Shown here: positions 1 through 64,000 of the stretch, one piece after another
Layout: each line of letters starts with the position of its first letter
Numbering within the stretch: the first letter of the stretch is position 1
NCBI GenBank assembly: GCA_036172245.1
Contig: JAYWIR010000033.1
Location: forward strand, 1 to 64,000
Origin: Raillietiella orientalis
Taxonomy: Eukaryota
DNA: 64,000 nt
Reading direction: 5' to 3'
Notes under the pieces: generated by a model
What the model was told of the DNA's origin: nothing
The model's input: only the letters and a program-made list of their open reading frames with translations
Databases searched by the model: none
Program-made: the position numbers and the translations under genes

Positions 1-2857
1 TAACCGACTGGGACAGCCTGAAACACAGGATACACCTGTTTGCAAACATGCAGGTCGGAGATAGGCGCTTGAGGCAGGAGGCGTACCGGGAGCTGAACAT
101 CCAAGATCGCTCACTCTCAAAGTACTTCGATCAGTACGAGATTCGGTACGTGTTCAAGAACATTAAAGGGGAAGTCGGCGTGCTGGAGAAGAGAAATCTC
201 GCAACAGATATCTTCTGCATCCAGTACGACGGTCAAAAGCGACAGTCGTCTGAGGACATCGTGGATGCCTTTCAAAGGCATCACACGAAACACTTTAGGC
301 GACAACAGCTGTGTCGCTCTATTCAACAGGCCTTTCTGAGCTACCTCGAGAAGAGGACCGACGATGTCCAGCGGAACAGACTGGAGGAGGAATTCTCCGA
401 AGACGAGGTGAAGACTGCGTTTGGTCAACTACGCAAGGACGTGGCAGCGGGCCCTGACAGCGTACCCATCACTCACTATCAGCGGTACTTGCATGCCTAC
501 CTGCGTTTGTTCCACCAGTTGACCCTCTGCATCCAAGAAGAAGCACGACTGCCTGAGTACTTCTACGAGACTAGGATGAGTTTGTTGCCGATAGGAGGCG
601 ACCCAACCCAGATCGCTAAATGGAGGCCAAACTGAATCCTGAACTCCGATGCCAAGTGGTTGGCGAAGATCTGGTCCAACCGCTTAGGCAAGGTGATGTC
701 GAGGCTCATCTCTCTGGTCCAAACGTGTGCAGTCCCTGGACGTTACATGTCGGACAATGTCAAGTGTTTCAGGCCACCGTCGGACTCAGCCGATATGTCG
801 GCGAGAATCTGGCGCTGGTGTTCACTGATATGGAGAAGGCTTTCGACTCCATCAACCATGGGATGCTGCTGAAGGTTCTGGACAAGCTAGGCCTTCCGGA
901 ACACTTCAGCAACTTCGTGAGGGTGGTACTCCAGAACTAGAACTGCCGAATCAAAATCAGCGGCCAGGAGACGGCAGCAATCCGGATGGAACGGGGAGTC
1001 CGGCAGGGCGATTCGCTAAGTCCGATGCTGTTCGTCATCTACATGGAGGCGTTGTCGTCCTTTATCGAGAAGAGCGGACGACTGCAAGGCATAACAATCG
1101 ATGGCCAGCGTCTTACCCATCTGGCATACGCTGATGATCTACTCTTCTTTATCAAGGGAGAGAGAAATCAACGAGCGTTTCTGGATGTGGTAGACCTGAT
1201 GGATCAAGGCCTGGGTCTTAAGATCAACGCCCAGAAAAGCCAGCTGTTGCCCGCTGGAATCGTCGATCTGTCCACTCTAGCGGGGAGAGGATTTCGAACG
1301 GTGGACAAGGCCAAGTACCTGATTGTCTACATTGGCGGCTTCTCCGCGTCGAAGCTATTGTGGACCGAGATCCTACGGAAAACGGCCAAGTAAGCAGCCA
1401 AGTACACCCGAACGGACCTTGGAATGAAGCGGAAGGCCAACATGTGGAACGGAGTACTCCTTCCAAAAGTGCTCTTCGGGGCGGCCTTCGCAGGGATGAA
1501 CAAGGAAACCACGAATGAGTTCAACAAGCTGCAAAGAAAAACACTGTGGGGCCACTATCGCCCAAGAGTCACACTAAAACCCCTGTGTCGTCCCAGGGAA
1601 GAAGGCGGTTCCGGGATGAAGTCGCTTTCACAGTCCATAGAAATCATGGATACGCGACACATCCTGGACTTTGCCACTCACTGGGATGACTGGCCGTATG
1701 CGGCGCACAGGGCCTACGCGTTGTTGTTGAACAACTCGAAAGGCCAGATGACTGCGCTGCTACTCCGAGCAGGCGAATGGAAAAAAATCGACCCAACCTG
1801 GACGAGGAAGCAGCGGCTGGTGCGGAAGCACAAAATCAAGATCGTGCCGAGAAGCAGGGAACCCTGGCAGGACGAGTCCTTCCTGGAGATCCCTTGGTTG
1901 CTTTCTGTCCCGCCGGACACGAGAAGCTGGATCTACCAGCGGTCCAGAGTTACCCTACAACGAATCCAGGAGTGGAAACGAGGAAAGGACCTACATCACA
2001 CTCGTATACTTAGGTATATAGAGATGATGTTAGGAAGGTTTACCCACATGACTCCCGAAGTGTGGTTCAACCACAACGACTTTGCGTGGTCCAGGGTAAC
2101 CAAAACAAACCTCCGAAGACTAATTCAAGAAGAACACAGTGATATCAGTGTCCTCCAGGAAGCCGCCGATCGCTACGGGAGTGTTGGATCAACCTGTTAG
2201 CGATTGGCACGACGCTCTGGAGGAGTGACCTTCCGCCAAGCACCCAGGATGACCTCCTGATGTTTTATCATGGAGGAATCCAGAGTGGGTCCCGATTGCA
2301 GCACTACACCGGAAGAAGGGAAGTTCGAGACTGCACAGCATGTGGAGACATCGACACGAGACTTCACGTCTTGACGTGTCCCACATTGCTGCATGACTGG
2401 CTGATCCTGAAAAGGATCATAGGACTTACCAACAAGTCCGTTATGGAGATCCTCGCCGGGATGTTTCATGGGGATGGTAATGTTCCCTGTTACAATCCCA
2501 TGGTGAGGACGACCAAAGCCCTCTTTATCCAGCCATACTTGTGCGGTGGTGGAAAATGAGGAAAGCCAGGAGAGCCGCACCACCGATGGAGATACTAGAA
2601 GGGCTCTTGAAGAGGGAAATGGGCATCAGGAACTGCGGGAAGATCCACGCCTGGACGTAGCGATTCATCCTGAAGAGGATCCAGGACGACGCCCGCGACC
2701 ATCCAGCTGGAATTCCCCCCTGAAAAGCAGAACTCTAGTGCAACCCAAGGACCCCCAAGTGCAAAATGTTTGTATTGAGTGAATGAGAGTGCGAATGTAA
2801 ATTTTGTATTTTTATAGTAAAATAAACTTACCCCACCCCTTGTGGGGCTTGGGGAAA
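1..2857 (+). mobile_element. L1/Tx1-like LINE, lineage A: decayed ORF2 (linker, RT, C-terminal CCHC) and 3' end
   Basis: ORF pieces with AGPDS, WRP, FTDMEKAFDSINH, RGVRQGDSLSPMLF, HLAYADDLLFF and CTACGDIDTRLHVLTC, broken by frameshifts and stops. Ends AATAAA (2821) plus CCCCAC-ccctt-GTGGGG hairpin. Confidence 0.92.
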
Positions 2858-4196
2858 CCTGCCGAGTCGGCGATGGGGCGACTGCATGCAGCGTGCTGTT
2901 GCCCGTCGCGACGGTGCTTTTTACGGCTTTCGTAGCCTTTGCAGTGGGGCCTCCGCTGCAGTGGGGCTGTCCGGAACTCCGAAGGGACAACGGAACGGGG
3001 CAAGAAGTTTTCGCACTGTTGCGATCTTCCTGTTTTCCTACCTTTCCCTCCAGGGTGTTACGGAGGTTTCCTTGTTCCAGGCTCGGAAAGGTGCCTGCGA
3101 GTTCGGCAGAGAGGGAAGGCACGGCCCGCGTGAAACCCTCGCGCCCCTTTTTAATTGGCTTCCCCGACGTGACTTTCCCCTTTCGGGGCGTTGCGGGCGG
3201 GGATGCTTTCTTTTTATCCGCGGATCGCTCGTGGTTTTTTTCGAGTTTTTGCGGACGACGTTTTTTATTTGCCGCTGCGGCTTTTCGTGCAGTGGTCTCT
3301 TGAACCCGACGAATTTCCGCTGCGGCTCTTTTTCTTGCAAGTACCGGGCACTTTTTAATTTCGTGCCCGGAATCTTCGCAATAGCGGCATCTTGGAGAGG
3401 GCACTCTTGAATTCGGTGCCCCTCCTTGCCTCACTGCTCGCACGCGCAAGTCTGGCCTATGAACCACAGGTGAACGACCGTGCCGTTCACCTGCAGCTGC
3501 TCAGGCACAATACGCCTGTTCGCGACGGTGATCCGCGCGGAGGCTTGTCCAATGTGGACAGAGGGGAAATCCTTAAGAGGATTTGGCCTCCTCCACAGAG
3601 CGTGCACGGTGGCGAACTTCGCCAGCACACTTACGACATCGCGGTCGGAGATTTCCGGTTCGATGTCGCACAATTGAACGACAAAAGAGTCGTCCATCGC
3701 GGTAGGTAGGACTTCCTTGCCATTGATGGTGAACGGCGTACGGAGAAGGCGCTGCACAAGTGCTGCGTTCTTGCACCGAATCTTCGTATATTCCATCCTG
3801 CCAGCAGGCATTATGGCAAGGAGTTCCTCTTCGCGAACGTCTATCCGGACGAGCTGATCATTGAGCTCACGACCGATTCTCCCGTTACGTGGCCCACTGA
3901 CCTTATAACGGAGTGCAGGCATGTATCCTGATGACACATATGCTTGGAACTCCGCATCGCAGGGTCCTGGTCTTTGGGAGGTAACGGCAGCGTAACTCCG
4001 CACCGGGGGCGAGGAAACCATTACGGAGGATGCGGCCACTTCAAGTGCAGCTGAAGTGCATCCAGTGGCTTGCTCCTCCACACTATCCTGTGTACTGGCC
4101 ATGTTGCACTATGCTACTTGGCAGATTGCACAGGAACACACAAGTGCGAGCGAAAACGCAGGCACAAAGTTGCCCGATCGTTGGCGCGGATAGACG
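2858..4196 (-). mobile_element. LINE lineage B: 5' UTR and ORF1 (gag-like), interrupted by the 3' end of A
   Basis: ORF 3431..4102 (RSYAAV, HLWFIG) and 2595..3467 with knuckle CRYCEDSGHEIKKC; homologous to other ORF1s in the window. Confidence 0.88.
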
Positions 4197-5120
4197 CGGA
4201 AACACGTCTGCACTGTTCGAGCGCAGGAGATCGAACGGATCTCCGGAGTGCGGCTATGGTACTGGTGTGGGAGAGCGAAAACTTGCGGTGTCGCCTACCT
4301 GCTTCGGCCAGCCGTCGAGGTCGCGGCTCGGGGCGTGCGGTACGACGATCACGGTCGTGTCGGCCAGCTGACTCTCAGGTGGTCCGACTCAATCGATCTG
4401 ATCGCCACAAACGTGTACGCACCGGGCGAGGAAAGAGTTTTTCCTTGCCCTGCGGCGAGACTGGCTGACCGAAGCAGGCGTGCAGAATGCCCATCTGGTT
4501 GCAGGAGATTTCAACGTCCGCATGAAACCAGATGATCAGAATCCCGAGCGTGAACTGGTCAACGAGGTGTGCATGGCGGTTCACACCTGCAATTTGTTGG
4601 CCGGTGCACCGGGGATGGAAGACAGCATTGACCACGTGTTTCTTGACGAGCACCTGTGCCCTCGCGTGGGCAGGCGCGGAAAGTTACCGTGCGAGCTGTC
4701 CGACCATCGCCCGCTAGTCCTCGAGATCCATCCGCGCGACAGGGGCCCCCTCTCGTCAGCGTGGCGTCTCCCAGGGGACTGGCTAAAGCTCCCGGATGCG
4801 GCGAAACATCTCCGCACGTTCATACGGAGCTTCAGGCTGCGGACACTCCAGGATTGGGACCGCTTCAAGCGGTCGGACCAGGAGTTCTGCGACCAGTTCC
4901 CTCTGCACCGCCTAGCTACGGGTTTTGGGACCGGGGTCCGTAGCGAACGAGCCTACCTGCAGGCCCGTCGTTACGCCAGGACCCCCGACATCCGCAGGCT
5001 GGCGGAATACAAAGCGGGAGCCGAGAGGCGAGCATGGCAGTCCGGTTCAGCCAGCTTACTGGACTATCAGGGCCAAGAGCACTCGGCACCTGCCCAAATC
5101 CGCGTCCTGCTGCCGAGTTA
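4197..5120 (+). pseudogene. ORF2 APE endonuclease and linker fragment, resuming at the (Q)ETH motif
   Basis: GRVGQL, NVYAP, AGDFN, DHVF, SDH, FPLHRLATGFG. This copy is uninterrupted at the GFG site. Confidence 0.9.
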
Positions 5121-5476
5121 CTACAATCTTTATTGTTCAGAGAGTGAGCGCGCCTTTTCAGAGGGGATGAGCGCTCTCCATGTCAAAGTGGAGGAGCACA
5201 GCGCTGTGACCATCCGCAGAGGGGGTCAGTACTTGAGGTCATCTGCAAACATGCAGAGCAGGCCCAACGACTGCTAAAATACCCCGTGGTGTTGAAGACG
5301 CGCAGAGTACTCCATATTACGGTGGATTGCAGCATGGTGGTTCACCTGTTAGGTGTTACAGCGCCGATGCGAAAGGAACAGGTTCGAGCCGCGTTGGAGG
5401 AATATGGAGCGGTGCACGCGCAGTGGGAGAAAGTTAGTGCTTCTAAGGACTACATGAGGCTGCAACACGGCCTCAT
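5121..5476 (+). repeat. ORF1 fragment of lineage C; inverted near-copy of about 16320-16660
   Basis: Long matching stretches; shares the frameshift (cagtacttgagg) and small deletion of the 16 kb copy relative to 49020-49390. Confidence 0.85.
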
Positions 5477-5489
5477 GCTGTTTACAATA

Positions 5490-7772
5490 GCGGCAGGCTT
5501 TTCGCCTGCCGCTATTGAAAACAGCTCGGCCACTCCATCAAAGAGTGCGCCGAGCTGAAGAGAAAGCGGACGGCGAAAAGCCGCCAACAATTGACCCCGT
5601 CCGCGCCGAAAAGATCCCCCGTTGTACCACGGGAGAAATCGGGCGCGAAGGGCGGGGCATCTTCGAGTGGTGGTCTTGCGAAAAAGGGCGCGGTTGCTTC
5701 AGGGAAGCCACCATCCCAGACAACCGCGCAGACAAGAAAGATGCCACGTCGCCCTGGGGCCAAATAGATCCCTTCGAAGCAGCCTAAGAGTGCATACACG
5801 CACTCAATCAAGGCTGCTAAACCGTCCACGTCCGCTTGCGCGTCCAGCGGAGCACACGGGAAACCGTGCGCGGGTAACCTCGGAGCTGCCTCTGAACGGC
5901 AGTCTCCTCATACGGCGGTGGAGATCACGTCTTCCACGCCGAAGGCACGAGCAGCGAAGGCTGCAATAGCACTTCGCGGGACGACGGCAATGACCGGCGT
6001 TTCGCCCGCATCGGCTAAGGAGCAGGTGCAGTGTGTAACGGGGACGGAGCCGTCTCCCGCCGCGAGCGCGAAACGTGAGCCGGCATCTCCGGCCAAACAA
6101 TTGAGGGAGGCCTCGGCCTCCCAGGAGGGCGTCCCCGACGCGGGCTGGACTCGCGTCTCCAGGACGCCCACAAAGGGGAAGAAGAAGTTTGACCCTTCAA
6201 TATTCCCCATCCGTAAGGTGGGTGGGAAGCAAAATATAAGCACGCCGAAGGAGGTGCGTACCCAGGTACGCACTACGGCTGCGTGCTCTGTCTCCGTCGC
6301 TTCGCGCGAGAGGGCGGCTGCGGAAGCCAAAGCTCCGGAAGCTGCGTTGGCGACTGCGACGACCCCCGCGCGGGCAGGGCAAGCCTTCACCTGCGGAAAC
6401 AAAAAGAGACTGGCAAAACGTCAGTCTCGCGCCAGGCACTGGGACTCCGAGGTGGAGTCCGAGTCCAAACAAATGGAGCGCGCATCCCGGGGTAAGCCGG
6501 TAGCGCGCCGGGCTCAAGTGCGAAGGCACGAAACTGTTGCCAAAGGCGGTTCCGGCTCCAGCACGGAGACCGAGGCGATGATCCTCGGTTCCCAGGACTC
6601 AGCTGTGCGCGATGTGGCGGCGAACGGAAGCGATTCCGCTTCCCCATCCGCTCTCCTACCAGCTGACTTCTCGCCGGACGGGGCGAGGAGCACGCTGTCA
6701 TGTCCGCAGCAGTCATGCGTGGACTCGCGTCCGCTCGTCGCGTCAGCGTGGCCTGTTGGAATGTCAACGGGCTACGTGATGCTGACAAAAGGCGGACGGT
6801 AGCCAACGCTTTGCGCGCGTTCGATCTGTTGCTGCTGCCGGAGATACATAGCATCTCCGAACGGCAGGCATCGGATCTGGAAGAGCGCGCGGGCGGGACG
6901 CTACACTGGCGGCAAGGCTCCGCGCACACGTGCGGAGACGCGTTGCTCGTCCGAGGCAGGGTGGCGGAGGCGGTGCGCAACGTTTGTTTCGACGAGGAAG
7001 GTCGTGTGGGCCAACTTGTCCTCAAGTGGTCCGAATCGATCGACCTGGTCGTTACGAACATCTACGCGCCGAGCGGCGGCCGCAATTACGCCCAGCGACT
7101 TGCATTCCTGGGTGGCGTGCGCAGCCGCTGGCTCGCTGACTCCGGCCCTAACGTGGCGCACCTCCTTGCAGGAGACTTCAACGTCCACCTGCTAACCGAG
7201 GAGAGATGCCGCTTGAGGGAGAAATAACTGGTGACCGAGGTATGCGCGTCCGTGCGCGTGCAAAACTTGCTTGCTGGTGAGCCCGGGATGGAGAGATCGC
7301 CGGACCATGCGTTCCTCGATGAACACCTGCTCTCAAGAGTAGGTCGGAAAAAGCGCCTGCTGTCCGCGATCACGGATCATCTGAGACTGGAGTTCGAGTT
7401 CCTCCCGCCTGGCAAATGGCCTCCGATGAATGTCTGGAGATTGCCGGCCGACTGGCTCAGCAATTCGGAGGCGGCAGAGCATCTTCGCCAACACCTCCGG
7501 GGCTTCGCCATCCGTGAACTCGAGGACACGGACGATCTGAAAAGATCGGTCCGCGAGTTCTGCTGCCGGTTCCCCTTGCACCTGCTTCCCCGCGGCTTCG
7601 GGGAGGGTGTCGCGAACAGCAGATCCCATCTCCTGGCGCGTACCTTGTCTTGATGCCCGGAAGTCCGGCGTCTGGCGGAGTACAAGGCCACGGCCGAGCG
7701 CCAGGTTTGGCAGTCTGGAGCGGCTTCTTTGCTCGATGACGCTCGCCAGGAATGCTCGGATGCATCCGAAGT
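5490..7772 (+). mobile_element. LINE lineage G, 5' half: ORF1 C-terminal part and APE
   Basis: Knuckle CRY*KQLGHSIKEC near 5507, low-complexity ORF1 tail 5918..6700, APE from ATG 6700 (CWNVNGL, NIYAP, AGDFN). Stops at ..ARQECSDASEV. Confidence 0.88.
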
Positions 7773-10421
7773 TTGTCACCCGGATATACCGGGGCATTTA
7801 TTATTCTAACTTTTTACAAAGATTAGATAATAAAGTCTTTAAAAAGATGTTTTCTGTGGGGAAACACTGGGTTCTCCCACCTTGCTCAACGTGTCGGTTG
7901 CCTGTGCATAGACCGGTAAGGTCTATTCCCGAGGCGCATGGGAAGGCAAAACTAGAACAAAAACAAACAAAAAGAGAGATAACGGGGAAAGAAACACTTA
8001 TATGTGGAGAGGGGGGGAAGGGAAGGGATCACTGGGCGCCTGGGTCGGTCCTCCGCATCCTGTTAAGAATGCAGTCAAGTTCGCTTTTTATTCTGAAAGG
8101 TAGACGCCACCTTGTCGCCGTCTCTATAGAGATCGCCGTCCAGTGGATGGCGTCCATGCATCTTGAGCTTCTTCTTCTGACGAGCCACCTTTGCACAATC
8201 CCGCGCACGCAGCAGAGGACTGCTAGAGACGGAGCGGAACGCAGGCCGTCACGCAGAAAGAGGCGACGGTAAATTTCCTCAGGGTCGCCTACTGGAAGAT
8301 GGAGGATTGGGCGAATCGACTCCAGAGTCCATCTAGGGCGACCCATTCGAGGGTGAGATGCGGGAAGGTTTCTCTTTCTCCGCACTCGACACAGCGGGCA
8401 TCCACATTCCCCAGTGTCCAGTGAGACAGGCGTGCTCTGCTTAACAGTACCCAGTGCAGAAATAGCAACGCCGTCTCCTGCCACTTCAACGGAAGTGTGC
8501 CGCAATCCCAACACGCTGGGGGCCACTTCACCTCCTCCAAATGTATCGCAAGCAGCACTCTCCAGCACGCAAGTCCGTGAGGCGGGACGCTCGGGGTTGC
8601 AGCGTCTGTGAGCTCCCGAGTCGTCCACGCCTTTAAAGGTTTTTTCCTGCCCCGGATGAGGCACGACACTTCCCACGATTCCCGCTCGTTGCTGCTCCTA
8701 GTGTTTTTTAGGAAGGACAGAACGGGGGCAAGGGGTCTGAAAGAAGCCAACAGAAAATTCCGAAGCGTTTTGATAATCTCCTGCAGCGGCTGTCGAGCGT
8801 ACGGTCCTCGTCGTAGGCAGTTGTATTCCGCCTCGCTCGTGCCGTTGATCTTAGCCCACGCGAAGGCTGACTCCTAAAGCCAAGCAGTGCAGTTCTCTGG
8901 GAGGCAGAAGATCCAGGTATTCTCCCTCATCAGGACGACCATTTGGCGCAAATCGGGGCCACAGATGGAGAGTCTGCGCTGGTAGGCCACGAGGATCGAG
9001 GACAATCCTTCGCAGCCGGTCGCTCTTCTGGCGAGGAGCCGTGCTGGATCGCACCATGGCGTCATCCATGAGCTAGCTGCAAGGGCGAACTTCCGAAGTG
9101 TTGTTTGTAGTTGGATGCGCTCCAACGTAAGGAGGCCCAAGCCACCATCCCTGCGTGGAGCGCAAAAGTCTTTCAATCGGACTCGCGAACTCTCTGTGCC
9201 CCAAATGGCAGTATTCAAGAGTGCTTTGGTCCGTTTCTGTTTGATGGGAAGGGCGGGGCAAACAGAAAGTAAGGGGCGAAGGAGAGAGGCCGCGAACGCG
9301 TTCCACACGGCGGCCCGCTCCTGCAAGTAAAACTTGCCGTTCCGGAACGAACCGATCGCGAACTCCACAATTTGGAGACGATCGGACCAGGCTTCTGCAA
9401 CGCAGTATTATCCCAACGGAACCCCAAGGTCCTTGAAGCACCTGCTTGTGGGGTTCCCCAAGAGGATCCAGTCCACCCGTCCGGCTCACGCCGTATTTCT
9501 AAAAAGGAGTGAAGATGTAGGAACGATTGTGGATTTCTCTCTGTTTACCTCGAGGCCCGTTCCTCGGCGCAGCAACTCAAAGAAATCTTCGAGCGCCGAC
9601 GCCGGGGTGGATCCAAGGAGCAGGAGCAGAAGGTCTTCGGCGTAGGCCGACACGGCAGGCGTGCCGGGACGCGAGCTTGGCAGGGTTGCCAGAGTCTCCC
9701 TGTATGCGCTCAGCACCAGCTTGAAGTAGATGCTGAAGAGCAAGGGGCTCAGACTGTCACCCTGCCTTATGATACGGCGAACCGGCACGCCGTACACGTG
9801 CCGGACGCTGAAAGAGATGTTTATTTGAGCGAAGCGTTAGCAGAAACGTTGGTAACCCCCGAAGACGGCCGGGAATACCAAGCGTTCCAGGAGCTCCAGA
9901 AGGAGTTCCTGGTCGACGCAATCGTACGCTTTACGCAGATCGACTGCGACCGCAAGGGCACCGGGCGCGGCTCTTCCATGAAGGGCGTCCCCTCCATGGT
10001 CAGAGGAGAATCCAGGATTCTATTGACCTCCCTCGTCTTCGCTTTGTTTCAACTGCCACCATGTACTGGCGAGGAACAGGTTGGCCTCCCTGCTTTGTCC
10101 GGGAACTGCGTATGTCTGCTCCGGACTCACCACGGATCCCACCACCCGTCCCAGTCGCTCAGCTCAAAGCTTGGCAAGCAACTTCGCATTTGCATTCATT
10201 ACTGTGATGGGATGCCAGTTGCCTACGTTGCGATTGTCTTCTCCTTTCAACCGGAGACGTACTATAGCTGACCGGAACTATTTGGGGACGTCCTCTTGTT
10301 CTCGGATCAGCATGCAAAGCCGATGCACCAGGGGAGCCAGCTCCGTCACGAATCCTTGGTGAAACTTTGCGGGGAGACCGTGTTCCCCTGGTTCTTTCCT
10401 TTTTCTGAGCTTTCCGATTGC
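7773..10421 (-). mobile_element. LINE lineage D, 3' half (RT, C-terminus, 3' UTR), decayed
   Basis: RQGDSLSPLLF, YAEDLL, CVECGERETFPHLTLE; inverted near-copy of about 60900-63552. Confidence 0.92.
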
Positions 10422-11988
10422 GAGACGGCGGTCGGCCCGTTCCTGGAAGGCAAGTTTCACTTGCCAGAACGGGCCGCGGTTTGAAACGCCTTCGCATCCC
10501 CCATTCTCCGCCCCTTGCTTTTTGTTTGCTTCGCCCCCGTGAAATCGAAAGCGCGGACGAAGGACCTCCTCCGCATAGCCCTTTTGGGTAAGGGGAGGGG
10601 CCGAGTCCCTTTGAAGAACCTGTGCGCTCCGCGTCGGGACGGCGGTCTCAACATCCTGACGCTGGAGCGCGTGAAAATCCAGCTGCGATGGCGAACCCTC
10701 CTCATCGCATCGAAGCTGTGGAGCACCGCTTGGTGCATTTCGGCCCTCCTCCTGGCCAGGCGTGTGTCCCGCATTGAAGAACTCGCATCGTTCCTTTTGT
10801 GCCCTGGCCGGAAGTTTCGAAGATGCGGTCTACAGCTCGGCCTCATGGTAACCCTGGCAAAGGAGAATGACTGGATGGTTTGTGGCCCCGCCAACTCTTC
10901 CGCGTGACTGGAGGAGTCTGCTGGCATCTGCACCAAGCAGAACCAGAAGTGCGAACACCGGATGAACTGCCTGCGAGTCGGCATTTACGCCCGCCGTACT
11001 CTACGTTAAATTCTTGAATTTCCACCGAGTTGCAGGTGGGTGGAAGGCACATCCCTTGTTACGGCGATGCTTTTCTTCCAAAGGGCGCTTTACGAAAGCC
11101 AAGAGCCAAGGTGGCAAGTCTGCTGCCGTATCGCAGGCAGAGAGAAGATGAGGAGCAGCTGGACCATAGGAGAGTTGACAGATGCAACGACTCCTAGTAT
11201 CCAGCCGCGTGGATTAAGAAGATGGGGCGAGCTGCTCGGCATTCGATTGGATGATCTGAAGTGGCCCCTCGGTTCTACTTGGATCCAGGATTCTTGCCCT
11301 GAAGTGGCAAGAATCGGCGCTTCTGTGGCTGCATTGGGGTCTACCTTGCAACGCGCGCCGCTTCCGCTGGACGCGGGGAAGAGTAAATCCTGCGTGTGCA
11401 AGGTGTGGGGAGTGGGAGTCGCTCCCTCACTTCTTAGTTGAATGGCCTGCCGTCCGGATTCTTTGAGATCGTCTCAAAACGGCCCTTAGGATACCGGATG
11501 GTGACAACTTTGGATGTGTTTACAGTCTTGTCTTCGTGCGGGACGCCCTCAGTCCAGCCGCAGTTCTGGCAGCACTTTGCTGCATTCGTGGTATCGTGGC
11601 GGCCTGGAGTGATGCCGAAGATGAAGATTACATCCTGAGGGACGTCATCGAATATGCTGTTTGCTTTCTGCAGAGAGCTACCCGATGGCCACATCTGGGA
11701 AGAATGAAAATGGAACTAGAAGGCATCCTGCAAAGGATGGCCTCCCCCAGCAGTTTTCTGTGATCCCTTCCCGGCCCTCTAAACTCCTTTTGTTGTTTGT
11801 TTTTTTCTTTTTATTTTATTTTTGTTTTCTCTCCCATCCCCGTCTAATGCCGAGGTGAGCCACACCGGGCTGCTTCTTGGTGTCTTGGCAGTTCCGGTAT
11901 TGCGTGGCCGTCAGTGGGGCCTTGTACTAAGTTCTTTATTGACTGTAGAAATATTTTTAATAAACGTCCCAGCGTATCCGGCTGGCAT
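10422..11988 (+). mobile_element. E-like LINE: 3' part of ORF2 and 3' end
   Basis: GKFHLPERAAV, LCAPRRDGGL, TGATCCCTTCCC at 11761, AATAAA at 11959 plus degenerate hairpin. Confidence 0.9.
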
Positions 11989-13198
11989 CGCCTAAACCTG
12001 GAGGAAGAAGGTTCAGGAGAAACTGGTTGCAGAACTCGCGGACTGAGCTCTTCAAGTCGTCCCAGTCCGCAAGCGACTGCAGATGGAAGCCTTGCAGGAA
12101 CGACCGAAGAAGTTGCGCTGCTCCTGCGGGGCGCAACCGGTACCCTGCGAAACGTTACGCTCTGGAGGGTATGCCTCCACCGCGCGGGTGTATTTCTTGC
12201 ACGAGCCAGGGATAGTCGGAAAGTTCAAATGGCACTGCCCCACGATTTCCCACCCGCGAACACAGGTGGTTGTCGAGGAACATGTGGTCCATCCTCGTCT
12301 CCGTCCCGGCGTCACCGGCCAACTTGCGCGCGTGCATGGCAGCGCGCATCTCGTTGACCAGCTGTGCGCGAATGTCGGGCGCACCTGTGAGCAGGCGGAC
12401 GTTAAAGTCCCCGGCAATGAGGTGCGCCTTTCGCATCTCTGCTTCGACCAGCCAATCTCGCCGCAGGCCTTCGAAGAACGCAGTGCTTTCCCTGCGCCTG
12501 TGGCTCGTGCTGGGCGCGTACACGTTGGTCACAACGAGGTCGATCGCGTCGGACCACTTGGCAACAAGGTGCCCGATTTGACCTTCCCCGTCGAAGTTCA
12601 CGTCCCACAGCGCATTAACCACGGCTGGCTTGAGCATGAAATCCACACCGCGGGTGCTGTCTTTCCCGTTTTGGTATATGAGCCGCCCGCCTGCGATCCG
12701 TTCGATTTCCTTGGCCTCCTCTGCGTGGAGCACGTGCGTCTCCTGCAGAAGCGCCAGGACGAAGTCCCGCAGGCTGGCGGCCACTTCCCTCCTCTTGCCG
12801 TGGTCGCGCAACTTGTTGACGTTATAACAGATTACGCGCAGTAGCCGGCAGGAGGAGAGTCCACGCGTTGGTGTGTTTATGGTGTTTGCTTACCGTCCTC
12901 CGCCTGATGTCCAGCAGGCGGGAGTTGTGTGTCCATTGCGACGGGCTGTTTCTCGCAAGAGGGTTTTCGGTCGGTGGTTGTGGTGGTGGTTGGAAGATCC
13001 TACTTGGCCTGGACCGCTTCCGGCGAGGAGTCGCGAGACCTCGCGGACATCGCCTTTCCGTCGTCGTGGTCCGACCGCATTTCCTCCTCCGCCGGTTGGG
13101 GTGCGGAGCGCCGCGGGTTGCCTACCTTGCGGCCCGCTTTGCGCTTCGAATGAGCGACAGCCGAAGCGTTGCCAGATACGGCTTCGGACTCGGAAGTT
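11989..13198 (-). mobile_element. LINE lineage D, 5' half: ORF1 tail and APE, ending at the GFG site
   Basis: ORF 12155..12811 (LQETH, NVYAP, AGDFN); inverted near-copy of about 53715-54926. Confidence 0.92.
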
Positions 13199-15808
13199 AC
13201 CGAAGAGAAGGAACGCGCCAGATTGGATTGCCACTTCACGGCGGAAGAAGTATCTTCCGCAAAAGCGGGCCTAAAGAGGCATAAGGCGCCTGGGGAGGAT
13301 GGCCGGCCCACGGAGTTCTTTCAATGCTTCGCGGCGGAGCTCGTGCTTCTGGTGCAGAGCCTTTCCTCGCTGATGCGTGAGACGGAAGATGTTCCTGCTA
13401 CCTTCCGCTTAGCTAAAATGCGGCTCTAGCCGAAAAACGGGGATTTGCGTCACCTCAGCAACTGCCTTCTGATCACCTTGGTGAATTTGGACTAGAGCTG
13501 TTCTCGAGGCTATGGGTCGCGCGTCTAAGGAGAATCGCGGAGTCCTTGGTAAGTCCAAAGCAGACGTATACTGTTCCGGGGCGGTCCGTGAACGCAAATC
13601 TCTTCTTCGCGCGAACATGATTCGAGTTGCAGCAGCGCGTGGCGCAACAGAGGCAGGCAGCCGAAATCGCCGCTGCCAAATGTAAGCGGCGGTGTTCAAG
13701 GCACGATGGAAAGCCAAGAGCCATAGCGGTCGCCGTCGATCTCTGCAAAGCGGTCGACAGAGTAAACCAGACCTCCTTCTGGAGCTTCTAGGATGCCTAT
13801 TCCTTTCGATGCACCCCATCGCCTACTTGCACGTCTGCTAGCGCCATGCGTTATGCTGTAATTCTTTCAGGGGGCGCCACGTGTACGGCATTCCCATACG
13901 GCGGGGTATCACGCAGGGAGACAGCTCAAGCCCCTTGCACTTCAGCATCTTCTTTGAGTTGGTGCTGAGGGCGTACAGGCTGACGCCGGCCAACCTGTTG
14001 AGCTCCATCCCTGGAACACCGGTCGTGGCTGCCTATGCTGAGGTCTTTCTCCTGCTGCTGCCCTTGTCAACCCCGGCTTTCAGGCTTGAGGACTTTGAGC
14101 TCATTCGTCGGGGAGCGGGCCTGAGCGTCAACAGGACGAAGTCAACCGTTGTACCGGTTGGCTCTACATGGTAGGAGCAGTCGGACTGGATCCGCCTGGA
14201 AATCCCCACGGGCAGGTGCTTTAAGTACCTTGGCGTTCCCTTGGGCGCCTTCTGTCCTGCATAAGCGTGGTCGGACTGCCTTCACGAGGCCGCGACTGCT
14301 ATGGGCCCGTTCCAAGGCGGCAGGTTTCTTCTGTCGGAACGGGCCTCCGTGTGGAAAATTTTCGTTGCCCCCCTTCTCCGTCTGCTCTTTTTTGTTTGTC
14401 CCCCTCCCTACTCGGCTAAGCGCCGGGCGCAACGTGTGCTGCGGAACGCCCTGTGGGTACCGGAGAGGTCCAGGATACGCCTGAAAGACTTGGAGGCTCC
14501 TCGGCGGGATGCAGGATTGGGCATCCTGACGCAGGAATGGATCGGCCTGCTAGTGCAGTTCCGCATGCTGGCACTTTGTGCGCAGCTCTGGACTACTCCC
14601 TGGTGTGCTCCACCGCGGCTGCTGCTGCGGCGCTGCACGGTTGGCGACGGACTACGTTCGTTGCATCTGCGCACGGAGCGCGCCCAGGGAGGATTCGGCT
14701 TCCCTTTAAAGAAGCTCTCCTCGTTTCTAAGAATGCATGAGTGGATCTCCTGCCGGCCGACGAACTTCAACGCCTGGAGGCAGGATGATTTCTCGTCCTG
14801 GGCAGCGCAACAGGATGTGTTTCGTTTGGAACTCCGTTAGGTGAAACTTTCCCCATACTGTCTTGCTGGGGAGGTGCTAAAGACCAGAACCATTGGAAAC
14901 GCCTAGCCGCTACGTTACTCGCCGAAGCACTGTGTGCACTGATGGTGCGAGACGACAGTAACCTCCCTGCGCGTTGGGTGATTGCTTGCGAAATCTCAAG
15001 CGAAACCCGACTGCTGAGCGGCTGGCGGACTTGCGAAGTGGCAGACGCTGTTACACCTCGTATTCTTGCAAAGGGGCTTCTCCGGTGGAGTGAGCTCCTC
15101 GGGGTGCCCACCGATGAACTTGTGGTCTCTTCTGCGTGTTTGGACGCGACTCTCTTCCCCCTTGGGTGGAAACAGGACGCTTTTCTGCTGGTGCATTAAG
15201 GTTTGTACTGCAATCAGCGGGCGCACCTGATTTCCGGGGGAGATGCTTCCCCGAACTGTTCCAAATGCGTAGCCATGGAATCGCTTTCGCATTTGGTGTT
15301 TGAGTGCGGTGCCCTCTAGGAGCTGTGGCGGCGGCTGTCTTCAGCGCTCCTGCTCCCTGGACACACCGCACTGGATTGGATGCGCCGCTTCTACACGCGT
15401 GGCGGTCTTTCTCTTGGAACGGTCGTCGCAATCATCTGCTGCGTCCGCGCTATTGTCAGGACCCACCACGTATTGCAGATGCGAGCAGTCCCAACATCGG
15501 TCCCCGACACCGCAGCCTGCAACCTGCAAATGGCTGCCGGGTGGCCGCACCAGGGAGCAGAAGTGAGGGCGAAGATCGACGGCATTCACCGCCGGTTCTG
15601 AGAATAGGAACGGTCAGACTGCATACTTGTGTTTCCGCCTGCCCTCTTAATTTATTTATTTATTGTCCCACCACCTCCCGTTCCGAACTCTCAGTGTGCC
15701 CGGACTGCGTTCCGGGAAATCTACTCCCCATTTTCTGTTCCCCTTGCCTGGGAAAACAGTTCCCAGTTGATATTATGAATCAACGTCCCGGCGCAACCGG
15801 GTAATAAA
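13199..15808 (+). mobile_element. LINE lineage G, 3' half (RT to 3' end), decayed
   Basis: KAPGEDG, RRGITQGDSSSP, AAYAEV, terminal CCCGG-cgcaa-CCGGG hairpin; inverted near-copy of 49883-52480. Confidence 0.9.
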
Positions 15809-16992
15809 CGATAACGCTGCATTCCTTAATCTGCTCGCTTGCCTGCTTTTTTTTCTGACGGTACGCGAGCTTTTTCTTCAATCTCCTCTCTTTTTTTCAC
15901 TTTTTGGCCGTTGCCACCTGCCACTCAGGCTCCTGGCTAGTTATTTCGACTTGTCAGGCGTTATTCGCAGGGGTGTCGGGTGCGGCCTGGGCCTTAGGCG
16001 CGGGTGGCACAGCCTTCGCGGTAGCTTTCGCCGCCAGCTTTTTCTGCAGCAACCTGGCGCGATTTTGAAGGTTTCTCTTGGATGCCATCCGCACAGTTGG
16101 TTTTGGACACAACTCTTATGTGTGGCCCATTGCCCGCAAACTTGGCACTGCACGTTGGGCTCCTCTTTTTAAGGTGTGGTTCGACGTGCTGCAGAATCCT
16201 CAGTACTTCGGCTTTCACACATACCAGAGGTCGAAGGTTTCAACGCCGAGCACCAGTTTATGGGGAAGAGTGCAGCCCTCTCGAACGGTTACGCGTGCAG
16301 CCGTGAGGCCGTGTTGCAGCCTCATGTATTTCTCAGAAGCACTAACTTTCTCCCACTACGCGTGCACCGCTATATATTCCTCCAACGCGGCGCGAACCTG
16401 TTCCTTGCGGATCGGCGCTGTAACACCTAACAGGTGGACCACCATGCTGCAATCCACCGTTATATTGAATAGTCTGCGCGTCTTCAACACCACGGGGGAT
16501 TTTAGCAGTCGTAGGGCCTGCTCTGCATGTTTGCAGATGACCTCAAGTACTGACCCCCGCTGCGGATGGTCATAGCGCTGTGCTTCTCCACTTTGACATG
16601 GAGAGCGCTCATCTTCTCTGAAAAGACGCGCTCACTCTCTGAACAATAAAGATTGTAGAGCAATGAGGGGTTATACCACTCGTCCACGTTGTCTGATAAT
16701 CCCGCCTCGGCTGCAGGCGACGGCGCCGCCAGAACGGCGCTTCACGCCCGCGCTGCAGTGGGGACCGATTCTGTGGGGACGTATGCCCCCACCTCCATCG
16801 CCTCTCTGGACGACGTTGCCGCCGCCCCCTGGCTCTCCTTCGCCTTTGGGGGCGGCGTTGCCACTGCCCCCCTGCCTTTTCTGGTAATCGTGTCAGGCAT
16901 CGCTTCCACATCGACCACCGAACAACACGACGCTTGCACTAAGGGAGACTTCCTGTCACGAGGAGCACCGAGAAAACACGTCCGCCCTAGAG
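15809..16992 (-). mobile_element. LINE lineage C: 5' end and ORF1
   Basis: CQVCG knuckle remnant; 5' motif GGCGGACG (reverse complement at 16979-16986); homologous to 48730-49882. Confidence 0.85.
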
Positions 16993-18245
16993 CACACCAG
17001 GCGTACGTCTGCGTGAACCAGGATCTATTGCTGGAGCTACTAGGTCGCATGGGTTTCCCACCCTCCTTCATAACCTACCTGCGCTCCTGCTGGCGCAATG
17101 TGCTCATCACTGTTACTTCCAGTGGACAAAAAGTGTATCTCGTGCCGGTACGGCGGGGTATGCGGCAGGGCGATAGCCTGAGTCCCCTGCTCTTTAGTAC
17201 CTACTTTGAGTTGGTGCTGAGAACGTATAGGGTGACGTAGGCCTCCTTACCGAGCTCGTGCCCCGGCACGCCCGCCGTAGCAGCTTATGCTGACGATCTT
17301 CTGCTGATGTTACCCATGTCCACTTGGCAGCCGCAGTCGAGGAATTCTTCGAGCTGCTAAACCGCGGGACGGGACTGCAGGTCAACAGGGCGAAGTTGCC
17401 GGTGGTGCCAGTTAGTGCGACGTGGGCAATGCAGCAGGACTAAGTCTGTTACGAAATCCCCACGGCGAAGTGCTTGAAGTACCTTGGTGTGCCGTTGGGG
17501 GTCTGTTTCCCTGCGGAAGCGTGGTCTGGTTGCCTCCCAAAGGTTGAGACGGCGATCGTTCCGTTCCTGGAAGTCAAGTTTTACTCGCCGGGACGGGCCG
17601 AGGTTTAAAACGCCTTCGCGACCTCCATCCTCCGCTTCTTGCTTTTTGTTTGCTGCGCCCCCGTTGAAGTTTAGAAGAGGACAAAGGACCTCCTCCGCAT
17701 CGCTATTTGGAGCAAGGGGAGGCGCCGAGTCCCTTTGATGGACTTGTGCGCTTTGCGTCGGGACGGCGGTCTCAGCCTCCTGACGCCGGAGCGCTTGAAA
17801 ACACAGCTGCGATGACGCATCATGGCCATCGCAGCAAAGAGATGGAGCATCCCTTGGTGCATTCCATCTCGCCTTCTCGCCAGACGTGTGTCCAAGACTG
17901 AAGGACTCTGCAACCGGCTGCAGAGGGCTGCTCAGGATGTATCGTGATTTCCTCCCTTTCCCCCCCCTTTCTTAAAGCACATTGCCTGCCTTGGGCGTTT
18001 TTCTTTTTTTCTTTTTTGTTGCTTTATTTTTGTTTTTTCCGCCCTTGCGCCAGTGTGGAGGACCTTATCGGCCTACGGTCCGGTATGGTCAAGTTCTTCA
18101 AGACACTCGAATCATGTGTTCCGACTTTGAAACAAATCAATGAGAAAAAAAAATAGTTTTATTGACAAGCTAAGAAGACTTTATTATAAGAATTTCATTG
18201 TAAAAATTTTTAATAATAAAAGCCCCGGCTGACCTGAGTGAAAAA
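16993..18245 (+). mobile_element. ORF2 RT fragment (lineage Cx) resuming at HxAxDCVDQ, joined by deletion to an H-like 3' end
   Basis: VNQDLLLELLGRMGFP, RQGDSLSPLLF, YADD; AATAAA at 18215 plus degenerate hairpin. Confidence 0.85.
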
Positions 18246-18633
18246 CCCCCACACTGCAGGATAAGATCTTCAAAGTCTTCCTTAACTTCAAATCTCTGGA
18301 CTTCATTGGCGAACGCGCGTAAGGTGTTTCCAAGAACTTGGCACCTACCTTGTGTATAATTCTGCACATGCAGCTTGTTGCCTTATAGGCGGTGGCTTTC
18401 GCTGGGGCTTCCTCAAATAGCACGAAGCCCCAGTGGAGAGCATTCCGTAGGAACGGTAGCTTGCACATCCTCCACATGCAGCGAAGATTCGCCTTCCGTA
18501 CTCTAATTTCGATCGCGTTGTTTACAGGCATCGCTCTCATGGGACATAGGCAACACTTTGAACGTACACACACCTAAACAGAAGTTCCCAGACACAATTT
18601 TTGCTCTGTAGCGTGGTGCAGACGCATCCGCTC
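18246..18633 (-). pseudogene. Old ORF1 N-terminal fragment with element 5' end
   Basis: MPVNN.., LRAFANEVQRFEVKEDFEDLILQCGG aligns with RAFSKALQNANVLEKDLDGLSVLSGG of E; 5' motif GAGCGGATG. Confidence 0.65.
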
Positions 18634-18730
18634 AATATACGTTTGGAGAAGCATTAAGGAATGAAGCGTACCTAAACAATCGTTCCCATTCCAGGACACC
18701 TGACGCAGGTCGCCTTGCTAAATATAAAAT
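18634..18730 (+). pseudogene. ORF2 linker fragment resuming at the GFG site
   Basis: Translates TFGEALRNEAYLNNRSHSRTPDAGRLAKYK, homologous to GFGGGLRNDRAY..SRTPDDRRLAEYK at 60578. Confidence 0.75.
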
Positions 18731-19640
18731 CGTTGAAGACAAAACCCACAAATAAAACACGAAAAACAAAGAAAACTAAGAGAGCGGTGTTCTTCGATGA
18801 GGGAAGGGAAGTGAACACTGCTCGCCACGGATGGTGTTCTGCATTAGGTTCAAGACGCAGTCAAGTACAGGTGCTAGAGTTTAAAACCAGTGTCATCGGG
18901 AGTTTCTCTCCATGGAATGGCATTCCGGATGTTGCAGACGATCATCAATGCAAGCCACTTGTCCAGGATTCCGCGCACGAAACAGAGAACTGCCATACAC
19001 GCGACTGCTGGCAAGGCGTCTTGGAGCAGGGAGCGACGCGGAATGTTCTTTCTATGGCCAACTGACAACGCCCGATTGCACATTGGAAGGAGGGTTGCAC
19101 ACTCGATTAGAAGGTACGGGAAGGAATTTTTCTTTCACCAGAGTCTGCACAACTGGCATTCACACGTTCGCGAGTCCAGTAAGAAAGGTGAGCTTTGCAA
19201 AGGAGTCCCAAATGCAACACAATCAACTCATTCTTTTGCCACTCTAAGGATAGAATGCAATTGTGCCTACGCTCTGAATACCACTTCACCTTACTTTGAA
19301 GGTATTGCGCGCAGCTCCTACCCAGCATGCCCAGTGCATGAGTCCCCCAGTTCGGATACTCGGAGTTGCAGAGTCTTCTTGTTACCGAGTTGTCCACGCC
19401 TTCAGGATTTTTTTTCTGCGTTTTATGTGGCAGCAAGCCTTCCACGAGAGCCTACTGTCCTCGCGGACCGTTACGCGCGCAGCTCAAAACTTGCTAAATA
19501 GCTATGCAACGAGAAAAAACGTAGAGTGTCTCTCATCCCGAATAGACCGTGTCCAATTTTGCAAGTTTACTCTGCACAGCGGGTTTCTTCATGCGGAGTA
19601 TCGATCCGGTAAGGTCGCCAAATATCGTTGTCCAAAGTGA
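18731..19640 (-). pseudogene. Heavily decayed ORF2 C-terminus and 3' UTR
   Basis: LEWQKNELIVLHLGLL..LSYWT..CADSGERKI; AVLCFVRGIL. Confidence 0.75.
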
Positions 19641-19899
19641 ACGGGAATATGAGGCGTTTATTGAACGTGATAAAAGTTCGTAGCTGTTGTTTAGTGAACC
19701 CTACACATACGCGGTTCAACTCTACAAAATGCTTTCCGCTGCGTGCGCATTAGCCGATTGCAAGAGACTCAGGTATCTCCAAGTTTTTGGGCCCCTGCAA
19801 GGGGAAGCGCGTCGTCGCGCGGAAAACGAAGCCGTCTACCTGGTGCAGAAGGGTCAGGTTGTATTCACTGTCTGCTTACTCCCGCTATCTCGCCGCAAC

Positions 19900-20425
19900 G
19901 GCTGGTTGAGCCGCCGCAATCATGAAACTAGAAGCCCTTGCCGAGGTAGGGAAAGCTTTTTTTTGCGGCGAGGACCCGCACTTCCATGGAATAGGGAGAT
20001 GAAATTCCCTCGTCTCCCTTCGCCAATGAGGCTGCGTTAACTGGCATTTTTATTCCGAAAGAGTTGGAGTTGCGTTACGTCGCGTGGATAATCGCGAATT
20101 TTCAAGTTTCAGTAGTAATGGATGCAAAGGCCATTCGCACTGCTGTTCCCGTCGGGCGGATCACGATCCAGCGATCCACCGTGTACGGAAGGATATTGCG
20201 GTCCTGGTTTTGTGCGGGTGCGCAGAGCAGTCTGCGTGTCAGGGCTCTTTATGGCAGATTAACTCTCCGAACTGCCTTTCGATGCGTACGGAGAGGCACA
20301 CATTCTCCGCATCTTTCGAGATCAACTGGAGAACGGTATTTCCGAATTCTCGTGTCCCAAGAGACGGACAAAGATTGCTCACCTTATACACAAGACGTGT
20401 TCAAACCATCCAGTATGTGTTACAC
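19900..20425 (+). pseudogene. Heavily decayed APE fragment
   Basis: AWIIANF resembles AHLIAGDF, with a downstream tggaga WR remnant; similarity is weak. Confidence 0.45.
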
Positions 20426-21500
20426 TTGAGTTTGGCAGGGATTTCTTATTAGAAATTTTATACAAAAATTCAATCATGCATACGTCAATATTGTTTGTTA
20501 CGTAATAGAACACTTTGTTGTACCACGCTTGGAAGACTTGCCTTGAAACGGTACTTAGATCGATGAGTTCCGTTTGAGCAGCGAAAAAAGAGGGGAAAAC
20601 CAGAACAAAAATAAACCAGCAAAATTAAAAAAGGAGGAAAATGTTCTTGGGGGAAGGGAAGTACAAGGAATGTATTACTGTTGATCTTGAGTGGTCCTCG
20701 GCATCATGTTGAAGTTACTGACAAGCATTGCTTTAACGGGATTCTGTTGGGTCCACCTTGCGCTGTCTCCATAAAGATCGTTGTCTCGTGGGTGGCGTCC
20801 CTGCTATTATGTCTTCTTTTTTTAGCGTTCCACCTTGACACGATCCTGCATACACAGAAAAGAACTGCTAGAAACGGAGCGCAAGGAATTATGCATGAAG
20901 AGGCACCGGATAATGCCTACAGAATCGACTGTAGCGATCTTGACGATCAACGGAAGTCGACCACAAAGTGCCCAGAGGGAGACGCAGTCCATTAGGAGAT
21001 GGAAGAACACTTTCGCCGCACTCTGCACAACGGACATTCACACTGAAGTGTTCCATGATAATGGCGTGCCTTTTATGGGGTTTCCCGATGCAACAACATG
21101 AAACCCGTCTCCTGACTCTTCATGAAAAGATACCAGTGTTCCGACGCGCTAAGGGTCATTTCGCCTAACCCTGAGGTATTGTGAGCAGCTCGTCTCAGCG
21201 CAGAAGTCCTTAAGATGGGACGCTCGGGATGGCAGCGTCAGATAACTACGAAGTTCTTCACGCCAACAACAGTTTTTTCGTGCATCATATGGTACAGAAC
21301 ACTGCTACAATGCTCGATCGTTGCTCTGCCTAGCGTTCCTAAGGGAGGACAGCATGGAGGCAAGTGAAGTAAAGGAAAGCCAAAGGATCTCGCGTGGATT
21401 CTTTGCAATCTCCTTCAAGGGCTCCCGGGCGTATGTTGCTAGTGGGAGGCAGACATATTCCCTTTCACTCGAGCTGTTGATTCTTTCCCTTGCGAAAATA
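20426..21500 (-). pseudogene. Heavily decayed D-like ORF2 C-terminus and 3' end
   Basis: Collinear similarity with 7800-8850, including the A-rich reverse complement of the T-rich UTR and a degenerate terminal motif near 20425-20450. Confidence 0.65.
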
Positions 21501-21949
21501 AATTCCTGAAATCAGGCACCGGTTCGCGGAAAGGCAGACGGTTCACGTATTCTCCATCACTAGGGTAGCCTTCTGGAGCATCTAAGGATTCCATTGGATA
21601 TTGCTGCGTTCGTAAGACACGAGAATGCAAGAAAATCGTTCGCAACCGGTTGATCTGCTGGAAAAGAAACGTAGGTTTTCAACGATCGCATTGTGCGGAA
21701 TTTTGCCGCGAGGATGAGTACTCGATATTGAAGCCGCCGTTATTGGATGCAGGCTTCGAATTTCGCGGCCTCTTCAGGTGTTTTTTCTTTTTGTCTCCGC
21801 GCTCGCTGCTCTCGTCGGAACGGCACAGAACCATTGGGTGTTAGGGCATGACCCTACTTCATAATCTGAATGGACGTCGTCCTTGCGCCTCCTTTGAGAA
21901 AAGTTGTCGCGCTCTTAGGTATTCGTGCTCTCTATCGGCCGCAAAAACA

Positions 21950-22900
21950 CTAGATACACATCCGAAACCTGAACTAGCTGGAGCAGAGAAAAATTTACTT
22001 TATCCGTGGCCCACGTTTGCCATTAGGGCTTGCTGTGGCATTGATCATATTGAAGCTTCTTTTCAGAATACGCGAAATATCGAACTGCTTAGTGCATGTA
22101 TAAATTAACAGATCAAGTCTTTAGGATTATCACTCTGGAACAGGCTGATGGCATCACTTCTGGAGATAGAAAAGTAGCCTCCAGCGTTTTGCAACAGTGA
22201 CATTGTTCTCTTCATCTTGCAAGAGTAAACAAAGCGAAATTTCATCTACAGCATGCGACCGTTATTGTACACACGGTAGTGTCCATGCGCACTTGCAAAG
22301 AGCGAAGAGAACAAAACATTACGGTGCCTTCCGGTAGAGTGTTCTGCGTTTCTCTTTTCCTCGGATCGTTTCTCGAAGATCCTAGGAACTTCGAAAGGTT
22401 AATCCAGCGACTGATTCATACACCTTTAAATGCGTGATTCTCTGAATTCAACCGCATCCTTAGCAGTTCTATGCTGCATCCGCAATTTGGTGACAGCCTA
22501 AAAGGCGAAAAGTATAAGCGCGAATAGTAGGCACGGCATCTAGTTGTCACAGATGCTTTCAAAGATGCCTGAAAAGCGTCTCTACCTAGGCAACATCGAA
22601 ACACTACTTGTCAGTATCCTGGATACAATGCCAAGGAGGGATGCAAGCGTAATGTGACACCGTTCACGGCACATGGTTCAAACAAGTGCTCCACCATATG
22701 TGGGCATTTATGGCAGGAGTTTGTCATTATTTCGTTTAATAAGGAATGTCGAGGAAAAACAGGGCGATTAATGAGAGTCAAAGTTCGCAAAGAAGGACTG
22801 AATTCCTTCATGATGGCGGAGATAAACGAAGGCTTACGAGTGACCTACAAAGATGTAGATCTCACAAAAATCCTACTCCGCACATCGTGAAACAATAAAC
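21950..22900 (+). pseudogene. Possible very old A-like LINE remnant
   Basis: 22056-22130 loosely resembles the LLFFIKGERNQ..DQGLGLKIN coding stretch of A; otherwise unalignable by eye. Confidence 0.25.
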
Positions 22901-24183
22901 AACGAAAAGAAAGTTCTCTACCATTCAGAACCCGGTTTTGTCTTCCTTGTGTATTGCTTTATTTTTCTTTCATGTGCAATCAATTGTGCGTTTTGGTTTT
23001 AGGGGACGTAGCGTGAACAGCTTGCAGCATTTGGAGAATCATAAGACTGAACAACATCAGTGTCGTAATCTGTTTAGAATAATCCTCTTCTTATTTGCGT
23101 GGGTCTCTTTCTACATGCTGATCACGCCTCTAAATGTAATTTTTGCTGTCTTACGAAATATCATGTATTCTTTCCCGCTCTCTACGTGAAAATGGACTCA
23201 CCTTCTTTGGAAAGTTGCTGTCCGAATTTTGTTCCAAAACCTTATATATCAGTCTGACTTAATCAAAAAACAAAGAAGACGAGTAATCAGAATAGCAATG
23301 ACTCCATAGGGACCTCTACGGCTGTGAAAATCGTTCAAGAATCGTTTAACGGACAAACGAAACACCGGATTCCCATGTTAAAAAAATATAATGCTTGCTT
23401 TCTAATAGGCAAAGGACATAAGTCACAAGATTTGAGTACGTCATGTACTAATGAAGTTTGCAACTGCTTCTCGGTATAGCAATACGAAATTTAAGTACAT
23501 CTTCTTTTTTAGTGATGCATATGTGGTTCCAAATGAGCATCAGTATGTATCTGCGAATGATGCAGGTAAGCCACGTATTCCAGACGCAATTGAAAAACCT
23601 AAGCATCTATTGAGAGTCTATGGACGCTTTCATTTTCATTTCATTCCCACAAGATAGTGTCCATTTTCCAAGAAGTTTTGTACGACAATAATCACAGTCA
23701 TCGTGTTGTGCTTTCGTGAGTGATTGATGATTTCATCACTAAAGCACGCAAATGCTTTCTGTTTTTAGAACAAAATTCATCCCGCATTCCCTTTCCGAAT
23801 TGTCATGGTAAGAGGGTCACGCAAGGGCACTGCGGTCCGAACAGAAAGTAAAATACACATTACAGGCGTTAGGTCACATAAAATTCAAAACTGAGACTAG
23901 AATACTCGTAATGCTTTGAATGAATTACTGAAAATATTTTAGTTTCAAATTCCCATGTCTTTTGTTCTGCTTACGTCGAATGTTTGAGATCTTTAGTGTT
24001 TTTTATATCCAAAAGAAGACAAATTTACTTCAGGTAGTTTTAGATCAAGTGCAAATTTTTATTGTCATCAATGAATGATGTGACCGAACCTTTTAATATC
24101 GCTCAGAGAACACTTAGTTCACGGAGAGGGACTTGCCAATATAACTACAAAATCCTTATTTGGTGGAGGTTTCCAGCTACACT

Positions 24184-24709
24184 TCAGTGTACTCGGAACA
24201 TATCCAGTATTTTTGCCAGGGTTGAGCCTGAAGCATAATCAAAGCACAATACGTTATCAAAAGATCCAAGACACACATGATGTATACGTGGATTCAAACT
24301 TTCCAAGCATATTCCTAATGATAATTGTGAGTTCTTGTTTTCTTGTGTAACGGGAACATCATATGATGAAATAAAGAGTAAAAGAATGTCAAATATCTTT
24401 ACGAAACTTTTTCCATTGTAAACAAAGTGATACATGGAAACGACTGTTTTCGAAAAATGCACCTTTACACTTCCCACATAATTCAAAGAAGACAAAGCAA
24501 TCAGTTCCAAATAGTTAAAATCAAACCACGCTTTTCCACGTTTCTAGAAACTTCTCATCAACAAAATAAATAGCAACACTGGTGTTCAAAGTGCAGCGTA
24601 TCCGAACACACGCAAAGAATCGAATTAAAACATACCTCCGAGATACACCTCCTTTAGGTTGTAGGTAGCAATCCCCATTGAATACATTCACAGTGAATTC
24701 CGCAATCAT
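24184..24709 (-). other. Possible host-gene exons (unidentified)
   Basis: Two adjacent AT-rich ORFs (108 aa and 62 aa) with a candidate short GTATGT..CAG intron near 24581-24635; no recognisable domain. Confidence 0.2.
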
Positions 24710-26673
24710 ACTTCCTTGGAAATCTGGTAGCTAAAATTTTGCTAAGTCCTATTACATTGCAAATCTGCGCTTACAAAAAAAGACAGGGAACACGAGCCAC
24801 GTGGCAGTGGAACCCGCGAATTAGTAAACGACAGTTGACACTTTCCAAAATCATTTCCGAAAACAGAAGAACAAGGCCCTCTCTTGTCCACAAGGCCGAT
24901 GACATGTGCGAGCGTTCTCTCCAATGGAATTGTAACGTTTTCCTTGTAAGAAGATGCAGAGCCATGCGCACCATAGCTCAATAGCACAGTCTACAAGAAA
25001 AAGGATTCGGTGTCACTTTAGCGTCCGAAAGGGGACATGGAGTAGAAAACTTCGCGGTGACGTAGAATGGCTGCGAAAAATTTCCTTACACTCGAAAGCA
25101 AGCATAAGAGAACAAATGTATACAAAAGAAGTAGGTTAAGCAGTATACACAGCTAAAAGAAAAAGGTTTCCACACGCCACTCACGGATTCCCGATCAGCA
25201 AACTCTTCGATTAGGTTGAGCACCATCTGTCCTCTTTAAGACGTGGCTTGTGTTCGACGCTGTCGTCAAACAGCCAGCTCTATTCCTATCTTTTCCCACA
25301 ATAAAAGAATTGAAACATCATTGCGAACATTTACGAAAATTAGAAACAGTGGCATCAGCAACAACGAAGTGCGCATAAGTGTTACAAGAACGAAGGCAAA
25401 ATCAGAAAGAGAGTATGCAGAAAAGGAAAAGAGGAAAGAATTCATCACACTACAACTGGTATGCTCCTTCACGCTGAGGCAGTTGCTTTTGCATATAGAA
25501 CAATCGAAAGAATGAGCGTGTTTCTTCAAAGAGAACAACAAGCAGCACTCGGCTCACAGTCGTTCGTTCCATTTACATTGAACTGCTTGCATAAAGCAAT
25601 GAGATGTAAAGCGCACCGAACATCGCTTAGAACACGAAATTGAACAAATGAAAGACCACTCAGTGAGTGAAGTGAAAATGTCAGAACTACGTTGCAAAAA
25701 TAAATAGACGAGAAACACCAACAAAAAGCAAACCATTCTAGAGAACAACCAACAAAATACATAAAGCCACTTAAGTAGAACCGTTTGTTGAGCACCAAAA
25801 CAGTACATACAAAGTAAACTGCGTGAAGTCACAATCGAAACACGCTGCAACAAATCTCAATCTCCAAGGAAACTTAAAAAGACAAACAGTGCAGGCACAG
25901 TGGAATGACAAAGATTCCCTGGAAGGTCAAAACACGCTCAAAAGAGAAATTGCAAGCCAAAAAAAAAAACTGGTTTCCATAAGTTTAGCCATGAATATAA
26001 AAAGTACGCCAGATGAGACAGCCCTTAACAAAAAGAACCAGGATTTATGCGAAGAAAGGCTGATATGCAGATGGATTTCCTTACGTAGGTGAAGAAGAAT
26101 CTCCACAGCATCCTGCCTTGCAATACTGCACACGGGATGAGAAATAATAACGAATGCCGCATGCTACCAAAATTCACCACAGCTTCTACAGAAATAAGAA
26201 ATTGCGCAGACTGCAAACCAATAGGAACTGCGGTCAACACTTGTAACGACAAGAGAAAAACATGTCCAACACCCACAGCTTCCAAAAACATCACACTCCA
26301 GTACACGTGATGCAAAGATACAGGTTTACCAGCTGTAGGAGAGTTTGCTTTCAGATGCAGCGGGTGCAGAACCAAGACCTAACAAGCTGCGTGCAGCGCG
26401 TCCAGAGAAAGCTGTGATTGCAATTATTCATTTTAAGTGACCACACAGCGAAGAAATTTACGCAACTACTCCAAGCGGCTTAACCGCAGAGTTGCTTTAA
26501 CAATTTCCACTCACAATACGTGCAAGAAGAGATCAGGATGGTCGGAGAATGCTATGCATGCTAAAAAGCAAAGAAATGTGCGACTGATTAATGGAAATGA
26601 CTGCTCTGCCTTCCTCGGTGTTTCTTTCTTTTCATTCGACAAGCAGCACGAAAAACACCCGTGCAAGGCATTC

Positions 26674-26747
26674 GCTGCACAGGTCGAGTGGACTCTACGG
26701 AGAATCCAGTGCTGCACAGGTCGAGTGGACTCTACGGAGAATCCAGT
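26674..26747. repeat. Perfect 37-bp tandem duplication
   Basis: GCTGCACAGGTCGAGTGGACTCTACGGAGAATCCAGT x2. Confidence 0.97.
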
Positions 26748-27376
26748 CAGGCGTGAATTTTTGGCAGTGAATTGATGCAGCGGGTGAGAAATAGGTGCGT
26801 ACGAACGATGGCCGCGCGGCACATTTGGCGCAGTCTTCAGAAGGGAAGAAAGGAAGGGAATAACAAATCGGGAAGTATCCCACGCGACTCAGAGATCGCT
26901 GTCATCGAAGAAAAGCAGTCAGCTCTTCCACATTTTTTCCATACGTTTTGTTCGTAGAAGCAAGCACGGATACTTTTTCACACCTAAAAGATGACCTCTG
27001 TTGTGGGAGGAACAGCGGTAGATAGCGTTCGACTATTTACCAGTTAACCGCTAGAAGGAATCATTCAAGAGCTTCTTCGCCCTTAAGGTCATGCCACCTG
27101 ACGCGGCAATTACGTCTCTTCCTTATTCGTCTGCTGGCAGAGAATCTCGAGGACAGAATCAGAGGTAGCCTATGCGATTCCTTTCTATGTTGTGGAACGT
27201 CCCCATAACTTTCTATCCGACGTAACCAAGAGATCTCAGACATCCTTGAGAGAATGTTAACGGAATACTCTGTGATACTTGGGCTCCAGCTCCTTCTGAA
27301 AGATTCAAAACTATCTGCTTGAGTTGTATTCATTATTTCCTACCACGTTTTTTTGTTTGTTCTTATCTTAAACTGC

Positions 27377-27410
27377 TTCGCCAGAGAAACCAGGTGGTTT
27401 CTTTGGCGAA
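27377..27410. repeat. 15-bp inverted repeat hairpin (one G-T pair)
   Basis: TTCGCCAGAGAAACC-aggt-GGTTTCTTTGGCGAA. Confidence 0.85.
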
Positions 27411-30400
27411 TGGTTTCTATTTGCGACATGATTCGTAGCACGCTCAGTCTGCACAATTAAATTCTGTATGCGGAATAAGGCATTTCGATTTTCCTGTTGA
27501 ATCTTCTTCTCCTATCATTTAGTTTCCTTTTCAGAACGAGTACTCTGACCCGTCCAAGTGAGACTACGCATTTCGGCGAAAAGTCTTCACTCTCCACCCC
27601 ATGATGAAGTTATTTCCTGTGCGAAGCAATAAAGGACAACTTGACCTTTCAGTAGGGAATTCTTATGTTTCAAGTCCATGGAATATTCTGCGAAATCAAT
27701 TGACTTTACGCGATGCGAAACAGGTTGCTTACAAGAGCATCTCTATCCAAATTGCAATCTGTGCGCCGAAAGTCATTTGGTAATTTCTCGAGGGATTGAG
27801 CCACTGACGCATGACAGATGCACTCCCCTCCAGCTGAGATTTACGAGTTGCGGTGGCAACGATGAGAAAAGCAGCCAATGTTGAAATCACGAAAGCGTTG
27901 TTTCGTTGCCACTTCAGGTCTCACGGCACCTGCGAAAAAATGACGGTGGTTTGGTATTTCTTGTGTTCCTTTCAAGTTCAAACCCACAGATGTGAAAACG
28001 CGTGTGGACTGAAACTTACAGAAGTTAACACATTTTGCACCACACTACCAGTTGATTTTAATACGAAAAGTGGATGAAGATCGTGCGGTATCAAACTTGT
28101 TCCAAAGTTGATTTACTTTCATGTTGTCTTGTGTGCTAGGAGTCAGCAGGGGAATCTACTTTTTATGAGGGCATGAAGATGCATTGCTATCCAATGGTTT
28201 GCTTTTCGAAGATCGACTGTGGCCGTTTTTCAAATCAAGAAATTAGGACGAAATGTTGCATCACATCATAATTAAGTCCATCACAAGCCTGGGATCGTAG
28301 AACTGTGGGCGTACTGGATGATGGGGGAGTCGTAGGATATTCTTGGATATCATGACGTTCTTTATGGAAAACACGTGCATCCAAAAACACTGAATACATT
28401 TATGTAACAGATGCTACAGGGAGTACACCGTAAGGAAATGAAGAAGATAAATTCTTGGAGCTTTGGGGAGAAAACATCCAAGCGTTGCGGGTGGAGAAAT
28501 ATGAAACTACAAGAAGGAGATGGAAGCGCAACAAAACAACACTGTTCATGTCAATTATACAGTACCATCGTGGAGTAGGAGAGTTTGAGCTCGATAAGTT
28601 TTGCGACACTAAGCGTACTAGCAGTCCAAGAGAAATATTCCTCAAGGTTGCACCATTTCTCTAAACGGCTGCTCTAAGCAGCGCCGTATCTTTTAAAGTG
28701 CCGAGAATAAGAGGGAAACTCTGAGAAGTGGAGATACTGAAAAGGTTGATTCCTACGTAACAGAAGAGACTTGACGTCCCAACTCGGCTGCCAGATGCGA
28801 ATGTCAAGTGCTGGGATAAACGAAGATTTCATCGAAATTATGACGGAATTGTAGGAGCTCACGGGATTTTGTAGCAGTTCAACTCGTTGTTGTTACGTGG
28901 CACGATCAAAGTTCTTTGCTTTCAGCACCTTTGGTGGAGTCGTGAACTGAACCGCACGGATCAGTACGGCTGTACTGCATTGACTCGTTACGCTAGATAA
29001 AAATTGCCAATCTGATCCAAGTTAGATCTCCGGAAATTTCTACTTTATCCGACTAGACTCTAAGGCATCTATCGAGAGAGATTTCCTCAAAAGGTACGGC
29101 GGCAATGCAAGCTTCACGCTGCTGCACCTTCGCGCAACCACCGCTTGGATTTTACTCCTTCTGTGTAATTTAAGCGTCTGGAGTTTTATTGCAGCGGATT
29201 ACTAAGGAGCCATTACACTGCGGTTTTGAGAGATGAACCGCTCATGAACACGCATTTCCGAAATGCAAGGTCTTAGCTCTTGGATCGTCATGAACGAAGC
29301 TGAAGAGTCTGTCCTCTTTCTGCATAATTTTAGTTTGCAATCAATTCCTTTTCACTTGGGTCTTTATTTTCCGTTTCTACGCAGCAACTGCCTTCCAGCT
29401 ATGAGCGACTTCAGACGACCCAGAGAAGTTCAGCTTTAGAAGAGTTAACAGCGTATCCGCAGAAGCCACTTGAATTCGGATTCGTTCTCTTTGATGAGTG
29501 TTGCCATTTTTTGTTTTTTTATGCAGAGATGGGTCGAAGTAGATGCGTTAGCATCATCAGTCTCTTTCGGCTCTAAGTTCAAGTGTTCTGCATCGTAGCT
29601 GTGAGCTCCTTGCTTATTTCCGTGTTGAAGAGCACTTTGCCTTCCTCTATTCATTCTCGTGCGGTGAACCCATCCGTTATCGTGAATCTTCTTTTTCTTT
29701 TTGCACCTTGTTTTGCACTTGGGCAAAACCCAACGCACGATCGTGTCGTGCATTGGGTTTTCTTCCAGTTTCCTTTCTGGGAACGGGCGCTTCTGAATAT
29801 TGGTATTATCCTGAAAACTTTCAATTTAGAAAGTCAAATGACGCAGTAAGAACTGAGACTGTGATGGCTGAACTCCGAACTGGATGCAACCGTGTCACAC
29901 CTTGTTGGACGATGCTCTCCTGTCGGTGCAAGGCTTCCCTCTTCCGTTTCCCAACCTATACAGGTAGTAAAGGCGAGGGGAACGCGCGCCGGGTTTATGG
30001 CGAATCCTGCTGATGTTTCAATGACCACTCTGCTCACGACTGCTTCACCTACACATAGAATTCCACATAGTAGCCTTGGATAGCCGGCAGGCTTTCTGAA
30101 CGGTATTTTGAAGAATCTATCGTGCTTAAACTATCGTCGAAATATATCGTGCTTCTCTCGGGAGATGTATATGGCGAGCGCGTACACGCAGCAGATGCTG
30201 GAAGTGGGAACAACTGGAGAGATTCTAAGAGCAAAACGGTACGCTTGTTACCTTTCTTGTAAGAAAGTTAACATCATCGTATCCGATCCGCTGGAAAGGA
30301 AGTGAGTTGCGCTGGAAACACGGAACGATGCACGTAAAAGAGATTAGTGTCAGTAGTGTTGGATAAGTCTGTCGTGATGTTCCAGCTGAAGGACATCTTG

Positions 30401-30666
30401 CTTCATTGGCGCCGTACTGTACAGTATATTGCAGCGAGCTGGAACTGATTCAAATAGGGAGACTGCTACGAATGCCGATTGCTTTTTATTGTATTTTCAA
30501 CATCGCCTCTTGCTGTGGACGATTTATCAGGCTGCCATATTTTCCTGTTTTGACATGCATATCATTCAGCGAGTAGCCTGATCTCTCCTTGCAGGTTCGG
30601 TGAATGGGAACCGTTGCATGAATTCAGCGGTTAAGACGTTTGGAGTAGGAGCGTAAAGCTCTACTG

Positions 30667-30698
30667 GGCCACACGGCAAAGCTCTTTGCCGTGTGGCC
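30667..30698. repeat. Perfect 15-bp inverted repeat
   Basis: GGCCACACGGCAAAG-ct-CTTTGCCGTGTGGCC. Confidence 0.95.
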
Positions 30699-31430
30699 TG
30701 TTGGATTGCTAAATTGCTATGACATCTTTCTCTCGACGCGCTGTACGCAGCTTGTGATCTCGGTTCTGCACTCGCTCCGCTTCTCCGTCTGGCAGCAAAC
30801 GCCCCTTCAGCTGGGAATCCTGGATCTTTGCATCACGTGTACTCGAGTGGGATGATTTCGAAAGCTGTGTGTGCTGGACAAGTTTGGCTCATATCGTTGC
30901 AAGTGTTGACCACGGTTCTTATTGGTTTGCAGTCCGCGTAATTTCTGATTTCTTTAGATGCGTTGGTGCATTTCGTTAGAGTGCGGCATTGGTTATTCGG
31001 ACTCATTCTGTGTGGATCTATCGGAGGGAAGATGCATTGGAGAATCTTTTTCTTTGTTGTAAGAATAGTTGCTGAAGCAGGAGATGGGCACTATTGCTCT
31101 CTTTAGCATGGTTTACATTTTTTGTTTTCTAGTTCCTTTGCCGTTGCTCAAGAAGTAATGTCTTAAACTGTTTTTATTTGTCATGAAGTATATACTTTTG
31201 CGTAGTATGGCGACCAGACTTTACTCCCTGAGAAACCTTTTTCTTTTCTAGTTTCACTTTAAGTTAAATTGTTCTCAGTTTTAGCATGCTTTTCTGGGTA
31301 TTTCTTGCATTTCAAGTCAGACTTTTACTATGAAGAAAATTTATTGCTCTGGTTGTGCATGTCGATGTTTTGCTCTCTGCACCAATGTTATTAAGTATTT
31401 TAAAATGTCACTGAATTTAATTTTGTGTAG

Positions 31431-31933
31431 ATGACTACTGTAAGTATGCTCTGCAGTACCCCAACTGACTGCGCTTGTGTCAGTAAAAACGTAACTTTGG
31501 ATAAGGATAGAATCATAGTGGATCTACTATTCTTTACACGTTTGGATGGATCTTGCATTCTCTTTTTCGACAACACTGCTACAAAGTGTGAAATGTTATA
31601 TAGTAATCGATTTCTTGTTAGTCCTGCGGGGAGTTGTCGGCTGGACATCGAGGTAAGTGGAGTGCACTTAGCCACTGGTTATTATAATGCCTCTAGGTGG
31701 CAGGACCTTATGCTACGGAGTATATTAATTATTTTCTTGATGGTCCAGATGATTCTTGTACTGTAAACTACCCAGATAGAATTGTAACGTACGTATCGTT
31801 CTACAATCTAGTTTGGTTTTCCAGAGGCTTTGCATATAGCATTTTGGGTTATGAGAATATATTTCATGTTTCCATTCATTCTGACGCGTGGTGTGTGACA
31901 GTACGTACCAAATATCGTGCTTGCACATGTTGA
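31431..31933 (+). other. Possible host-gene exons (Cys-containing, unidentified)
   Basis: Preceded by acceptor-like ttttgtgtag; two overlapping ORFs (111 aa and 78 aa); no recognisable domain. Confidence 0.2.
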
Positions 31934-33357
31934 ATTCGTGGAATGTGTGAGCAACGAAAGCATTTTTCTCCATAGCAAAGCATTCGATTTCTGCGCAAGT
32001 TCCTTCTCAGATCACCCATAATTTCTCTTGTATGGGGTTGTGGTTATTTGGGATTGTATCGACTTCTTTTCTTACACTGTTTCTAAATTCTATCGCAGCA
32101 GTTCCTCATAGAATTGCATGTAAGTTATCTTCATTGCATGTATTTTCGGATTTCGATGAAGATTATTCGATTCCCAAGAGGACCCTAAGAAATTTTTCAG
32201 ATTACGTAGAGGCCGTAACCTTCAGCCAGTACCTGGCAGCCTAAGATGCCGTTGGCCTGCAGGAACAGTTGTGGCGGTGAAGTTGAAGGGAGAAACTGAT
32301 TGAACGACGCTGCAACTTAGTTGCTGCGTAGAATAAAGTCCCTGTAGCTTCCGGTTTTGTCTCTTAAGGAAATACGAGCTGCAGCTACATAAGAGTCGCA
32401 GAGCTCATAATTCCTAGCTTGGCGATGAGAACTTGAGAAGATGTACTGAGAAAACACCACAACATGCTCCATGTGTCAACTGAACCCTTGAAAATTGCAA
32501 ATAGCATACGAAACTAACAGTTTTCAGAGTTGCGTTCACAACATTTTATGACCATTCGGTATTCTACGGAGTGCTTTATTATGCTTTCCTGTTGGCTTCT
32601 ATTCATTACATAACGAGCGTTGTTACTATTTATTCAAAATCACAATATTCTCAGCTCGAAGTTTTTGACCGCGAAATATGCAGCGCATTAGCGAGATTCG
32701 CCAAGGTCCACGCACTATTGATGGTTTGGAGCACCTTAAAGGACATCCTGTTTATTCACAGCGGAACCAATGCGGTGCGGCTCATCACGTCCGACCTTCG
32801 TCTTCTGCCTACGAATCCATAGGTGGAAAACACTTACGTTCATCTGTAGTTCGCACTCAAGTTTCCATCACACTTAAAATGCGGAGAACGAGGACACCAA
32901 TCCAGAAATTGCCCTTTGTGTCAATGCAGATACAACAGGTTACCCGGAAACGACATAAGAAATTGTATGAAAATTAAACGCAAAAAGGCAGATTTAAGGT
33001 ATTGCGGTGCGGAAAAGTTCGCGGTTAAAAAGAACACTCTAAGAGAAAAACAAAAGGTGCGGTAGAAGACAGGTAAAAGTGTTTGTCAGCAGCAAAAGAC
33101 CTCGCTCTTGAAGCAACGAGTGCCCCTCTTAGGGCAGGGTAGCCCCAAGAGGAAATTCGCGCCTATGGAAAGCGCTCTTGCCTCAGGTCGGGTAACCACA
33201 CTAGCGCCATCGGGCTTCATGAAGCCCGAGTGATTGGCGGTGACAAAATATGGAACGAATAGCAATGTCGATGAAGCAAAGCGTGTTTGTTCCCCTCTTA
33301 CCCCCCCGAATGGCTTAAAAGAAAAAGAAAATAAGGAGAGATCCGATACACCTTGGA

Positions 33358-34250
33358 TTTCCACCCGGGTTAGCCGGAGCTTTTATTATTAAAAATTTTT
33401 ACAATCACGTATTTTACAATGAAATCCTCTCGTCTGTACTTGTGTTCCATTCAGAACACATTGTTTTTATTGTCTTATGCACTTGTCATTTCCGAAATGT
33501 ATGCCGATGAGGTCTTCTCCACTGACGAAGGAAACGGGAAGAAGAGCAAAAAAAACAAAACAAAGAAACAATAAAAAGAAAAAACGCTTGGAGGACAATG
33601 TCTATAGGGTGGTTAGGGAAGGAAAGGGATCACGGTACGCCGTGGGGAGGCCTTTGCATCCGGGTTTGAATGTGAACAAGTGCCGGCAAATGTTTGTTCA
33701 GTCGACGCCAACGGCAGGCCTTCTCCAACGAGATGGCTGCCCAGTGGATGACAGTCCGACTGATGAGGCCTCTCCTCGAGGCGGTTTAATTTTTTTAGAA
33801 TTCCGCGTATGCAACAGAGCACAGCTACACACCCGCAAGCTGGCATGGCGTCTTGCTTCAGTAGGCGTCTAAAAATGTTCTGAAGGTCGCCCCACGGAAT
33901 GTTCAAGATCGACGAGAGTCGATCCCACATCTGACGGAGGGCACCACACTCGATGAGTACGTGGGGGCAGGTGTCTCCCTCTCCGCACTCTGCGCAGTTG
34001 ACATCCATACTTTCCGATGTCCAGTGAGACAGGCGCACTCTGCTTAAAGTCCCCAATGGAGCAGAAGCAACGCCATCTTCTACCATTCCAGGGTAAGAAT
34101 GCCATATCCACGAAACGATGGGGGCCATTTCACCTTCTCCGTAGACACACCGAGCACCTCGCTTCAGCGCACAATTCTATTTGGCGGCACACTCGTTGTT
34201 GTAGCTTCTCCTAGTTTCCGGGGCGTCCACGCCTTCATGAGTTTTACGTC
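33358..34250 (-). mobile_element. LINE lineage H: ORF2 C-terminus and 3' end
   Basis: CAECGEGDTCPHVLIEC, AVLCCIRGIL; terminal motif TTTCCACCCGGGTTAGCCGGAGCTTTTATT. Confidence 0.85.
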
Positions 34251-34299
34251 GTTTATCGTTTTACGATCTACCGCAGTAGCTGGTTAGCGTTCATGCCTC

Positions 34300-36368
34300 G
34301 ATGGAGGCAAGAGAAATCCACCTTGGAATGTTGGAAATCCAAAACACTTTCCGCGTCCAGGCGCGCAGCCGCGAGAAGCTTTACACTTCCACAGTGAGAG
34401 GGCAAGCATTGGCAGTTGCCAACGAGACCCCGAAAAAGCGGTTCAAACCTGCTGCGAAGGCACTGCCGCTGTTTGTCGTGGTGGAAACGTCGGAAGTTCT
34501 GAAGAAGTGATATGCGATCGCTTCCAACGATGGTCAAGTAAGACGCACGATTGTGAAGAAGAGCATGAATGAAAAGGCTATAAAATGCGCTCGAAAACCT
34601 GGTTCCAAGATTCTCTCAAAAGCAATGAGCGATGAGGATTCCGTGAGCAGGCTCCTCACGCGATAGCGCGATTCGCTATTCAAATCTCGCGCATCCGCAA
34701 AGCAACCGTAACTAAAAGAGACGCTGTGATCACGGAACCCAATGTCAGAACTGCCTTGGAGCTAGCAGACACTGCCAGTTTTTCGATGAAGGCGAAGAGC
34801 CAGCGATTTCTGAGTTCCATCAAGTTGCCATCGGGGGATCATCGATTGCTTTTTGTCCTACCAAAAGTCTGCACCTTCGGCAGATTTGCTGGAGTCACTC
34901 AGAATAAAGAACCAGGACAAGAACTTGTTAGCGAAAGCAGTTGGATAGGGTGGACGTGCTCCGCTTCTTAGGAAGTGAAGAAGAAGATTCAGGGAAGCAC
35001 TGCAGAGTTGCCACACGGCTGCATGCAGAGCGATAGCGGCCGTGGGCGAAATTACTGTCCAACAAGTGGTGCTGCTCACTGTCCTCCTGACTAATAAAAC
35101 TAGCAAAAAGCTGACATCTTATCAGCACTAATAAGAAGAAATGCGTCTTATCGGCATCTGTTTGTTGCATGCGCGAACGTGACCGAAATGCAGGACGTCG
35201 AAAAGAGGCAACTAGCAGGCAACGGCCTTCACTCCATCAAGCTCGTGCCTCCGTAGGGAATGCACCAAGATCTCTTTGGAGATTTTCGCGCAATCCATAA
35301 GTATACTTCACAAACAACCGCTCTATTCCATACCCTCCTTATTCTAATATATTCCTAGGAGGAATCATAAAATCATAAGAAATACACTCCACATGAGCTT
35401 TTGGAAGTCACAAATGAACCCCATAAACTGACAACTTTACAAAAAAAAAACCTATTAATACTAAACCCTGCCGAAATCGAGAAACGCGATGAGGGAACGC
35501 CACCTTTGTAATGCGATGTCGCACGTATGAATGCAGTGGCGTTTCTCGCAAGAGGCAAATTCGAGAAATCAATGCGTGGCGTTGATTACGACAAGACCGG
35601 ACTATTGGACCAAGCTGTCGTTAAAGGGTTCGACTCAATCGATCTCCTCGCTACGAACGTCTAGGAGCCGAGTGGCATAAACTGTCTCGCCAAATCGATC
35701 GCATTCTTTTGCAAAGTGCAGTGCCACTAACTGAATATCTTTAGCCTATAATTGGCTCACATATTCTCGAGGGACTGCAAAGTCTGCCTGCTATCGGACG
35801 ACTGGATCTACCCAATGGTGTGCTCGCTAGCCATCGAGATGTGCGCGTATGTGCACGCAACCAACTTCATGAACCGCGAACCTGGGTAAAAGGATCGCTA
35901 ATTTATTTGGTTTTCGATGATAACCTGTATTCCTGCGTGAAGAGGACAGGAAGAATGCCACCTGAGCTGCCGGACCAGCACAGATTGGAATTCGAGCTTC
36001 CCATGCTAGGCAAGAGCCCTCTGTACAAGAACAGGAGCTTTTCAAGGAAATGGCATAGCTATTGGTAAGCCGCTGAACATGTTTGTCAGCATCTTCGCGA
36101 CTTTGTAATCTGAAAACACTCGGACACTGGCCATCTGAAAAGCTATGTCCGCGAGCTCTGCAGCTGGTTCCCTTTGCATCGCCTTCCACGCGGCTCCGGG
36201 AAACTCGTGGCTAATAGTTGAAAATTTCTGAAGGCGCTTACCTTTTCCACAATCGTGTACTTCCAGCATCTTGCAGAGTGAAAGGCAAGTGCCGAGCGCT
36301 AAATCTGGTAGTGCAGGACGGATTGCCCACCCCACGAGAGGAGCAGGAAATGCTCGACCTAAAACGAT
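34300..36368 (+). pseudogene. Old G-like ORF1 tail, APE and linker remnant
   Basis: Remnants of GQL..DSIDLLATNV, PDQHRLEFELP, FPL and ERxIW; ends at the equivalent of the ECSxxxxV site. Confidence 0.65.
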
Positions 36369-36880
36369 GTTTAACAACCAGATATGTCGAAGTATTCATT
36401 AAGAAGATTTTCTTTACAACGCTGATCTTCAAGGACGAAAGAAAAGGAAGAAGAAACACACAAATAAAGGAAAAGAATTGAAAAAGAGGACGAAACATTT
36501 ATTGTAGCAAGGGAAGGCAGTGAATTAATCACTGTTCGTTCAGATTCGTCTTCGGGCTCTGACATGCTCTCCGTTTAAATTATTTTTGTGAGACCATCTT
36601 TACTAAGTCCTCAAAAAGATCGTGGTCCGAGCAGTTCGCTTGGATTCAGAAGTTTTTTAGACTTGAAGCTCGAAGACGGAATGTCCAATATCTCTTGTAT
36701 CGTTCACGCTTCTAATAGTCTCCTTGTGCCTCCAATGAAACAGGACACCTCCAACAGTGCTTGATTGTTTCTGTCCCTAGTGTTTGTGAGGAAGAGAAGC
36801 AAGGGAGAAAAAAAGGTAGAAGGAGCCAGCACAGCAATTTGCGCGGGTTTTTCATAATCTAGTTCAAGTATCGTCGAGTG
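36369..36880 (-). pseudogene. Old D-like 3' end with internal deletions
   Basis: gtttaacaaccagatatgtcgaagtattcatt is a degenerate form of the D terminal motif at 7771-7802, followed by a similar UTR and C-terminus. Confidence 0.6.
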
Positions 36881-36892
36881 AATCTTCGTGGA

Positions 36893-37250
36893 TCTCTACT
36901 CGGTTATGCCAGGGCTTTTACTATGGAAAATTTTCACCAATAAAAATTCCATAAACAGTCCTGTCTTTGAAAAAAATTAATAAAGTTTTCTTCTTTTTGT
37001 TTCGACAGACAGAGTTCTGAAGGTCTTTAAAGACCTGTCCTTACCGATCCTGAAGCAGGTAAGGTCCTCTCCTCTAGCTCAGAAGGCTGAAAAGATAGGG
37101 AAAACAAGAAAAAAAACTACGAAGACACTGTTTTTTGGAAAATGAGGAAATGGAACTGATCACGGTACGCCGTGGGGAGGCCTCTGCATTCGGGTATAGA
37201 TGCCATCAAGTGCCGACAGAAGTTTAATTGGTACGCGCTAAAGAAACGCC
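36893..37250 (-). mobile_element. H-like 3' end
   Basis: gatcacggtacgccgtggggaggcct is shared with 33628-33653; degenerate terminal motif. Confidence 0.75.
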
Positions 37251-37868
37251 ATCTGCAGAGAGATGTTGCTCTCCGCCAGATGTGGGATGGACTCTCGTCG
37301 GCCCTAAACATTCCGGTTGGCGACCCAAAATACATTTTTAGACGCCTCCTGTTGCTAGACGCCATGCAAGCCTCCGCATGTGTAGCAGTGCTATATTGCA
37401 TACGCAGAATTTTGGGGAAGTGGAATGCAACCAGGAGAGGACGAAGTAGTCGGAATGCTATCCACTGGGAAACCGTCTCTTTGTAGAAGCCTCCCCGTTG
37501 GAGCTGACTTAACAAACATTTGCCGGCACTTGTTCGCATCCAATCCGGGATACAGAAGCCTCCCCACGGCTCACTGTGATCCCTTCCCTTACCTTTCCTC
37601 CCAAGAAACAATGTGCCTCCAGCGTTTTTCTTTTCTTGTTTATTTTATTCTATTTTTTTTTGCTTTTTCCCATCCCTTGCGTCAGTAGAGAAACTTATAG
37701 GCTTACAGGTCGGTAAGCATAAGTGTCCGCAGAAAGTTTGGACATGTGAGTTGACCGGAAAAAAAAAACAAACACAAAAACCAAAACATTGACAACAAAT
37801 AATTGTATCATGAAATTTTGCTTCGTAAATATTTTTATAATGAATGCCCCGGCTTACCCTTGTGAAAA
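37251..37868 (+). mobile_element. H-like ORF2 C-terminus and 3' end
   Basis: ALRQMWDGLSSALNIPVGDPKYIFRRLL; GTGATCCCTTCCC; aatgaatgccccggcttacccttgtgaaaa. Confidence 0.82.
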
Positions 37869-38375
37869 TCCACGTTTCGTTGCTCCTCTGGTTTAGTTTG
37901 GCTGCCCACCGCCTTCGTCTCGTATCAGTCATGTCGACTGAAGCACCAGGGGTGCCAACACTATCGCGTAGCACCGGAGGAACTCTGCGGGCAAGTCGTC
38001 CTTCCTTGGAGCTTTACGCCTCTTGAGCCTTTGGATACCCGAGAGGATTTCGACGGTGGTAAAAGCCTCGTCGAGACTTAAATTCTCCTCCTTTCCTATT
38101 ACTGAGGCATCATCCGGAAGCAAGCTCCGGGAGGCGTCTCGCTCCGGGGAGGCCCTGGTGTAGAGGGAGGAATAAAATCTCACGAGGTGTTGTATTCTAG
38201 CCGGGGCCGAGTGCTTCCGGCTCTGGTCGACCAGCAAGCTGGCCGACCTGGATTACCAAACTTTGCGCTCACCCCCGACGCGGTATTCGGCCAGACGACG
38301 GACGTTGGGGTCCTTACGTAATTACGGGCATACTAATACGCCCTTTCGTTGCGGACCCGCTGCCCAGATCCTGCC
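37869..38375 (-). pseudogene. E-like ORF2 linker resuming at the GFG site, deleted to a short C-terminal piece
   Basis: RTPNVRRLAEYR, FYSSLY, KRRKAP, then AKLNQRSNETW. Confidence 0.85.
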
Positions 38376-40205
38376 GCGAGCGGACGTGTTTCTCCGTCGG
38401 TCCGCTAGCGAGTTCGGAAAGCGTTTTTTTCCTGTGTGGTGTTTGATTTCGCATCGAAGGTGTACAGTGGCTTCGATGCTTGAGGACATCGCGATGGATG
38501 TAGGTATGAAGGAGGTGAGTTCATCCCCACAGCCTACTTTGACGGAGGCATCCGACACGGAGACATCTTCTCCGACGGCGAGGACATGGAGCTCCACGGT
38601 AGCCTCGCCTTGCGCGGAAACCTTGGCTGAACAGTCGGTCTAAAGGTTAGAAGGGTACACGCCCTTGCTTGTCTATAAGATAGGCCCATTATTGGACGGC
38701 AATACTGCACGTGCCTTCACGAAGGCGCTGCAGTCTGCGAATGAACTGGAACAAGTCCTTGACGGCCTCTCCGCCCTCAGCGGGGGTCACCGCATCGAGG
38801 AAGTGTGCAAAGACATCACCTTGGCACATTGTTTGCAAAGTAACCCACTCACTTTAGACAGCCGCAAGATTTACCCGGTTACGATGGAACGATCCGTGGT
38901 GGTCCATCTTACTGGCATCACTAACCGCATGACGCTCTTTGCGGTTAGTGAAGTGTTGAATAAAACTGGAGACGTGCACGCGCTGCGGGAGAAGTCCACA
39001 ATATCCGAAAGCTAGAACAGCCTCTTGTGGGGTCAAGCCGCGGCGCGTGTTACAACAGAAGGGAATGGTGGGCTTCCCAACAAACTGGAAGTGGCCAACG
39101 AGGCCGTCCACCTCTGGTACGTGGGAAATCCACGTCATTGCGAGTACCGAAATGCATTAGGGCACCTCCGTAAGAGGTGCCCCAATATTAAGTGCTATTT
39201 GTGCAGGGAAAAGGGACACCTTGGAAGCGTGTGTCCGAAAGGCCTCACCCCGGTACCGCCTGCATACAAAAAGGCGCAGGCAAAGAGAAAAAATAAGGTT
39301 AAAAGACCTAAAAGAGAAAGCGGCCGACGGCATCCGCCATTCCCCCTTCTTGCAACACAGGTGTCTAAGGAAACAGTTTCCGAAGACGTGGGAATTCAGG
39401 AGGGCTGCAAGTTGGTAAACGACAAAAAGCAAGAACCAGCTGCGAAAACCGAGAAAAAAGCGGAGAAACTGTCGACCGGCGCGATTTACAAAAAGTAGAA
39501 GCCTCGTCTCGAAACCCTCCGTGAGTGCTCGGTAGCACTGGAGAGCATCGCCGTTCGCGAAGCTAACAGACGGAGCGAAGATACTCCTCTTACCGCTTGT
39601 GCCGCGCCTGAGGTTCGCAAAGGCAAAATGTCTATTTCCAGAGACCCTGAGCCTCGCGATGCGACCTCTAAAAACGAGGACCCACTTTCGAAAAGGCGGC
39701 GCTGGAGCTCGCGGCAACGCTTGCGGATAGGGAGAACCCCTCGCGCAAGGCTGTGCGAAGGCCGGCACCACAGAACAAGACCCTCGCAGGTGAGTGCGAA
39801 CTGTAGGCCGGAAGCACATTCTCCTCTGAGGAGGAACCACCCTGGAAAGCGGGACACAAGTCCCCTAAACCCAGGAGGCACCTTCCATCCACCAGCGAGG
39901 AGGAGAAGATGGTAGCCGTCAACTGAGAGGGAATCCCGGAGGGGGAACTCCTACGCTCGGAGGTTGCCGAATAGATCACCCCAATAGAGGAGCGTGAGCA
40001 GAGGCGTGAATTTCTTCTTACAGTCGCCGACCGTGAACAGACCGCGCCCATGGAGGAGCTCCAACAGGTAGGCGCGACCCCAACAGCGGGTAACCCGCCC
40101 AACGCTCCGACAACCTTGCAGAATGGGAACCAGGTGCACGAAGCACCTTCCCTTCCTCCACCTAGCGTCCCGCCCCAACAGATGGCGGACGCCGCAGCAC
40201 CACTT
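38376..40205 (+). mobile_element. E-like LINE: 5' end and decayed ORF1
   Basis: 5' GCGAGCGGACGTGT, ARTWS, HLWYVG, CYLCREKGHLGSVC; collinear with E ORF1. Confidence 0.9.
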
Positions 40206-40778
40206 TATCAGGATTTGTCGAAGGGCAACGCAATCCTAGTGGATTGTGTTGCCCTTCGGCCCCTCTGGTTCCGCTTTGCCGCGGCCGTCGGTATCCCCTG
40301 CGGCAATCATAGGGACGCTCTAAAATCCTTTTCGTTGCCGACGCCCTTCGCCCAGCGTCCTCGATAGCAGCCTTGTGCAGCCTTCGTGGGATCGTTGCTG
40401 CATGAGGCACGGCAACGTGAAGACAGGGAGATCGGAATACTATCCAGTGCGCCTCTTAATTCCTGAGAAAGGCGTCGCGATGGCCTTCCCTCGATCTTCA
40501 GATCCAACAAGAGCTTGCCGGCATTCTGAGAAAGATGATGCGGCCTCAGCAGGACCACTGATCCCTTCCCGTATTCTCGCACTCTTTGTTTCTTTTTGTT
40601 TAGTTTTTCCTTATTTCCCCCTTCCCCGGCTGCTTTGGTGGACCGAGCCGGTCTGGGAACCGGTGACTCGGCAGGCACCGTGGTTCTTCGCTTGTGGACG
40701 GAGCATTGCTACACCCATTAAACTTTCCACTATAAAGTTTATTTTTTAATAAAGCACTTGGAGAAATCCGGGTAAAAA
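40206..40778 (+). mobile_element. ORF2 C-terminus and 3' end joined by deletion
   Basis: ILVDCVALRPLW, TGATCCCTTCCC at 40559, AATAAA at 40748 plus degenerate hairpin. Confidence 0.82.
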
Positions 40779-41530
40779 TCGACTGCAACCGCTAAGGCTC
40801 CCTAGGTTTCCCTTTGGGACCCGCGCCTCCGACGGTGAGAGATCGAAGGCGTCGCTTCCGCACGACGATCTATCGCCACGCGATGCTGCAATTGCAGCAA
40901 TGTGCGGATGAATAAGAGGTTCGCGTCCATCGACAGCCCAGGAACAGCGTAGTTCTGCTCTGGACTCCCCAATGACTCCGCGATCCTCTCCATCCGCGAC
41001 ACATAAAGTTTCAAGAACAACTTGACGTCCGAATTCACTAATGTGATCGGACGCCAATTGTTCAGATGACGCAAATCTCCGCCTTTCGGCAGGAAACGCA
41101 CCTCCGCTGAGCAAAACGAGGTGGAAACATCGCCTGCATCTCGCATCAGCGACGAGAGTTGGAGCACCAGGTGGATGAGCTCCGTCGCAAAGCACTGAAA
41201 CAATTCTGCGGAAAGTCAATCTCCGCCTGGCGCTTTTCGTCTCTCGCGCTGCGAGATGGCCGAAGAAATTTCCTCTGCCTTGAAGAGCTCATCGAGACGC
41301 GCACGTACCTCCTCGTCTACGACAGGTGCATCAATCGGCAGAAGCATTTCGAAGAGACTGCGTTCCGTTGGTGCCTCTTCATAAAGAGAACAGTAATAGC
41401 GCCAGACCATCCGCCGCACGTCGGCTGGAGCCAAGCATTACCGGTCCTAGTCGTCGAGCAGAACTGTCGCTCCAGACTGCCAGATCTGGCGCTCAGCCTT
41501 GGCCTTGTAATCGGATAATCGACCATCTTC
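40779..41530 (-). pseudogene. ORF2 linker and RT N-terminal part, ending at LAVAVD
   Basis: YYCSLY, KAPG, LPKGGDLRHLNNWRPITLVNSDVKL, EQNYAVPG. Confidence 0.88.
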
Positions 41531-41549
41531 CGCGCGCCTGGAGCAGGAG

Positions 41550-44500
41550 CGGGCCTGCAGAAAATCTCTGCTGTTGGCTACACCCTCTATGAAGCCACGC
41601 GGAAGCTATTGCAAGAGAATCGCATTCAGGGTTTTCGAGACACATTGACCACTCTGTCCAATCACCCGTTGGTGCGGTTTTTCCTCAGAACGGAGAATCC
41701 TCGGCGAAGGCAAGGCACCACGGCTGCGCTCATCAGCATGCCCGCCTGATTCGAGACACATCCTGGACATAAGGAGGACCTGAAGACGATTATGGAGACC
41801 ACAAAAATCAGAAGAGACGACGACTTGGACAGCTTGAAACACAGGATACAACTGTTTGCAAATATGCAATTCGGGGATAGGCCCCTGAGGCAGAAAAAGT
41901 ACCGGGAGCTGAACAACCAAGATCACTCACTGTCAAAGTACTTCGATCAGTACGAGAGTCGGTACGTCTTCAGCAACATAAAAGGGGAAGTCGGCGTGCA
42001 GCAGAAGAGAAATCTGGCAACAGATATCTTCTGCATCCAGTACGACGGTCAAGAGCGACAGTCGTCCGTGGATATCGTGGAACCCTCTCTCAGGCATTAC
42101 ACGAAACACTTCAGGCGACAACATCTCTGTCGCTCTAGTCAACAAGCCTTTCTGAGCTATCTCGAAAAGAGGACCAACGACCTCCAGCGCAACAGACTGG
42201 AGGAGGAATTCTCCCATCACGCACTATCAGCGGTACCTGCATGCCTACCTGCGCTTGTCCCACCAGTTTCCCCTCTGCATCCGAGAAGAAGCACGACTGC
42301 CTGAGTACTTCTACGAGACTAGGATGAGTTTGTTGCCGAAAGGAGGCGACCCAACCCAGATCGCTCAATGGAGGCCAAACTGAATCCTGAACTCCGATGC
42401 CAAGTGGTTGGCGAAGATCTGGTCCAACCGCTTAGGCAGAGTCATGTCGAAGCTCATCTCTCCGAACCAAACGTGTGCACTCGCTAAACGTAACATGTCG
42501 GGCAATGTCAAGTGTGCTCAGGCCACCGTCAGACTCAGCCGATACGTCGGCGAGAACCTGGTACTGGTGTTCACTGACATGGAAAAGGCTTTCCACTTTA
42601 TCGACCACGGGATGCTGCTGAAGGTTCTGGAGAAGCTAGGGCTTCCAAAACACTGCAGCGACTTCGTGAGGGCGGTACTCCAGAACCAGTACTGCCGGAT
42701 CAAAATCAACGACCAAGAGACGGCAGCAATCCGGATGGAACGGGGAGTCCGGCAGGGCGACTCGCTTACTCCGATGCTTTTCGTCATCTACATGGAGGCG
42801 ATGTCGTCCTTTATCGAGAAGAGCGGACGACTGCAAGGCATAAGTATCGATAGCCAGCGTCTTACCCATCTCCTATACGCTGATGATCTACTCTTCTTTA
42901 TCAAGGGAGAGAGAAATCAATGAGCGTTTCTGGATGTGGTAGACCTGATGAATAAAGGCCTGGGTCTAAAGATCAACGCCCAGAAAATCCAGATCTTGCT
43001 CGTTGGAATCCTCGATCTTTCCGCTCTGGCTAGAAGAGGATTCCGAACGGTGGAAACGGCCAATTACCTGGGTGTCTACATTGACGACGACTTCGCGTCA
43101 AAGCTATTGTGAACTGAGATCCTAGGAGAAACGGCCAAGGAATCAGCCAACTACACCCGAAAGGACCTTGGGATGAAGCGAAAGGCCAACATATGGAACA
43201 GAGTACTTCTTCCAAAAGTGCTCTTCGGGGCGGCCTTCGCGAGGATGAACAAGGACAAGACGAGGGAGTTCGAGAAGCTGCAGTAAAAAAACTGTGGAGT
43301 CACTATCGCATAATAGTGCGACTAAAACCCCTGTGTCGTCCCAGGGAAGAAGGCAATTCCGGGATAAAGTTGCTTGCACACACCATAGAAATCATGGATA
43401 CGCGAAACATCCTGGACATTGCCAATCACTGGGATGACTGGCCGTATGCGGAGCATAGGGCCTACGCGTTGTTGTGGAACAACTCGGAAGGCCTGATGAC
43501 TGCGCTGCTAGGCTGAGCAGGGAAATGGATGAAAATCGACCCAACCTGGACGAGGAAGCAACGGCTGGTGCGAAAGCACAAAATCAAGATCGCGCCGAAA
43601 AGTAGGAGACTCTGGCAGGACGAGTCCATCCTGGTAATCCCTTGGATGCTTCCTGTGTCGCCGGACACGAGAAGCTGGATCGACCAGCGGTCCAGAGTTA
43701 CCCTACAACGAATCCAGGAGTGGAAACGAGGAAAGGACCTACATCACACTCGTATACTTAGGTATATAGAGATGATGTTAGGAAGGTTTAGTCATATGAC
43801 CCGCGAGGTGTGACTTAACCACAACGGCTTTGCGTGGGCCAGGGTAATCAAAACAAACCTCCGAAAATTAATTCAGGAAGAAGACCGTGACATCAGTGTT
43901 CTCCAGGAAGCCGCCGTTCGCTACGGAAGTGACCGGGTCAACCTGCTAGCGATCGGCACGATGCTCTGGAGGAGTGACTTTCCGCCTGGCACCCAGGATG
44001 ATCTCCTGATGTTTTATCATGAAGGAATCCAGAGTGGGTCCCGATTCCAGTACTATACCGGAAGACGGGAAGATCGAGACTGCAAGGCATGTGGAGACAA
44101 CGACACGAGACTTCACGTCTTGACGTGTTCCACATTGCTACACAACTGGCTGATCCTGGAAAGGATTATCGGACTCACGAACAGATCCGTTATGGAGATC
44201 CTCGCCGGGATGTTTTAGGGGGATGGTATTGTTCCCTGTTACATTCCCATGGTGAGGGAACCATCGGCCTCTTCATCACCACCATAGATGTGCGGTGGTG
44301 GAAGATCAGGAAAGCCAGGAGAGCCGCACCTGCGATGGAGATCCTGCAAGGACTCATCAAGGAGATCGGCATCATTAATTGTGAAGGAATCCATGCGTGG
44401 ACCTACCGATTCATCCTGGTGTGGATTGAAGACGACTCCCGGAACCGAAGATCTGCAAACCCACTCCGAAAGCAGAACTTGTAATATCCCGAAGGACTTG

Positions 44501-44604
44501 ATAATGATGTTAAGTGGGTATGTTGTATGAATGTGATTATCTAATCAATGTGTTTTCAAAAATAGAAAATAAATTCACCCCACCCTTTGTGGGACTTAGT
44601 GAAA
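41550..44604 (+). mobile_element. LINE lineage A: decayed ORF2 and 3' end (second copy)
   Basis: Direct homologue of 1-2857; RGVRQGDSLTP, YADD; AATAAA at 44568 plus CCCCAC-ccttt-GTGGGA. Confidence 0.92.
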
Positions 44605-45923
44605 ATTGCCGAGTCGGTGAAGGGGCGGCTGTCTGAAGCGTGTTTTTGCGCGGTGCGCCGCTGCTTGCTACGGGTTTCGTAGTCGCCGCAGAGGCACCTG
44701 CGTAGGATTGGGACTTTGCCGATTTGGTAAGGTACAGCGGGTTAGAGCTGCAGGTATTCGCCCTGTGGCGATCTTCATGCTCACCTACCTTTCCGACCGA
44801 GGGTCTTCGGAAATGTCGCGGTTCCTGGCTTGGAGAGGTGCTTCCGAGTACGGCAGCGAGGGCTCGCCCTCGCGCCTTTTTTTAATTGGCTTCCTCGCCG
44901 CGATTTCTCCCTTTAGGGGCATTCAGGGCTTGGACGCCTTTTGTATAGCCGCGTATTGCTTAGCTTTATTGCCAAGACTCCGCGGAGACTGTTTTTTCTT
45001 GGGGGCAGCTGCCTTTCGTGCTTTGGTCTCTTGAACGCGACGAACTTGCGCCTTTTCTTTGCAAGTACCGGTCACTTTTTTATTTCGTGCCCGGTTTCTT
45101 TGCAGTAGCGGCATTTCGTGGTAAAACATTCCTTCATTCGGTGTCCCTCCTTGCCGCACTGCTCGCACACGCGAGTATATCCTATAAACCACAGGTGAAC
45201 GACCGTGCCGTTCACCTGCATCTGCTCGGGCACAACACGCCCTTTCGCGACGGTGATCCTCGCGGGAGCTTGTCCAATGTGGACAGAGGGGAAATCCTTT
45301 AGAGGATTTGGCCTCCTCCACAGAGCGTGCACGGTGGCGAACTCCGCCAGAACACTTACGACATCGCGGTCGGAGTTTTACGGCTCGATTTCGCACAATC
45401 GGAGGACAAACGAGTCGTCCATCACGGAAGGCAAGACTTCCTTGCCACCGATGGACAACGCAGTATGGAGTAGGCGCTGCACTAGTGCTGCGTTTTTGCA
45501 CCGGATCTTTGTGTAGTCCATCCTGCTTGCAGGCATGATGGCAAGGAGCTCCTCCTCCCGAACGCCGATCCGGACGAGCTCATCGTTGAGCTCACGCCCG
45601 GTCCTCCCGTAAAGGGGCCCACTGACCTTATAACGGAGGGCGGACATGTAGCAGGATGCCACATAAGCCTGCAACCCCGCATCGCAGGGTCCTGCTCCCT
45701 GGGTGGTGACGGCGGCGTAGCTCCTCACCGAAGGCAAGGAAACCGTCACGGAGGATCATGCGGCCGCTTCCATTCCAATTTAATTGGATTCCACTGCTGA
45801 CTCATCGACATCATTCTCAGAAGTGGCCAGGCTGCACAACGCTGCTTGGTCGACTTCAAAGAAACACCCAAGTGCGAGCGAGAACGCACTCACAAAGATG
45901 CTCGATCGCGGACGCGGAGAGAC
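44605..45923 (-). mobile_element. LINE lineage B: 5' UTR and ORF1 (second copy)
   Basis: CEQCGKEGHRMKEC and CRYCKETGHEIKK knuckles. Confidence 0.9.
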
Positions 45924-46682
45924 GCGAGAACACGTCTGTACTGGGCGAGCGCATGAGATGGAATGCATATCTGGAGTGCGTCTATCGTATCCGTGGGGAA
46001 CATCGAGAAGTTGTTATGTCGCCTACCTACTTCGGCCAGCCGTCGAGGCCGCGGCGCGTAGCGTACGGTTCGCAATCACGGTCGTATCGGCCACCTGACT
46101 CTCATCTGGTGCGACTATATCGACCTGATCGTCGCGAACGTGCACGCATCAACCCGCGAGGACCTGGCGAATAGGTGGGCGAGGAAAGAAATTTTCCTCG
46201 CCCTCCGGCACGACTGGCTGACCAAGAAGGGCGTGCGTAATGTCCATCTGGTTGGAGGCAATTTTAAGGTTCGCCTAAACCAGATGGGAAAAATCACGAG
46301 CGGAAAATGGTCAAAGCGGTGCGCACGGCAGTGCACACCTGTAATTTGTTGGCCAGTAAACCGCGGATAGAGGACAGCATCGATTACGTGTTCCTTGATC
46401 AGCACCCTTGCACTCGTGTGGGCAGGCGCAGTGAGTTACTGTCCGAGTTGTCCGACCATCGCCCGAACGTGCTCCAGGTTCATGCTCGCGACAGGAACTC
46501 CTGCTCGTTAGCGTGGCGTTTGCCAGGACACTGGCTGAAGCTCCTGGAAGCGGCGAAACATCTCCGCACGTTCATAGGGAGCTTCAGGCTGCGCACACTC
46601 CAGGATTGGGACCGCTTCAAACGGTCCGTCCAGGAGCTCTGCTACCAGTTCCCTTTAGCTTGCATACCAGAGGTATTAGAGG
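45924..46682 (+). pseudogene. APE fragment from the ETH motif to the GFG-equivalent site
   Basis: DYVF, SDH, WRLP, FPLACIPEVLEV, the same length as FPLYRLPPGFGV. Confidence 0.85.
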
Positions 46683-48729
46683 TTTCCACCCGGGTATGAC
46701 CGTGGCGTTTATTGAAAAAATAAAACTCCACAAGACGTGGTACGAGGCCTTACTGACGGCCTAACACCGAACCTGCCGGGACGCAGCCCACCTTGACTCT
46801 CCTCGGCAGTGGAGGAAGATGTGTGAGAAAACAAAAAATAAAATAAAAACAAAGAAAAAACAAAGAGAGTTTGAAGGGAGGGGAAGGGATCACATTCCAC
46901 TGGAAGGAGTGTCCAACCTTCCCAGGATTCCCTCGAGGTCCATCAGCATTGAACCCAGCTGGGGCCATCCTGTAGCTCTCCGCATGCAGCAGACCGCATA
47001 CGGGATGACATTCCTCTTGATCTCGTCAAATCGTCCGTCGCGTGCATCGCTCCAGGCCGCCACGATGCCTCGGATGCAGCATGCGTCTCTGGGTTGGCTG
47101 CCCACCGGGAGCCCGAGGGTCGTCCCGAACCGTTCCCATAGGGTTCGGAGGGCTGCACAGTCAACAAGTAGGTATGGGAGCGATTCCCGCTCCCCACACT
47201 TTGCATATTCAGGCCATTACACTACCCGCGTCCAGTGGAAGCGCCGCGCGTTGAAGGGTAAGTCCCAGGGCAACAGTAGCTGCGCCGATTCTTGCCACTT
47301 CAGGGGGAGGAGCCTGGATCCGATGAGAACTGGAAGCCACTTCAGGTCATCCGTCGGGATGCCGAGCACCTCGGCCCATCTCAGAATTCCACGCAAGAGG
47401 GCACTCGGGGTCGTGGCGTCTGCCAGTTCTCCCATGGTCCAACCGCTCCTTTTCTTCTCTCTGCCTGCTATACAGCAGGAGACTTGCCATTTCGGCTTCT
47501 GGCCGCTGGTTAGGGCCCTCCGTGGAGAGGACAGCGTCGAAGCTAATGGAGTGGTCTTGCCCACGTGCTCCTCGCGGGACACTCCAGAGTGTACTGCTGT
47601 GTGCAGCAGGCGTTGGGTACGAATCGCAGGCGGTTCTAGGTTTTTTTCTCTGCTGTTGTTTAAATTCGCCCAGGTTCCAACGGTTTCCTCCAGCCAGGCG
47701 GAGCAGTTCGCGGGGCTGCATACTATTCTACCGTTTTCTCTCACCAGGGCTTCCATGCGTCCGAGAAGGTTGCTTCTTCTTAACTTTCCGCCGCGGCACA
47801 AAAGATACGACGCAAGCCCTTGCGTCCTGGAAAGACGGCTGGCGAGGAGGAGGGACGAAACGCAACAAGGGGTGCTCCACAACTGCGCTGCGATGGCGAG
47901 AAGGCGCACTCGCAGCTGGATCTCCAAGCGCTCCAGTGTCACGAGTTCAAGACCGCCGTCCCGACGCGCAGCACATAAATCTTTCAGAGGCACACGAGGC
48001 CTCCCGCTGCCTTAGAGTGCTAAGCGAACGAGGTCCTTAGACCTCTTCTTCAACTGGGAGGGGACGGGGCAAACAAAAAGCAAGGTGCGGAGGATGAGGT
48101 CCGAGAACGCGTTCAAAACCGCGGCCCGTTACGGCAGAAGAAACTTGCCTTCCAGGAACGGGCCGATTGCCAACTACCCTTCCGGGAGACTACCTGACCA
48201 GGATTCTGCGAGACAGAAGTCCCCCAACAGGACACCCAGGTACTTCAGGCACCTGGCCGTGGGGATCCCCAAGAGGATCCAGTCAGACCGTCTACCAACG
48301 TCGCACCCACCGCTATCACTAATGACTTCGGCTTGTTTACCTGGAGTCCAGTCGCACGGCTTAGCAGATCGAAGAAATCCTCTACTGCGGCTGCCGGAGC
48401 AGACATGTGCAAAATCAGCAGAAGATCGTCGGCGTATGCAGCTACAGCGAGCGTGCCGGGGCATGAGCTGGGCAAGGCAGCCAAAGTCACTCTGTACGCT
48501 CTCAGCACCTACTCAAAGTAGGTGCTAAAAAGCCGAGGACTAAGGCTATCGCATCGCCGTATGCTTCGCCATACCGGCACGCCGTACGGCTATTTGTTTA
48601 CTGGAAGAAACGTTCATTAACGCATTCCGCCAGCAAGAGCGCAGGAAAGAGTGTAAAAACGGTGGAAAGCCCATGCGACCCAGAAGCTCCAAAAGAAGCT
48701 CCTGGTCCACGCAGTCGCTCGCCTTATGC
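46683..48729 (-). mobile_element. LINE lineage Cx: ORF2 from HKAxDCVDQ to 3' end
   Basis: YADDLL, LCAARRDGGL, LKWQESA; terminal motif at 46683-46713. Confidence 0.9.
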
Positions 48730-49882
48730 GCTCGAAGGCGGACGTTTTTTCTCGGTGCTCCTTGTGCCAGGAAGTCTCCCCTAGTGCAAACGTCGTGTGG
48801 TTCGGTGGTCGATCAGGCAGCGATGCCTGACGCGACCACCAGGGATGGCTAGGTGGCGGCGGCAACGTCGTTCCCAGAGGCGATGTAGGCATGGGCATCC
48901 GCCCCTACAGAATCGGTCCCCACTACAGCGCGGGCGTAAAGCGCCGTTGTGTCGGCGCCATCGCCTGCAGTCGCCGCGGAATTGTCGGCCTATGTAGAGG
49001 AGGGGTATAACCCCTCATTGTTCTAGAAGTTAGGCAATCTTCATTCTTTAGAGAGCGCGCGCGCCTTCTCGAAGGGCATGCGCGCTCTCGATGTGAAAGA
49101 GGAGGAGCTCAGCGCTATGACTATCTGCAGCGGGGCTCAGTACGTTGAGGTCATCTGCAAACAAGCAGAGCTGGCCCAACGACTGCTTTTATTCCCTGTG
49201 GTGATGGCGACGCGCCGGCTCCTCCCCATTACAGCAGACCGTAGCATCATGGTCCACCTATTAAACGTGACCGCGCATATGCGCAAAGAACAGGTTCATG
49301 CCGCTTTAGAACAGTACGGAACGGTCCGCACGCAATGAACGAAAGTTAGTCCTTTTGATGACTACATGGGGCTGCAACACGGCCTCACAGCTGCACGCGT
49401 GACCGCTCGGGAGGGCTGCCCTCTTCTCAACAAACTGGTGGTCGATGGCGAAACCGTCGACCGAAGGTATGTGGGGAAGCCGAAATACTGCGACTTGTGC
49501 AATACGTCGGGGCACCTGAAAAAGAGGAGTCCCAACGTGCAGTGCCAAGTATGCGGCACAATGGGTCCCATGAAGGATGTGACCCCAAAAGAATCAGTGC
49601 GGATGGTTTCCAAGAGGAACCTTAAAAAACGCACCCTGCTGGTGCAGAAAAGGCTGGCGGAGAAAGCTGCCGCGAAGGCTGTGCCAGCCGCGCCCAAGAC
49701 CCAGGCCGCACCCGAGACCCCAACGTACAACGCCGAACAAGTCAAGGAAAGCAGCCACAAGCCTAGGTGGCAGCTGGCAACCGCTAAAAAGAGCAAAAAG
49801 GAGAGCAGATTGGAGAACAAACTCGCGTTACGCCAGAAAAAATAGCAGGCAACCGAGCAGATTAAAGCTTGCACTTTTGTCG
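48730..49882 (+). mobile_element. LINE lineage C: 5' end and ORF1, interrupted by G
   Basis: 5' GGCGGACG at 48737; YVGKPKYCDLCNTSGHLKKR. Confidence 0.88.
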
Positions 49883-52584
49883 TTTATTACCCGGTTGCGC
49901 CGGGACGTTTATTAGAATATCAACTGAGAACTGTGTTCCCAGGCAAGGGGAACAGAAAATGGGGAATAGATTTCCCGGAACGCAGTCCGGACACACTAAG
50001 AGTTCGGAACGGGAGGGGGTGGAACAATAAATAAATAAACTGGGTGGGGGGGAGGGGACAGGGGTATACCGTCTAACCGTTCCTATTCTCAGAACCGGTG
50101 GTGAATGCCGCCGATCTCCATCCTCACTTCTGCTCCAAGATGTGGCCACCCGGCAGCCATTTGCAGGTTGCAGGCTGCGGTGTCGGGGACCGATGTTGGG
50201 ACTGCTCGCATCTGCAATACGTGGCCGGCCCTGACAATGGCGCGGACGCAGCAGATGATGGCGACGACCGCTCCAAGAGAAAGATCGCCACGCGTGTAGA
50301 AGCGGCGCATCCAATCCAGTGCGGTGTGTCCAGGGTGCAGGAGCGCTGAAGACAGCCGCCGCCACAGCTCCTGGAGGGCACCGCACTCAAACACCAAATG
50401 CGGAAGCGATTCCACGGCTACGCATTTGGAACAGTTCGGGGAAGCATCTCCCATGAAAATCAGGTGCGCCCGCTGATTGCAGTACAAACCCCAATGCACC
50501 AGCAGAAAAGCGTCCTGTTTCCACCCAAGGGGGAAGAGAGTCGCGTCCAAACACGCAGAAGAGACCACAGGTTCATCGGTGGGCACCCCGAGGAGCTCAC
50601 TCCACCGGACAAGCCCCTGTGCAAGAATGCGAGGTGTAACAGCGTCTGCCACTTCGCAAGTCCGCCAGCCGCCCAGCAGGCGGGTTTCGCTTGAGATTTC
50701 GCAAGCAATCTCCCACCGCGCAAGGCAGGTCACTGTCGTCTCGCACCATCAGTGCACACAGTGCTTCGGCGAGTAACGTAGCGGCTAGGCGTTTCCACTG
50801 GTCCTGGTCTTCCAGCACCTCCCCCACTGGACAGTATGGGGAAAGTTCCACGCAACGGAGTTCCAAACGGGACACATCCTGTTGCGCTGCCCAGGACGAT
50901 AAGGCTTCCTGCCTCCAGGCGTTGAAGTTCGTCGGCCGGAAGGAGATCCACTCATGCTTTCCCAGAAGAGTGGCGAGCTGCATCAAAGGGAAGCCGAACC
51001 CTCTCTGGGCGCGCTCCGTGCGCATATGCAACGAACGAAGTCCGTCGCCACCCGTGCTGCGCCGCAGCAGCAGCCGCGCTGGAGCACACCAGGGAGTAGT
51101 CCAGAGCTGCGCACAAAGTGCCAGCATGCGGAACTGCACAAGCAGTCCGATCCGCTCCAGCGTCAGGATGCCTAATCCTGCATCCCGCCGAGGAGCCGCC
51201 AAGTCCTTCAGGCGTATCCTGGACCTCGCCAGTCCCCACAGGGCGTTACGCAACAGGCGTTGCGCCCGGCGCTTAGCCGAGTAGGGAGGGGGACAAACAA
51301 AAAAGAGGGGACGGAGGAGGGGGGCAACGAAAATGTTCCACACGAAGGCCCGTTCCGACAGGAGAAACCTGCCTCCTTGGAACGGGCCCAGAGCAGTCTC
51401 GGCCTTGTGAAGGCAGTCCGACCACGCTTATGCAGGACATAAGGCGCCCAAGGGAACGCCGAGGTACTTCAAGCACCTGTTCGTGGGGATCCTCAGGCGG
51501 ATCCAGTCGGACTGCCCCTCCCACGTAGAGCCAACCGGTACAACGGTTGACTTCGTCCTGTTTACGCTCAGGCCCGCTCCCCGACGAATGAGCTCGAAGA
51601 AGTCCTCAAGGTGGACATGGGCAGCAGCAGGAGAAGGTCGTCAGCATAGGCGGCCACGGCCGGTGTTCCCGGGCAGGAGCTCGGCAGGTTGGCCAGCGTC
51701 AGCCTGTACGCCCTCAGCATCAACTCAAAGAAGATGCTGAAGAGCAGGGGGCTTAAGCTGTCTCCCTGCCTGATATCCCGCCGTATGGGAACACCGTATA
51801 CGTGACGCCCGCTGAAAGAGATACAGCATAACGCGTGGCGCCAGCAGGAGCGCAAGTAGGCTATGAGGTGCGTCGGGAGGCCTAGGCGTCCCAGAAGCTC
51901 CAGAAGGAGGTCCTGGTTTACGCTGTCGAACGCTTTGCAGAGATCGACGGCGACCGCTAAGGCTCCCGGTGTTCCATCGTGCCTTGAACACCGCCGCTTT
52001 CCTTTGGCAGCGGCGATTTCGGCTGCCTGGCTCTGCTGCGCCACGCGCTGCTGCAACTCGAACCATGTTCGCGCGAAGAAGAGATTCGCGTCCATGGACC
52101 GCCCCGGAACAGTATACGTCTGCTCCGGACTTACCAAGGAATCTGCGATTCTCCCCAGGCGCGCGACCCATAGCCTGGAGAACAACTTGACGTCCGAATT
52201 CACCAATGTGATCGGACGCCAGTTGCTGAGGTGGCGCAGATCACAGCCTTTCGGCAGGAGCCGCACCTTTGCTGAGCGGAAAGAAGCGGAAACATCTCCC
52301 GTCTCACGCATCAGCGAGGAAAGGCTTAGCACCAGGGGGACGAGCTCCGCCTCGAAGCACTGAAAGAACTCCGCGGGCAGGCCATTCTCCCCAGGCGCCT
52401 CATGCCTCTTCAGGCCCGCTATGGCACAAGATACTTTTTCCGGCGTGAAGGGCCAATCCAGTCTGGCGCGTTCCTCCTCGTCGATAGCAGGGTTGCCCCT
52501 CGGAAGAAGCAGCTCGGAGAGACTGCGTTCCGTGGGCTCCTCCGCGTACAACGAGGAGTAGTAGCGCTTGACAGCGCGGTACAC
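49883..52584 (-). mobile_element. LINE lineage G, 3' half (linker, RT, C-terminus, 3' end)
   Basis: VYRAVKRYYSSLY, WRPITLVNSD, DLCKAFD, RQGDSLSP, YADD, CSKCVAVESLPHLVFEC. Confidence 0.95.
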
Positions 52585-52672
52585 GGCGGACGCAATTGTT
52601 GCGCGCTCCTTGAATGGGGAGTTTTTATTTTCTGGTGTTTCGTGTGTGTTTCGCGGCCGTTGACAGGCAGAA

Positions 52673-54035
52673 ATGCCTGTTAACGCCGCAGTTTCAGGTG
52701 AGGGAGGCGGGAAGACCGCGTCTCCCAAGCCAAAGGAGGTGGGATCACGCCCCACCACTTCTTCTGAACCCGCCACTACGGCGAGGGCCTGGAGCGCGGT
52801 GGCAGCGGGGGAAACGCCCGATGTCGCCGCCGAAATCCAATCCTACATCCAGGAGGGCTACAATCCGGCCCTCCTGTACAAGGTAGGCAATTTATATTTC
52901 CCGTTAAGGGCGAGAAAGTTCGGCAATGCCATCAAAAAGATGGGCATTGCCGACCATGAAATTCTTTGCCTCTCTATACGGAGCGGAGGGCAGTTGGCGG
53001 AGCTCATCTGCAAGGATGCAGCTCTCACCCACAAGATGCTCTGCACGTTCGTACAATTTGAGGGCAGGAATTTACTATCACACACGGTGGACCACTCCAT
53101 TGTGGTCCACCTAACAGGGACAACAGTGCGGATGGATGAGAACGCCATCCGCGCTGAACTGGAAAAATGTGCAAGCGTTTTCGCGATTTGGAGAAAGCCC
53201 AACACCTTCGGAGTGAGCGGTGCATTTAGTGGGCGAGTAGGCGCGCGCGTGACGTTTCGAGAAAGCGTACAGCTTCCCCACAAGCTCCAAATTGGCGACC
53301 AGTTGGTCCACATTTGGTTTGTGGGGAAACCTAAATTCTGTGGAAACTGTAAGTCGTTCGGGCATTTGAAAAAGCGGTGCCCGGACGCGGTTTGCCCAAC
53401 GTGCGGCGCGAAGGGCCACACCAAAGTGATGTGCCCGATGAACGTCGCGCCACGTCCAACAATCAAAGCGTGCAGCGTGGCCATCAAACGCGTGCCGGCG
53501 ATCGATACTCGCTCCGCTGACGGATCGATGCGACGTGACGTCACGTCAGCTGTTCAAGCCGCCGCCGCGCGAACGCCGACGCCGCGACGCCTGCGTGAGC
53601 AGCGACGACCGGGACTTCAACAAGGCGGCGGAAGAGTTGGCAGCCATGCTCCAGCAGCCTCCCAAGGCCCAGAAGAAGGCCTTGAGGTGTCCGGCTGAGG
53701 CGAAAGGACCGGAGACTTCCGAGTCCGAAGCCGAAGCCGGCAAGGCTCCGGCTGTCGCTCTCCCGAAGCGCAAAGCGGGCCGCAAGGTAGGCAACCCGCG
53801 GCGCTCCGCACATCCACCGGCGGAGGAGGAAATGCGGTCGGACCACGACGACGGGGAGGCGATGTCCGCGAGGTCTCGCGACTCCTCGCCGGAGACGTCG
53901 CTGGCCAAGCAGGAGCCTCCAACCACCACCACAACCACCGACGGACCGCCTCCTTGAGAGCAACAGCCCGTCGCAATGGATACACAACTCCCGCCTGCTA
54001 AACAGCAGGCGGAGGACGGTAAGCAAGCACAATAA
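52673..54035 (+). pseudogene. D ORF1, gag-like with two CCHC knuckles (one frameshift, one premature stop)
   Basis: CGNCKSFGHLKKRC, CPTCGAKGHTKVMC; frame change near 53530; TGA at 53955; likely true stop TAA at 54033. Confidence 0.88.
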
Positions 54036-54916
54036 ACACACCAACGCGTGGACTCTCCTCCTGCCGGCGACTGCGCGTAATCTGTTGGAACGTCAACGGG
54101 TTGCGCGACGACGGCAAGAGGAGTGAAGTGGCCGCCAGCCTGCGGGACTTCGACCTGGCGCTTCTGCAGGAGACGCACGTTCTCCACGCAGGGGAGGCCC
54201 AGGAAATCGAACGGATCGCAGGCGGGCGGCTCGTATACCAAAACGGGAGAGACCACACCCGCGGTGTGGCTTTCATGCTGAAGCCAGCCGTCGTTAATGC
54301 GTTGCGCGACGTGCACTTCGACGGGGAAGGACAAATCGGGCAGCTTGGTGCCAAGTGGTCCGACGCGATCGACCTCGTCGTGACCAACGTGTACGCGCCC
54401 GGCACGAGCCACAGGCGCGGGGAACGCACTGCGTTCTTCGAAGGCCTGCGGCGAGATTGGCTGTCCGAAGCAGACATGCGAAAGGCGCACCTCATTGCCG
54501 GGGACTTTAACGTCCGCCTGCTGGCAGGTGCGCCCGACATTCGCGCACAGCTGGTCAACGAGATGTGCGCTGCCAGGCACGCGCGCAACTTGTTGGCCGG
54601 TGACGCCGGGACGGAGACGAGGATCGACCACATGTTCCTCGACAACCACCTGTGTTCGCGGGTGGGAAATCGAGGGGCAGTGCCATCCGAACTTTCCGAC
54701 CATCCCCGGCTGGCGCTAGAAATACACCCGCGCGGTAGAGGTCCACCCTCCACAGCGTGGAGTTTGCCAGGGGACTGGTTGCGCCTCGAAAAAACAGCGC
54801 AACATCTTCGCTCGTTACTGCAAGGCTTCCATCTGCAGACGCTCGCGGACTGATACGACTTGAAGAGCTCAGTCCGCGAGTTCCGCGACCAGTTTCCCCT
54901 GTACCGTCTCCCTCCA

Positions 54917-54926
54917 GGTTTCGGCG
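54917..54926 (+). repeat. Candidate target-site duplication of E (partner at 60578-60587)
   Basis: GGTTTCGGCG on both flanks of E. Confidence 0.75.
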
Positions 54927-54957
54927 TTGCCACCCGGGTACGCCCGGGGCGTTTATT
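54927..54957 (-). terminator. Element 3' terminus: AATAAA followed by GC hairpin (best-preserved example)
   Basis: Reverse complement reads AATAAACGCCCCGGGCGTACCCGGGTGGCAA; 6-bp stem; function inferred. Confidence 0.6.
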
Positions 54958-55131
54958 GATAAACTTTACATGCGTGGTACAAGGCCCCACCACGGCCGTA
55001 AACACAGGACCTGTCGGGACACCGGGACGCAGCCCGGCGTGGCACTCCCCGACAGAGAAGGGGGATGGGGATGAGACAAAAAGTAAAATAAAAAGAAACA
55101 AACAAAAAGAAGTTGGAGGGCAGGGAAGGGA

Positions 55132-58100
55132 TCACTGGTCGCTGTGGGGAGGGCCCATCCGTCGAACGAAGCCCTCGAGGTCAGCCTGCATATTCCCCAG
55201 TTGGGGCCATCCGGCAGCTCTTCGCAAGAAGCGTTTGGCATACGGGATGACATCCCTCGCCTGTGGACCCACTCCTTCGTTGTTGGCGTCGCTCCATGCC
55301 CCCACGATGCCACGGACGCAGCACAAGGCTGCGATGGCTGCGGCTGGCTGCAGTGCGTCCTTCACGAAGAGGGGCCGAAGAACGTCTCTGGGGGTGCTGC
55401 CTGTAGGGAGACCGAGGGTCGTCCCGAACCGTTCCCAAAGGGGTCGGAGGGCAGCACAATCCACAATAAGGTGGGGAAGCGACTCCCGCTCCCCGCACCT
55501 GGCACACGCAGGATCCACAGCTCCCCTCGTCCAGTGGAAGCGGCGCGCGTTGCAGGGTAGACCCCAGTGCAACAAAAGCAACGCCGACTCTTGCCACTTG
55601 AGGGGCAGGATCCTGGATTCCTTCATCACCGGGGGCCCCTTCAGCTCATCCCTGGGGATGGCGAGCAGCTCGCCCCATCTTAATAATCCTCGCGGCTGGA
55701 CGCTCGGGGTCGAGGCGTCGGCCAGTTCTCCTGTTGTCCAGCCGCTGATCAACTTCTCCCGTCCCTCGATGCAGCAGGAGACTTGCCACCTTGGCGTCCG
55801 GGTAATGTGAAGTGCCCTCCTTAGGAAGGGTAGCGCCGTAGCTAGGCAGGTCGTCTCTGCCCACGTGCATCTTGCTGAACTCTCCAAGAGATTCCGCAGC
55901 GTGCAGCGGGCGTAGGGGCTGCATCGGAGACGATTCCACGTTTCGTGGCTTCTCTGGTTGACTACTGCCCACGTTCCAATATTCTCCTCCAGCCAGGCGG
56001 GGGAGTTGGCGGGGCAGCAAACCATCCAGCTGTTCTCCTTGGCCAATGTTGCCATGCGCCCGAGCAGTGGGCCGCATCTTCGCATCTTCCGGCCACGGCT
56101 CAGAAGAAAAGACGCGAGTCCATCGCACCGGGACACACGGCTGGCCAGGAGGCGGGCCGGAGTGCACCAAGGGGTGCTCCACATCTTCGCTGCGATGGCG
56201 AGGGTTCGCCACCGCAGCTGCTTTTCCACGCGCTCCAGCGTCAGGAGGCCAAGACCGCCGTCCCGACACGGAGCGCACAAGTCCTTCAGTGGGACTCGGG
56301 GCCTCCCCTTGCCCCAAAGGGCGATACGGAGGAGGTCCTTCGTCCTCTTCTTGGATTCCACGGTGGGGGGGCAAACAAAAAGCAAGGGGCGGAGGATGGG
56401 GCCGCGAAGGCGTTCCAAACCGCGGCCCGTTCCGGCAAGTGAAACTTGCCTTCCAGGAACGGGCCGATCGCCGTCTCGACTTTTTGGAGGCAGCTGGACC
56501 ACGCTTCCGCAGGGGAGTAGTCCCCCAACGGCACACCAAGGTACTTGAAGCACCTCGCCGTGGGGATCCCCAGACGGACTCAGTCCTGCTGCCCTGCCCA
56601 CGCCGCACCTATTGGCACAACCGACGACTTCGCCCTGTTAACCTGCAGTCCGGTCCCGCGGCTGAGCAGATCGAAGAAGTCTCCGACCGCCTTTGCCGGG
56701 GTGGACATTGGCAACAAAAGCAGAAGATCGTCGGCGTACGCTGCTACGGCGGGCGTGCCGGGGCACGAGCTCGGCAATGGGGCCAAAGTCACCCTGTACG
56801 CTCTAAGCACCAACTCAAAGTAGGTGCTGAAGAGCAGGGGGCTGAGGCTATCTCCCTGCCTTATGCCCCGCCGCACCGGCACGCCATACACCTTTTGACC
56901 GCTGAAAGAGACGGTAATTATCGCATTCCGCCAGCAAGAGCGCAGGTAGGAAATCAGGGAGGGTGGAAAGCCCATGCGACACAGGAGCTCCAAGAGAAGT
57001 TCCTGGTCTACACAGTCGAACGCCTTGTGGAGATCGACTGCGAGCGCTAGGGCCCCCTTCCCCGCCCGGGGGTCCCTTCCCAGCCCGGCTGGCGGCCTTA
57101 ATGTGGGGTTGCCGACTTTCCCTATCCCTTTCTTCTCTCTTCTCTGCAGGTGCACCCACGTGCTTGCGAAGAAGAGGTTGGCATCCATACTTCGCCCGGG
57201 AACAGCATAAGTCTGCTCCGGGCTAATTACGGATTCTGCCACCTGCCCCAGACGCGAAACCCATAGTTCTGCTATCAACTTGGCGTCCGTATTCACGATC
57301 GTGATCGGACGCCAGTTCTTTAAATCCCTGAGGTCTCCTCCTTTCGGCAGGAGCCTCACTCTGGCTGACCGAAACGAGGCGGGAACATCGCCTTCGTCTC
57401 GGATCAGCCTGATCAACTTAAGCAGCAGGGGTGCCAGCTCTTCCGCGAAGCTCTGAAAGAACTCCGCGGGCAAGGCGTCTTCCCCTGGAGCTTTACGCCT
57501 CTTGAGCCTTTTGATACCGGCGAGAATTTCGCCGGTGGTAAAAGGCTCGTCGAGGCTTTCCATCTCCTCCTCCCCTATTGCCGGGGCGCCATCCGGAAGC
57601 AAGCGCCGAGAGGCGTTTCGATCCGGGGGCTCCCTGGCGTAAAGGGAGGAATAGAAACTCCGCACGAGATGCCGTACCGCCGCCGGGGACGAACATTCCC
57701 GGCCCTGGTCGTCCAGCAAGCTGGCCGACCCGGATTGCCAGGCTTGGCGTTCGGCCCCGGCGCGGTACTCGGCCAGGCGACGGACATTAGGGGTTCTCTC
57801 GTACCTACGAGCCTGTAAATAGGCCCGATGGTTGCGAGCACCCTCGCCGAATCCGGGGGGCAGGCGATCCAAGGGGAACTGCTCACAGAACTCGCGGACC
57901 GATTCCTTAAAAAGGTCCCAGTCCTGGAGATTCCGGAGCGTGACACCTCTCAGGTATTCGCGAAGGTATTCCTTGGCACCTGAGAGTCGCGTCCAGTCCC
58001 CCGGCAGACGCCAATCCCTGGATGGCGGTCCCTTGTCACGAGGCCGCATCTCGAAATTTAACCGGGAATGGTCCGACAACGTCGACGCAACCCTCCCCCG

Positions 58101-58730
58101 TTTGCCGACCCGTGAACACAGGTCAGCGTCGAGGAAGACGTGTTCGATGCTGCGGACCATTCCCCTCTCACCCGCGAACAAGTTGCGCGCACGCATGGCG
58201 GCGCACAACTCGTTCATCGCGTTCTCTTGTGTTTCTGGCTCACCTGTTAGCAGACGGAGATTGAAATCTCCCGCTATCAGGTGAGCCTTCCGCACGTTCG
58301 TGTCCGCCAGCCAGTCGCGCTTCAGGGAATCCAGCAGCCTGGTATGGTCGCTGTATCCCTGTTTACCGCTGGGGGCGTACACATTCGTGACGATCAATTC
58401 GATCGAGTCGGACCAGCTGAGAATCAGCTGACCGACCCGACCGTCGTCATCGAAGCGCACGCCCTTCACGGCCGCGTCGATGGCCGGCTTCACGAAGAAC
58501 GCGACCCCGCAGGTGTTGCGGAGGCCGCACCGCCAATACAGCCGACCCCCTGCGATCGTCTCGATCTCCTGGGCGTCTGCCGCGGTGATCACGTGGATCT
58601 CCTGCAGCAGGGCCAGGTCGAGCTCACGCAGGGTGTCGGCCGTATCTCGCCTGTTACCGTCGTCGCGCAGTCCGTTGACGTTCCAACAGGCGGCGCGAAT
58701 CCGACGGCGACTGGCGAGCCCAGGTGTTAT
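55132..58730 (-). pseudogene. E ORF2: APE endonuclease and reverse transcriptase (about 1200 codons; one stop at 56580, one frameshift near 56400)
   Basis: CWNVNGL, LQEIH, NVYAP, AGDFN, SDH, KAPGED, WRPI, DLHKAFD, RQGDSLSP, YADD, KYLG, CARCGERESLPHLIVDC. Confidence 0.95.
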
Positions 58731-60481
58731 TCCTGGGAAGATGGCGATGCGGCGTCCGCCACCTGCTGGGGCGGGACGCTAGGCGGAGGAGGAGGGTCAG
58801 GCGCTGCGTGCACCTGGTCCCCCTCCTCCATGGGTAACGGCGCGTCGAGGGGGTCACCCTTGAGTGGGGTCGCGCCTACCTGTTGGCCCTCCTCCATGGG
58901 GGCGGGCTGTTCAGGCTCGGCGACTGCAGGGAGGACTTCGCCCCCCTGCTCACCCTCCTCCATGGGGCTCGCCGGCTCGACGGCTTCCGAGCGTGGGAGT
59001 TCCCCCTCCGGGACTCCCACGCCACCGCTACCTTCCTGCTTCTCCTCCTCGCTGGTGGAGGGGAGGCGCCTCCTGGGTTTCTGGGACTTGCGTCCCGACT
59101 TCCTGGGGGGTGCCTCCGAGGAGGAGGATGCACTTCCGGCCCCCAGGTCCGACGCACCTGTGGGGGCCTTTTTCGCGGGAGCCGGCCTTCGCACGGCCTT
59201 GCGTGAGGGGTTCTCACGCTCCGCCAGCGTGGCCGCGAGCTCCTCCGCCGCCTTTGCGAACGCGGCGTCCGCAGTGTCGACCGGCGCGTCGCGCGGCTCA
59301 CCCTCTGTGTAAACAGAGGGTTCGTCGTCGCGAACCTCGGGCGCGGCGGAAACGGCGAGGGAAGGCTCGTCGCCCCGGGTGGCAATCTCGGGAACGGCTA
59401 TGCGCTCCAGTGCTACCGTACACTCCCGCATGGTCTTAGAGCGCGGCCCAGGTTTTTTCGCCTTGCCGGCTGTCTTTTTTACCGCTTTTGCGGGTTCCGC
59501 GGGGGGCACCTTTTTCTCCTTCCTGGCCTTGACCAGCTGCCAGCCGTCTTGGACTCCCGCGTCTTCGGAGGGTTTTTCTTCCGACGCCTGTGTGGGAGGA
59601 ACAGGGGCTAGCGGCTGCTGCCGGGCAGTATCTCTTTTTGGTCTTTCGACCAGTTTACTGCGTTTTGCCTGTGCTTTTTTTGCAGCAGGCGGCACCGGAG
59701 TGGGGCGTTTAGGGCATACGCGGCGTACGTGGCCCTTCTCCCCGCATAAGTGGCACACAATGTTCGGGCACCGCTTGCGCAAGTGTCCTACTGCATTGCA
59801 GTAGCCACAAAAGCGGGGTTTCCCCACGTACCAGAGGTCTTCGACTTCGCCATTGACCTCTAGTTTGTGGGGAAGCCCACTCTCGTTCACCGTCACGCGC
59901 GCGGCGGCCTGCCCTCCGAAAAGGCTATCGTAGCCATCGAAGATTGTGGCCTTTGGCCGAAGCGCGTGAACATCCCCGTACTTTCTTAACTGATCACCAA
60001 CCGCAGACCGCGTCATGCGACTGGTGATCCCTGTCAGATGGACCACTACGGAGCGGTCCATCGTGACTGGTAGGATCTTGCGTCCGTCCACGTTCAGCGG
60101 GGTGGTTATCAAGCTTTGCGCCAAGGTGATGTCCTTGCAGACAACCTCAACGCGCTGACCCCCGCTTAGCACGGATAGACCGTCAAGGTCCTTTTCTAAC
60201 ACGTTGGCGTTCTGCAGCGCTTTCGAAAAAGCGCGTGCAGTTCGCCCGTCAAAGAGATTGCCTACCTGGTAAACCAAGCTGGGCTTGTACCCAGCTGCCC
60301 GGTAGGCCGCCATCTCGGCCATCGTTTCCGCGCTCGGCGCGGCCACCATGGCGCTCCAGCTCCTCGCCTTGAGCGGCGAGGGCGATTCCGGGGCGGACGC
60401 CCCTGATTCTGTAGGCTGTGGGGGTGGGCAAGCCTCCCCCACACCTACCTCCATCGTGGGGTCCTCAGGCATCGCTGCCAT
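58727..60481 (-). CDS. E ORF1: gag-like nucleic-acid-binding protein with two CCHC knuckles and an acidic/Pro-rich tail
   Basis: Uninterrupted frame; CGYCNAVGHLRKRC and CHLCGEKGHVRRVC; ATG at 60481 or 60472. Confidence 0.92.
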   Translation of the reverse strand: MAAMPEDPTMEVGVGEACPPPQPTESGASAPESPSPLKARSWSAMVAAPSAETMAEMAAYRAAGYKPSLVYQVGNLFDGRTARAFSKALQNANVLEKDLDGLSVLSGGQRVEVVCKDITLAQSLITTPLNVDGRKILPVTMDRSVVVHLTGITSRMTRSAVGDQLRKYGDVHALRPKATIFDGYDSLFGGQAAARVTVNESGLPHKLEVNGEVEDLWYVGKPRFCGYCNAVGHLRKRCPNIVCHLCGEKGHVRRVCPKRPTPVPPAAKKAQAKRSKLVERPKRDTARQQPLAPVPPTQASEEKPSEDAGVQDGWQLVKARKEKKVPPAEPAKAVKKTAGKAKKPGPRSKTMRECTVALERIAVPEIATRGDEPSLAVSAAPEVRDDEPSVYTEGEPRDAPVDTADAAFAKAAEELAATLAERENPSRKAVRRPAPAKKAPTGASDLGAGSASSSSEAPPRKSGRKSQKPRRRLPSTSEEEKQEGSGGVGVPEGELPRSEAVEPASPMEEGEQGGEVLPAVAEPEQPAPMEEGQQVGATPLKGDPLDAPLPMEEGDQVHAAPDPPPPPSVPPQQVADAASPSSQE

Positions 60482-60573
60482 CGGACACCAACGATGTTCC
60501 ACACTAAACAACACAACAAAAAACCGCTTCCTGTCGACTCACTCGGGAGCGAAGGAAACACACGTCCACTCGC

Positions 60574-63552
60574 CAAGGGTTTCGGCGGAGGGCTGAGGAA
60601 CGACCGGGCATACCACCACGCCCGTCTTTACTCTAGGACTCCCGACGATCGACGCCTGGCGGAGTATAAAGCTGGGGCTGAGCGACAGACCTGGCATTCC
60701 GGGTCGCCCAGCCTGCTGGACGCCCAAGGCCAAGCTCCGGCGAGAATAAACCGCATCCTGCGGGACTATTACTCCTCCTTGTACGCGCGTGGAACAACGG
60801 AGCGCGCCGTGGCGCAGCGCTTGCTGCCGCAAGGCGCCCCCGCGCTGCAGGAGGAGCAGGCACATGAACTCACGGAGCCTTTCTCGATGGCGGAGACTGT
60901 CTCCGCCATCGGAAAGCACCGAAAGAGAAAAGCACCAGGGGAAGACGGTCTGCCAGCGAAGTTCTACCAAGGCTTCGTGGCGGAGCTGGCCCCCCTGGTG
61001 CATCGGCTATGCATGCTGATCCGAGAACAAGGGGACGTCCCAAAATCGTTCCGGTCAGCTAGAGTACGTCTCCTGCCGAAAGGAGGAGACAATCGCAACG
61101 TAGGCAACTGGCGTCCCATCACAGTAGTGAATGCGGATGCGAAGTTGCTTGCCAAGCTTTGCGCTGAGCGACTGAAACGGGTGGCGGAATCCGTGGTGAG
61201 TCCGGAGCAGACATACGCTGTTCCCGGACGAAGCATGGAGGCCAACCTGTTCCTTGCCAGTACATGGTGGCAGTTGCAACAAAGCGAAGACCAGGGAAAT
61301 CAAGAGAATCCTGGATTCTCCTCTGACCAGGGAGGGGACGCCCTTCATGGAAGAGCCGCGCCCGGTGCCCTTGCGGTCGCAGTCGATCTGCGTAAAGCGT
61401 TCGATTGCGTCGACCAGGAACTGCTTCTGGAGCTCCTGGAACGCTTGGGATTCCCGGCCGTCTTCCGGGCTTACCTGCGCTCCTGCTGGCGCTTCGCTCT
61501 AATCAACATCTCTTTTAGCGGCCGGCACGTTTTCGGCGTGCCGGTTTGGCGTGGCATAAGGCAGGGTGACAGTCTGAGCCCCTTGCTCTTCAGCATCTAC
61601 TTGGAGCTGGTGCTGAGGGCATACAGGGAGACTCTGGCAACCCTGCCAAGCTCGTGTGCCGGCACGCCTGCCGTGTCGGCCTACGCCGACGACCTTCTGC
61701 TCCTGCTCCCCGGGTCCACCCCGGCGTCGGCGCTCGAAGATTTCTTTGAGTTGCTGCGCCGCGGGACGGGCCTCGAGGTGAACAGAGAGAAATGTTCCAT
61801 CGTTACAACATCACCACAACTATTCAACCATGCGGCGTGGGCCGGACGGCCGGACTGGATCCGCTTGGGGATCCCCACGGGCAGGTGCTTGAAGTACATT
61901 GGCGTTCCGTTGGGGGACTTCTGCGTTGCAGAAGCCTGGTCCGACCGTCTCCAAAAGGTGGAGTTGGCGATCGGCCCGTTCCGGAACAGCAAGTTTTACT
62001 TGCAGGAGCGGGCCGCGGTGTGGAACGCGTTCGCGGCCCCCCTCCTTCGCCCCTTACTTTTTGTTTGCCCCGCCCCTCCCATCATACAGAGACGGACCAA
62101 AGCCCTCTTGAGGACTGCCCTTTGGGGCACAGCGAGGTCGCGAGTCCGATTGAAAGACTTGTGCGCTCCACGCAGGTATGGTGGCTTGGGCCTCCTTACG
62201 TTGGAGCGCATCCAACTTCAAACAAGAATTCGAAAGTTAGCCCTTGCGGCTAGCTTATGGATGACGCCATTGTGCGATCCGGCACGGCTCCTCTCCAGAA
62301 GAGCGACCGGCTGCGAAGGATTGTCCTCGATCCTCGTGGCCTACCAGCGCAGCCTCTCCAACTGTGGCTTGGATTTGCGCCAGATGGTCGCCCTGATGAG
62401 GGAGAATACCTGGATCTCCTGCATCCCCGCGAACTGCACTGCCTGGCTTCAGGAGTCAGCTTCCGCGTGGGCTAAGATCAACGGAACGAGCGAGGCGGAA
62501 TACAACTGCCTACGACGAGGACCGTACGCTCGACAGCCGCTGCAGGATATTATCAACACGCCCCGGAAGTTTCTGTGGGCTTCTTTCAGCCCCCTTGCCC
62601 CGTTCTGTCCTCCCTGAAAAACAGTAGGAGCAGCAACGAGCTGGCATCGTGGGAAGTGTCCTGCCTCATCCGAGGCAGGAAAAAACCTTTAATGGCGTGG
62701 ACGACTCGTGAGCTCACTAACGCTGCCACTCCGAGCGTCCCGCCTCACGGACTTGCGCGCTGGGGAGAGCTGCTCGCAATACCTCCGGAGGAGGTGAAGT
62801 GGCCCCCAGCGTGTTGGGATTGCGCCACACTCCCGTTGAAGTGGCAGGAGACGGCGTTGCTATTTCTGCACTGGGGACTGTTAAGCAGAGCACGCCTGTC
62901 TCACTGGACACTGGGAAATGTGGATGCCCGTTGTGTCGAGTGCGGAGAAAGAGAAACCTTCCCGCATCTCACCCTCGAGTGTGTCGCTCTGGATGGACTC
63001 TGGATTCGAATCTCCCCAATCCTCCATCTTCCAGTAGGCGACCCTAAGGAAATTTACCGTCGCCTCTTTCTGCGTGACGGCCTGCGCCCCGCCGCGTCTC
63101 CTGCAGTCCTCTGCTGCGTGCGCGGCATTGTGCAAAGGTGGCACGCCAGAAGAAGAGGCCCAAGATGCAGGGACGCCATCCACTGGACGACGATCTCTTT
63201 AGAGACGGCGACAAGGTGGCGTCTACCTTTCACAATAAAAACAGAACTTGACTGCATCCTGAACAGGATGCGGAGGACCGACCCAGGCGCTCAGTGATCC
63301 CTTCCCGGCCCCCCCCCTCTCCCCATACAACTGTTTCCCTCCCCGTTATCTCTCTTTTTGTTTGTTTTTGTACTAGTTTTCCCTTCCTATGCACCTCGGG
63401 AATGGACCTAACCGGTCTATGCACCGGCAACAGACACGTCAACCAAGGTGGGAAAACCAAGTGTTTCCCACAATTAATTTTTGAAAGACTTTATTATGTA
63501 ATTTTTGTAAAAAATTAGAATAATAAATGCCCCGGCATATCCGGGTGGCAAA
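60574..63552 (+). mobile_element. LINE lineage D, 3' half (linker, RT, C-terminus, 3' end)
   Basis: Resumes GFGGGLRNDRAY; RQGDSLSP, YADD; one frameshift near 62600; stop at 63297; AATAAA at 63522 plus CCCGG-catat-CCGGG. Confidence 0.95.
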
Positions 63553-64000
63553 CTTCGGCTGCAGCCGATCATTCCTGGCCAGCGTCATCGAGCAGACAAG
63601 CCGCTACAGACTGCCAAACCTGGCGCTCGTCCCTTGCCTTATACTCCGCCAGACGCCGGACGTCCGGGCATCGTGAAAAGGTATGCGCCTGCAGATACGA
63701 TCTGCTGTTCGCGACACCCTTCCCCAAGCCGCGGGGAAGCAGGTGCAAGGGGAACCGGCAGCAGAACTCGCGGACCGATCTTTTCAGATCGTCCCAGTCC
63801 TCGAGTTCACAGATGGCGAAGCCCCGGAGGTGTTGGCGGAGATGCTCCGCCGCCTCCGATTTGCAAAGCCAGTCGGCCGGCAACCTCCAGACATTCATAG
63901 GAGGCCCTTTGCCAGGCTGGAGGAGCTCGAACTCCAGTCTAGGAAGATCCGAAATCGCGGACAGCAGATGCCCTCTCCAACCTACTCGTGAGAGCAGGTG
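63553..64000 (-). mobile_element. LINE lineage G, end of 5' half (APE C-terminal part and linker); continues beyond the window
   Basis: WRLPADW, FPLHLLPRGLG, LLDDAGQE*SAAAEV. Confidence 0.9.

Follow-up and report, generated by a model that had tools for sequence, protein, structure and literature searches.

Organization of the window

The analysed DNA stretch of Raillietiella orientalis (contig JAYWIR010000033.1, 64,000 nt; hereafter the window) is a nest made up of LINEs only. They are L1-like non-LTR retrotransposons whose ORF1 contains CCHC and whose ORF2 combines APE endonuclease and reverse transcriptase (RT) modules (Table 1). All insert/host pairs in the window are antisense (18/18), and at 45.9-64 kb the elements are nested five deep, as A[I2[X[Y[H_E[E]]]]]. 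Nesting positions other than the GFG site described below also recur.

The innermost element, E, splits H_E, which is itself placed antisense within element Y. The target-site duplication of E is perfect (9 bp, 9/9 identical), and beyond E the H_E ORF2 resumes in frame at 60578 as a 736-codon open frame. The E ORF2 carries two lesions in all: an in-frame stop (56580-56582) and, near 56397, a frameshift of 1 nt, where other copies have an extra G (run X1). Contigs covering E in the same run are 95-99% alike, which, together with the near-intact ORF2, was counted in favour of recent activity of this element. The 3' end of E lacks poly(A) and reads ...AATAAACGCCCCGGGCGTACCCGGGTGGCAAC.

Table 1. 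Coordinates of the elements, junctions and GFG sites in the window
Feature	Position	Strand	Remarks
E, full-length E-clade LINE, 5652 nt	54926..60577	-	ends read directly
E ORF1 with CCHC knuckle	60538..58727	-	Pfam zf-CCHC, translation
E ORF2, APE + RT	58778..55132	-	Pfam Exo_endo_phos, RVT_1, translation
Upstream target-site duplication copy	54917..54925	+	GGTTTCGGC; H_E ORF2 codons G-F-G
Downstream target-site duplication copy	60578..60586	+	GGTTTCGGC
H_E, full-length LINE of another lineage	52585..63553	+	host, split by E
H_E ORF1	52667-53831	+	
H_E ORF2, N-terminal part	54005-54925	+	
H_E ORF2, remainder	60578-63270	+	
I1, 5'-truncated E-clade insert	10421..11989	+	3' end adjoins GFG site of H_E'
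H_E', upstream part of I1 host	11990..13197	-	ends in GGTTTAGGC (11998..11990); 91% identical to H_E
I2, E-clade insert, ORF2 residue 584 to 3' end	46682..48728	-	3' end adjoins A-rt GFG position
A-rt, I2 host, ORF2 ~residue 66 to GFG position	45944..46681	+	GFG position 46673-46681, decayed to GTATTAGAG
A-left, look-alike of A-rt	4216-5178		GFG site empty
I38376, E-clade insert, 5' end + ORF1	38372..40214	+	70.7% identical to E
h38353, downstream host part	37871..38371	-	begins at GGATCTGGG (38371..38363); E-like, 77.8% identity to E
I18633, insert 5' terminus + ORF1 start	18247..18638	-	5' motif same as E
h18633, short decayed host piece	18639..18740	+	begins at ACGTTTGGA (T-F-G)
3' junction	54925/54926		host H_E (+); site GGTTTCGGC
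3' junction	11990/11989		host H_E' (-); site GGTTTAGGC
3' junction	46681/46682		host A-rt (+); decayed site GTATTAGAG
5' junction	60577/60578		host H_E; site GGTTTCGGC
5' junction	38372/38371		host h38353 (-); site GGATCTGGG
5' junction	18638/18639		host h18633 (+); site ACGTTTGGA
Empty GFG site in E	57846..57854	-	GGATTCGGC
Empty GFG site in A-left	4921..4929	+	GGTTTTGGG
Empty GFG site in Y'	7594..7602	+	GGCTTCGGG; paralog of 63722-63730
Empty site in Y	63722..63730	-	GGCTTGGGG; reads G-L-G
Empty site in decayed Y-like copy c41610	41588..41596	-	GGCTTCATA
Empty site, decayed Y-like copy	36192..36200	+	GGCTCCGGG

Occupied and empty GFG sites

Six junctions had been reported in the first-pass annotation, and all are present, 1-6 nt from the places given there, at one shared position of the host ORF2 frame: the G-F-G codons (GFG site) of the linker between APE and RT. 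At the 3' junctions host sequence ending in ...G-F-G is followed by the 3' end of the insert in reverse complement, and at the 5' junctions the reverse complement of the insert 5' end is followed by host G-F-G.... The insert is antisense to the host at 6/6 junctions, and the insertion point is the same nucleotide each time, after ...GGT TTC GGC. The six junctions correspond to five events rather than to the six hits originally claimed, since E supplies two of them; E is also the only event of the five in which both junctions and the undecayed pre-integration sequence are preserved. Likewise, of the hosts, which had been described as different in sequence, those at 11990 and 54925 are 91% identical, and H_E and A-rt 58.9%. 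For a 5652-nt element, simple arithmetic puts the chance of four further events coinciding in both nucleotide and orientation at ~(1/11304)^4, i.e. ~6e-17. The evidence base for GFG targeting is this single 64-kb window; a search for related loci with junctions outside it found none.

The 5' junction of I1 combines truncation with a host deletion of ~330 bp, and I2 is itself broken by element X. I38376 adjoins the GFG site of its host with a full-length 5' terminus, and the host piece at I18633 (~100 nt) aligns to E ORF2 residues 310-339, its first residue being the F of GFG (E = 2e-07).

The window contains 11 ORF2 copies with a GFG site, 5 occupied and 6 empty. Four sites previously described as empty (57846-57854, 4921-4929, 7594-7602 and 63722-63730) are indeed so, although the blocks that contain 7594 and 63730 are paralogs of each other (~90% identical); the sites at 41588-41596 and 36192-36200 are additions to that list. 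The GGATTCGGC of E is one synonymous change away from the target, and the Y-like copies have an empty site in 4/4 cases. Because many site-bearing copies are empty, and the same 9-mer occurs without an insert at 14691, outside the linker of ORF2, the 9-mer alone is insufficient as a definition of the target.

Lineage specificity of the inserts

All three E-clade 3' ends in the window lie at GFG sites, versus 0/11 of the other 3' ends, and so do both assignable E-clade 5' ends (2/2). By their 3' tails E, I1 and I2 cluster together (70-74% mutual identity), while E, I38376 and I18633 are all full-length at a common 5' motif. I18633 probably belongs to the same clade. The ten 3' ends that were aligned (10/10) carry AATAAA, then a CCGG...CCGGG hairpin and then G(G)NAAAC, without an A-run; the poly(A) tail typical of the strict L1 clade was found in none of them.

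Several features identify E as an APE-type LINE of the L1 superfamily: (i) Exo_endo_phos (residues 32-237) and RVT_1 matches in ORF2 (Pfam), (ii) zf-CCHC in ORF1, (iii) the 9-bp target-site duplication, and (iv) a 5'-truncated copy (I1). Among its solved relatives, human L1 ORF2p scores best (E = 3e-51, two matching stretches), with R2 at 1.6e-14. Five events at one nucleotide and in one orientation (antisense) are characteristic of a target-specific LINE, and on these sequence features the E clade (E, I1, I2, I38376 and probably I18633) is best read as a putative target-specific, L1-like lineage without poly(A).

Proposed mechanism

We favour, with a probability of roughly 0.8, the reading that the E clade comprises APE LINEs inserting sequence-specifically and antisense into sibling ORF2 at the GFG site. 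The predicted APE endonuclease would recognise the ORF2 DNA of a sibling LINE and nick its sense strand directly after the GFG codons, and the freed 3' OH would prime reverse transcription of the element RNA, which would lack poly(A) and end with a conserved short hairpin followed by GGCAAC. A second-strand cut 9 bp upstream would give rise to the 9-bp duplication, and the 5' truncation and target deletion of I1 would represent the usual failure mode of the insertion process. With a conserved coding motif of the superfamily as target, each insertion would kill another LINE copy and not a host gene, and the elements would therefore build up as Russian-doll nests.

An unlikely variant is that position is set mainly by RNA-DNA pairing and not by protein-DNA recognition: a read-through tail with downstream target sequence (GCCGAAACC...) from the preceding insertion site would pair with the next host at its nicked GFG site and so fix the junction. 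Read-through transcripts with downstream target sequence that pairs to the target have been described for the 28S-specific R1 and R2. Pairing would suit elements without poly(A) whose ends are precise to the nucleotide in 3/3 cases, and, with donor copies by necessity located in GFG sites, their read-through transcripts would contain matching sequence; however, the 3' end of the element (GGCAAC) shows no visible microhomology to the primer strand (TTCGGC), and a site-specific first nick would still be required.

Independence of the insertions

The first-pass annotation had proposed a recurrent, sequence-defined site and not random nesting, and this is supported by host and insert distances and trees, which disagree; congruent trees with equal divergence, as expected from one ancestral insertion, were looked for and not found. 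Identity between the hosts H_E and H_E' is 91.1% (patristic distance 0.097), against 73.6% (0.37) for the inserts that they carry, E and I1. The same insert identity (73.6%) separates E from I2, whose hosts are H_E and the much more distant A-rt; I1 and I2 are 70.1% identical. In the tree I1 pairs with I2 (SH-aLRT 89), while their hosts fall in different clades (100% support), and the host at 38371 is nearest to E (77.8%, versus 60.6% to H_E). Along the collinear left and right nests, blockwise identity falls from ~90-94% (host) to 65-86% (insert), with the drop exactly at the junction. Recurrent, independent use of the GFG site follows from these incongruent identities and trees, and the comparisons show that it was hit independently at least four times, most likely five, in host copies from no fewer than three different lineages.

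Part of the surrounding architecture (H_E/H_E' and Y/Y') is nevertheless common to two look-alike nests. Blocks 7324-10426 (at 90%), 10421-13197 and 13198-17907 match the reverse complements of 60899-64000, 53715-56478 and 47815-52486, respectively, block 465-4902 matches 42213-46654, and H_E differs from H_E', and Y from Y', almost equally at all codon positions, as under neutral decay. All this would suit a single ancestral GFG insertion spread by segmental duplication, the junctions being copies of one event, but this explanation is very improbable and is largely refuted by host/insert divergence and tree incongruence: E and I1 differ by 26%, far more than H_E and H_E' (9%). Moreover, the right/left ratio of terminal branch lengths (Y 0.0037/0.12, H_E 0.022/0.093, I2 0.23/0.16) flips between neighbouring blocks and therefore could not be produced by one duplication. 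E retains near-intact ORFs and a perfect duplication of its target site, whereas its supposed duplicate I1 is decayed, and the site is filled in A-rt but empty in A-left.

Least probable of all is the absence of site specificity, i.e. a spot in ORF2 that is fragile or prone to recombination, or at which insertions preferentially survive. This reading could draw on the non-recurrent junctions of the nest (3' ends at 18246, 33357 and 37870) but is disfavoured by junctions precise to the nucleotide on either side, by a 9-bp stagger and an orientation that do not vary, and by confinement to one insert lineage (3/3 versus 0/11).

A possible wider system of nested target sites

The GFG site may be one node of a wider system, to which we give even odds, in which several diverged LINE lineages of one superfamily would each home, in every case antisense, to their own defined site in another lineage. 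The following pairs would constitute it: (i) the E clade and G-F-G of ORF2, (ii) the X type and the RT motif region ...AVD/LHKAFD (break between D and L), (iii) the Y type and a site in X-type ORF1, (iv) the H_E type and ...SAAAE/VYR of Y-type ORF2 (break between E and V), (v) the W type and A-type ORF2 at ~residue 66, and (vi) the Z type and W-type ORF1. This reading is supported by the block-specific identities of the two look-alike nests (I2 74%, X 78%, Y ~90%, H_E ~90%, E/I1 74%), by the Z copies (89% identity in the ORF, ~66% in the 3' UTR), by the branch-ratio flips, by both large left-copy "deletions", which fall exactly on 5' junctions, and by a third, unrelated junction at the LHKAFD site (K1 in c41610). 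On these comparisons the two five-deep nests seem to have arisen separately from each other.

Comparison with known systems

Target-specific LINEs are known for rDNA, telomeres, snRNA/tRNA genes, microsatellites and a DNA transposon; examples are R1Bm in 28S rDNA, TRAS/SART in telomeric repeats and Tx1L in the DNA transposon Tx1D. The APE-type specific groups are the Tx1 and R1 clades, with transposons among the listed targets (PMC4640811), and the R1Bm endonuclease specifically cleaves both target strands (PMC1919474). By insertion features, the E clade resembles R1/Tx1-clade LINEs in its APE and RT, in the use of one nucleotide of a multicopy sequence, in fixed orientation and in a short target-site duplication. 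It differs from them in its target, a conserved coding motif (G-F-G, ORF2 linker) of LINEs of the same superfamily, the E clade included, in antisense insertion and in having human L1 ORF2p as the best solved relative.

R2 of 28S rDNA inserts strictly at a single site, lacks poly(A) and has a structured 3' end for RT recognition. The E clade shares these three features, but R2 has a restriction-like endonuclease and a single ORF, and E scores 1.6e-14 against it versus 3e-51 against L1 ORF2p.

Zepp/ZeppL, L1-clade LINEs of green algae (Chlorella, Coccomyxa and the Chlamydomonas centromere clusters), are described as nesting in existing copies (PMC8226300, PMC3446292). GC-rich LINE-only clusters formed by nested insertion, two ORFs and a Gag-like ORF1 are common to both systems, and the window likewise is a LINE-only cluster with nested insertion into existing copies; a protein-atlas neighbour cluster, mostly Chlorophyta, is a weak hint in the same direction. 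The Zepp clusters, as portrayed in PMC8226300, are tandem arrays of mostly 3' ends. Such arrays were not matched in the window, where nesting is antisense (18/18 pairs), at a defined codon and with full-length copies (E and H_E), and several diverged lineages take part, in contrast to the single ZeppL family given for Chlamydomonas in PMC9940879. Cnl1 of Cryptococcus also piles up in (subtelomeric) arrays of its own copies, but it additionally inserts into genes, prefers G+C-rich regions and is flanked by target-site duplications that vary or are missing; the excerpted text describes no single coding-site target for it (bioRxiv 10.1101/2021.08.11.455996). Target-specific APE LINEs and Zepp-like self-nesting are thus both already known, and the E-clade case is a variation on both.

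Biological implications

A safe haven consisting of a conserved coding motif in the ORF2 of an element's own superfamily would be a new target class. Repeated antisense insertion at one ORF2 nucleotide helps to explain nested LINE-only islands, and would offer a concrete mechanism for the growth of such islands, e.g. the green-algal Zepp-like clusters, without damage to genes. It would also constitute a transposon-versus-transposon conflict, as every insertion inactivates a sibling ORF2, which predicts selection on the target codons. The compact APE endonuclease, with its predicted recognition site and 9-bp staggered cut, may serve as a model for the gain of sequence specificity by APE-type endonucleases. 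If the wider system is real, the same five-deep Russian-doll architecture was assembled repeatedly and independently by LINEs parasitising LINEs, and such a chain would build LINE-only, possibly centromere-like, islands.

Junctions of E-clade elements at the Gly-Phe-Gly codons of host ORF2

At six places in the window, the Gly-Phe-Gly (GFG) codons of a host LINE ORF2 adjoin the terminus of an inserted LINE of the E clade (elements E, I1, I2, I38376 and, probably, I18633). The first-pass annotation had placed six junctions at GFG of host ORF2, in the APE-RT linker; all six are present, with coordinates off by 1-6 nt, and the linker is a fair description of a position between the APE and RT domains. 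Read in host-sense orientation, three 3' junctions have the form host ...G-F-G/reverse complement of the insert 3' end, and three 5' junctions have the form reverse complement of the insert 5' end/G-F-G host; all GFG inserts are antisense to the host. In A-rt, the host of I2, the GFG codons are decayed and the 12-codon count from the conserved Q-F-P-L is unchanged. h18633 (at 18639), a short and decayed host piece, matches residues 310-339 of E ORF2, starting with the Phe of GFG (E-value 2e-07). The three inserts with 5' junctions (E, I38376 and I18633) carry a common 5' terminal motif, GAGYGGAYG ... GGCAGCGATGCCTGA, and are thus full-length at the 5' end.

Junctions, element E and its reading frames (a slash marks the junction)
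Feature	Position	Strand	Sequence or place
3' junction, E in H_E	54925/54926		GGTTTCGGC/GTTGCCACCC
3' junction, I1 in H_E'	11990/11989	host minus	GGTTTAGGC/GATGCCAGCC
3' junction, I2 in A-rt	46681/46682		GTATTAGAG/GTTTCCACCC
5' junction, E in H_E	60577/60578		...CTCGCCAAG/GGTTTCGGC
5' junction, I38376 in h38353	38372/38371	host minus	...CTCGCGGCA/GGATCTGGG
5' junction, I18633 in h18633	18638/18639		...CTCAATAT/ACGTTTGGA
Element E (5652 nt)	54926-60577	minus	
E ORF1 (open)	60538..58727, first ATG 60481	minus	
E ORF2 (two lesions)	58778..55132	minus	
X 5' end in I2	48728-48738		AVD/LHKAFD
X' 5' end in I2'	16986-16995		AVD/LHKAFD
K1 (unrelated element) 3' end in c41610 (unrelated Y-like host)	40780/40781		AVD/LHKAFD
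Y and Y' 3' ends	49882 and 15809		same place in X-type ORF1
H_E in Y	52584/52585 and 63553/63554		between ...SAAAE and VYR... of Y-type ORF2
H_E' in Y'	7771		...SAAAE/VYR of Y-type ORF2
W 5' ends in A	about 4215 and about 45943		about residue 66 of A-type ORF2
Z 3' ends in W	2858 and about 44605		W-type ORF1

Element E and its target-site duplication

The ORF2 of E, the near-intact copy, is interrupted twice: by a 1-nt frameshift near 56397 and by an in-frame stop at 56580-56582, a position occupied by Trp both in its host H_E and in the database relative P0003. The stretch is present in one of the three sequencing runs listed, and in no listed RNA run, as short contigs (about 300-600 nt); those over E are 95-99% identical to it and have one more G at 56397, which indicates that E belongs to a multicopy family and became inactive recently. 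The additional G would restore the ORF2 frame at that point. As no contig of the matching run spans a junction, and joints were not reported either, the run speaks neither for nor against the assembly of the junction regions.

Element E has no poly(A) and terminates in ...AATAAACGCCCCGGGCGTACCCGGGTGGCAAC, the 3' terminus of the clade being ...CCCGGGTGGCAAC. On either side of it lies the same 9-bp sequence, GGTTTCGGC (54917-54925 and 60578-60586), a perfect duplication whose nine bases are the Gly-Phe-Gly codons of H_E (context ...QFPLYRLPP-GFG-GGLRNDRAY...). The GFG codons lie about 70 residues past the APE domain, which in E covers about residues 25-240 of ORF2, and ahead of the RT domain; beyond E the H_E ORF2 continues in frame, as a 736-codon open frame. 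The pre-integration site of H_E reads CTCCCTCCA GGTTTCGGC GGAGGGCTG. The 9 bp of H_E lie between an inverted repeat, CCCTCC(A)...(G)GGAGGG (54908-54916 and 60587-60592), which would place C/NGGAGGG at both presumed nick sites; this single case, from the sole intact pre-integration sequence, offers only a lead.

Independence of the insertions

The claim that the site was struck six times holds for junctions but not for events: E supplies two of the six, which leaves at most five (E into H_E, I1 into H_E', I2 into A-rt, I38376 into h38353 and I18633 into h18633). Self-comparison revealed two collinear pairs of regions, 7324-17907 with 47815-64000 (inverted) and 465-4902 with 42213-46654. The junction at 11989 therefore lies in a block collinear with the 3' junction of E. 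The sites in E, at 4921, at 7594 and near 63720, annotated as empty, are all empty, but by the same collinearity those at 7594 and 63730 are paralogs.

The divergences of hosts versus inserts do not fit a single duplicated event behind the GFG junctions. When the collinear blocks are aligned, the host parts (11990-13197 vs 54925-53715) are 83-94% identical and the insert parts (10421-11989 vs 56478-54926) 65-86%, with the drop precisely at the junction. Global pairwise identities are 91.1% (H_E/H_E'), 58.9% (H_E/A-rt) and 80.5% (A-rt and its look-alike A-left) for hosts, and 73.6% (E/I1), 73.6% (E/I2) and 70.1% (I1/I2) for inserts. The hosts H_E and h38353 share 60.6%, whereas their inserts E and I38376 share 70.7%; the sequence nearest to h38353 is E itself (77.8%). 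Maximum-likelihood trees grouped the hosts as (H_E, H_E') and (A-left, A-rt), with 100% support each, and the inserts as (E, (I1, I2)), with an SH-aLRT of 89; the patristic distance between E and I1 is 0.37, compared with 0.097 between their hosts. The GFG site is empty in A-left and filled in A-rt. At its 5' junction (10420/10421), the truncated I1 meets the host some 330 bp downstream of GFG, as is usual for a 5'-truncated target-primed insertion.

Congruent host and insert trees with equal divergence were not found, and the proposal of a recurrent integration site rather than random nesting is supported. Judged from these sequence comparisons, the GFG nucleotide has been hit independently at least four times and most probably five; the chance probability for such repeated strikes is about (1/11304)^4.

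Lineage specificity and site occupancy

The last 250 nt of the 14 recognisable 3' ends in the window were compared. The tails of E, I1 and I2 group together: they are 70-74% identical to one another, no more than 61% identical to the remaining tails, and each ends at GFG. None of the other 11 does so (H_E, H_E', the LINE copies Y, Y', K1, Z and Z', and the ends at 18246, 19627, 33357 and 37870). Of the struck hosts, two are of H_E type, one is of A type and one (h38353) is of E type, which makes at least three lineages; the fifth is not assignable. The site region is contained in 11 ORF2 copies in the window, five occupied and six empty (E, A-left, Y, Y', c41610 and the copy at 36192); the Y-like copies (...LPR-GFG-EGVANS, CGC GGC TTC GGG) are empty in 4/4 cases. 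Since neither E's own site, GGATTCGGC, nor an identical 9-mer at 14691 is occupied, recognition must extend beyond the 9 bp. We place the probability of recurrent, lineage-specific homing to GFG at roughly 0.8.

Features established in the window are the constant position, the constant orientation, the 9-bp duplication, the lack of poly(A) and 5' truncation. The 3' terminal motif is conserved in 10/10 aligned ends; the 3' hairpin is conserved in sequence, but none of its six pairs shows compensatory changes, so that covariation gives its structure no support. By analogy with target-primed reverse transcription and APE-type specific LINEs, the E-clade endonuclease would read the target sequence and nick the host sense strand after ...TTCGGC, the freed 3' OH would prime cDNA synthesis at the RNA 3' end, and the opposite strand would be cut 9 bp upstream, after ...GAAACC. 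In a variant of this scheme, read-through RNA with downstream target may anneal to the nick.

Nested organization of the window

Nearly the whole window is made up of non-LTR retrotransposons, GC-rich (55-64%) and present as full copies or fragments, in which Pfam identified zf-CCHC (ORF1) and Exo_endo_phos plus RVT_1 (ORF2). No other genes were found in the window, and 51 ORFs of the 18-38 kb region gave two sub-threshold chance matches to Pfam; Rfam matches (0) and notable tandem repeats (one trivial 37-mer only) were likewise lacking. The decayed core at 18-38 kb is AT-richer (40-48% GC). It holds only heavily decayed LINE fragments and stretches without recognisable homology (23-33 kb), includes an inverted repeat (26091-26592 vs 30522-31052, 72.5%), and is flanked on either side by younger GC-rich elements.

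The right half forms the nest A-rt(+)[I2(-)[X(+)[Y(-)[H_E(+)[E(-)]]]]] and the left half, inverted, I2'[X'[Y'[H_E'[I1]]]]; A[W[Z]] is present twice. All 18 insert/host pairs with readable orientation are antisense (about 13 after left/right look-alikes are merged), including some at non-recurrent positions, e.g., the 3' ends at 18246 and 37870. A second recurrent position, with three junctions, is the RT motif ...AVD/LHKAFD of ORF2 (about E residue 580-584). The other tabulated positions, in X-type ORF1, Y-type ORF2, A-type ORF2 and W-type ORF1, likewise recur between the look-alike nests. Neither H_E nor H_E' has a target-site duplication at its place in Y-type ORF2. The 3' ends at 18246, 33357 and 37870 lie at non-recurrent places, thus specificity need not apply to every lineage.

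Identity between the look-alike nests changes in steps at element boundaries (about 74% in I2, 78% in X, 90% in Y, 90% in H_E and 74% in E/I1), and across the two collinear pairs it is block-specific (74-97%); between the Z copies, identity is 84-95% for the ORF versus 66-79% for the 3' UTR. Right/left terminal branches in one RT segment are 0.0037/0.12 (Y), 0.022/0.093 (H_E) and 0.23/0.16 (I2), and those of X ORF1 0.11 vs 0.047, plus 0.12 common with a third copy, the ratio flipping from block to adjacent block. I2, I2' and E form a trichotomy, the three ways of pairing them being backed by 10, 9 and 6 shared derived states, and both large "deletions" of the left copy span exactly a 5' junction. 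These facts are best explained by nests that would have been built independently, in parallel, by lineage-specific homing. Alternatively, stepwise duplications with gene conversion may have generated the look-alikes; one segmental duplication is contradicted by the stepped identities and the flipping branch ratios. Codon-position counts were not used as a selection test: third positions, being rich in GC, can decay faster, which makes such counts ambiguous. A 355-nt piece of X-type ORF1 (5121-5475, plus strand), 93.8% identical to X' (16304-16658, minus strand) and inverted, occupies the expected place of the downstream half of X' and is probably a local rearrangement.

Relatives and known systems

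E ORF2 is L1-like (3e-51 to human L1 ORF2p vs 1.6e-14 to R2). Its only close relatives in the protein library are P0003 (71%) and P0016 (a 132-residue fragment, 71%), followed by matches of about 30-40% identity; P0013 is a distant tandem-RT protein. A metagenome scan with the ORF2 alignment yielded one distant related locus (L001, 29% identity, no junction information), and the chimeric ORF across the E 3' junction (54854-55810), used as a query, scored none of 2807 candidates.

According to the open-access texts consulted, target-specific APE LINEs are well known, as are self-nesting LINE clusters of green algae, with one Zepp cluster per chromosome in Coccomyxa (PMC3446292) and putative centromeres formed by ZeppL in Chlamydomonas (PMC9940879). 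In the open-access literature searched, we found no description of a LINE aimed at a particular codon within the ORF2 of sibling LINEs, of strict antisense nesting or of several lineages with different sites; a site preference of Zepp may be on record. Target specificity of APE LINEs and self-nesting are already known, and the use of the G-F-G codons of other LINEs' ORF2 as a target would be new. The sequence evidence supports the E clade as an L1-like LINE lineage with target specificity for these codons.

Follow-up and report, generated by a model that had tools for sequence, protein, structure and literature searches.

R1 and R2 elements have a precise 3′ junction at one nucleotide together with variable 5′ ends, truncations and small deletions or duplications of the target. 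Different lineages share one site, the targets are host multicopy genes, and R2 uses a restriction-like endonuclease. Sequence specificity has been described for the R1Bm endonuclease (PMC1919474). In Xenopus, Tx1L, a member of the Tx1 group of the L1 clade, inserts into Tx1d DNA transposons (PMC6719617, citing Christensen et al. 2000), and the passages on Zepp and ZeppL of the green algae Coccomyxa and Chlamydomonas describe nested, often 5′-truncated L1 clusters that target existing copies (PMC8226300, PMC3446292).

The locus described here lies in a window of 64 kb, the whole stretch of DNA that was analysed, in which the element families are designated by letters. Like R1 and R2, it displays one-nucleotide 3′ junctions, variable 5′ ends and several lineages sharing one site. 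However, the targets of R1 and R2 are not retrotransposons, and the most intact ORF2 of the window, that of an E element, has human L1 ORF2p as its best PDB match (E-value 3e-51) and matches R2 far less well (1.6e-14). With Tx1, as portrayed in the cited passage, the locus shares APE-type, L1-like LINEs that have another transposable element as a fixed target, a likeness judged from function. In contrast to Tx1, the target here is a coding motif in sibling LINEs, entered in antisense, and several families appear to target one another in a chain. The Zepp clusters, so far as the cited passages describe them, resemble the locus in that L1-type LINEs, GC-rich and with ORFs for gag-like and RT proteins, form nests in which existing copies are targeted; the window likewise consists of nested LINE copies. 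In those passages Zepp arrays are mostly 3′ ends and no fixed nucleotide target is named, whereas here several distinct families without poly(A) have inserted in antisense at defined codons, the comparison being one of descriptions. None of the matches in the protein search was named Zepp, and a cluster look-up gave no more than a hint of Chlorophyta, for a single cluster. In the open-access literature searched, no description was found of a fixed antisense target in the ORF2s of sibling LINEs or of such specificities linked in a chain. We consider it probable that the E-like LINEs of this window are directed to one fixed motif in the coding sequence of other LINEs, insert there independently of one another and thereby rebuild the same nest.

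Composition of the window

LINE debris makes up two GC-rich blocks (~1-18 kb and 38-64 kb), between which lies an AT-richer, more decayed centre. In self-BLAST, positions 7324-17907 on the left match 64000-47815 on the right in inverted orientation, and positions 5-4902 match 41821-46654 directly. ORFs in the window encode APE endonuclease, reverse transcriptase and zinc-knuckle gag-like proteins (Pfam: Exo_endo_phos, RVT_1 and zf-CCHC). The layers were mapped by tblastn with the intact right-hand element as a ruler and by reading of the junctions. The right nest runs in the order G(+), Cx(-), F(+), C(-), D(+), E_right(-), D(+) and C(-), where it exits the window. The left nest is the same series in inverted form, and every insert in both nests is antisense to its own host. 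An inverted F fragment (5121-5475) is located at the left edge of the left nest.

E_right (54927..60577, - strand), delimited by Pfam, tblastn, its boundaries and its target-site duplication (TSD), is a full-length element of 5651 bp with an ORF1 at 58727-60538 (603 aa, zf-CCHC) and an ORF2 in two overlapping frames (56580-58778, containing APE and RT, and 55132-56637). The first of these frames carries both Exo_endo_phos (5.2e-10) and RVT_1 (5.1e-22) matches in Pfam, the domain pair of an APE-type LINE, and in D the APE and RT domains were found on separate halves. C-terminal zf-RVT matches reached 25.3 and 16.8 bits, below the Pfam cut-off of 27.5. Judged from their sequence, we read the elements as non-LTR retrotransposons of L1-like type, inserted one within another, the term L1-like denoting the best match. 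The window is best explained as an island of such nested LINEs, each with a gag-like ORF1 containing a zinc knuckle and an ORF2 containing APE and RT. A protein search returned one close relative (P0001, 71-72% identity), and all other matches were at most 29% identical; a Xenopus RT protein was among these distant matches (29% identity). Relatives were encoded by 172 of 473 stretches in a metagenome scan, 80 of which were kept and were all at most 34% identical, too distant to bear on target specificity.

A common 3′ end, consisting of AATAAA, a CCCGG/CCGGG stem-loop and GGTGGCA(A), with GGTGGCAA as its terminal motif, is present in the E/Cx and D copies and in one copy at 33359; a search with the 3′-end motif gave four matches against zero expected. 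A 3′ poly(A) tail is typical of L1. No A-run was detected at any readable 3′ end in the window, all of which stop at GGTGGCA(A), and C-type 3′ ends differ in that they finish ...CCGGGTAA... The consensus fold of the 3′ ends contains a conserved, invariant 5-bp stem without covariation, and thus gives no covariation support. Scans with Rfam and for tRNAs and tandem repeats identified no rRNA, tRNA or telomere-like target in the window, the sole tandem repeat being a 37-bp unit in two copies at 26674. When 20 ORFs of the AT-richer centre (18-38 kb) were scanned against Pfam, the sole match was below threshold and presumably spurious.

Insertion junctions and footprints

The left stretch 10421-13197 aligns in inverted orientation with 56478-53715 on the right at 80.9% identity overall (self-BLAST). 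The junction 11988/11989 on the left corresponds to 54927/54926 on the right, and the preliminary description, which had placed it at the same position in both D hosts, holds to the nucleotide. The 3′ ends of E_left and E_right meet D past the identical base, at the end of GGTTT(C/A)GGCG, the junction in D_right lying between ...CCAGGTTTCGGCG and TTGCCACCCGGG and that in D_left between ...CCAGGTTTAGGCG and ATGCCAGCCGGA. This position falls in the P-P-G-F-G codons (...LPPGFG) of the linker between the APE and RT domains, which is conserved in all families of the window.

E_left (10422..11988, + strand), delimited by the tblastn map, the 3′ motif and a 5′ microhomology junction, is a 5′-truncated E-like LINE of 1567 bp, which starts inside ORF2 at about residue 54 of the C-terminal ORF2 fragment, where it is joined to D by a GAGAC-type microhomology, and has the 3′ end ...AATAAACGTCCCAGCGTATCCGGCTGGCAT. 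Its host D_left comprises a 5′ part (11989..13197, -; ORF1 C-terminus and APE, Exo_endo_phos 2.7e-07, 91.4% identical to D_right), which ends at the GFG codons (CGCCTAAACCTGG on the + strand), and a 3′ part (7773..10421, -) with RT, C-terminal domain, 3′UTR and a GGTGACAA tail. About 312 bp next to the 5′ junction of E_left, present in D_right, are absent from D_left, which also lacks its own 5′ 1.1 kb together with ~104 bp of C. D_left is hosted in turn by C_left, the 3′ part of which occupies 13198..15870 (+, end approximate) and the 5′ part of which ends at 7772.

On the right, E_right divides D_right into a 5′ part (52586..54926, +), with a 5′UTR starting GCGGACGC..., an ORF1 with zf-CCHC and the APE, and a 3′ part (60578..63551, +), with RT, a C-terminal domain (weak zf-RVT match), 3′UTR and a tail reading GGTGGCAA. 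The host of D_right is C_right, with its 3′ part at 49840..52585 (-, start approximate) and its 5′ part from 63552 to beyond 64000. E_right is flanked by a 10-bp TSD, GGTTTCGGCG, at 54917..54926 and 60578..60587 (both +), a 10-mer of which both strands of the window contain these two copies only, and joining the D_right halves without E_right restores the reading frame (...LPPGFG followed by GGLRNDRAY). Both copies thus carry footprints of target-primed reverse transcription, namely the 10-bp TSD of E_right and the 5′ truncation of E_left to 1567 bp. These observations support two separate insertion events of E_left and E_right into two D copies, as far as can be judged from the sequence.

A third E-like lineage, Cx_right (46683..48730, -, upper coordinate approximate), has its 3′ end in G_right (45931..46682, +), a host APE fragment broken at the same GFG motif at which E enters D. 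The paralogue G_left (4203..5178, +) is unbroken through the motif and contains the empty site GGTTTTGGGA at 4921-4930. In a fourth case, at ~38372, a 5′ junction is preserved: the E-like element Z (from ~38373, +) adjoins with its 5′ end the E-like host Y (37907..38372, -), a 3′ part that starts at the GFG motif. A BLAST HSP of 38224-40213 against 60726-58731 is unbroken across the Y/Z junction, which is therefore the same as the 5′ junction between E_right and D_right. E_left, E_right and Cx_right are mutually 70-74% identical at the nucleotide level, with dN/dS of 0.37-0.41. Three E-like lineages have thus inserted at the same nucleotide of D_left, D_right and G_right, and the evidence for site specificity comprises three independent 3′ junctions and one 5′ junction, all within one 64-kb window.

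The probability that untargeted LINE insertions struck one place by chance is vanishingly small. The small size of the sample speaks for it, but three independent 3′ junctions at one base and in one orientation in hosts of ~6 kb would, by simple inference, have a probability of order 1e-8, and the D and G hosts are only ~66% identical in the junction region, yet the same codon was struck. Mis-joined or collapsed repeats, which could yield a mosaic with apparent shared junctions, deserve consideration in a region that is wholly repetitive. Such an assembly artefact is nevertheless very improbable, since the copies are 9-30% different, which is enough for assemblers to separate them, the junctions carry coherent footprints (the window-unique 10-bp TSD, the restored frame and the microhomology), and the same junction occurs in four distinct sequence contexts. 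One observation counts against site specificity, as the E element's own GFG site (GGATTCGGCG), one base off the target, is empty in E_right.

The site of D in C reads GCAGCCGAAGT followed by GTACC, and W, a C-like copy, keeps this site uninterrupted. Cx_left (16995..17907, +), an RT fragment of E-like type, starts at RT motif A, beside the 5′ end of F_left. For the Cx hosts the preliminary description had reported synonymous divergence and a C element at the shared point; the pair is indeed diverged (70-77% identity, with a dN/dS of 0.43 in the C-terminal part of ORF2), but at both ~16995 and ~48728 the abutting element is the 5′ end of another family, F, and not C. Position 4928 was considered as a third interrupted APE and rejected, since the DNA match to D stops simply at the point of D's own interruption and the protein match continues to residue 401.

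Divergence, selection and age of the layers

The two sides of the junction differ in identity, with 1097 of 1209 columns (90.7%) identical on the D side and 1140 of 1545 (73.8%) on the E side (Fisher p = 3e-31), and the 2-lnL interval of the maximum-likelihood change point (11957-12235) includes the junction. The D APE (11989-12892) is 91.4% identical (826/904), within the 90-95% first proposed for it. In E, identity amounts to 85.4% (340/398) over 10422-10820, 68.7% (641/933) in the coding stretch 10821-11754 and 74.2% (158/213, with 22 gap columns) in the 3′UTR (11755-11988). The earlier figure of ~80% for E was correct in ranking E as more diverged than D, but represents an average over a mosaic (85.4% to 68.7%).

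Selection was assessed by Nei-Gojobori dN/dS with out-of-frame controls and simulated neutral controls using the observed base-specific rates. The E pair overall has a dS of 0.61 and a dN/dS of 0.41 (CI 0.32-0.54), compared with 0.85 +/- 0.12 in neutral simulations, none of which (0/200) was as low. Its differences are distributed 119/81/154 over the codon positions (p = 1e-5), and the out-of-frame controls gave dN/dS of 0.85 and 1.6. The pair is a mosaic of two tracts: the first ~400 bp (10421-10819) are neutral-like (dS 0.19, dN/dS 0.78), and the 3′ 1.15 kb, over 10820-11760 (68.5% identical), has a dS of 0.97, a dN of 0.30 and a dN/dS of 0.31 (CI 0.23-0.41). RIP-like mutation was rejected as the cause of the uneven divergence, as transitions are about as frequent as transversions (e.g. 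175/179 in E).

Among the other layers, the C and D pairs are ~90% identical, with pooled values of dS 0.125 and dN/dS 0.68 for D (near neutral; null 0.88, p about 0.02) and dS 0.137 and dN/dS 0.62 for C (p about 0.005), both only modestly under the neutral null of 0.87-0.88 +/- 0.12. The A layer is likewise ~90% identical, B ORF1 85% (dN/dS 0.26) and the F layer 78% (dN/dS 0.54). The G pair (81%, dN/dS 0.84) is neutral but not of low divergence, and the C-terminal part of Cx ORF2 (ORF2b) is 70% identical with a dS of 0.64. The low dN/dS of the E and Cx layers implies that they diverged under purifying selection as active lineages and not in place. The source of E_left would have combined an upstream part shared with the E_right lineage and a long-diverged module of C-terminal region and 3′UTR, a mosaic that may have arisen by lineage recombination or template switching; gene conversion of the 3′ 1.15 kb after insertion is a formal alternative. 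Strictly, only this 3′ 1.15 kb of E_left represents a different element, the first ~400 bp being of the E_right lineage.

Differences between left and right copies were polarised by at least two agreeing outgroups, all of them distant, with 28-36 ambiguous sites per comparison for C and D and 33 for E. Derived changes (left:right) number 20:5 in the 5′ part of E, 49:16 in the D RT, 62:15 in the C RT and 39:12 in the D APE (p <= 0.004 in each case), a 3-4-fold excess in the left copies of C, D and E. G has the opposite ratio (24:72), its right copy being more decayed, and Cx has 64:87. These layer-specific asymmetries imply that the nests are not duplicates of the same age. A regional excess of mutation on the left side was rejected as their cause, because such an effect would hit all layers and the asymmetry of G is opposite. 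On the simplest interpretation, the left C-D-E nest would be the older and the right one the newer, with active C, D and E lineages that evolve slowly as their source and hosts of different ages as their targets.

These data also bear on a scenario in which an inverted segmental duplication copied a single ancestral C-D-E nest as DNA, after which the 3′ 1.15 kb of one E was replaced by gene conversion from a diverged E copy elsewhere and two deletions removed the 5′ junction regions on the left. All comparable junctions are identical, divergence is similar and almost neutral (dS 0.13-0.19) in C, in D and over the initial ~400 bp of E, as such a duplication would also give, the tract of high divergence stops together with the E 3′ end, the point at which a donor from another context would cease to be homologous, and the two 5′ differences on the left could be later deletions. 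However, copies of the same age should decay equally, contrary to the ratios given above for E, D, C and G; both left gaps span from the insert into the host on the 5′ side of the insert, like 5′-truncated insertions; and the dN/dS values of C and D lie under the simulated null (p = 0.005 and 0.02). A diverged E donor is still required, and Cx_right in G_right and the Y/Z junction are left unexplained. We regard such a duplication as unlikely and favour independent targeted insertion, which we infer for all layers and not for E alone.

The preliminary description had proposed that the layer order was rebuilt by independent targeted insertion, and this is supported by the divergence pattern, the footprints, the third and fourth sites and the age asymmetries. 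It had expected high dS with low dN/dS in E and Cx, and low, neutral divergence in D and G. E, Cx and D conform to this expectation, D being near neutral and of low divergence, but G, though neutral, is only 81% identical. Uniform neutral divergence, named there as the contrary outcome, was not seen across the layers.

Proposed mechanism and significance

Under independent targeted insertion, the E group would be site-specific through its endonuclease, from which we infer the specificity to derive. The endonuclease would nick the host sense strand past GGTTTCGGCG in the P-P-G-F-G linker codons, with a second nick 10 bp upstream of the first. Target-primed reverse transcription would start at the first nick, so that E would always lie antisense with its 3′ end at that fixed base. 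The candidate target of the E_right APE is CCAGGTTTCGGCGGAGGGC. D would similarly insert at a fixed site in C, with GCAGCCGAAGTGTACC as the candidate target of its APE, and F-type elements, which sit at RT motif A of E-like or C-like hosts, would target that motif. With fixed sites for E, D and F, nests would arise anew in the same order at every place where these hosts are present. Before the two insertions, the E lineages would have diverged in their 3′ 1.15 kb under purifying selection. As D and E have a common 3′ tail and different targets, target choice more likely resides in the diverged endonuclease than in pairing of the tail with the target.

It is conceivable, and we put this forward tentatively as somewhat short of an even prospect, that the window contains a guild of L1-like LINE families, each with an endonuclease aimed at a fixed codon position in another family and inserting in antisense, which would rebuild the nests deterministically. 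E-like elements would then enter the GFG linker, D a site ~60 codons downstream in C, F-type elements RT motif A, and C the ORF1 of F. If such a guild exists, antisense insertion would always kill a competitor, and the LINE islands would be self-growing and could serve as centromeric or heterochromatic cores.

The known safe havens of site-specific LINEs are rDNA, telomeres, small RNA genes and, for Tx1, a DNA transposon. Zepp clusters indicate that LINEs can aim at their own kind, with no exact target named in the passages cited above. The window gives a target defined at the base-pair level, directly past GGTTTCGGCG in the conserved ORF2 linker, with a TSD and a defined orientation, and indicates that this aim has been preserved in at least three diverged lineages. 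If site-specific insertion holds genome-wide, a large majority of E-like 3′ ends would have downstream of them a CGCCGAAACC-like sequence belonging to a LINE ORF2, and 3′ ends of D would have ACTTCGGCTGC. LINE-only islands, which are candidate centromeres, could then grow with a reproducible internal order without segmental duplication, retrotransposon competition by mutual inactivation would be demonstrated, and the elements would provide a new set of natural sequence-specific APE endonucleases.

Other repeats and the edge of the left nest

The elements A, B and G, layers of L1-like LINEs, form a direct-repeat block present at 1-4900 and 41817-46650, in which identity varies by layer as it does in the nests (~90% up to 2500, ~68% over 2500-3300, ~85% over 3300-4000 and ~79% over 4000-4900), with a dN/dS of 0.26 for the B ORF1 pair. 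The left C-D-E nest is flanked by two inverted copies of a 355-bp piece of F ORF1 (5121-5475 and 16304-16658; 93.8% identity), the left one of which is adjoined by a short palindrome (CAATAGCGGCAGGC...GCCTGCCGCTATTG) at 5480-5520. Given these inverted copies and the adjacent palindrome, the left edge of this nest is rearranged. The centre of the window (18000-38000) is AT-richer (40-48% GC) and contains LINE fragments only, which are badly decayed, and no recognisable gene; it also harbors an inverted repeat (26091-26592/31052-30522; 72.5%) and a perfect two-copy tandem repeat of 37 bp (26674-26747).

Breakpoints and reading frame in E-like ORF2

The left and right E copies (E_left and E_right) switch from near-identical to long-diverged at ~10800-10850. 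Furthermore, the likeness of Cx_left, the left copy of the E-like lineage Cx, to all E-like copies ends abruptly at 17907 (17907/17908), a position corresponding to ~10784 in E_left. This region of ORF2 may be a hot spot of recombination or deletion. The ORF2 of E_right is otherwise intact, but lies in two overlapping frames of 732 aa and 501 aa (overlap at 56580-56637), a split that reflects either one frameshift or an indel in the assembly.

Insertion sites in host elements

C is interrupted by D at the identical base in the left and right nests (C sense strand ...GCAGCCGAAGT|; junctions 7773/7772, 63551/63552 and 52585/52586), with a target-site duplication of only ~2 bp. An empty D site is represented by W, a C-like copy on the minus strand at 41647-40763 whose sequence is uninterrupted at ~41440. 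A variant tail (AATAATAAAAGC(C/T)CCGGCT(G/A)AC...) ends two older elements, at 18236 onward and at 33359. The opposite strand of the flank at the 18235 element translates to a weak APE-C-terminal-like ...LILQCGG|, and this element may be another insertion at the GFG site, the E-like target in host ORF2, in a very diverged host.

RT motif A (..AVD|LxKAFD) constitutes a second recurrent junction in the window (16985-16995 and 48728-48738; also 40763). In the left and right nests alike, the E-like host Cx meets the F 5' end (GCGGACGT...) at this motif, and at 40763 W is adjoined by a C-type 3' end (..CCGGGTAAAAA), again at the RT motif A codons. These junctions suggest a further family with a fixed target of its own.

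Follow-up and report, generated by a model that had tools for sequence, protein, structure and literature searches.

Apparent target-site-specific antisense nesting of L1-like LINEs in the coding motifs of other LINEs within a 64-kb window

The window, i.e. the whole 64-kb stretch of DNA that was analysed and the source of all the evidence given here, is best explained as a GC-rich island of L1-superfamily LINEs in a eukaryote-like genome. The best reading of its sequence is that these elements are of an L1-like, non-polyadenylated kind with target-site specificity, and that they would be aimed at conserved coding motifs of other LINEs. Each family probably integrates by target-primed reverse transcription (TPRT) at its own site, which lies in the coding region of another LINE copy.

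The elements share a common plan. ORF1 carries CCHC knuckles, and ORF2 is composed of APE, reverse transcriptase (RT) and an apparently Cys-rich C-terminus. The endonuclease domain was matched by Pfam PF03372 Exo_endo_phos (E=5.2e-10, 39.9 bits, cutoff 24.5) and the RT domain by PF00078 RVT_1 (E=5.1e-22). The endonuclease region of ORF2 also matched solved L1 endonuclease chains (~7e-7). The best solved relative was human L1 ORF2p (8uw3_A, E=3e-51, residues 353-718), while R2 was found at ~1e-13. In ORF1, zf-CCHC scored 23.6 bits for element E (cutoff 20.8) and 19.4 bits for element D, slightly under the same cutoff. The zf-RVT model (PF13966) on the ORF2 C-terminus was at E=0.011 and 16.8 bits, under its cutoff of 27.5, and the translated sequence shows a CxxC...HxxxxC pattern. 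No model matched an RRM in ORF1, where the RRM-like region is a reading by eye. APE, L1-type RT and a nucleic-acid-binding ORF1, three traits of the L1 superfamily, are all present. A poly(A) or A-rich 3' tail, also an L1-superfamily trait, was not found at the 3' ends inspected. The 3' terminus consists of AATAAA, a 5-bp GC hairpin (CCCGG/CCGGG) and GGCAA or AA, and then the target follows directly; E ends in AATAAA, the GC hairpin and GGCAA without poly(A). The 5' terminus, GGCGGACGTG..., is conserved among the elements. The terminal hairpins folded as expected in 48-nt pieces, with z values of –0.5 to –1.5 that are not significant, and the F piece among the six missed its hairpin. Protein relatives in the databases were at most 29% identical, save one metagenome protein at 71%, and the Atlas search gave generic APE/RT clusters only. 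The search for Rfam families and tRNAs found none. From 22.6 to 33.4 kb, 46 of the 48 ORFs had no Pfam family; the other two gave a sub-cutoff Sclerostin match and a zf-CCHC.

Six nested layers were located at 45.9-64 kb, namely A2(+), Cx(-), C(+), G(-), D(+) and E(-). Their strands alternate strictly, as the initial annotation had claimed, and the chance expectation for this is 1/32. The innermost layer, E (54927-60577, - strand), is a full-length L1-like LINE of 5651 bp. Its ORF1 with CCHC knuckles is located at 58727-60538 (-), the APE and RT of its ORF2 at 56580-58778 (-) and the C-terminal part of ORF2 at 55132-56637 (-). E is bordered by a 10-bp target-site duplication, GGTTTCGGCG, of which the left copy (54917-54926) lies on the 'GFG' codons of D ORF2 and the right copy is at 60578-60587. 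D spans 52585-63551 (+) overall, with E nested inside. The 5' part of D (52585-54926, +) begins with the conserved 5' end GGCGGACGC, includes ORF1 (52664-53698, +) and reaches the APE up to PPGFG. Its 3' part (60588-63551, +) includes the RT, the C-terminal domain, the 3' UTR and a hairpin-GGCAA tail. D is bordered by a 2-nt duplication, AC (52583-4 and 63552-3), and divides G. The 3' part of G (49887-52584, -) runs from the RT at 'VYRAVKRYYSSLY' to the 3' end with a hairpin-AA tail, and its upstream part (63554-64000, -) encodes ORF2 aa ~220-370 and continues past the window edge. The 3' end of G at 49887 is within the ORF1 tail of C (48737-49886, +), which has a full-length 5' end and an ORF1 cut at its tail by G. 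The conserved 5' end of C (GGCGGACGT...) at 48737 adjoins its host Cx at the RT position 'AVD/LHKAFD', where the slash marks the junction. Cx (46683-48736, -) is an E-family element, present from RT 'LHKAFD' to the 3' end. Its 3' end at 46683 adjoins the APE element A2 (45941-46682, +), which hosts Cx at the codon where D hosts E. A2 is cut a second time, at APE aa ~60, by J2 (-; 5' end at 45940).

The nesting was examined by excision in silico. Removal of E with one duplicate gave a 700-aa D ORF reading ...FPLYRLPPGFG/GGLRNDRAY.... Removal of D with the 2-nt duplicate AC brought G in frame (SAAAE/VYRAVKRYYSSLY, a 343-aa ORF), and the frames of G mismatched when D was excised without the 2 nt. 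All the joins described in the initial annotation were present with small corrections. The innermost layer was also described there as the most intact, and it is. The stops within HSPs were 0 in 1836 aa for E, 2 in 1576 for D, 1 in 1001 for G, 5 in 342 for C and 5 in 651 for Cx. E retains ORFs of 603, 732 and 501 aa. It is nearly but not fully intact, having an in-frame TGA and a 1-nt deletion in ORF2.

A further nest at 4.2-18.1 kb and a cluster at 37.2-41.7 kb repeat the host/insert junctions of the first nest to the nucleotide. The further nest begins with A1 (4213-5120, +), a paralogue of A2 that has the E-type site unfilled and reads through TGFG and YYNLY. It is followed by the 5' part of G' (5121-7772, +), which is 5'-truncated in ORF1, extends to ORF2 aa ~370 and hosts D'. 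The 3' part of D' (7773-10420, -) has its 3' junction at the same G-family nucleotide as D. E' (10421-11988, +) is a 5'-truncated E-family element, and its 3' junction is at the same D-family nucleotide as that of E. The APE part of D' (11989-13197, -) is 5'-truncated and ORF1 is missing. The 3' part of G' (13198-15804, +) has its 3' end within the C' ORF1 tail, and this is the site that G occupies in C. C' (15805-16986, -) has a full-length 5' end and ORF1, and at its 5' side it adjoins Cx' at the RT site where C adjoins Cx. Cx' (16987-18124, +), the host of C', is an E-family fragment of RT and C-terminus. The 5' truncations were accompanied by loss of host sequence, ~320 bp at E' and ~98 bp at D', and the E'/D' joint has a 6-nt overlap.

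In the cluster, E'' (38376-40213, +) has an E-family 5' end and ORF1, and at its 5' side it adjoins the GFG site of H1 (~37869-38375, -), an E-like host. X (40233-40778, +) is 5'-truncated with a hairpin-AA tail. Its 3' junction comes after ...GCAGTCGA (AVD) of H2 (40779 to ~41700, -), a G-like host. Membership of X in the C family was sought and no assignment was obtained. Next to the cluster, F2 (41821-44604, +) belongs to a distant LINE family, whose terminal hairpin (CCCCAC/GTGGGG) differs from that of the others, and it ends at its 3' side within the J2 (-) ORF1 tail. The F2/J2 arrangement is repeated by F1/J1 at 1-4212. Two 5'-truncated elements have a 5' flank that differs from the host at their 3' end: G' adjoins A1 and F2 adjoins H2. 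Therefore, rearrangements also shape the region. Since the truncated 5' end of G' adjoins A1 and not C', simple nesting fails at some 5' ends.

Four sites are used recurrently. E-type elements are found four times at the 'PPGFG' codon of ORF2 in three host families, D-type elements twice before 'YYSSLY' and G-type elements twice in an ORF1 tail, and the RT site 'AVD/LHKAFD' is occupied three times (C, C' and X). The 3' ends of E (54927), E' (11988) and Cx (46683) fall on homologous nucleotides in their hosts D, D' and A2, respectively. The sequence of D and D' before the E-type junction is ...CCAGGTTT(C/A)GGCG. A2 belongs to another family and is ~62-67% identical to D, and the cut in it falls in the same codon, 11 past QFPL. 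The 5' start of E'' is at the same GFG site, in an E-like host. D and D' have homologous 3' flanks (ACTTCGG(C/A)TGCA(G/T)CCGA...), and so do G and G'. Because identical sites recur, chance is untenable. Independent copies at the same nucleotide and in one orientation, the mark of target-site-specific LINEs, are thus found within one 64-kb window. An exact 3' junction with a variable 5' end was also observed, E and D being full length with duplications and E' and D' being truncated. Inspection by eye found neither a nick motif common to the different target sites nor pairing between 3' tail and target.

The initial annotation had proposed a guild of LINE lineages using one another as obligate antisense targets. 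Its core, specific antisense targeting as opposed to random nesting, is supported by the replicate, independent, same-nucleotide insertions in the window. The strictly reciprocal part is not supported. The motifs are common to several families, and E-type elements occupy D-like, A-like and E-like hosts, the last being their own kin. Besides, every target motif is free of an insert in the majority of its copies; the GFG site, for example, is read through in E, G, G', A1 and H2.

The antisense orientation is nearly uniform. Among 13 3' junctions examined, 11 face an opposite-strand LINE, one faces a same-strand LINE (~20417) and one has no clear LINE flank (33358). All seven full-length 5' ends are opposite to the flanking LINE, and antisense insertion was seen in all seven distinct site types. 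The earlier claim that nearly every readable terminus adjoins an opposite-strand LINE holds with these two exceptions. The flank of K1 at 33358 was also considered as a decayed RT 'LPKG' site. This assignment was not adopted, the sole nearby signal being a CCHC knuckle on the + strand.

Three other explanations were weighed. The first is that units of insert plus flank were spread among homologous host copies by homology instead of by a sequence-specific endonuclease, through gene conversion or recombination of read-through cDNA with other host copies ('retrohoming by recombination'). Hosts of the same family are ~90% identical, which is enough for conversion, and the junctions and the duplication would come in identical form from the donor. 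G/G' and D/D' are equal in identity (0.906) with a mostly neutral codon pattern, which fits the transfer of G with D as a block. The G-with-D unit could indeed be a block copy, and the rate asymmetry given below is the only counter-argument. However, E-type elements are at the same codon in hosts that are only ~62-67% identical in DNA and have unlike flanking nucleotides (A2 versus D; H1). The 5' truncations with host loss and the 6-nt E'/D' overlap resemble TPRT products. Moreover, inserts sharing one site are lineages diverged by 26-29%. In the E-family copies, C/C' and Cx/Cx', the differences peak at third codon positions (e.g. 0.34 vs 0.18), and this excess indicates that they diverged as active lineages. 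Spreading by homology is considered unlikely.

The second is that one ancient nest was formed randomly, in a region rich in repeats or heterochromatic, and then copied by segmental duplication with inversion, so that the junctions were inherited and the alternation is the chance event of 1/32. Long collinear alignments do cross the junctions between the nests: 7324-10426 vs 64000-60899 at 90.3%, 10421-13197 vs 56478-53715 at 80.9% and 13198-17907 vs 52486-47815 at 83.4%. For the A regions the alignment identity is 82.5%. The equal identity and near-neutral codon pattern of G/G' and D/D' also agree with a duplication. However, nest-to-nest identity varies by layer (G 0.90/0.91, D 0.91/0.91, E 0.74, C 0.80, Cx 0.74; chi-square 438, p=2e-91). 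In relative-rate tests, the private changes number 112-130 in D' and G' and 42-51 in their counterparts D and G (p ~1e-8 to 1e-9), ~2.6x more in the 4.2-18.1 kb copies, and the APE part has 42-43 against 20-22 (p ~0.01). The stops within HSPs are also unequal, 16 in G'+D' and 3 in G+D (p=0.002). The unequal identities of the layers and the unequal private changes indicate that the two nests did not arise by duplication of a single one. Furthermore, E is nearly intact, yet E' is only 74% identical to it. The E-type site is also occupied in hosts from other families, by Cx in A2 and by E'' in H1, the RT site is repeated by X in H2 outside both nests, and A1 is unfilled. One duplicated nest is very unlikely.

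The third, a merely regional or strand preference (e.g. nicking of the non-template strand that is displaced when LINE DNA is transcribed), local hot spots or a chimeric assembly, is highly improbable: an antisense bias of human L1 in transcribed units is described (PMC5717806), 5' flanks in the region are rearranged and none of the short Logan contigs listed for 45924-64000 crosses a nest junction, but two to four independent events coincide to the nucleotide at each of four sites in hosts of ~5.5 kb, and misassembly would not be expected to create a 10-bp duplication or to leave ORFs that excision restores.

Under the preferred reading, insertion by TPRT at family-specific sites, each lineage would recognise its own position. 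The E-type site would follow the GFG codons that separate APE from RT, the D-type site would be directly before YYSSLY, the G-type site in an ORF1 tail and the C/X-type site after AVD in the RT motif 'AVDLHKAFD'; the F and J types would use further sites. The priming nick would always be on the sense strand of the host element, and the newcomer would therefore be antisense. The expected nick points are after GGTTTCGGCG for E in the 'GFG' site of D, and after GCCGAAGT for D in the pre-YYSSLY site of G. The 3' junction would be exact, and the 5' side would be either full length, with a 10-bp or 2-bp duplication, or truncated with host loss. Successive rounds would produce Matryoshka nests with alternating strands. 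The specificity may come from the encoded endonuclease, possibly aided by pairing of read-through 3' flank RNA. The antisense orientation may be favoured by the mechanism or by selection.

LINEs with a specific target have been described that use rDNA, telomeres, small RNA genes, microsatellites or, in one case, a DNA transposon, and self-nesting is known for Zepp. R1/R2 and the telomere-specific LINEs (rDNA, TTAGG repeats) have a 3' junction that is exact at one nucleotide, a highly conserved multicopy target, a fixed orientation and variable 5' truncation, and their targets are sequences that cannot easily mutate away. The endonuclease of R2 is restriction-like. The window elements share with them the exact 3' junction, the conserved multicopy target, the one orientation and the variable 5' ends. 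However, the target of R1/R2 and telomeric LINEs is a host gene or repeat, whereas here it appears to be a conserved motif of a rival retrotransposon, and the window elements have APE in place of the restriction-like endonuclease of R2.

Zepp and ZeppL form L1 LINE clusters in green algae (Chlorella/Coccomyxa, Chlamydomonas) and are described to insert into existing LINE copies. The GC content of Zepp is 61% against 53% in the genome (PMC3446292). The likeness is that L1-type LINEs nest in LINE copies and form GC-rich clusters within a lower-GC genome. However, Zepp is described as one self-targeting family in tandem arrays of mostly 3' ends, implying the same orientation. A single self-nesting family in such arrays was not found in the window. 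Its elements differ in belonging to at least five families that cross-target defined coding sites with antisense junctions, and several of the inserts are full length. Among Tx1-clade LINEs, the Xenopus element Tx1L has the DNA transposon Tx1D as its specific target, and Keno, Kibi and Koshi are also target-specific (PMC4494074). Tx1L is similar in being an APE-type LINE with a specific target in another mobile element or multicopy sequence. None of the targets given there, be it a DNA transposon, an snRNA gene or a microsatellite, is LINE coding sequence, and neither a multi-family network nor an antisense rule is described there. Nested plant LTR retrotransposons also insert into other transposable elements at preferred regions (PMC6911290). 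However, they are integrase-based with a regional preference, while the junctions here are nucleotide-exact. We know of no antisense rule for the plant elements. No description of site-specific antisense LINE-in-LINE networks was found in a full-text literature search.

If LINE families do home antisense, to the nucleotide, into the coding motifs of other LINEs, these motifs would be a new target class and the window a natural case of transposon-against-transposon interference. Several new endonuclease specificities would then exist on one closely related protein scaffold, which would help to decode how APE-type enzymes read sequence. It would also account for LINE-only islands that grow without gene damage. 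More tentatively, we propose as a possible but doubtful extension a hyperparasitic retrotransposon network, in which each lineage evolved an endonuclease specific for a coding motif that is conserved and cannot easily change in rival LINEs, own kin included. The motif of the rival would then play the role that rRNA plays for R elements, and an insertion would offer a safe haven while inactivating a competitor. The antisense orientation would be functional, and it could allow escape from capture by host-element transcription or could make convergent transcripts that silence the host. Self-feeding nests could build and maintain GC-rich LINE islands, possibly centromere-like ones.

Public data were also searched. 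The E/D-type 3' terminus pattern gave two loci in the metagenome scan, neither with a LINE protein match, and they are regarded as chance matches. Three sequencing runs are listed as containing words of the window, one of them 0.41 of the words, and none of the listed runs is of RNA. On 45924-64000, 499 short Logan contigs came from X1 (34 at ≥99% and 223 at <90%) and one to two each from X2 and X3. The contigs of the public runs are short and mostly from paralogues. Contig joints at 52482/52566->63701, with sides of just 26-39 nt, may represent G-family copies without D.

That LINEs target other LINEs specifically and in antisense is supported in its core within this one 64-kb window. In the main nest (45.9-64 kb), the innermost layer, E (54927-60577, minus strand, 5651 bp), lies between two copies of the decamer GGTTTCGGCG (54917-54926 and 60578-60587). 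When E and one decamer were excised, its host D (52585-63551, plus strand; conserved 5' end GGCGGACGC, 3' end ...CCGGGTGGCAA) regained a 700-aa ORF, ...FPLYRLPPGFG/GGLRNDRAY... (slashes mark junctions or nicks), and the second decamer is a 10-bp duplication. Excision of D with a 2-nt duplicate (AC) brought the minus-strand G into a single frame, SAAAE/VYRAVKRYYSSLY; the G frames mismatch when the duplicate is left in. C (48737-49886, plus) carries the 3' end of G (49887) in its ORF1 tail. The 5' end of C adjoins Cx (46683-48736, minus) at the RT motif AVD/LHKAFD, and the 3' end of Cx adjoins A2, an APE element (45941-46682, plus). The initial annotation had claimed that removing E rejoins D, that removing D rejoins G (true once AC is also removed), that G ends inside C ORF1, C starts inside the Cx RT and Cx ends inside an APE element, and that the six layers alternate strictly in strand; all junctions read agree. 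It had also called the innermost layer the most intact. In-HSP stops do fall inward (Cx 5 in 651 aa, C 5 in 342, G 1 in 1001, D 2 in 1576, E 0 in 1836), and E has open frames of 603 aa (ORF1), 732 aa (ORF2, APE and RT) and 501 aa (C-terminal). Even so, E is not fully intact. Its ORF2 carries an in-frame TGA (56580-56640) where the aligned D, D', G, G' and Cx copies have TGG and Cx' has TAA, and about 200 nt beyond it a C-run has lost 1 nt (about 56385). E and Cx' share the stop position, perhaps as a subfamily feature or perhaps through parallel decay, and the loss in the homopolymer might come from misassembly.

Window self-comparison and mapping onto the excised elements revealed another nest, at 4.2-18.1 kb, which mirrors the first in orientation and whose layers are named after their counterparts with a prime. 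G' (5121-7772 and 13198-15804, plus) is split by D' (7773-10420 and 11989-13197, minus), which is split by E' (10421-11988, plus). The ORF1 tail of C' (15805-16986, minus) contains the G' 3' end, and Cx' (16987-18124, plus) adjoins the C' 5' end. The junctions of both nests match to the nucleotide. The E-type junctions, in GFG codons, read ...CCCGGGTGGCAA/CGCCGAAACCTGGAGG for E and ...CCGGCTGGCAT/CGCCTAAACCTGGAGG for E'; the D-type junctions have homologous 3' flanks, ACTTCGGCTGCAGCCGAT... for D and ACTTCGGATGCATCCGAG... for D'; the G-type junction is CCGGGTAA/TAAACGA... in both G and G'; and C and C' start at the identical RT-motif point. In a third cluster, E'' (38376-40213), an E-family element that is complete at its 5' end, begins in the E-like host H1 at the GFG site, and the 5'-truncated element X (40233-40778) ends after ...GCAGTCGA (AVD) of the G-like host H2, the same RT site as that of C and C'. 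Two more site types are repeated, copies F1/F2 lying in J1/J2 and J1/J2 in A1/A2. A conservative tally gives four sites in the window, with 4 E-type, 2 D-type, 2 G-type and 3 RT-site events. The A2 paralogue A1 (4213-5120) runs uninterrupted through the E-type site. A further family, K, has two inverted copies about 75% identical (33358-34245, minus; 37200-37868, plus); the second, K2, ends antisense in the H1 RT region, close to the codons for LLPKG, and the flank of the first has no recognisable identity.

Homology-driven spread, whether by gene conversion or through recombination of cDNA, could transfer junctions between hosts that are 90% identical, but it leaves unexplained the same-codon insertions in hosts with unlike flanks. 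Cx ends in A2 at the same codon that holds E in D, 11 codons past QFPL and after the first base of the following codon, and A2 and D belong to different families, are about 62-67% identical and have unlike nucleotides at the insertion site. Transfer of G with D as a block is possible for the G/G' and D/D' pair because their divergence is equal and mostly neutral in pattern; the rate asymmetry between the nests and the near-intact D ORFs argue against it. Duplication of one whole nest, with orientation arising by chance, is rejected. It predicts the same divergence in every layer and the same decay in both copies, and both predictions fail. Layer identities are 0.895/0.906 for G, 0.906/0.907 for D, 0.741 for E, 0.798 for C and 0.736 for Cx (heterogeneity chi-square 438, 6 d.f., p=2e-91). 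Private changes number 112-130 in D'/G' against 42-51 in D/G (outgroup E, G or D; p=1.5e-8 to 4e-9), the APE part alone giving 42-43 against 20-22 (p ~0.01, second nest higher), and G'+D' hold 16 stops where G+D hold 3 (binomial p=0.002). E is no old decayed copy, since its three long frames are open, yet it is just 74% identical to E'. Since third codon positions hold most differences among E-family copies, C/C' and Cx/Cx' (E vs Cx 0.23/0.18/0.34; Cx vs Cx' 0.22/0.21/0.37 by codon position, p=2e-5), these copies diverged as active lineages before insertion. Mere regional or strand preference, or misassembly, leaves unexplained the recurrence to the exact nucleotide, the duplications and the restored ORFs.

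Among 13 3' junctions, a count that leaves out a further two 3' ends at around 18.8 kb and around 22.9 kb, 11 (F1, D', E', G', K2, X, F2, Cx, G, E and D) abut opposite-strand LINE coding sequence, one abuts same-strand sequence and one, at 33358, is not clearly flanked by a LINE. The full-length 5' ends that carry a terminus of GGCGGACGTG type adjoin an opposite-strand LINE in 7/7 cases, and by site type antisense is again found in 7/7 (one-sided p ~0.008), so the earlier statement that nearly every readable terminus adjoins such a LINE holds. The wider proposal of a LINE guild with obligate antisense targets is supported for specific antisense LINE-by-LINE targeting, but not for "obligate" or for a genome-wide scope, the evidence being one window. 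The same-strand exception, at about 20417, is a D-like element (minus) whose degenerate 3' end is followed directly by a minus-strand ORF1 fragment from near GYNPSL, which could reflect either tandem arrangement or a sense insertion.

Rearrangement contributes too. G' is 5'-truncated and joined to A1 at YYNLY and GNLY microhomology; at about 5105-5125 the A1 ORF2 (SYYNLY) continues directly into the G' ORF1 (GNLY...) on the same strand, which from its sequence looks like a 5' junction at microhomology. A1 lies 5' of G'; therefore the two flanks of G' are different hosts. G' ORF1 5121-5475 and C' ORF1 16304-16658, on opposite strands, are 93.8% identical over 355 bp with an abrupt stop on either side, which suggests a chimeric ORF1 (template-switch or recombinant) or local gene conversion. 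The 5' side of F2 adjoins H2.

Target-primed reverse transcription, started from a defined nick, would leave just the signature seen: 10-bp and 2-nt duplications, exact 3' junctions and 5' ends of variable extent. Some elements keep a full-length 5' end, others are truncated and have cost the host about 98 and about 320 bp, and the E'/D' joint has a 6-nt overlap. Nick contexts differ between families (...GGCG/G, ...GAAGT/G, ...GTTTA/, ...GTCGA/T), which points to family-specific endonuclease recognition of the target. Base pairing between the target and read-through flank RNA, reported in other site-specific LINEs, may reinforce specificity. In every case the junctions show that the strand which primes synthesis, by extension of its 3' OH into the newcomer's antisense, is the host sense strand. 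The antisense rule might arise because the elements prefer the non-template strand displaced when LINE DNA is transcribed, because sense insertions are selected against, or because convergent transcription brings a benefit. As stated, this mechanism is probably correct. All families share a 3' module of AATAAA, a 5-bp stem (CCCGG with CCGGG) and then GGCAA or AA, without poly(A). Family F has CCCCAC...GTGGGG at the same position, followed by GGGGAAA or AGTGAAA (2842-2857 and 44589-44604). The stem is kept in place despite the other sequence, which suggests that the reverse transcriptase recognises a structural 3' element; fold z-scores of the 3' hairpin on short pieces were not significant. 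Metagenome matches to the 3'-terminus pattern were only L001:234-265 and L002:6001-6032, which are near-identical, lie in non-LINE contexts and are probably unrelated hairpins. The full-length 5' ends at 4212, 16986, 38376, 45940, 48737, 52585 and 60577 share the terminus type (G)GCGGACGTGTTT, which might mark a conserved start of transcription or an internal promoter element.

Judged by their domains, the elements are L1-like: Pfam gave RVT_1 (E=5e-22) together with Exo_endo_phos (E=5e-10) in ORF2, and ORF1 matched zf-CCHC, with a zf-RVT match under the cutoff in the C-terminal part of ORF2. The closest solved relative is human LINE-1 ORF2p (E=3e-51), R2 being far behind (~1e-13), and public protein relatives are distant (identity <=29%) except one metagenome protein (71%). 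Junctions behave as in R1/R2-type elements, which do so on rDNA. The arrangement is kin to target-specific LINEs and to LINE self-nesting. PMC8226300 and PMC3446292 describe Zepp/ZeppL as L1 elements nesting in existing copies in GC-rich clusters, a single family giving arrays of 3' ends; PMC4494074 gives the DNA transposon Tx1D as the target of Tx1L, and snRNA genes or microsatellites as targets of other Tx1-clade LINEs. Full-text literature, with most subscription journals and Repbase reports outside its scope, yielded no account of antisense cross-targeting in which several LINE families hit defined coding motifs within other LINEs.

The window contains no N, and tblastn queried with the three frames open in E, the most intact element, found LINE fragments on both strands over most of it. 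The LINE-rich parts (1-18 kb and 38-64 kb) have 54-64% GC; across 18-38 kb GC is 39-48%, and LINE content there consists of decayed fragments only. Among 48 ORFs at 22.6-33.4 kb, 46 have no Pfam family, one has zf-CCHC and one Sclerostin under the cutoff. A perfect tandem repeat of two 37-bp copies lies at 26674-26747.

Follow-up and report, generated by a model that had tools for sequence, protein, structure and literature searches.

The minus strand at positions 54927–60577 carries a near-complete, 5,651-bp non-LTR retrotransposon (element E) lying antisense within a related element, and the whole 64-kb window (all of the 64,000 nucleotides analyzed) is a pile of nested LINE insertions, in which at least four sister lineages (A–D) each sit at their own nucleotide site in another member. 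Element E is a slightly damaged yet recent insertion of a lineage A LINE that is L1/Tx1-like and site-specific. In the explanation that we prefer, which taken as a whole has about an even chance of being right, its site would have been chosen mainly by an element-encoded protein, the APE possibly together with another DNA-binding part, and its RNA would normally end at the element terminus.

Element E and its insertion into host H

E was mapped by tblastn and blastn, with its ends set by the target-site duplication (TSD) and by breaks in homology, and both ends fall within about 25 bp of the coordinates first proposed for the element (54900–60600). It lies antisense within ORF2 of a plus-strand relative, H (lineage C), of which the 5′ part (52612–54926, with an approximate 5′ end) holds ORF1 and the APE up to the insertion site, here called site A, and the 3′ part (60588–63552) holds the RT, the C-terminal domain, and a 3′ UTR with the same terminal module as E. 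The break falls between ..PPGFG and GGLRNDRAY, and the reading frame of H runs on across the site once E is removed. An exact 10-bp duplication, GGTTTCGGCG, flanks E at 54917–54926 and 60578–60587 (plus strand), as is expected of staggered nicks in the L1 group. The 3′ end of E reads ..CCCGGGCGTACCCGGGTGGCAA and is followed by host sequence. Since the first cDNA strand continues the plus (sense) strand of the host, the TPRT primer, which is the 3′ end of the left copy of the duplication, is the host's sense strand, and the geometry proposed for an antisense insertion in the preliminary description is borne out. The same description had pointed to flanks of E that match for 10 bp and differ just upstream (cct cca versus gcc aag). 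This is true but trivial: the match is an ordinary TSD and the mismatch arises because E's own 5′ end adjoins the right-hand copy upstream, so that the observation does not discriminate between models of targeting.

Read along the minus strand, E comprises a 96-nt 5′ UTR (60482–60577), ORF1 with a CCHC zinc knuckle (58727–60481, ATG at 60481; Pfam zf-CCHC, 5e-05), ORF2 with APE, RT, and C-terminal domain (55132–58592; Pfam RVT_1, 4e-22, and Exo_endo_phos), and a 205-nt 3′ UTR (54927–55131) that begins, at the stop of ORF2 (55123–55134), with TGATCCCTTCCC, a conserved 12-mer of which the window has seven exact copies. Two lesions affect ORF2, an in-frame stop at 56580–56582 and a frameshift near 56397; the extra G behind 56397 is present in contigs of DNA run X1 worth 31.7 of 45.2 depth. 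The 5′-terminal motif, ..GGCGAGTGGACGTGTGTTTCC, is common to E and to the other full 5′ ends (Y, Y2, and X40a), and such a defined motif in full-length copies suggests that they have a transcription start of their own.

E and H have the domain content of the L1 group. Pfam Exo_endo_phos and RVT_1 are found in both, with an N-terminal APE followed by the RT. The group's nucleic-acid-binding ORF1 product is represented by zf-CCHC in E and by a weaker match in H, and its zinc-binding region towards the C terminus of ORF2 by a zf-RVT match at the ORF2 end of H (1.9e-05), which is below the Pfam cut-off of 27.5 bits. The closest solved structures in a PDB search are human L1 ORF2p (5e-48) and the L1 endonuclease, and the R1Bm and TRAS1 endonucleases are not among the matches at the thresholds used. 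The nearest database proteins are unnamed or ‘hypothetical’ and at most 32% identical, except for one fragment (P0040) at 71%. Scans of metagenome_contigs for relatives returned seven loci with 22–61% identity over short parts, none of them of E's family, a scan of viral_contigs found no relatives of that family, and in genome_contigs four exact matches to the pattern of the 3′ module were found, none otherwise similar to the window.

Nested lineages and recurrent sites

The window holds two independently built nests, each with its layers in the order A in C in D in B in A. Nest 1 has five layers (45934–64000): E interrupts H, and H lies antisense in element G (lineage D) at site C, with the 3′ part of G at 49883–52599 and the part upstream of site C at 63553–64000 (both on the minus strand), where G runs off the window. 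G is hosted in turn by Y (lineage B; 48740–49882, plus strand), of which the 5′ UTR and ORF1 up to site D are present, and Y itself sits at site B of X46892 (lineage A, 72–73% identical to E), which is represented by its 3′ part from site B to the terminus (46683–48728, minus strand). In nest 2 (about 5500–18245), E2, a lineage A element that shares 74% identity with E (10421–11988, plus strand), interrupts at site A the lineage C element H2, itself about 91% identical to H (7772–13197, minus strand), and this is a second, independent A-in-C insertion. The further layers are the 3′ part of G2 (lineage D; 13198–15808, plus strand), Y2 (lineage B; 15818–16983, minus strand), and E3 (A-like; 16995–18245, plus strand). 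Lineage B sits inside A-like hosts in both nests, and E and H are about full length. Besides lineage C, lineage A has entered further hosts, A-like or otherwise, namely L, Host0, and an old low-GC element.

The sites are recurrent to the nucleotide. Site A is used by E, E2, and X46892, the last placed there by flank length alone, plus the 5′ junction of X40a; sites C and D are each used twice and site B three times. The same nucleotide is thereby hit two to four times at each of the four sites, in gap-free or nearly gap-free host alignments, and several lineages in the nests are inserted antisense at such fixed internal positions. Among the 12 3′ flanks examined, blastx placed 10, nine of them antisense, and all 5′ junctions that were read are antisense as well; the flank of X36922 has a sense-strand match, 87–269 nt from the junction. 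The corresponding statistic is about 0.008 at best, with at most seven lineages that perhaps go back to one common antisense ancestor. For the insertion of H in G, no exact target duplication of at least 7 nt was found, and a 7/13 resemblance was judged unconvincing. Host R had been considered as another element interrupted at site A and was dropped, as R is continuous there.

Nucleotide identity over the 3′ third of ORF2 is 59–74% within lineage A, 53–59% between A and C, and 48–53% between A and D, and the APEs of different lineages share 47–54% of their amino acids. The earlier claim that closely related lineages use different sites is therefore right about the sites and overstates the closeness, which is 47–54% for the APE and 48–59% for the 3′ third of ORF2. 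The set would be a guild of at least four, and probably six or seven, sister LINE lineages.

At site C, the local word differs between host lineages and is D-specific. Four of the 7 distinct sites have a TGCA within −13..−6 of the nick (a post hoc observation, nominal p = 3e-5). At site B, R is hit and E, H, and H2 are not, yet all four carry the same 11-nt word (GCAGTCGA^TCT), so that the local word alone is insufficient for host choice.

Terminal modules and host flanks

The last 31 nt of E (54957–54927 on the minus strand) form a 3′-terminal module made up of an AATAAA, a CCCGGG-CGTA-CCCGGG inverted repeat, and a TGGCAA terminus, and alignment of 12 ends shows it to be conserved. All 12 3′ junctions have a purine (8 G, 4 A) as the final base of the host, followed by a run of T that is the complement of the element's 1–5 terminal A. 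A junction signature of ‘(G/A)T then TT’, as first worded, is inexact. In E2, the final element base reads T. As had been noted, there is no poly(A): all 12 ends carry only 1–5 terminal A, where the L1 group has a poly(A) tail, and such precise 3′ junctions without variable poly(A) are of the R1Bm/R2 type. Termini are identical within lineage C (..CAAA) and within lineage D (..TAAA), and the length of the A run is equal within each.

The AATAAA, absent from the preliminary description, starts 31 nt before the terminus in seven of nine 3′ ends and 30 nt before it in E2, with AATCAA at this position in G2, and the one in the terminal module is the only AATAAA in the 5,651-nt sense strand of E. 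Judged from sequence, this conservation argues for transcript cleavage at the element's own end, presuming that AAUAAA is the poly(A) signal in the organism of origin, and so points to the kind of transcript end that the preliminary description had itself named as counting against its proposal. The flanks just downstream of the terminus are not U/GU-rich, so that the poly(A) site could be leaky or weak. Within the CCCGG..CCGGG repeat, 88% of 60 cells pair across the 12 ends, with no compensatory changes; what had been described as a terminal hairpin thus holds up as a conserved inverted repeat but gains no backing as a structure from covariation. Folded as a whole, the 3′ UTR of E with its flank shows no unusual stability (z = −0.57), and an Rfam scan of the window returned no family at threshold, and with it no HDV-like ribozyme of the R2 kind.

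One flank departs from its host. The 29 host-side bases adjoining the 3′ end of X46892 (46654–46682, plus strand) are unlike the host's own lineage, with 13/29 identical to paralogue P (4902–4930) as against 93/100 just before (Fisher p = 7e-8). They start directly after a block conserved in all lineages (..CAGTTCCC), and their length equals the distance from this block to site A in other hosts. Compared with the other site-A flanks, they match at 10–15/29 and resemble none. The check suggested at the outset, whether bases flanking an insertion depart from the recipient's lineage toward a donor's host, has thus come out positive at one A-lineage junction for the departure, and negative for a likeness to other site-A flanks. 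Recombination or filler DNA would explain this single case equally well. Two related candidates were discarded. An odd decamer in Host0 had been read as ‘same site, different sequence’, and paralogue P shows that the final 29 nt are not native to Host0. An apparent second foreign flank, next to X37577 (37869–37906), matches the C-terminal region of E ORF2 over 25/38 nt at 92%, so that the host there has simply lost an internal stretch by deletion.

G and G2 are about 93% alike, and the first 17 bases of their host flanks are identical at only 10/17, which speaks against long pairing close to the junction. A guide within the 3′ UTR was rejected, since cognate pairs of UTR and flank share words of 5–7 nt, the same as non-cognate pairs. 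No microhomology was found between the terminus of E and the primer end.

Site choice and known systems

Insertion, orientation, duplication, recurrent sites, and the conserved 3′ module are shown directly by the sequence, and from them we infer which molecule reads the site and where transcripts end. Under the protein-based explanation, the site would be read by the APE, possibly with another DNA-binding part that recognizes a conserved block lying some tens of bases away, and each lineage (A, B, C, D, and others) would carry its own diverged version of the site-reading protein. The nicked host 3′ end would prime cDNA synthesis at the terminal ..GGCAA of E, and a second nick 10 bp upstream would create the target duplication. 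The template RNA would normally end at the element terminus, for which the AATAAA, 31 nt before it, would be the signal, and the adjacent CCCGG..CCGGG repeat would position the reverse transcriptase such that only 1–5 A are copied; read-through transcripts pairing with the host flank may exist and even be of help, but are not required by the observations. About half of the APE residues differ between lineages, so that there is ample scope for specificity to be encoded in the protein, and there is precedent for endonuclease-determined targets in what is reported of the Tx1 clade (PMC4494074) and for R1Bm, whose target is described as set by its endonuclease (PMC1919474). Protein targeting leaves the antisense orientation unaccounted for, and flanks only 10/17 identical near the nick within one host lineage are awkward for a strict sequence-reading nuclease also. 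The 29-nt foreign flank counts against it as well, as it would be an expected residue of read-through templating.

Such templating is central to a tentative alternative that we consider rather unlikely, namely targeting assisted by RNA in the manner of R1Bm and R2: a protein would make the nick, and read-through antisense-host RNA would anneal to the nicked sense strand, giving an exact, poly(A)-free junction. RNA past the element end reportedly pairs with the nicked target in the work of Anzai et al. (2005). For R1Bm and R2, pairing of this kind is established, a read-through or co-transcribed 3′ flank being described as annealing to the nicked target (PMC7265360, PMC6530143), and a longer 28S flank is reported to raise the efficiency of R2Ol from 12% to 96% (PMC6530143). 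Assistance of this kind would suit the precise junctions with their fixed short A run, a poly(A) site that may be weak given flanks that are not U/GU-rich, and the foreign flank beside X46892, which abuts ..CAGTTCCC and has the length that fits site A. It sits poorly, however, with an AATAAA kept at a canonical distance from the terminus across lineages (8/9 ends), with the lack of microhomology between E terminus and primer end, and with the flanks of the lineage D copies, only 10/17 identical; the carried-flank fossil is, moreover, a single one, unlike any known site-A flank (10–15/29).

Transcription-coupled targeting could be added to either model. Transcribed hosts would expose a displaced sense strand to nicking and priming, which would account for the antisense rule and for a bias towards whichever lineage was active last, in line with the orientation of the placed insertions (9/10 placed 3′ flanks and all 5′ junctions read) and with the same layer order in two independently built nests. 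We regard this addition as improbable, since fixed nucleotide sites still demand a sequence reader and the orientation statistic is weak (about 0.008 at best, for at most seven lineages). There is similarly little probability, in our view, that within the guild and its closed chain, A-C-D-B-A, the target is passed on by the antisense host flank on read-through RNA, in place of a simple DNA word read by the nuclease, with the 29-nt flank as a fossil template.

The preliminary description had proposed a strong form of such inheritance, in which read-through antisense host RNA is the target memory, the site is inherited via the flank, and the endonuclease has no dedicated specificity. We find this more doubtful still. 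It can draw on the same evidence as the assisted model, on a four-layer host order built twice, and on the site B word, which is common to hit and unhit lineages, so that more than a short DNA word seems to matter. Yet it gives no account of how two nicks, 10 bp apart and each at a fixed nucleotide, would be placed if no nuclease were specific, its premise of close relatives fails at 47–54% APE identity, and lineage A has further hosts, A-like ones among them (L, Host0, and the old low-GC element). It must likewise face the AATAAA and the 10/17 identity of the lineage D flanks, and it does not predict antisense orientation, as a sense insertion would carry a usable flank too.

Least credible by far is that the arrangement of E is an assembly error or a recombination product with no insertion at all: repeats of this kind are difficult to assemble, the window holds at least one duplicated block at 82.5% identity, and deletions are present at junctions, but the perfect 10-bp duplication sits exactly at both homology breaks, the host frame is continuous without the insert, E is complete with its conserved 5′ motif and 3′ module, and DNA contigs from an independent run cover 29/30 bins of the region. 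One DNA run matched the stretch, with a word share of 0.38, and of runs X1–X3 only X1 yielded contigs. Those contigs show no loose end at either E junction among the 6 of 89 listed; they are short, with no join across E, and uninformative on empty sites or transcripts.

The elements of the window can also be set against known systems. R1Bm and R2 are alike in site-specific insertion, precise 3′ junctions without long poly(A), and a reverse transcriptase that reads an element in the 3′ UTR. There, the nick is made by a sequence-specific nuclease (the APE in R1Bm; a restriction-like endonuclease with DNA-binding motifs in R2), the RNA flank only raises accuracy or efficiency, and the target is a host rRNA gene, whereas the elements of the window target another retrotransposon and differ further in their terminal AATAAA, defined 5′ end motif, and L1-like sequence. 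The Tx1 clade is similar in its APE and RT LINEs with zinc-knuckle ORF1 and in insertion at fixed positions of other, repeated transposons, as found here at sites A–D. Reported examples include Tx1L in the Tx1D piggyBac element, Tx1-Mar in Mariner-N4_AMi, and others in LTR elements and Harbinger, with different families at different positions and orientations within one target (PMC4494074). Known Tx1 targets are DNA transposons, LTR elements, small RNA genes, and microsatellites, in contrast to the coding sequences of sister LINE lineages hit here, antisense and in closed chains. Zepp and ZeppL of green algae are L1-type LINEs described as targeting existing copies, which gives GC-rich nested clusters (PMC8226300, PMC3446292), and the two nests are likewise clusters of new copies inside existing ones. 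Zepp, however, is reported as one family in arrays mostly of 5′-truncated 3′ ends (PMC8226300), an arrangement not seen in the window, where several diverged lineages, including several full-length copies, each lie antisense at a fixed nucleotide in another lineage. We found no description of LINE lineages targeting each other antisense in a fixed order in the literature searched, which omits most subscription journals, so that its silence is only a weak sign that the arrangement is new.

Site-specific LINEs currently attract attention as tools for programmable insertion, for which the mechanism that keeps or changes a target matters. This locus offers a natural comparison, with sister lineages that share one conserved 3′ module, use different exact sites in each other, and have left independent insertion events stacked within one 64-kb stretch. 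If proteins do the targeting, the set comprises several related nucleases with distinct specificities; if flank RNA contributes, retargeting would need only a change of flank, and the guild reading with its RNA-borne target, if true, would mean that a eukaryotic LINE chooses its target by an RNA guide and hands that choice on. The antisense rule and the repeated layer order are two observations that lie beyond current models.

A complete LINE and its antisense insertion

Between 54900 and 60600, ORF listing and tblastn searches of the element's own proteins against the window delineated E, a minus-strand non-LTR retrotransposon that is complete. Junction reading places E at 54927–60577 (−; 5,651 bp), with an ORF1 that carries a CCHC knuckle (58727–60481, −; ORF listing and Pfam) and an ORF2 (55132–58592, −; Pfam) comprising an apurinic-type endonuclease (APE), a reverse transcriptase (RT) and a C-terminal region, whose closest solved structures were human LINE-1 ORF2p (E-value = 5e-48) and also the L1 endonuclease. 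An exact duplication of 10 bp, GGTTTCGGCG, borders the element on both sides (54917–54926 and 60578–60587, by junction reading). Once E and one duplicate are taken out, the frame of the surrounding plus-strand host element, H, is unbroken (..PPGFG-GGLRNDRAY), and the rejoined sequence gives a gap-free alignment with the corresponding region of E and of five further elements. E therefore represents a real and ordinary target-primed event, in which a site-specific L1/Tx1-like LINE entered the APE–RT linker of H in antisense orientation. The ORF2 of E is interrupted by an in-frame stop (56580–56582) and, near 56397, by a frameshift. In a DNA run that covers part of the region (X1), contigs amounting to 31.7 of 45.2 depth have one more G after 56397, so that relatives without this frameshift exist, and intact relatives probably exist as well.

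The nested lineages

With E as a ruler, the window resolves into a stack of nested antisense LINE insertions in which four lineages can be discerned. Lineage A (E, E2, X46892, E3 and the 5′ part of X40) uses site A in the APE–RT linker; lineage B (Y, Y2 and probably the 3′ part of X40) uses site B in the RT motif ..AVD^L.. (GCAGTCGA^TCT); lineage C (H and H2) uses site C, ~55 codons after site A; and lineage D (G and G2) uses site D, directly after ORF1. The right-end nest (45934–64000) reads Host0(+) > X46892(−) > Y(+) > G(−) > H(+) > E(−), and a second nest (about 5500–18245) reads E3(+) > Y2(−) > G2(+) > H2(−) > E2(+). Both have the identical lineage order, A in C in D in B in A, with every layer antisense to its surround. 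Identity between the nests is about 90–93% for H/H2 and G/G2, 74% for E/E2 and 76% for Y/Y2. Because the layers diverge unequally, and an inner layer cannot predate the block that carries it, the two nests were built independently and are not one duplicated block; a G-with-H composite may nevertheless have been copied as a unit. In blastx searches with 12 3′ flanks, nine lay antisense on a recognisable host ORF, one had a sense match 87–269 nt away and two were unplaced, including that of E3, which by eye resembles the end of a degenerate APE, likewise antisense.

E2 and H2 are 5′-truncated, and host sequence is lost at both 5′ junctions (10418–10426 and 13197–13198), including 113 bp of G2 at that of H2; this is typical of truncated target-primed events or of later deletions. 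A palindrome at 5477–5525 (49 nt, 86%), between a B-like ORF1 fragment (5124–5495) and the unique 5′ region of G2, suggests a local rearrangement.

Further lineages with sites of their own are likely present, namely X37577, W and Z. A second candidate foreign flank, beside X37577 (37869–37906), was rejected, as 25 nt of it match the ORF2 C-terminal region of E (55935–55959, 92%); it marks a further insertion site in that region, in a host element, L, from which about 1.4 kb has been deleted internally. A 4.5-kb composite occurs twice in the window (5–4902 and 41821–46654; 82.5–88.6% identity, a single continuous alignment) and comprises Z (+), a distant element with an RT, W (−), which bears an ORF1, and P or Host0 (+), which bears an APE. 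Z and W look like extra lineages with antisense sites of their own. The stretch at 18300–37500 has a lower GC content (39–48% vs about 60%) and is made up for the most part of older, decayed copies from the same superfamily, present as pieces of ORF1, APE and the ORF2 C-terminal part with 25–50% identity; no cellular gene was recognised in it.

Element ends and junctions

The preliminary description had proposed that read-through RNA carrying antisense host flank serves as a target memory, with no dedicated endonuclease specificity. Its geometry is right, in that cDNA in an antisense insertion runs on from the sense strand of the host, and so is its remark that poly(A) is lacking, since E ends in ..CCCGGGCGTACCCGGGTGGCAA and is followed directly by host. 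The junction signature it gave, (G/A)T then TT, is better described as a purine in the last host position (12/12 3′ junctions; 8 G, 4 A) followed by a T run that complements the 1–5 terminal A of the element, a run whose length is constant inside lineages C and D. What it called a hairpin is a conserved inverted repeat, CCCGG..CCGGG, with pairing retained in 88% of 60 cells across 12 ends, but without a single compensatory change and thus without covariation support. Finally, the 10-bp match between the flanks of E, which differ upstream, is the target-site duplication, as the 5′ end of E precedes the right copy.

All lineages share a 31-nt terminal module consisting of AATAAA, 1–2 bases, CCCGG, a 4–6-nt loop, CCGGG, TG and 1–5 A (for instance at 54927–54957, 63522–63552, 7772–7802 and 49883–49913). 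The distance from the start of AATAAA to the terminus is 31 nt in 7/9 ends and 30 nt in E2, and G2 has AATCAA in its place. AATAAA occurs once in the 5,651-nt sense strand of E, as the terminal copy, and was retained although the 3′ UTRs have otherwise diverged between lineages, with the terminus falling at ..CA/A. If AAUAAA is the signal of this organism, this would be the layout of a cleavage/polyadenylation site, which suggests that transcripts may normally stop at the terminus of the element and that reverse transcription may start inside the first few A, positioned by the adjacent repeat. The proposal had itself named transcripts ending at the hairpin as evidence against it and, judged from DNA only, the layout would count against obligatory read-through.

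A second conserved 3′ UTR module is the 12-mer TGATCCCTTCCC, the ORF2 stop codon plus 9 nt, which is identical in seven elements of different lineages (8020–8031, 11761–11772, 37577–37588, 40559–40570, 46881–46892, 55123–55134 and 63295–63306) and is followed by a pyrimidine-rich tract. On the host side of the 3′ junctions (63553, 7771, 49882, 15809, 40779 and 18246), TGCA lies within −13..−6 of the nick at 4/7 distinct sites, with a nominal p of 3e-5 that is inflated since the motif was noticed post hoc. The duplication of E begins directly after TCCA, and TGCA may indicate where the second strand is cut.

How the target is chosen

Protein-directed nicking, with a template that stops at the terminus which AATAAA defines in the element itself, has in our estimate about an even chance of being the mechanism. 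Contrary to what had been assumed, lineages with different sites are not closely related: nucleotide identity in the final third of ORF2 is 59–74% inside lineage A, 53–59% between A and C, 48–53% between A and D and about 50% between C and D, and APE amino-acid identity across lineages is 47–54%. It can therefore no longer be argued that nearly identical elements differ in their sites, and the APE divergence would leave ample scope for protein-encoded specificity. The sole close relative turned up in searches, protein P0040 (from a JGI metagenome contig of 2,870 bp), is a 619-aa RT fragment that shares 71% identity with E across 381 residues, begins near site C and has an uninterrupted site B; scanning three public sequence collections found no additional copies. 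The site B word is the same in E, H and H2, which carry no insertion there, as in element R, which does, and the site C word is particular to D-like hosts.

No internal guide emerged: the longest words shared by a 3′ UTR and its own flank were 5–7 nt, the same as in non-cognate pairs. No extra conservation next to the junction was seen in the two pairs compared, where identity over successive segments was 18/20, 16/20 and 55/60 (E/H vs E2/H2) and 17/20, 19/20 and 53/60 (H/G vs H2/G2). Since the lineage D copies G and G2 are about 93% alike and yet their host flanks agree at 10/17 of the first 17 bases, pairing beside the junction cannot be strict. The same flanks agree at 18/20 over bases 21–40, within a conserved block 18–40 nt from the nick that could be read either by a protein cutting at a set distance or by distal RNA pairing.

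Takahashi and Fujiwara reportedly carried out an endonuclease-swap study. A second explanation, that the read-through flank assists as in R1 and R2 elements, is possible but rather unlikely here. For R1Bm and R2Ol, it is established that a read-through 3′ flank anneals to the target and aids accurate, efficient initiation (PMC7265360, PMC6530143), the nick itself being made by a specific nuclease (PMC7265360, PMC6530143, PMC1919474); this weak form of the proposal is thus a mechanism already known. Flank bases differing from the recipient, which the preliminary description had suggested looking for, were found in one case. P, a paralogue of Host0 with an empty site A (5–4902 vs 41821–46654, one 4.5-kb alignment at 82.5%), is identical to Host0 at 93/100 positions up to ..CAGTTCCCT and then at 13/29 (Fisher p = 7e-8). 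These 29 nt (46654–46682, cf. 4902–4930) adjoin the 3′ end of X46892 and are unlike the host's own lineage. The identity break between Host0 and P coincides with the border of a block that all lineages conserve, and the length of the foreign stretch is exactly the block-to-site-A distance in other hosts. They could be what priming from paired read-through RNA would leave, in this single case, but they resemble no known site-A flank: the 29-mer is AT-rich and agrees with other site-A flanks at 10–15/29, and those agree among themselves at 15–27/29, save P/R at 11. The same picture would be expected from filler DNA or from crossing over within the conserved block. Target memory without nuclease specificity is very improbable; it explains neither why both nicks are fixed nor why insertion is always antisense.

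Among related elements, L1-like Tx1 elements are known to insert into other transposons, each time in a fixed position and orientation, with the endonuclease mainly setting the target in the view cited there (PMC4494074), and Zepp and ZeppL LINEs insert in existing copies to form nested clusters (PMC8226300, PMC3446292). Three features, for which the literature searched gave no description, appear to be undescribed: sister LINE lineages that target one another antisense at fixed coding positions, the recurring layer order, and the antisense orientation throughout.
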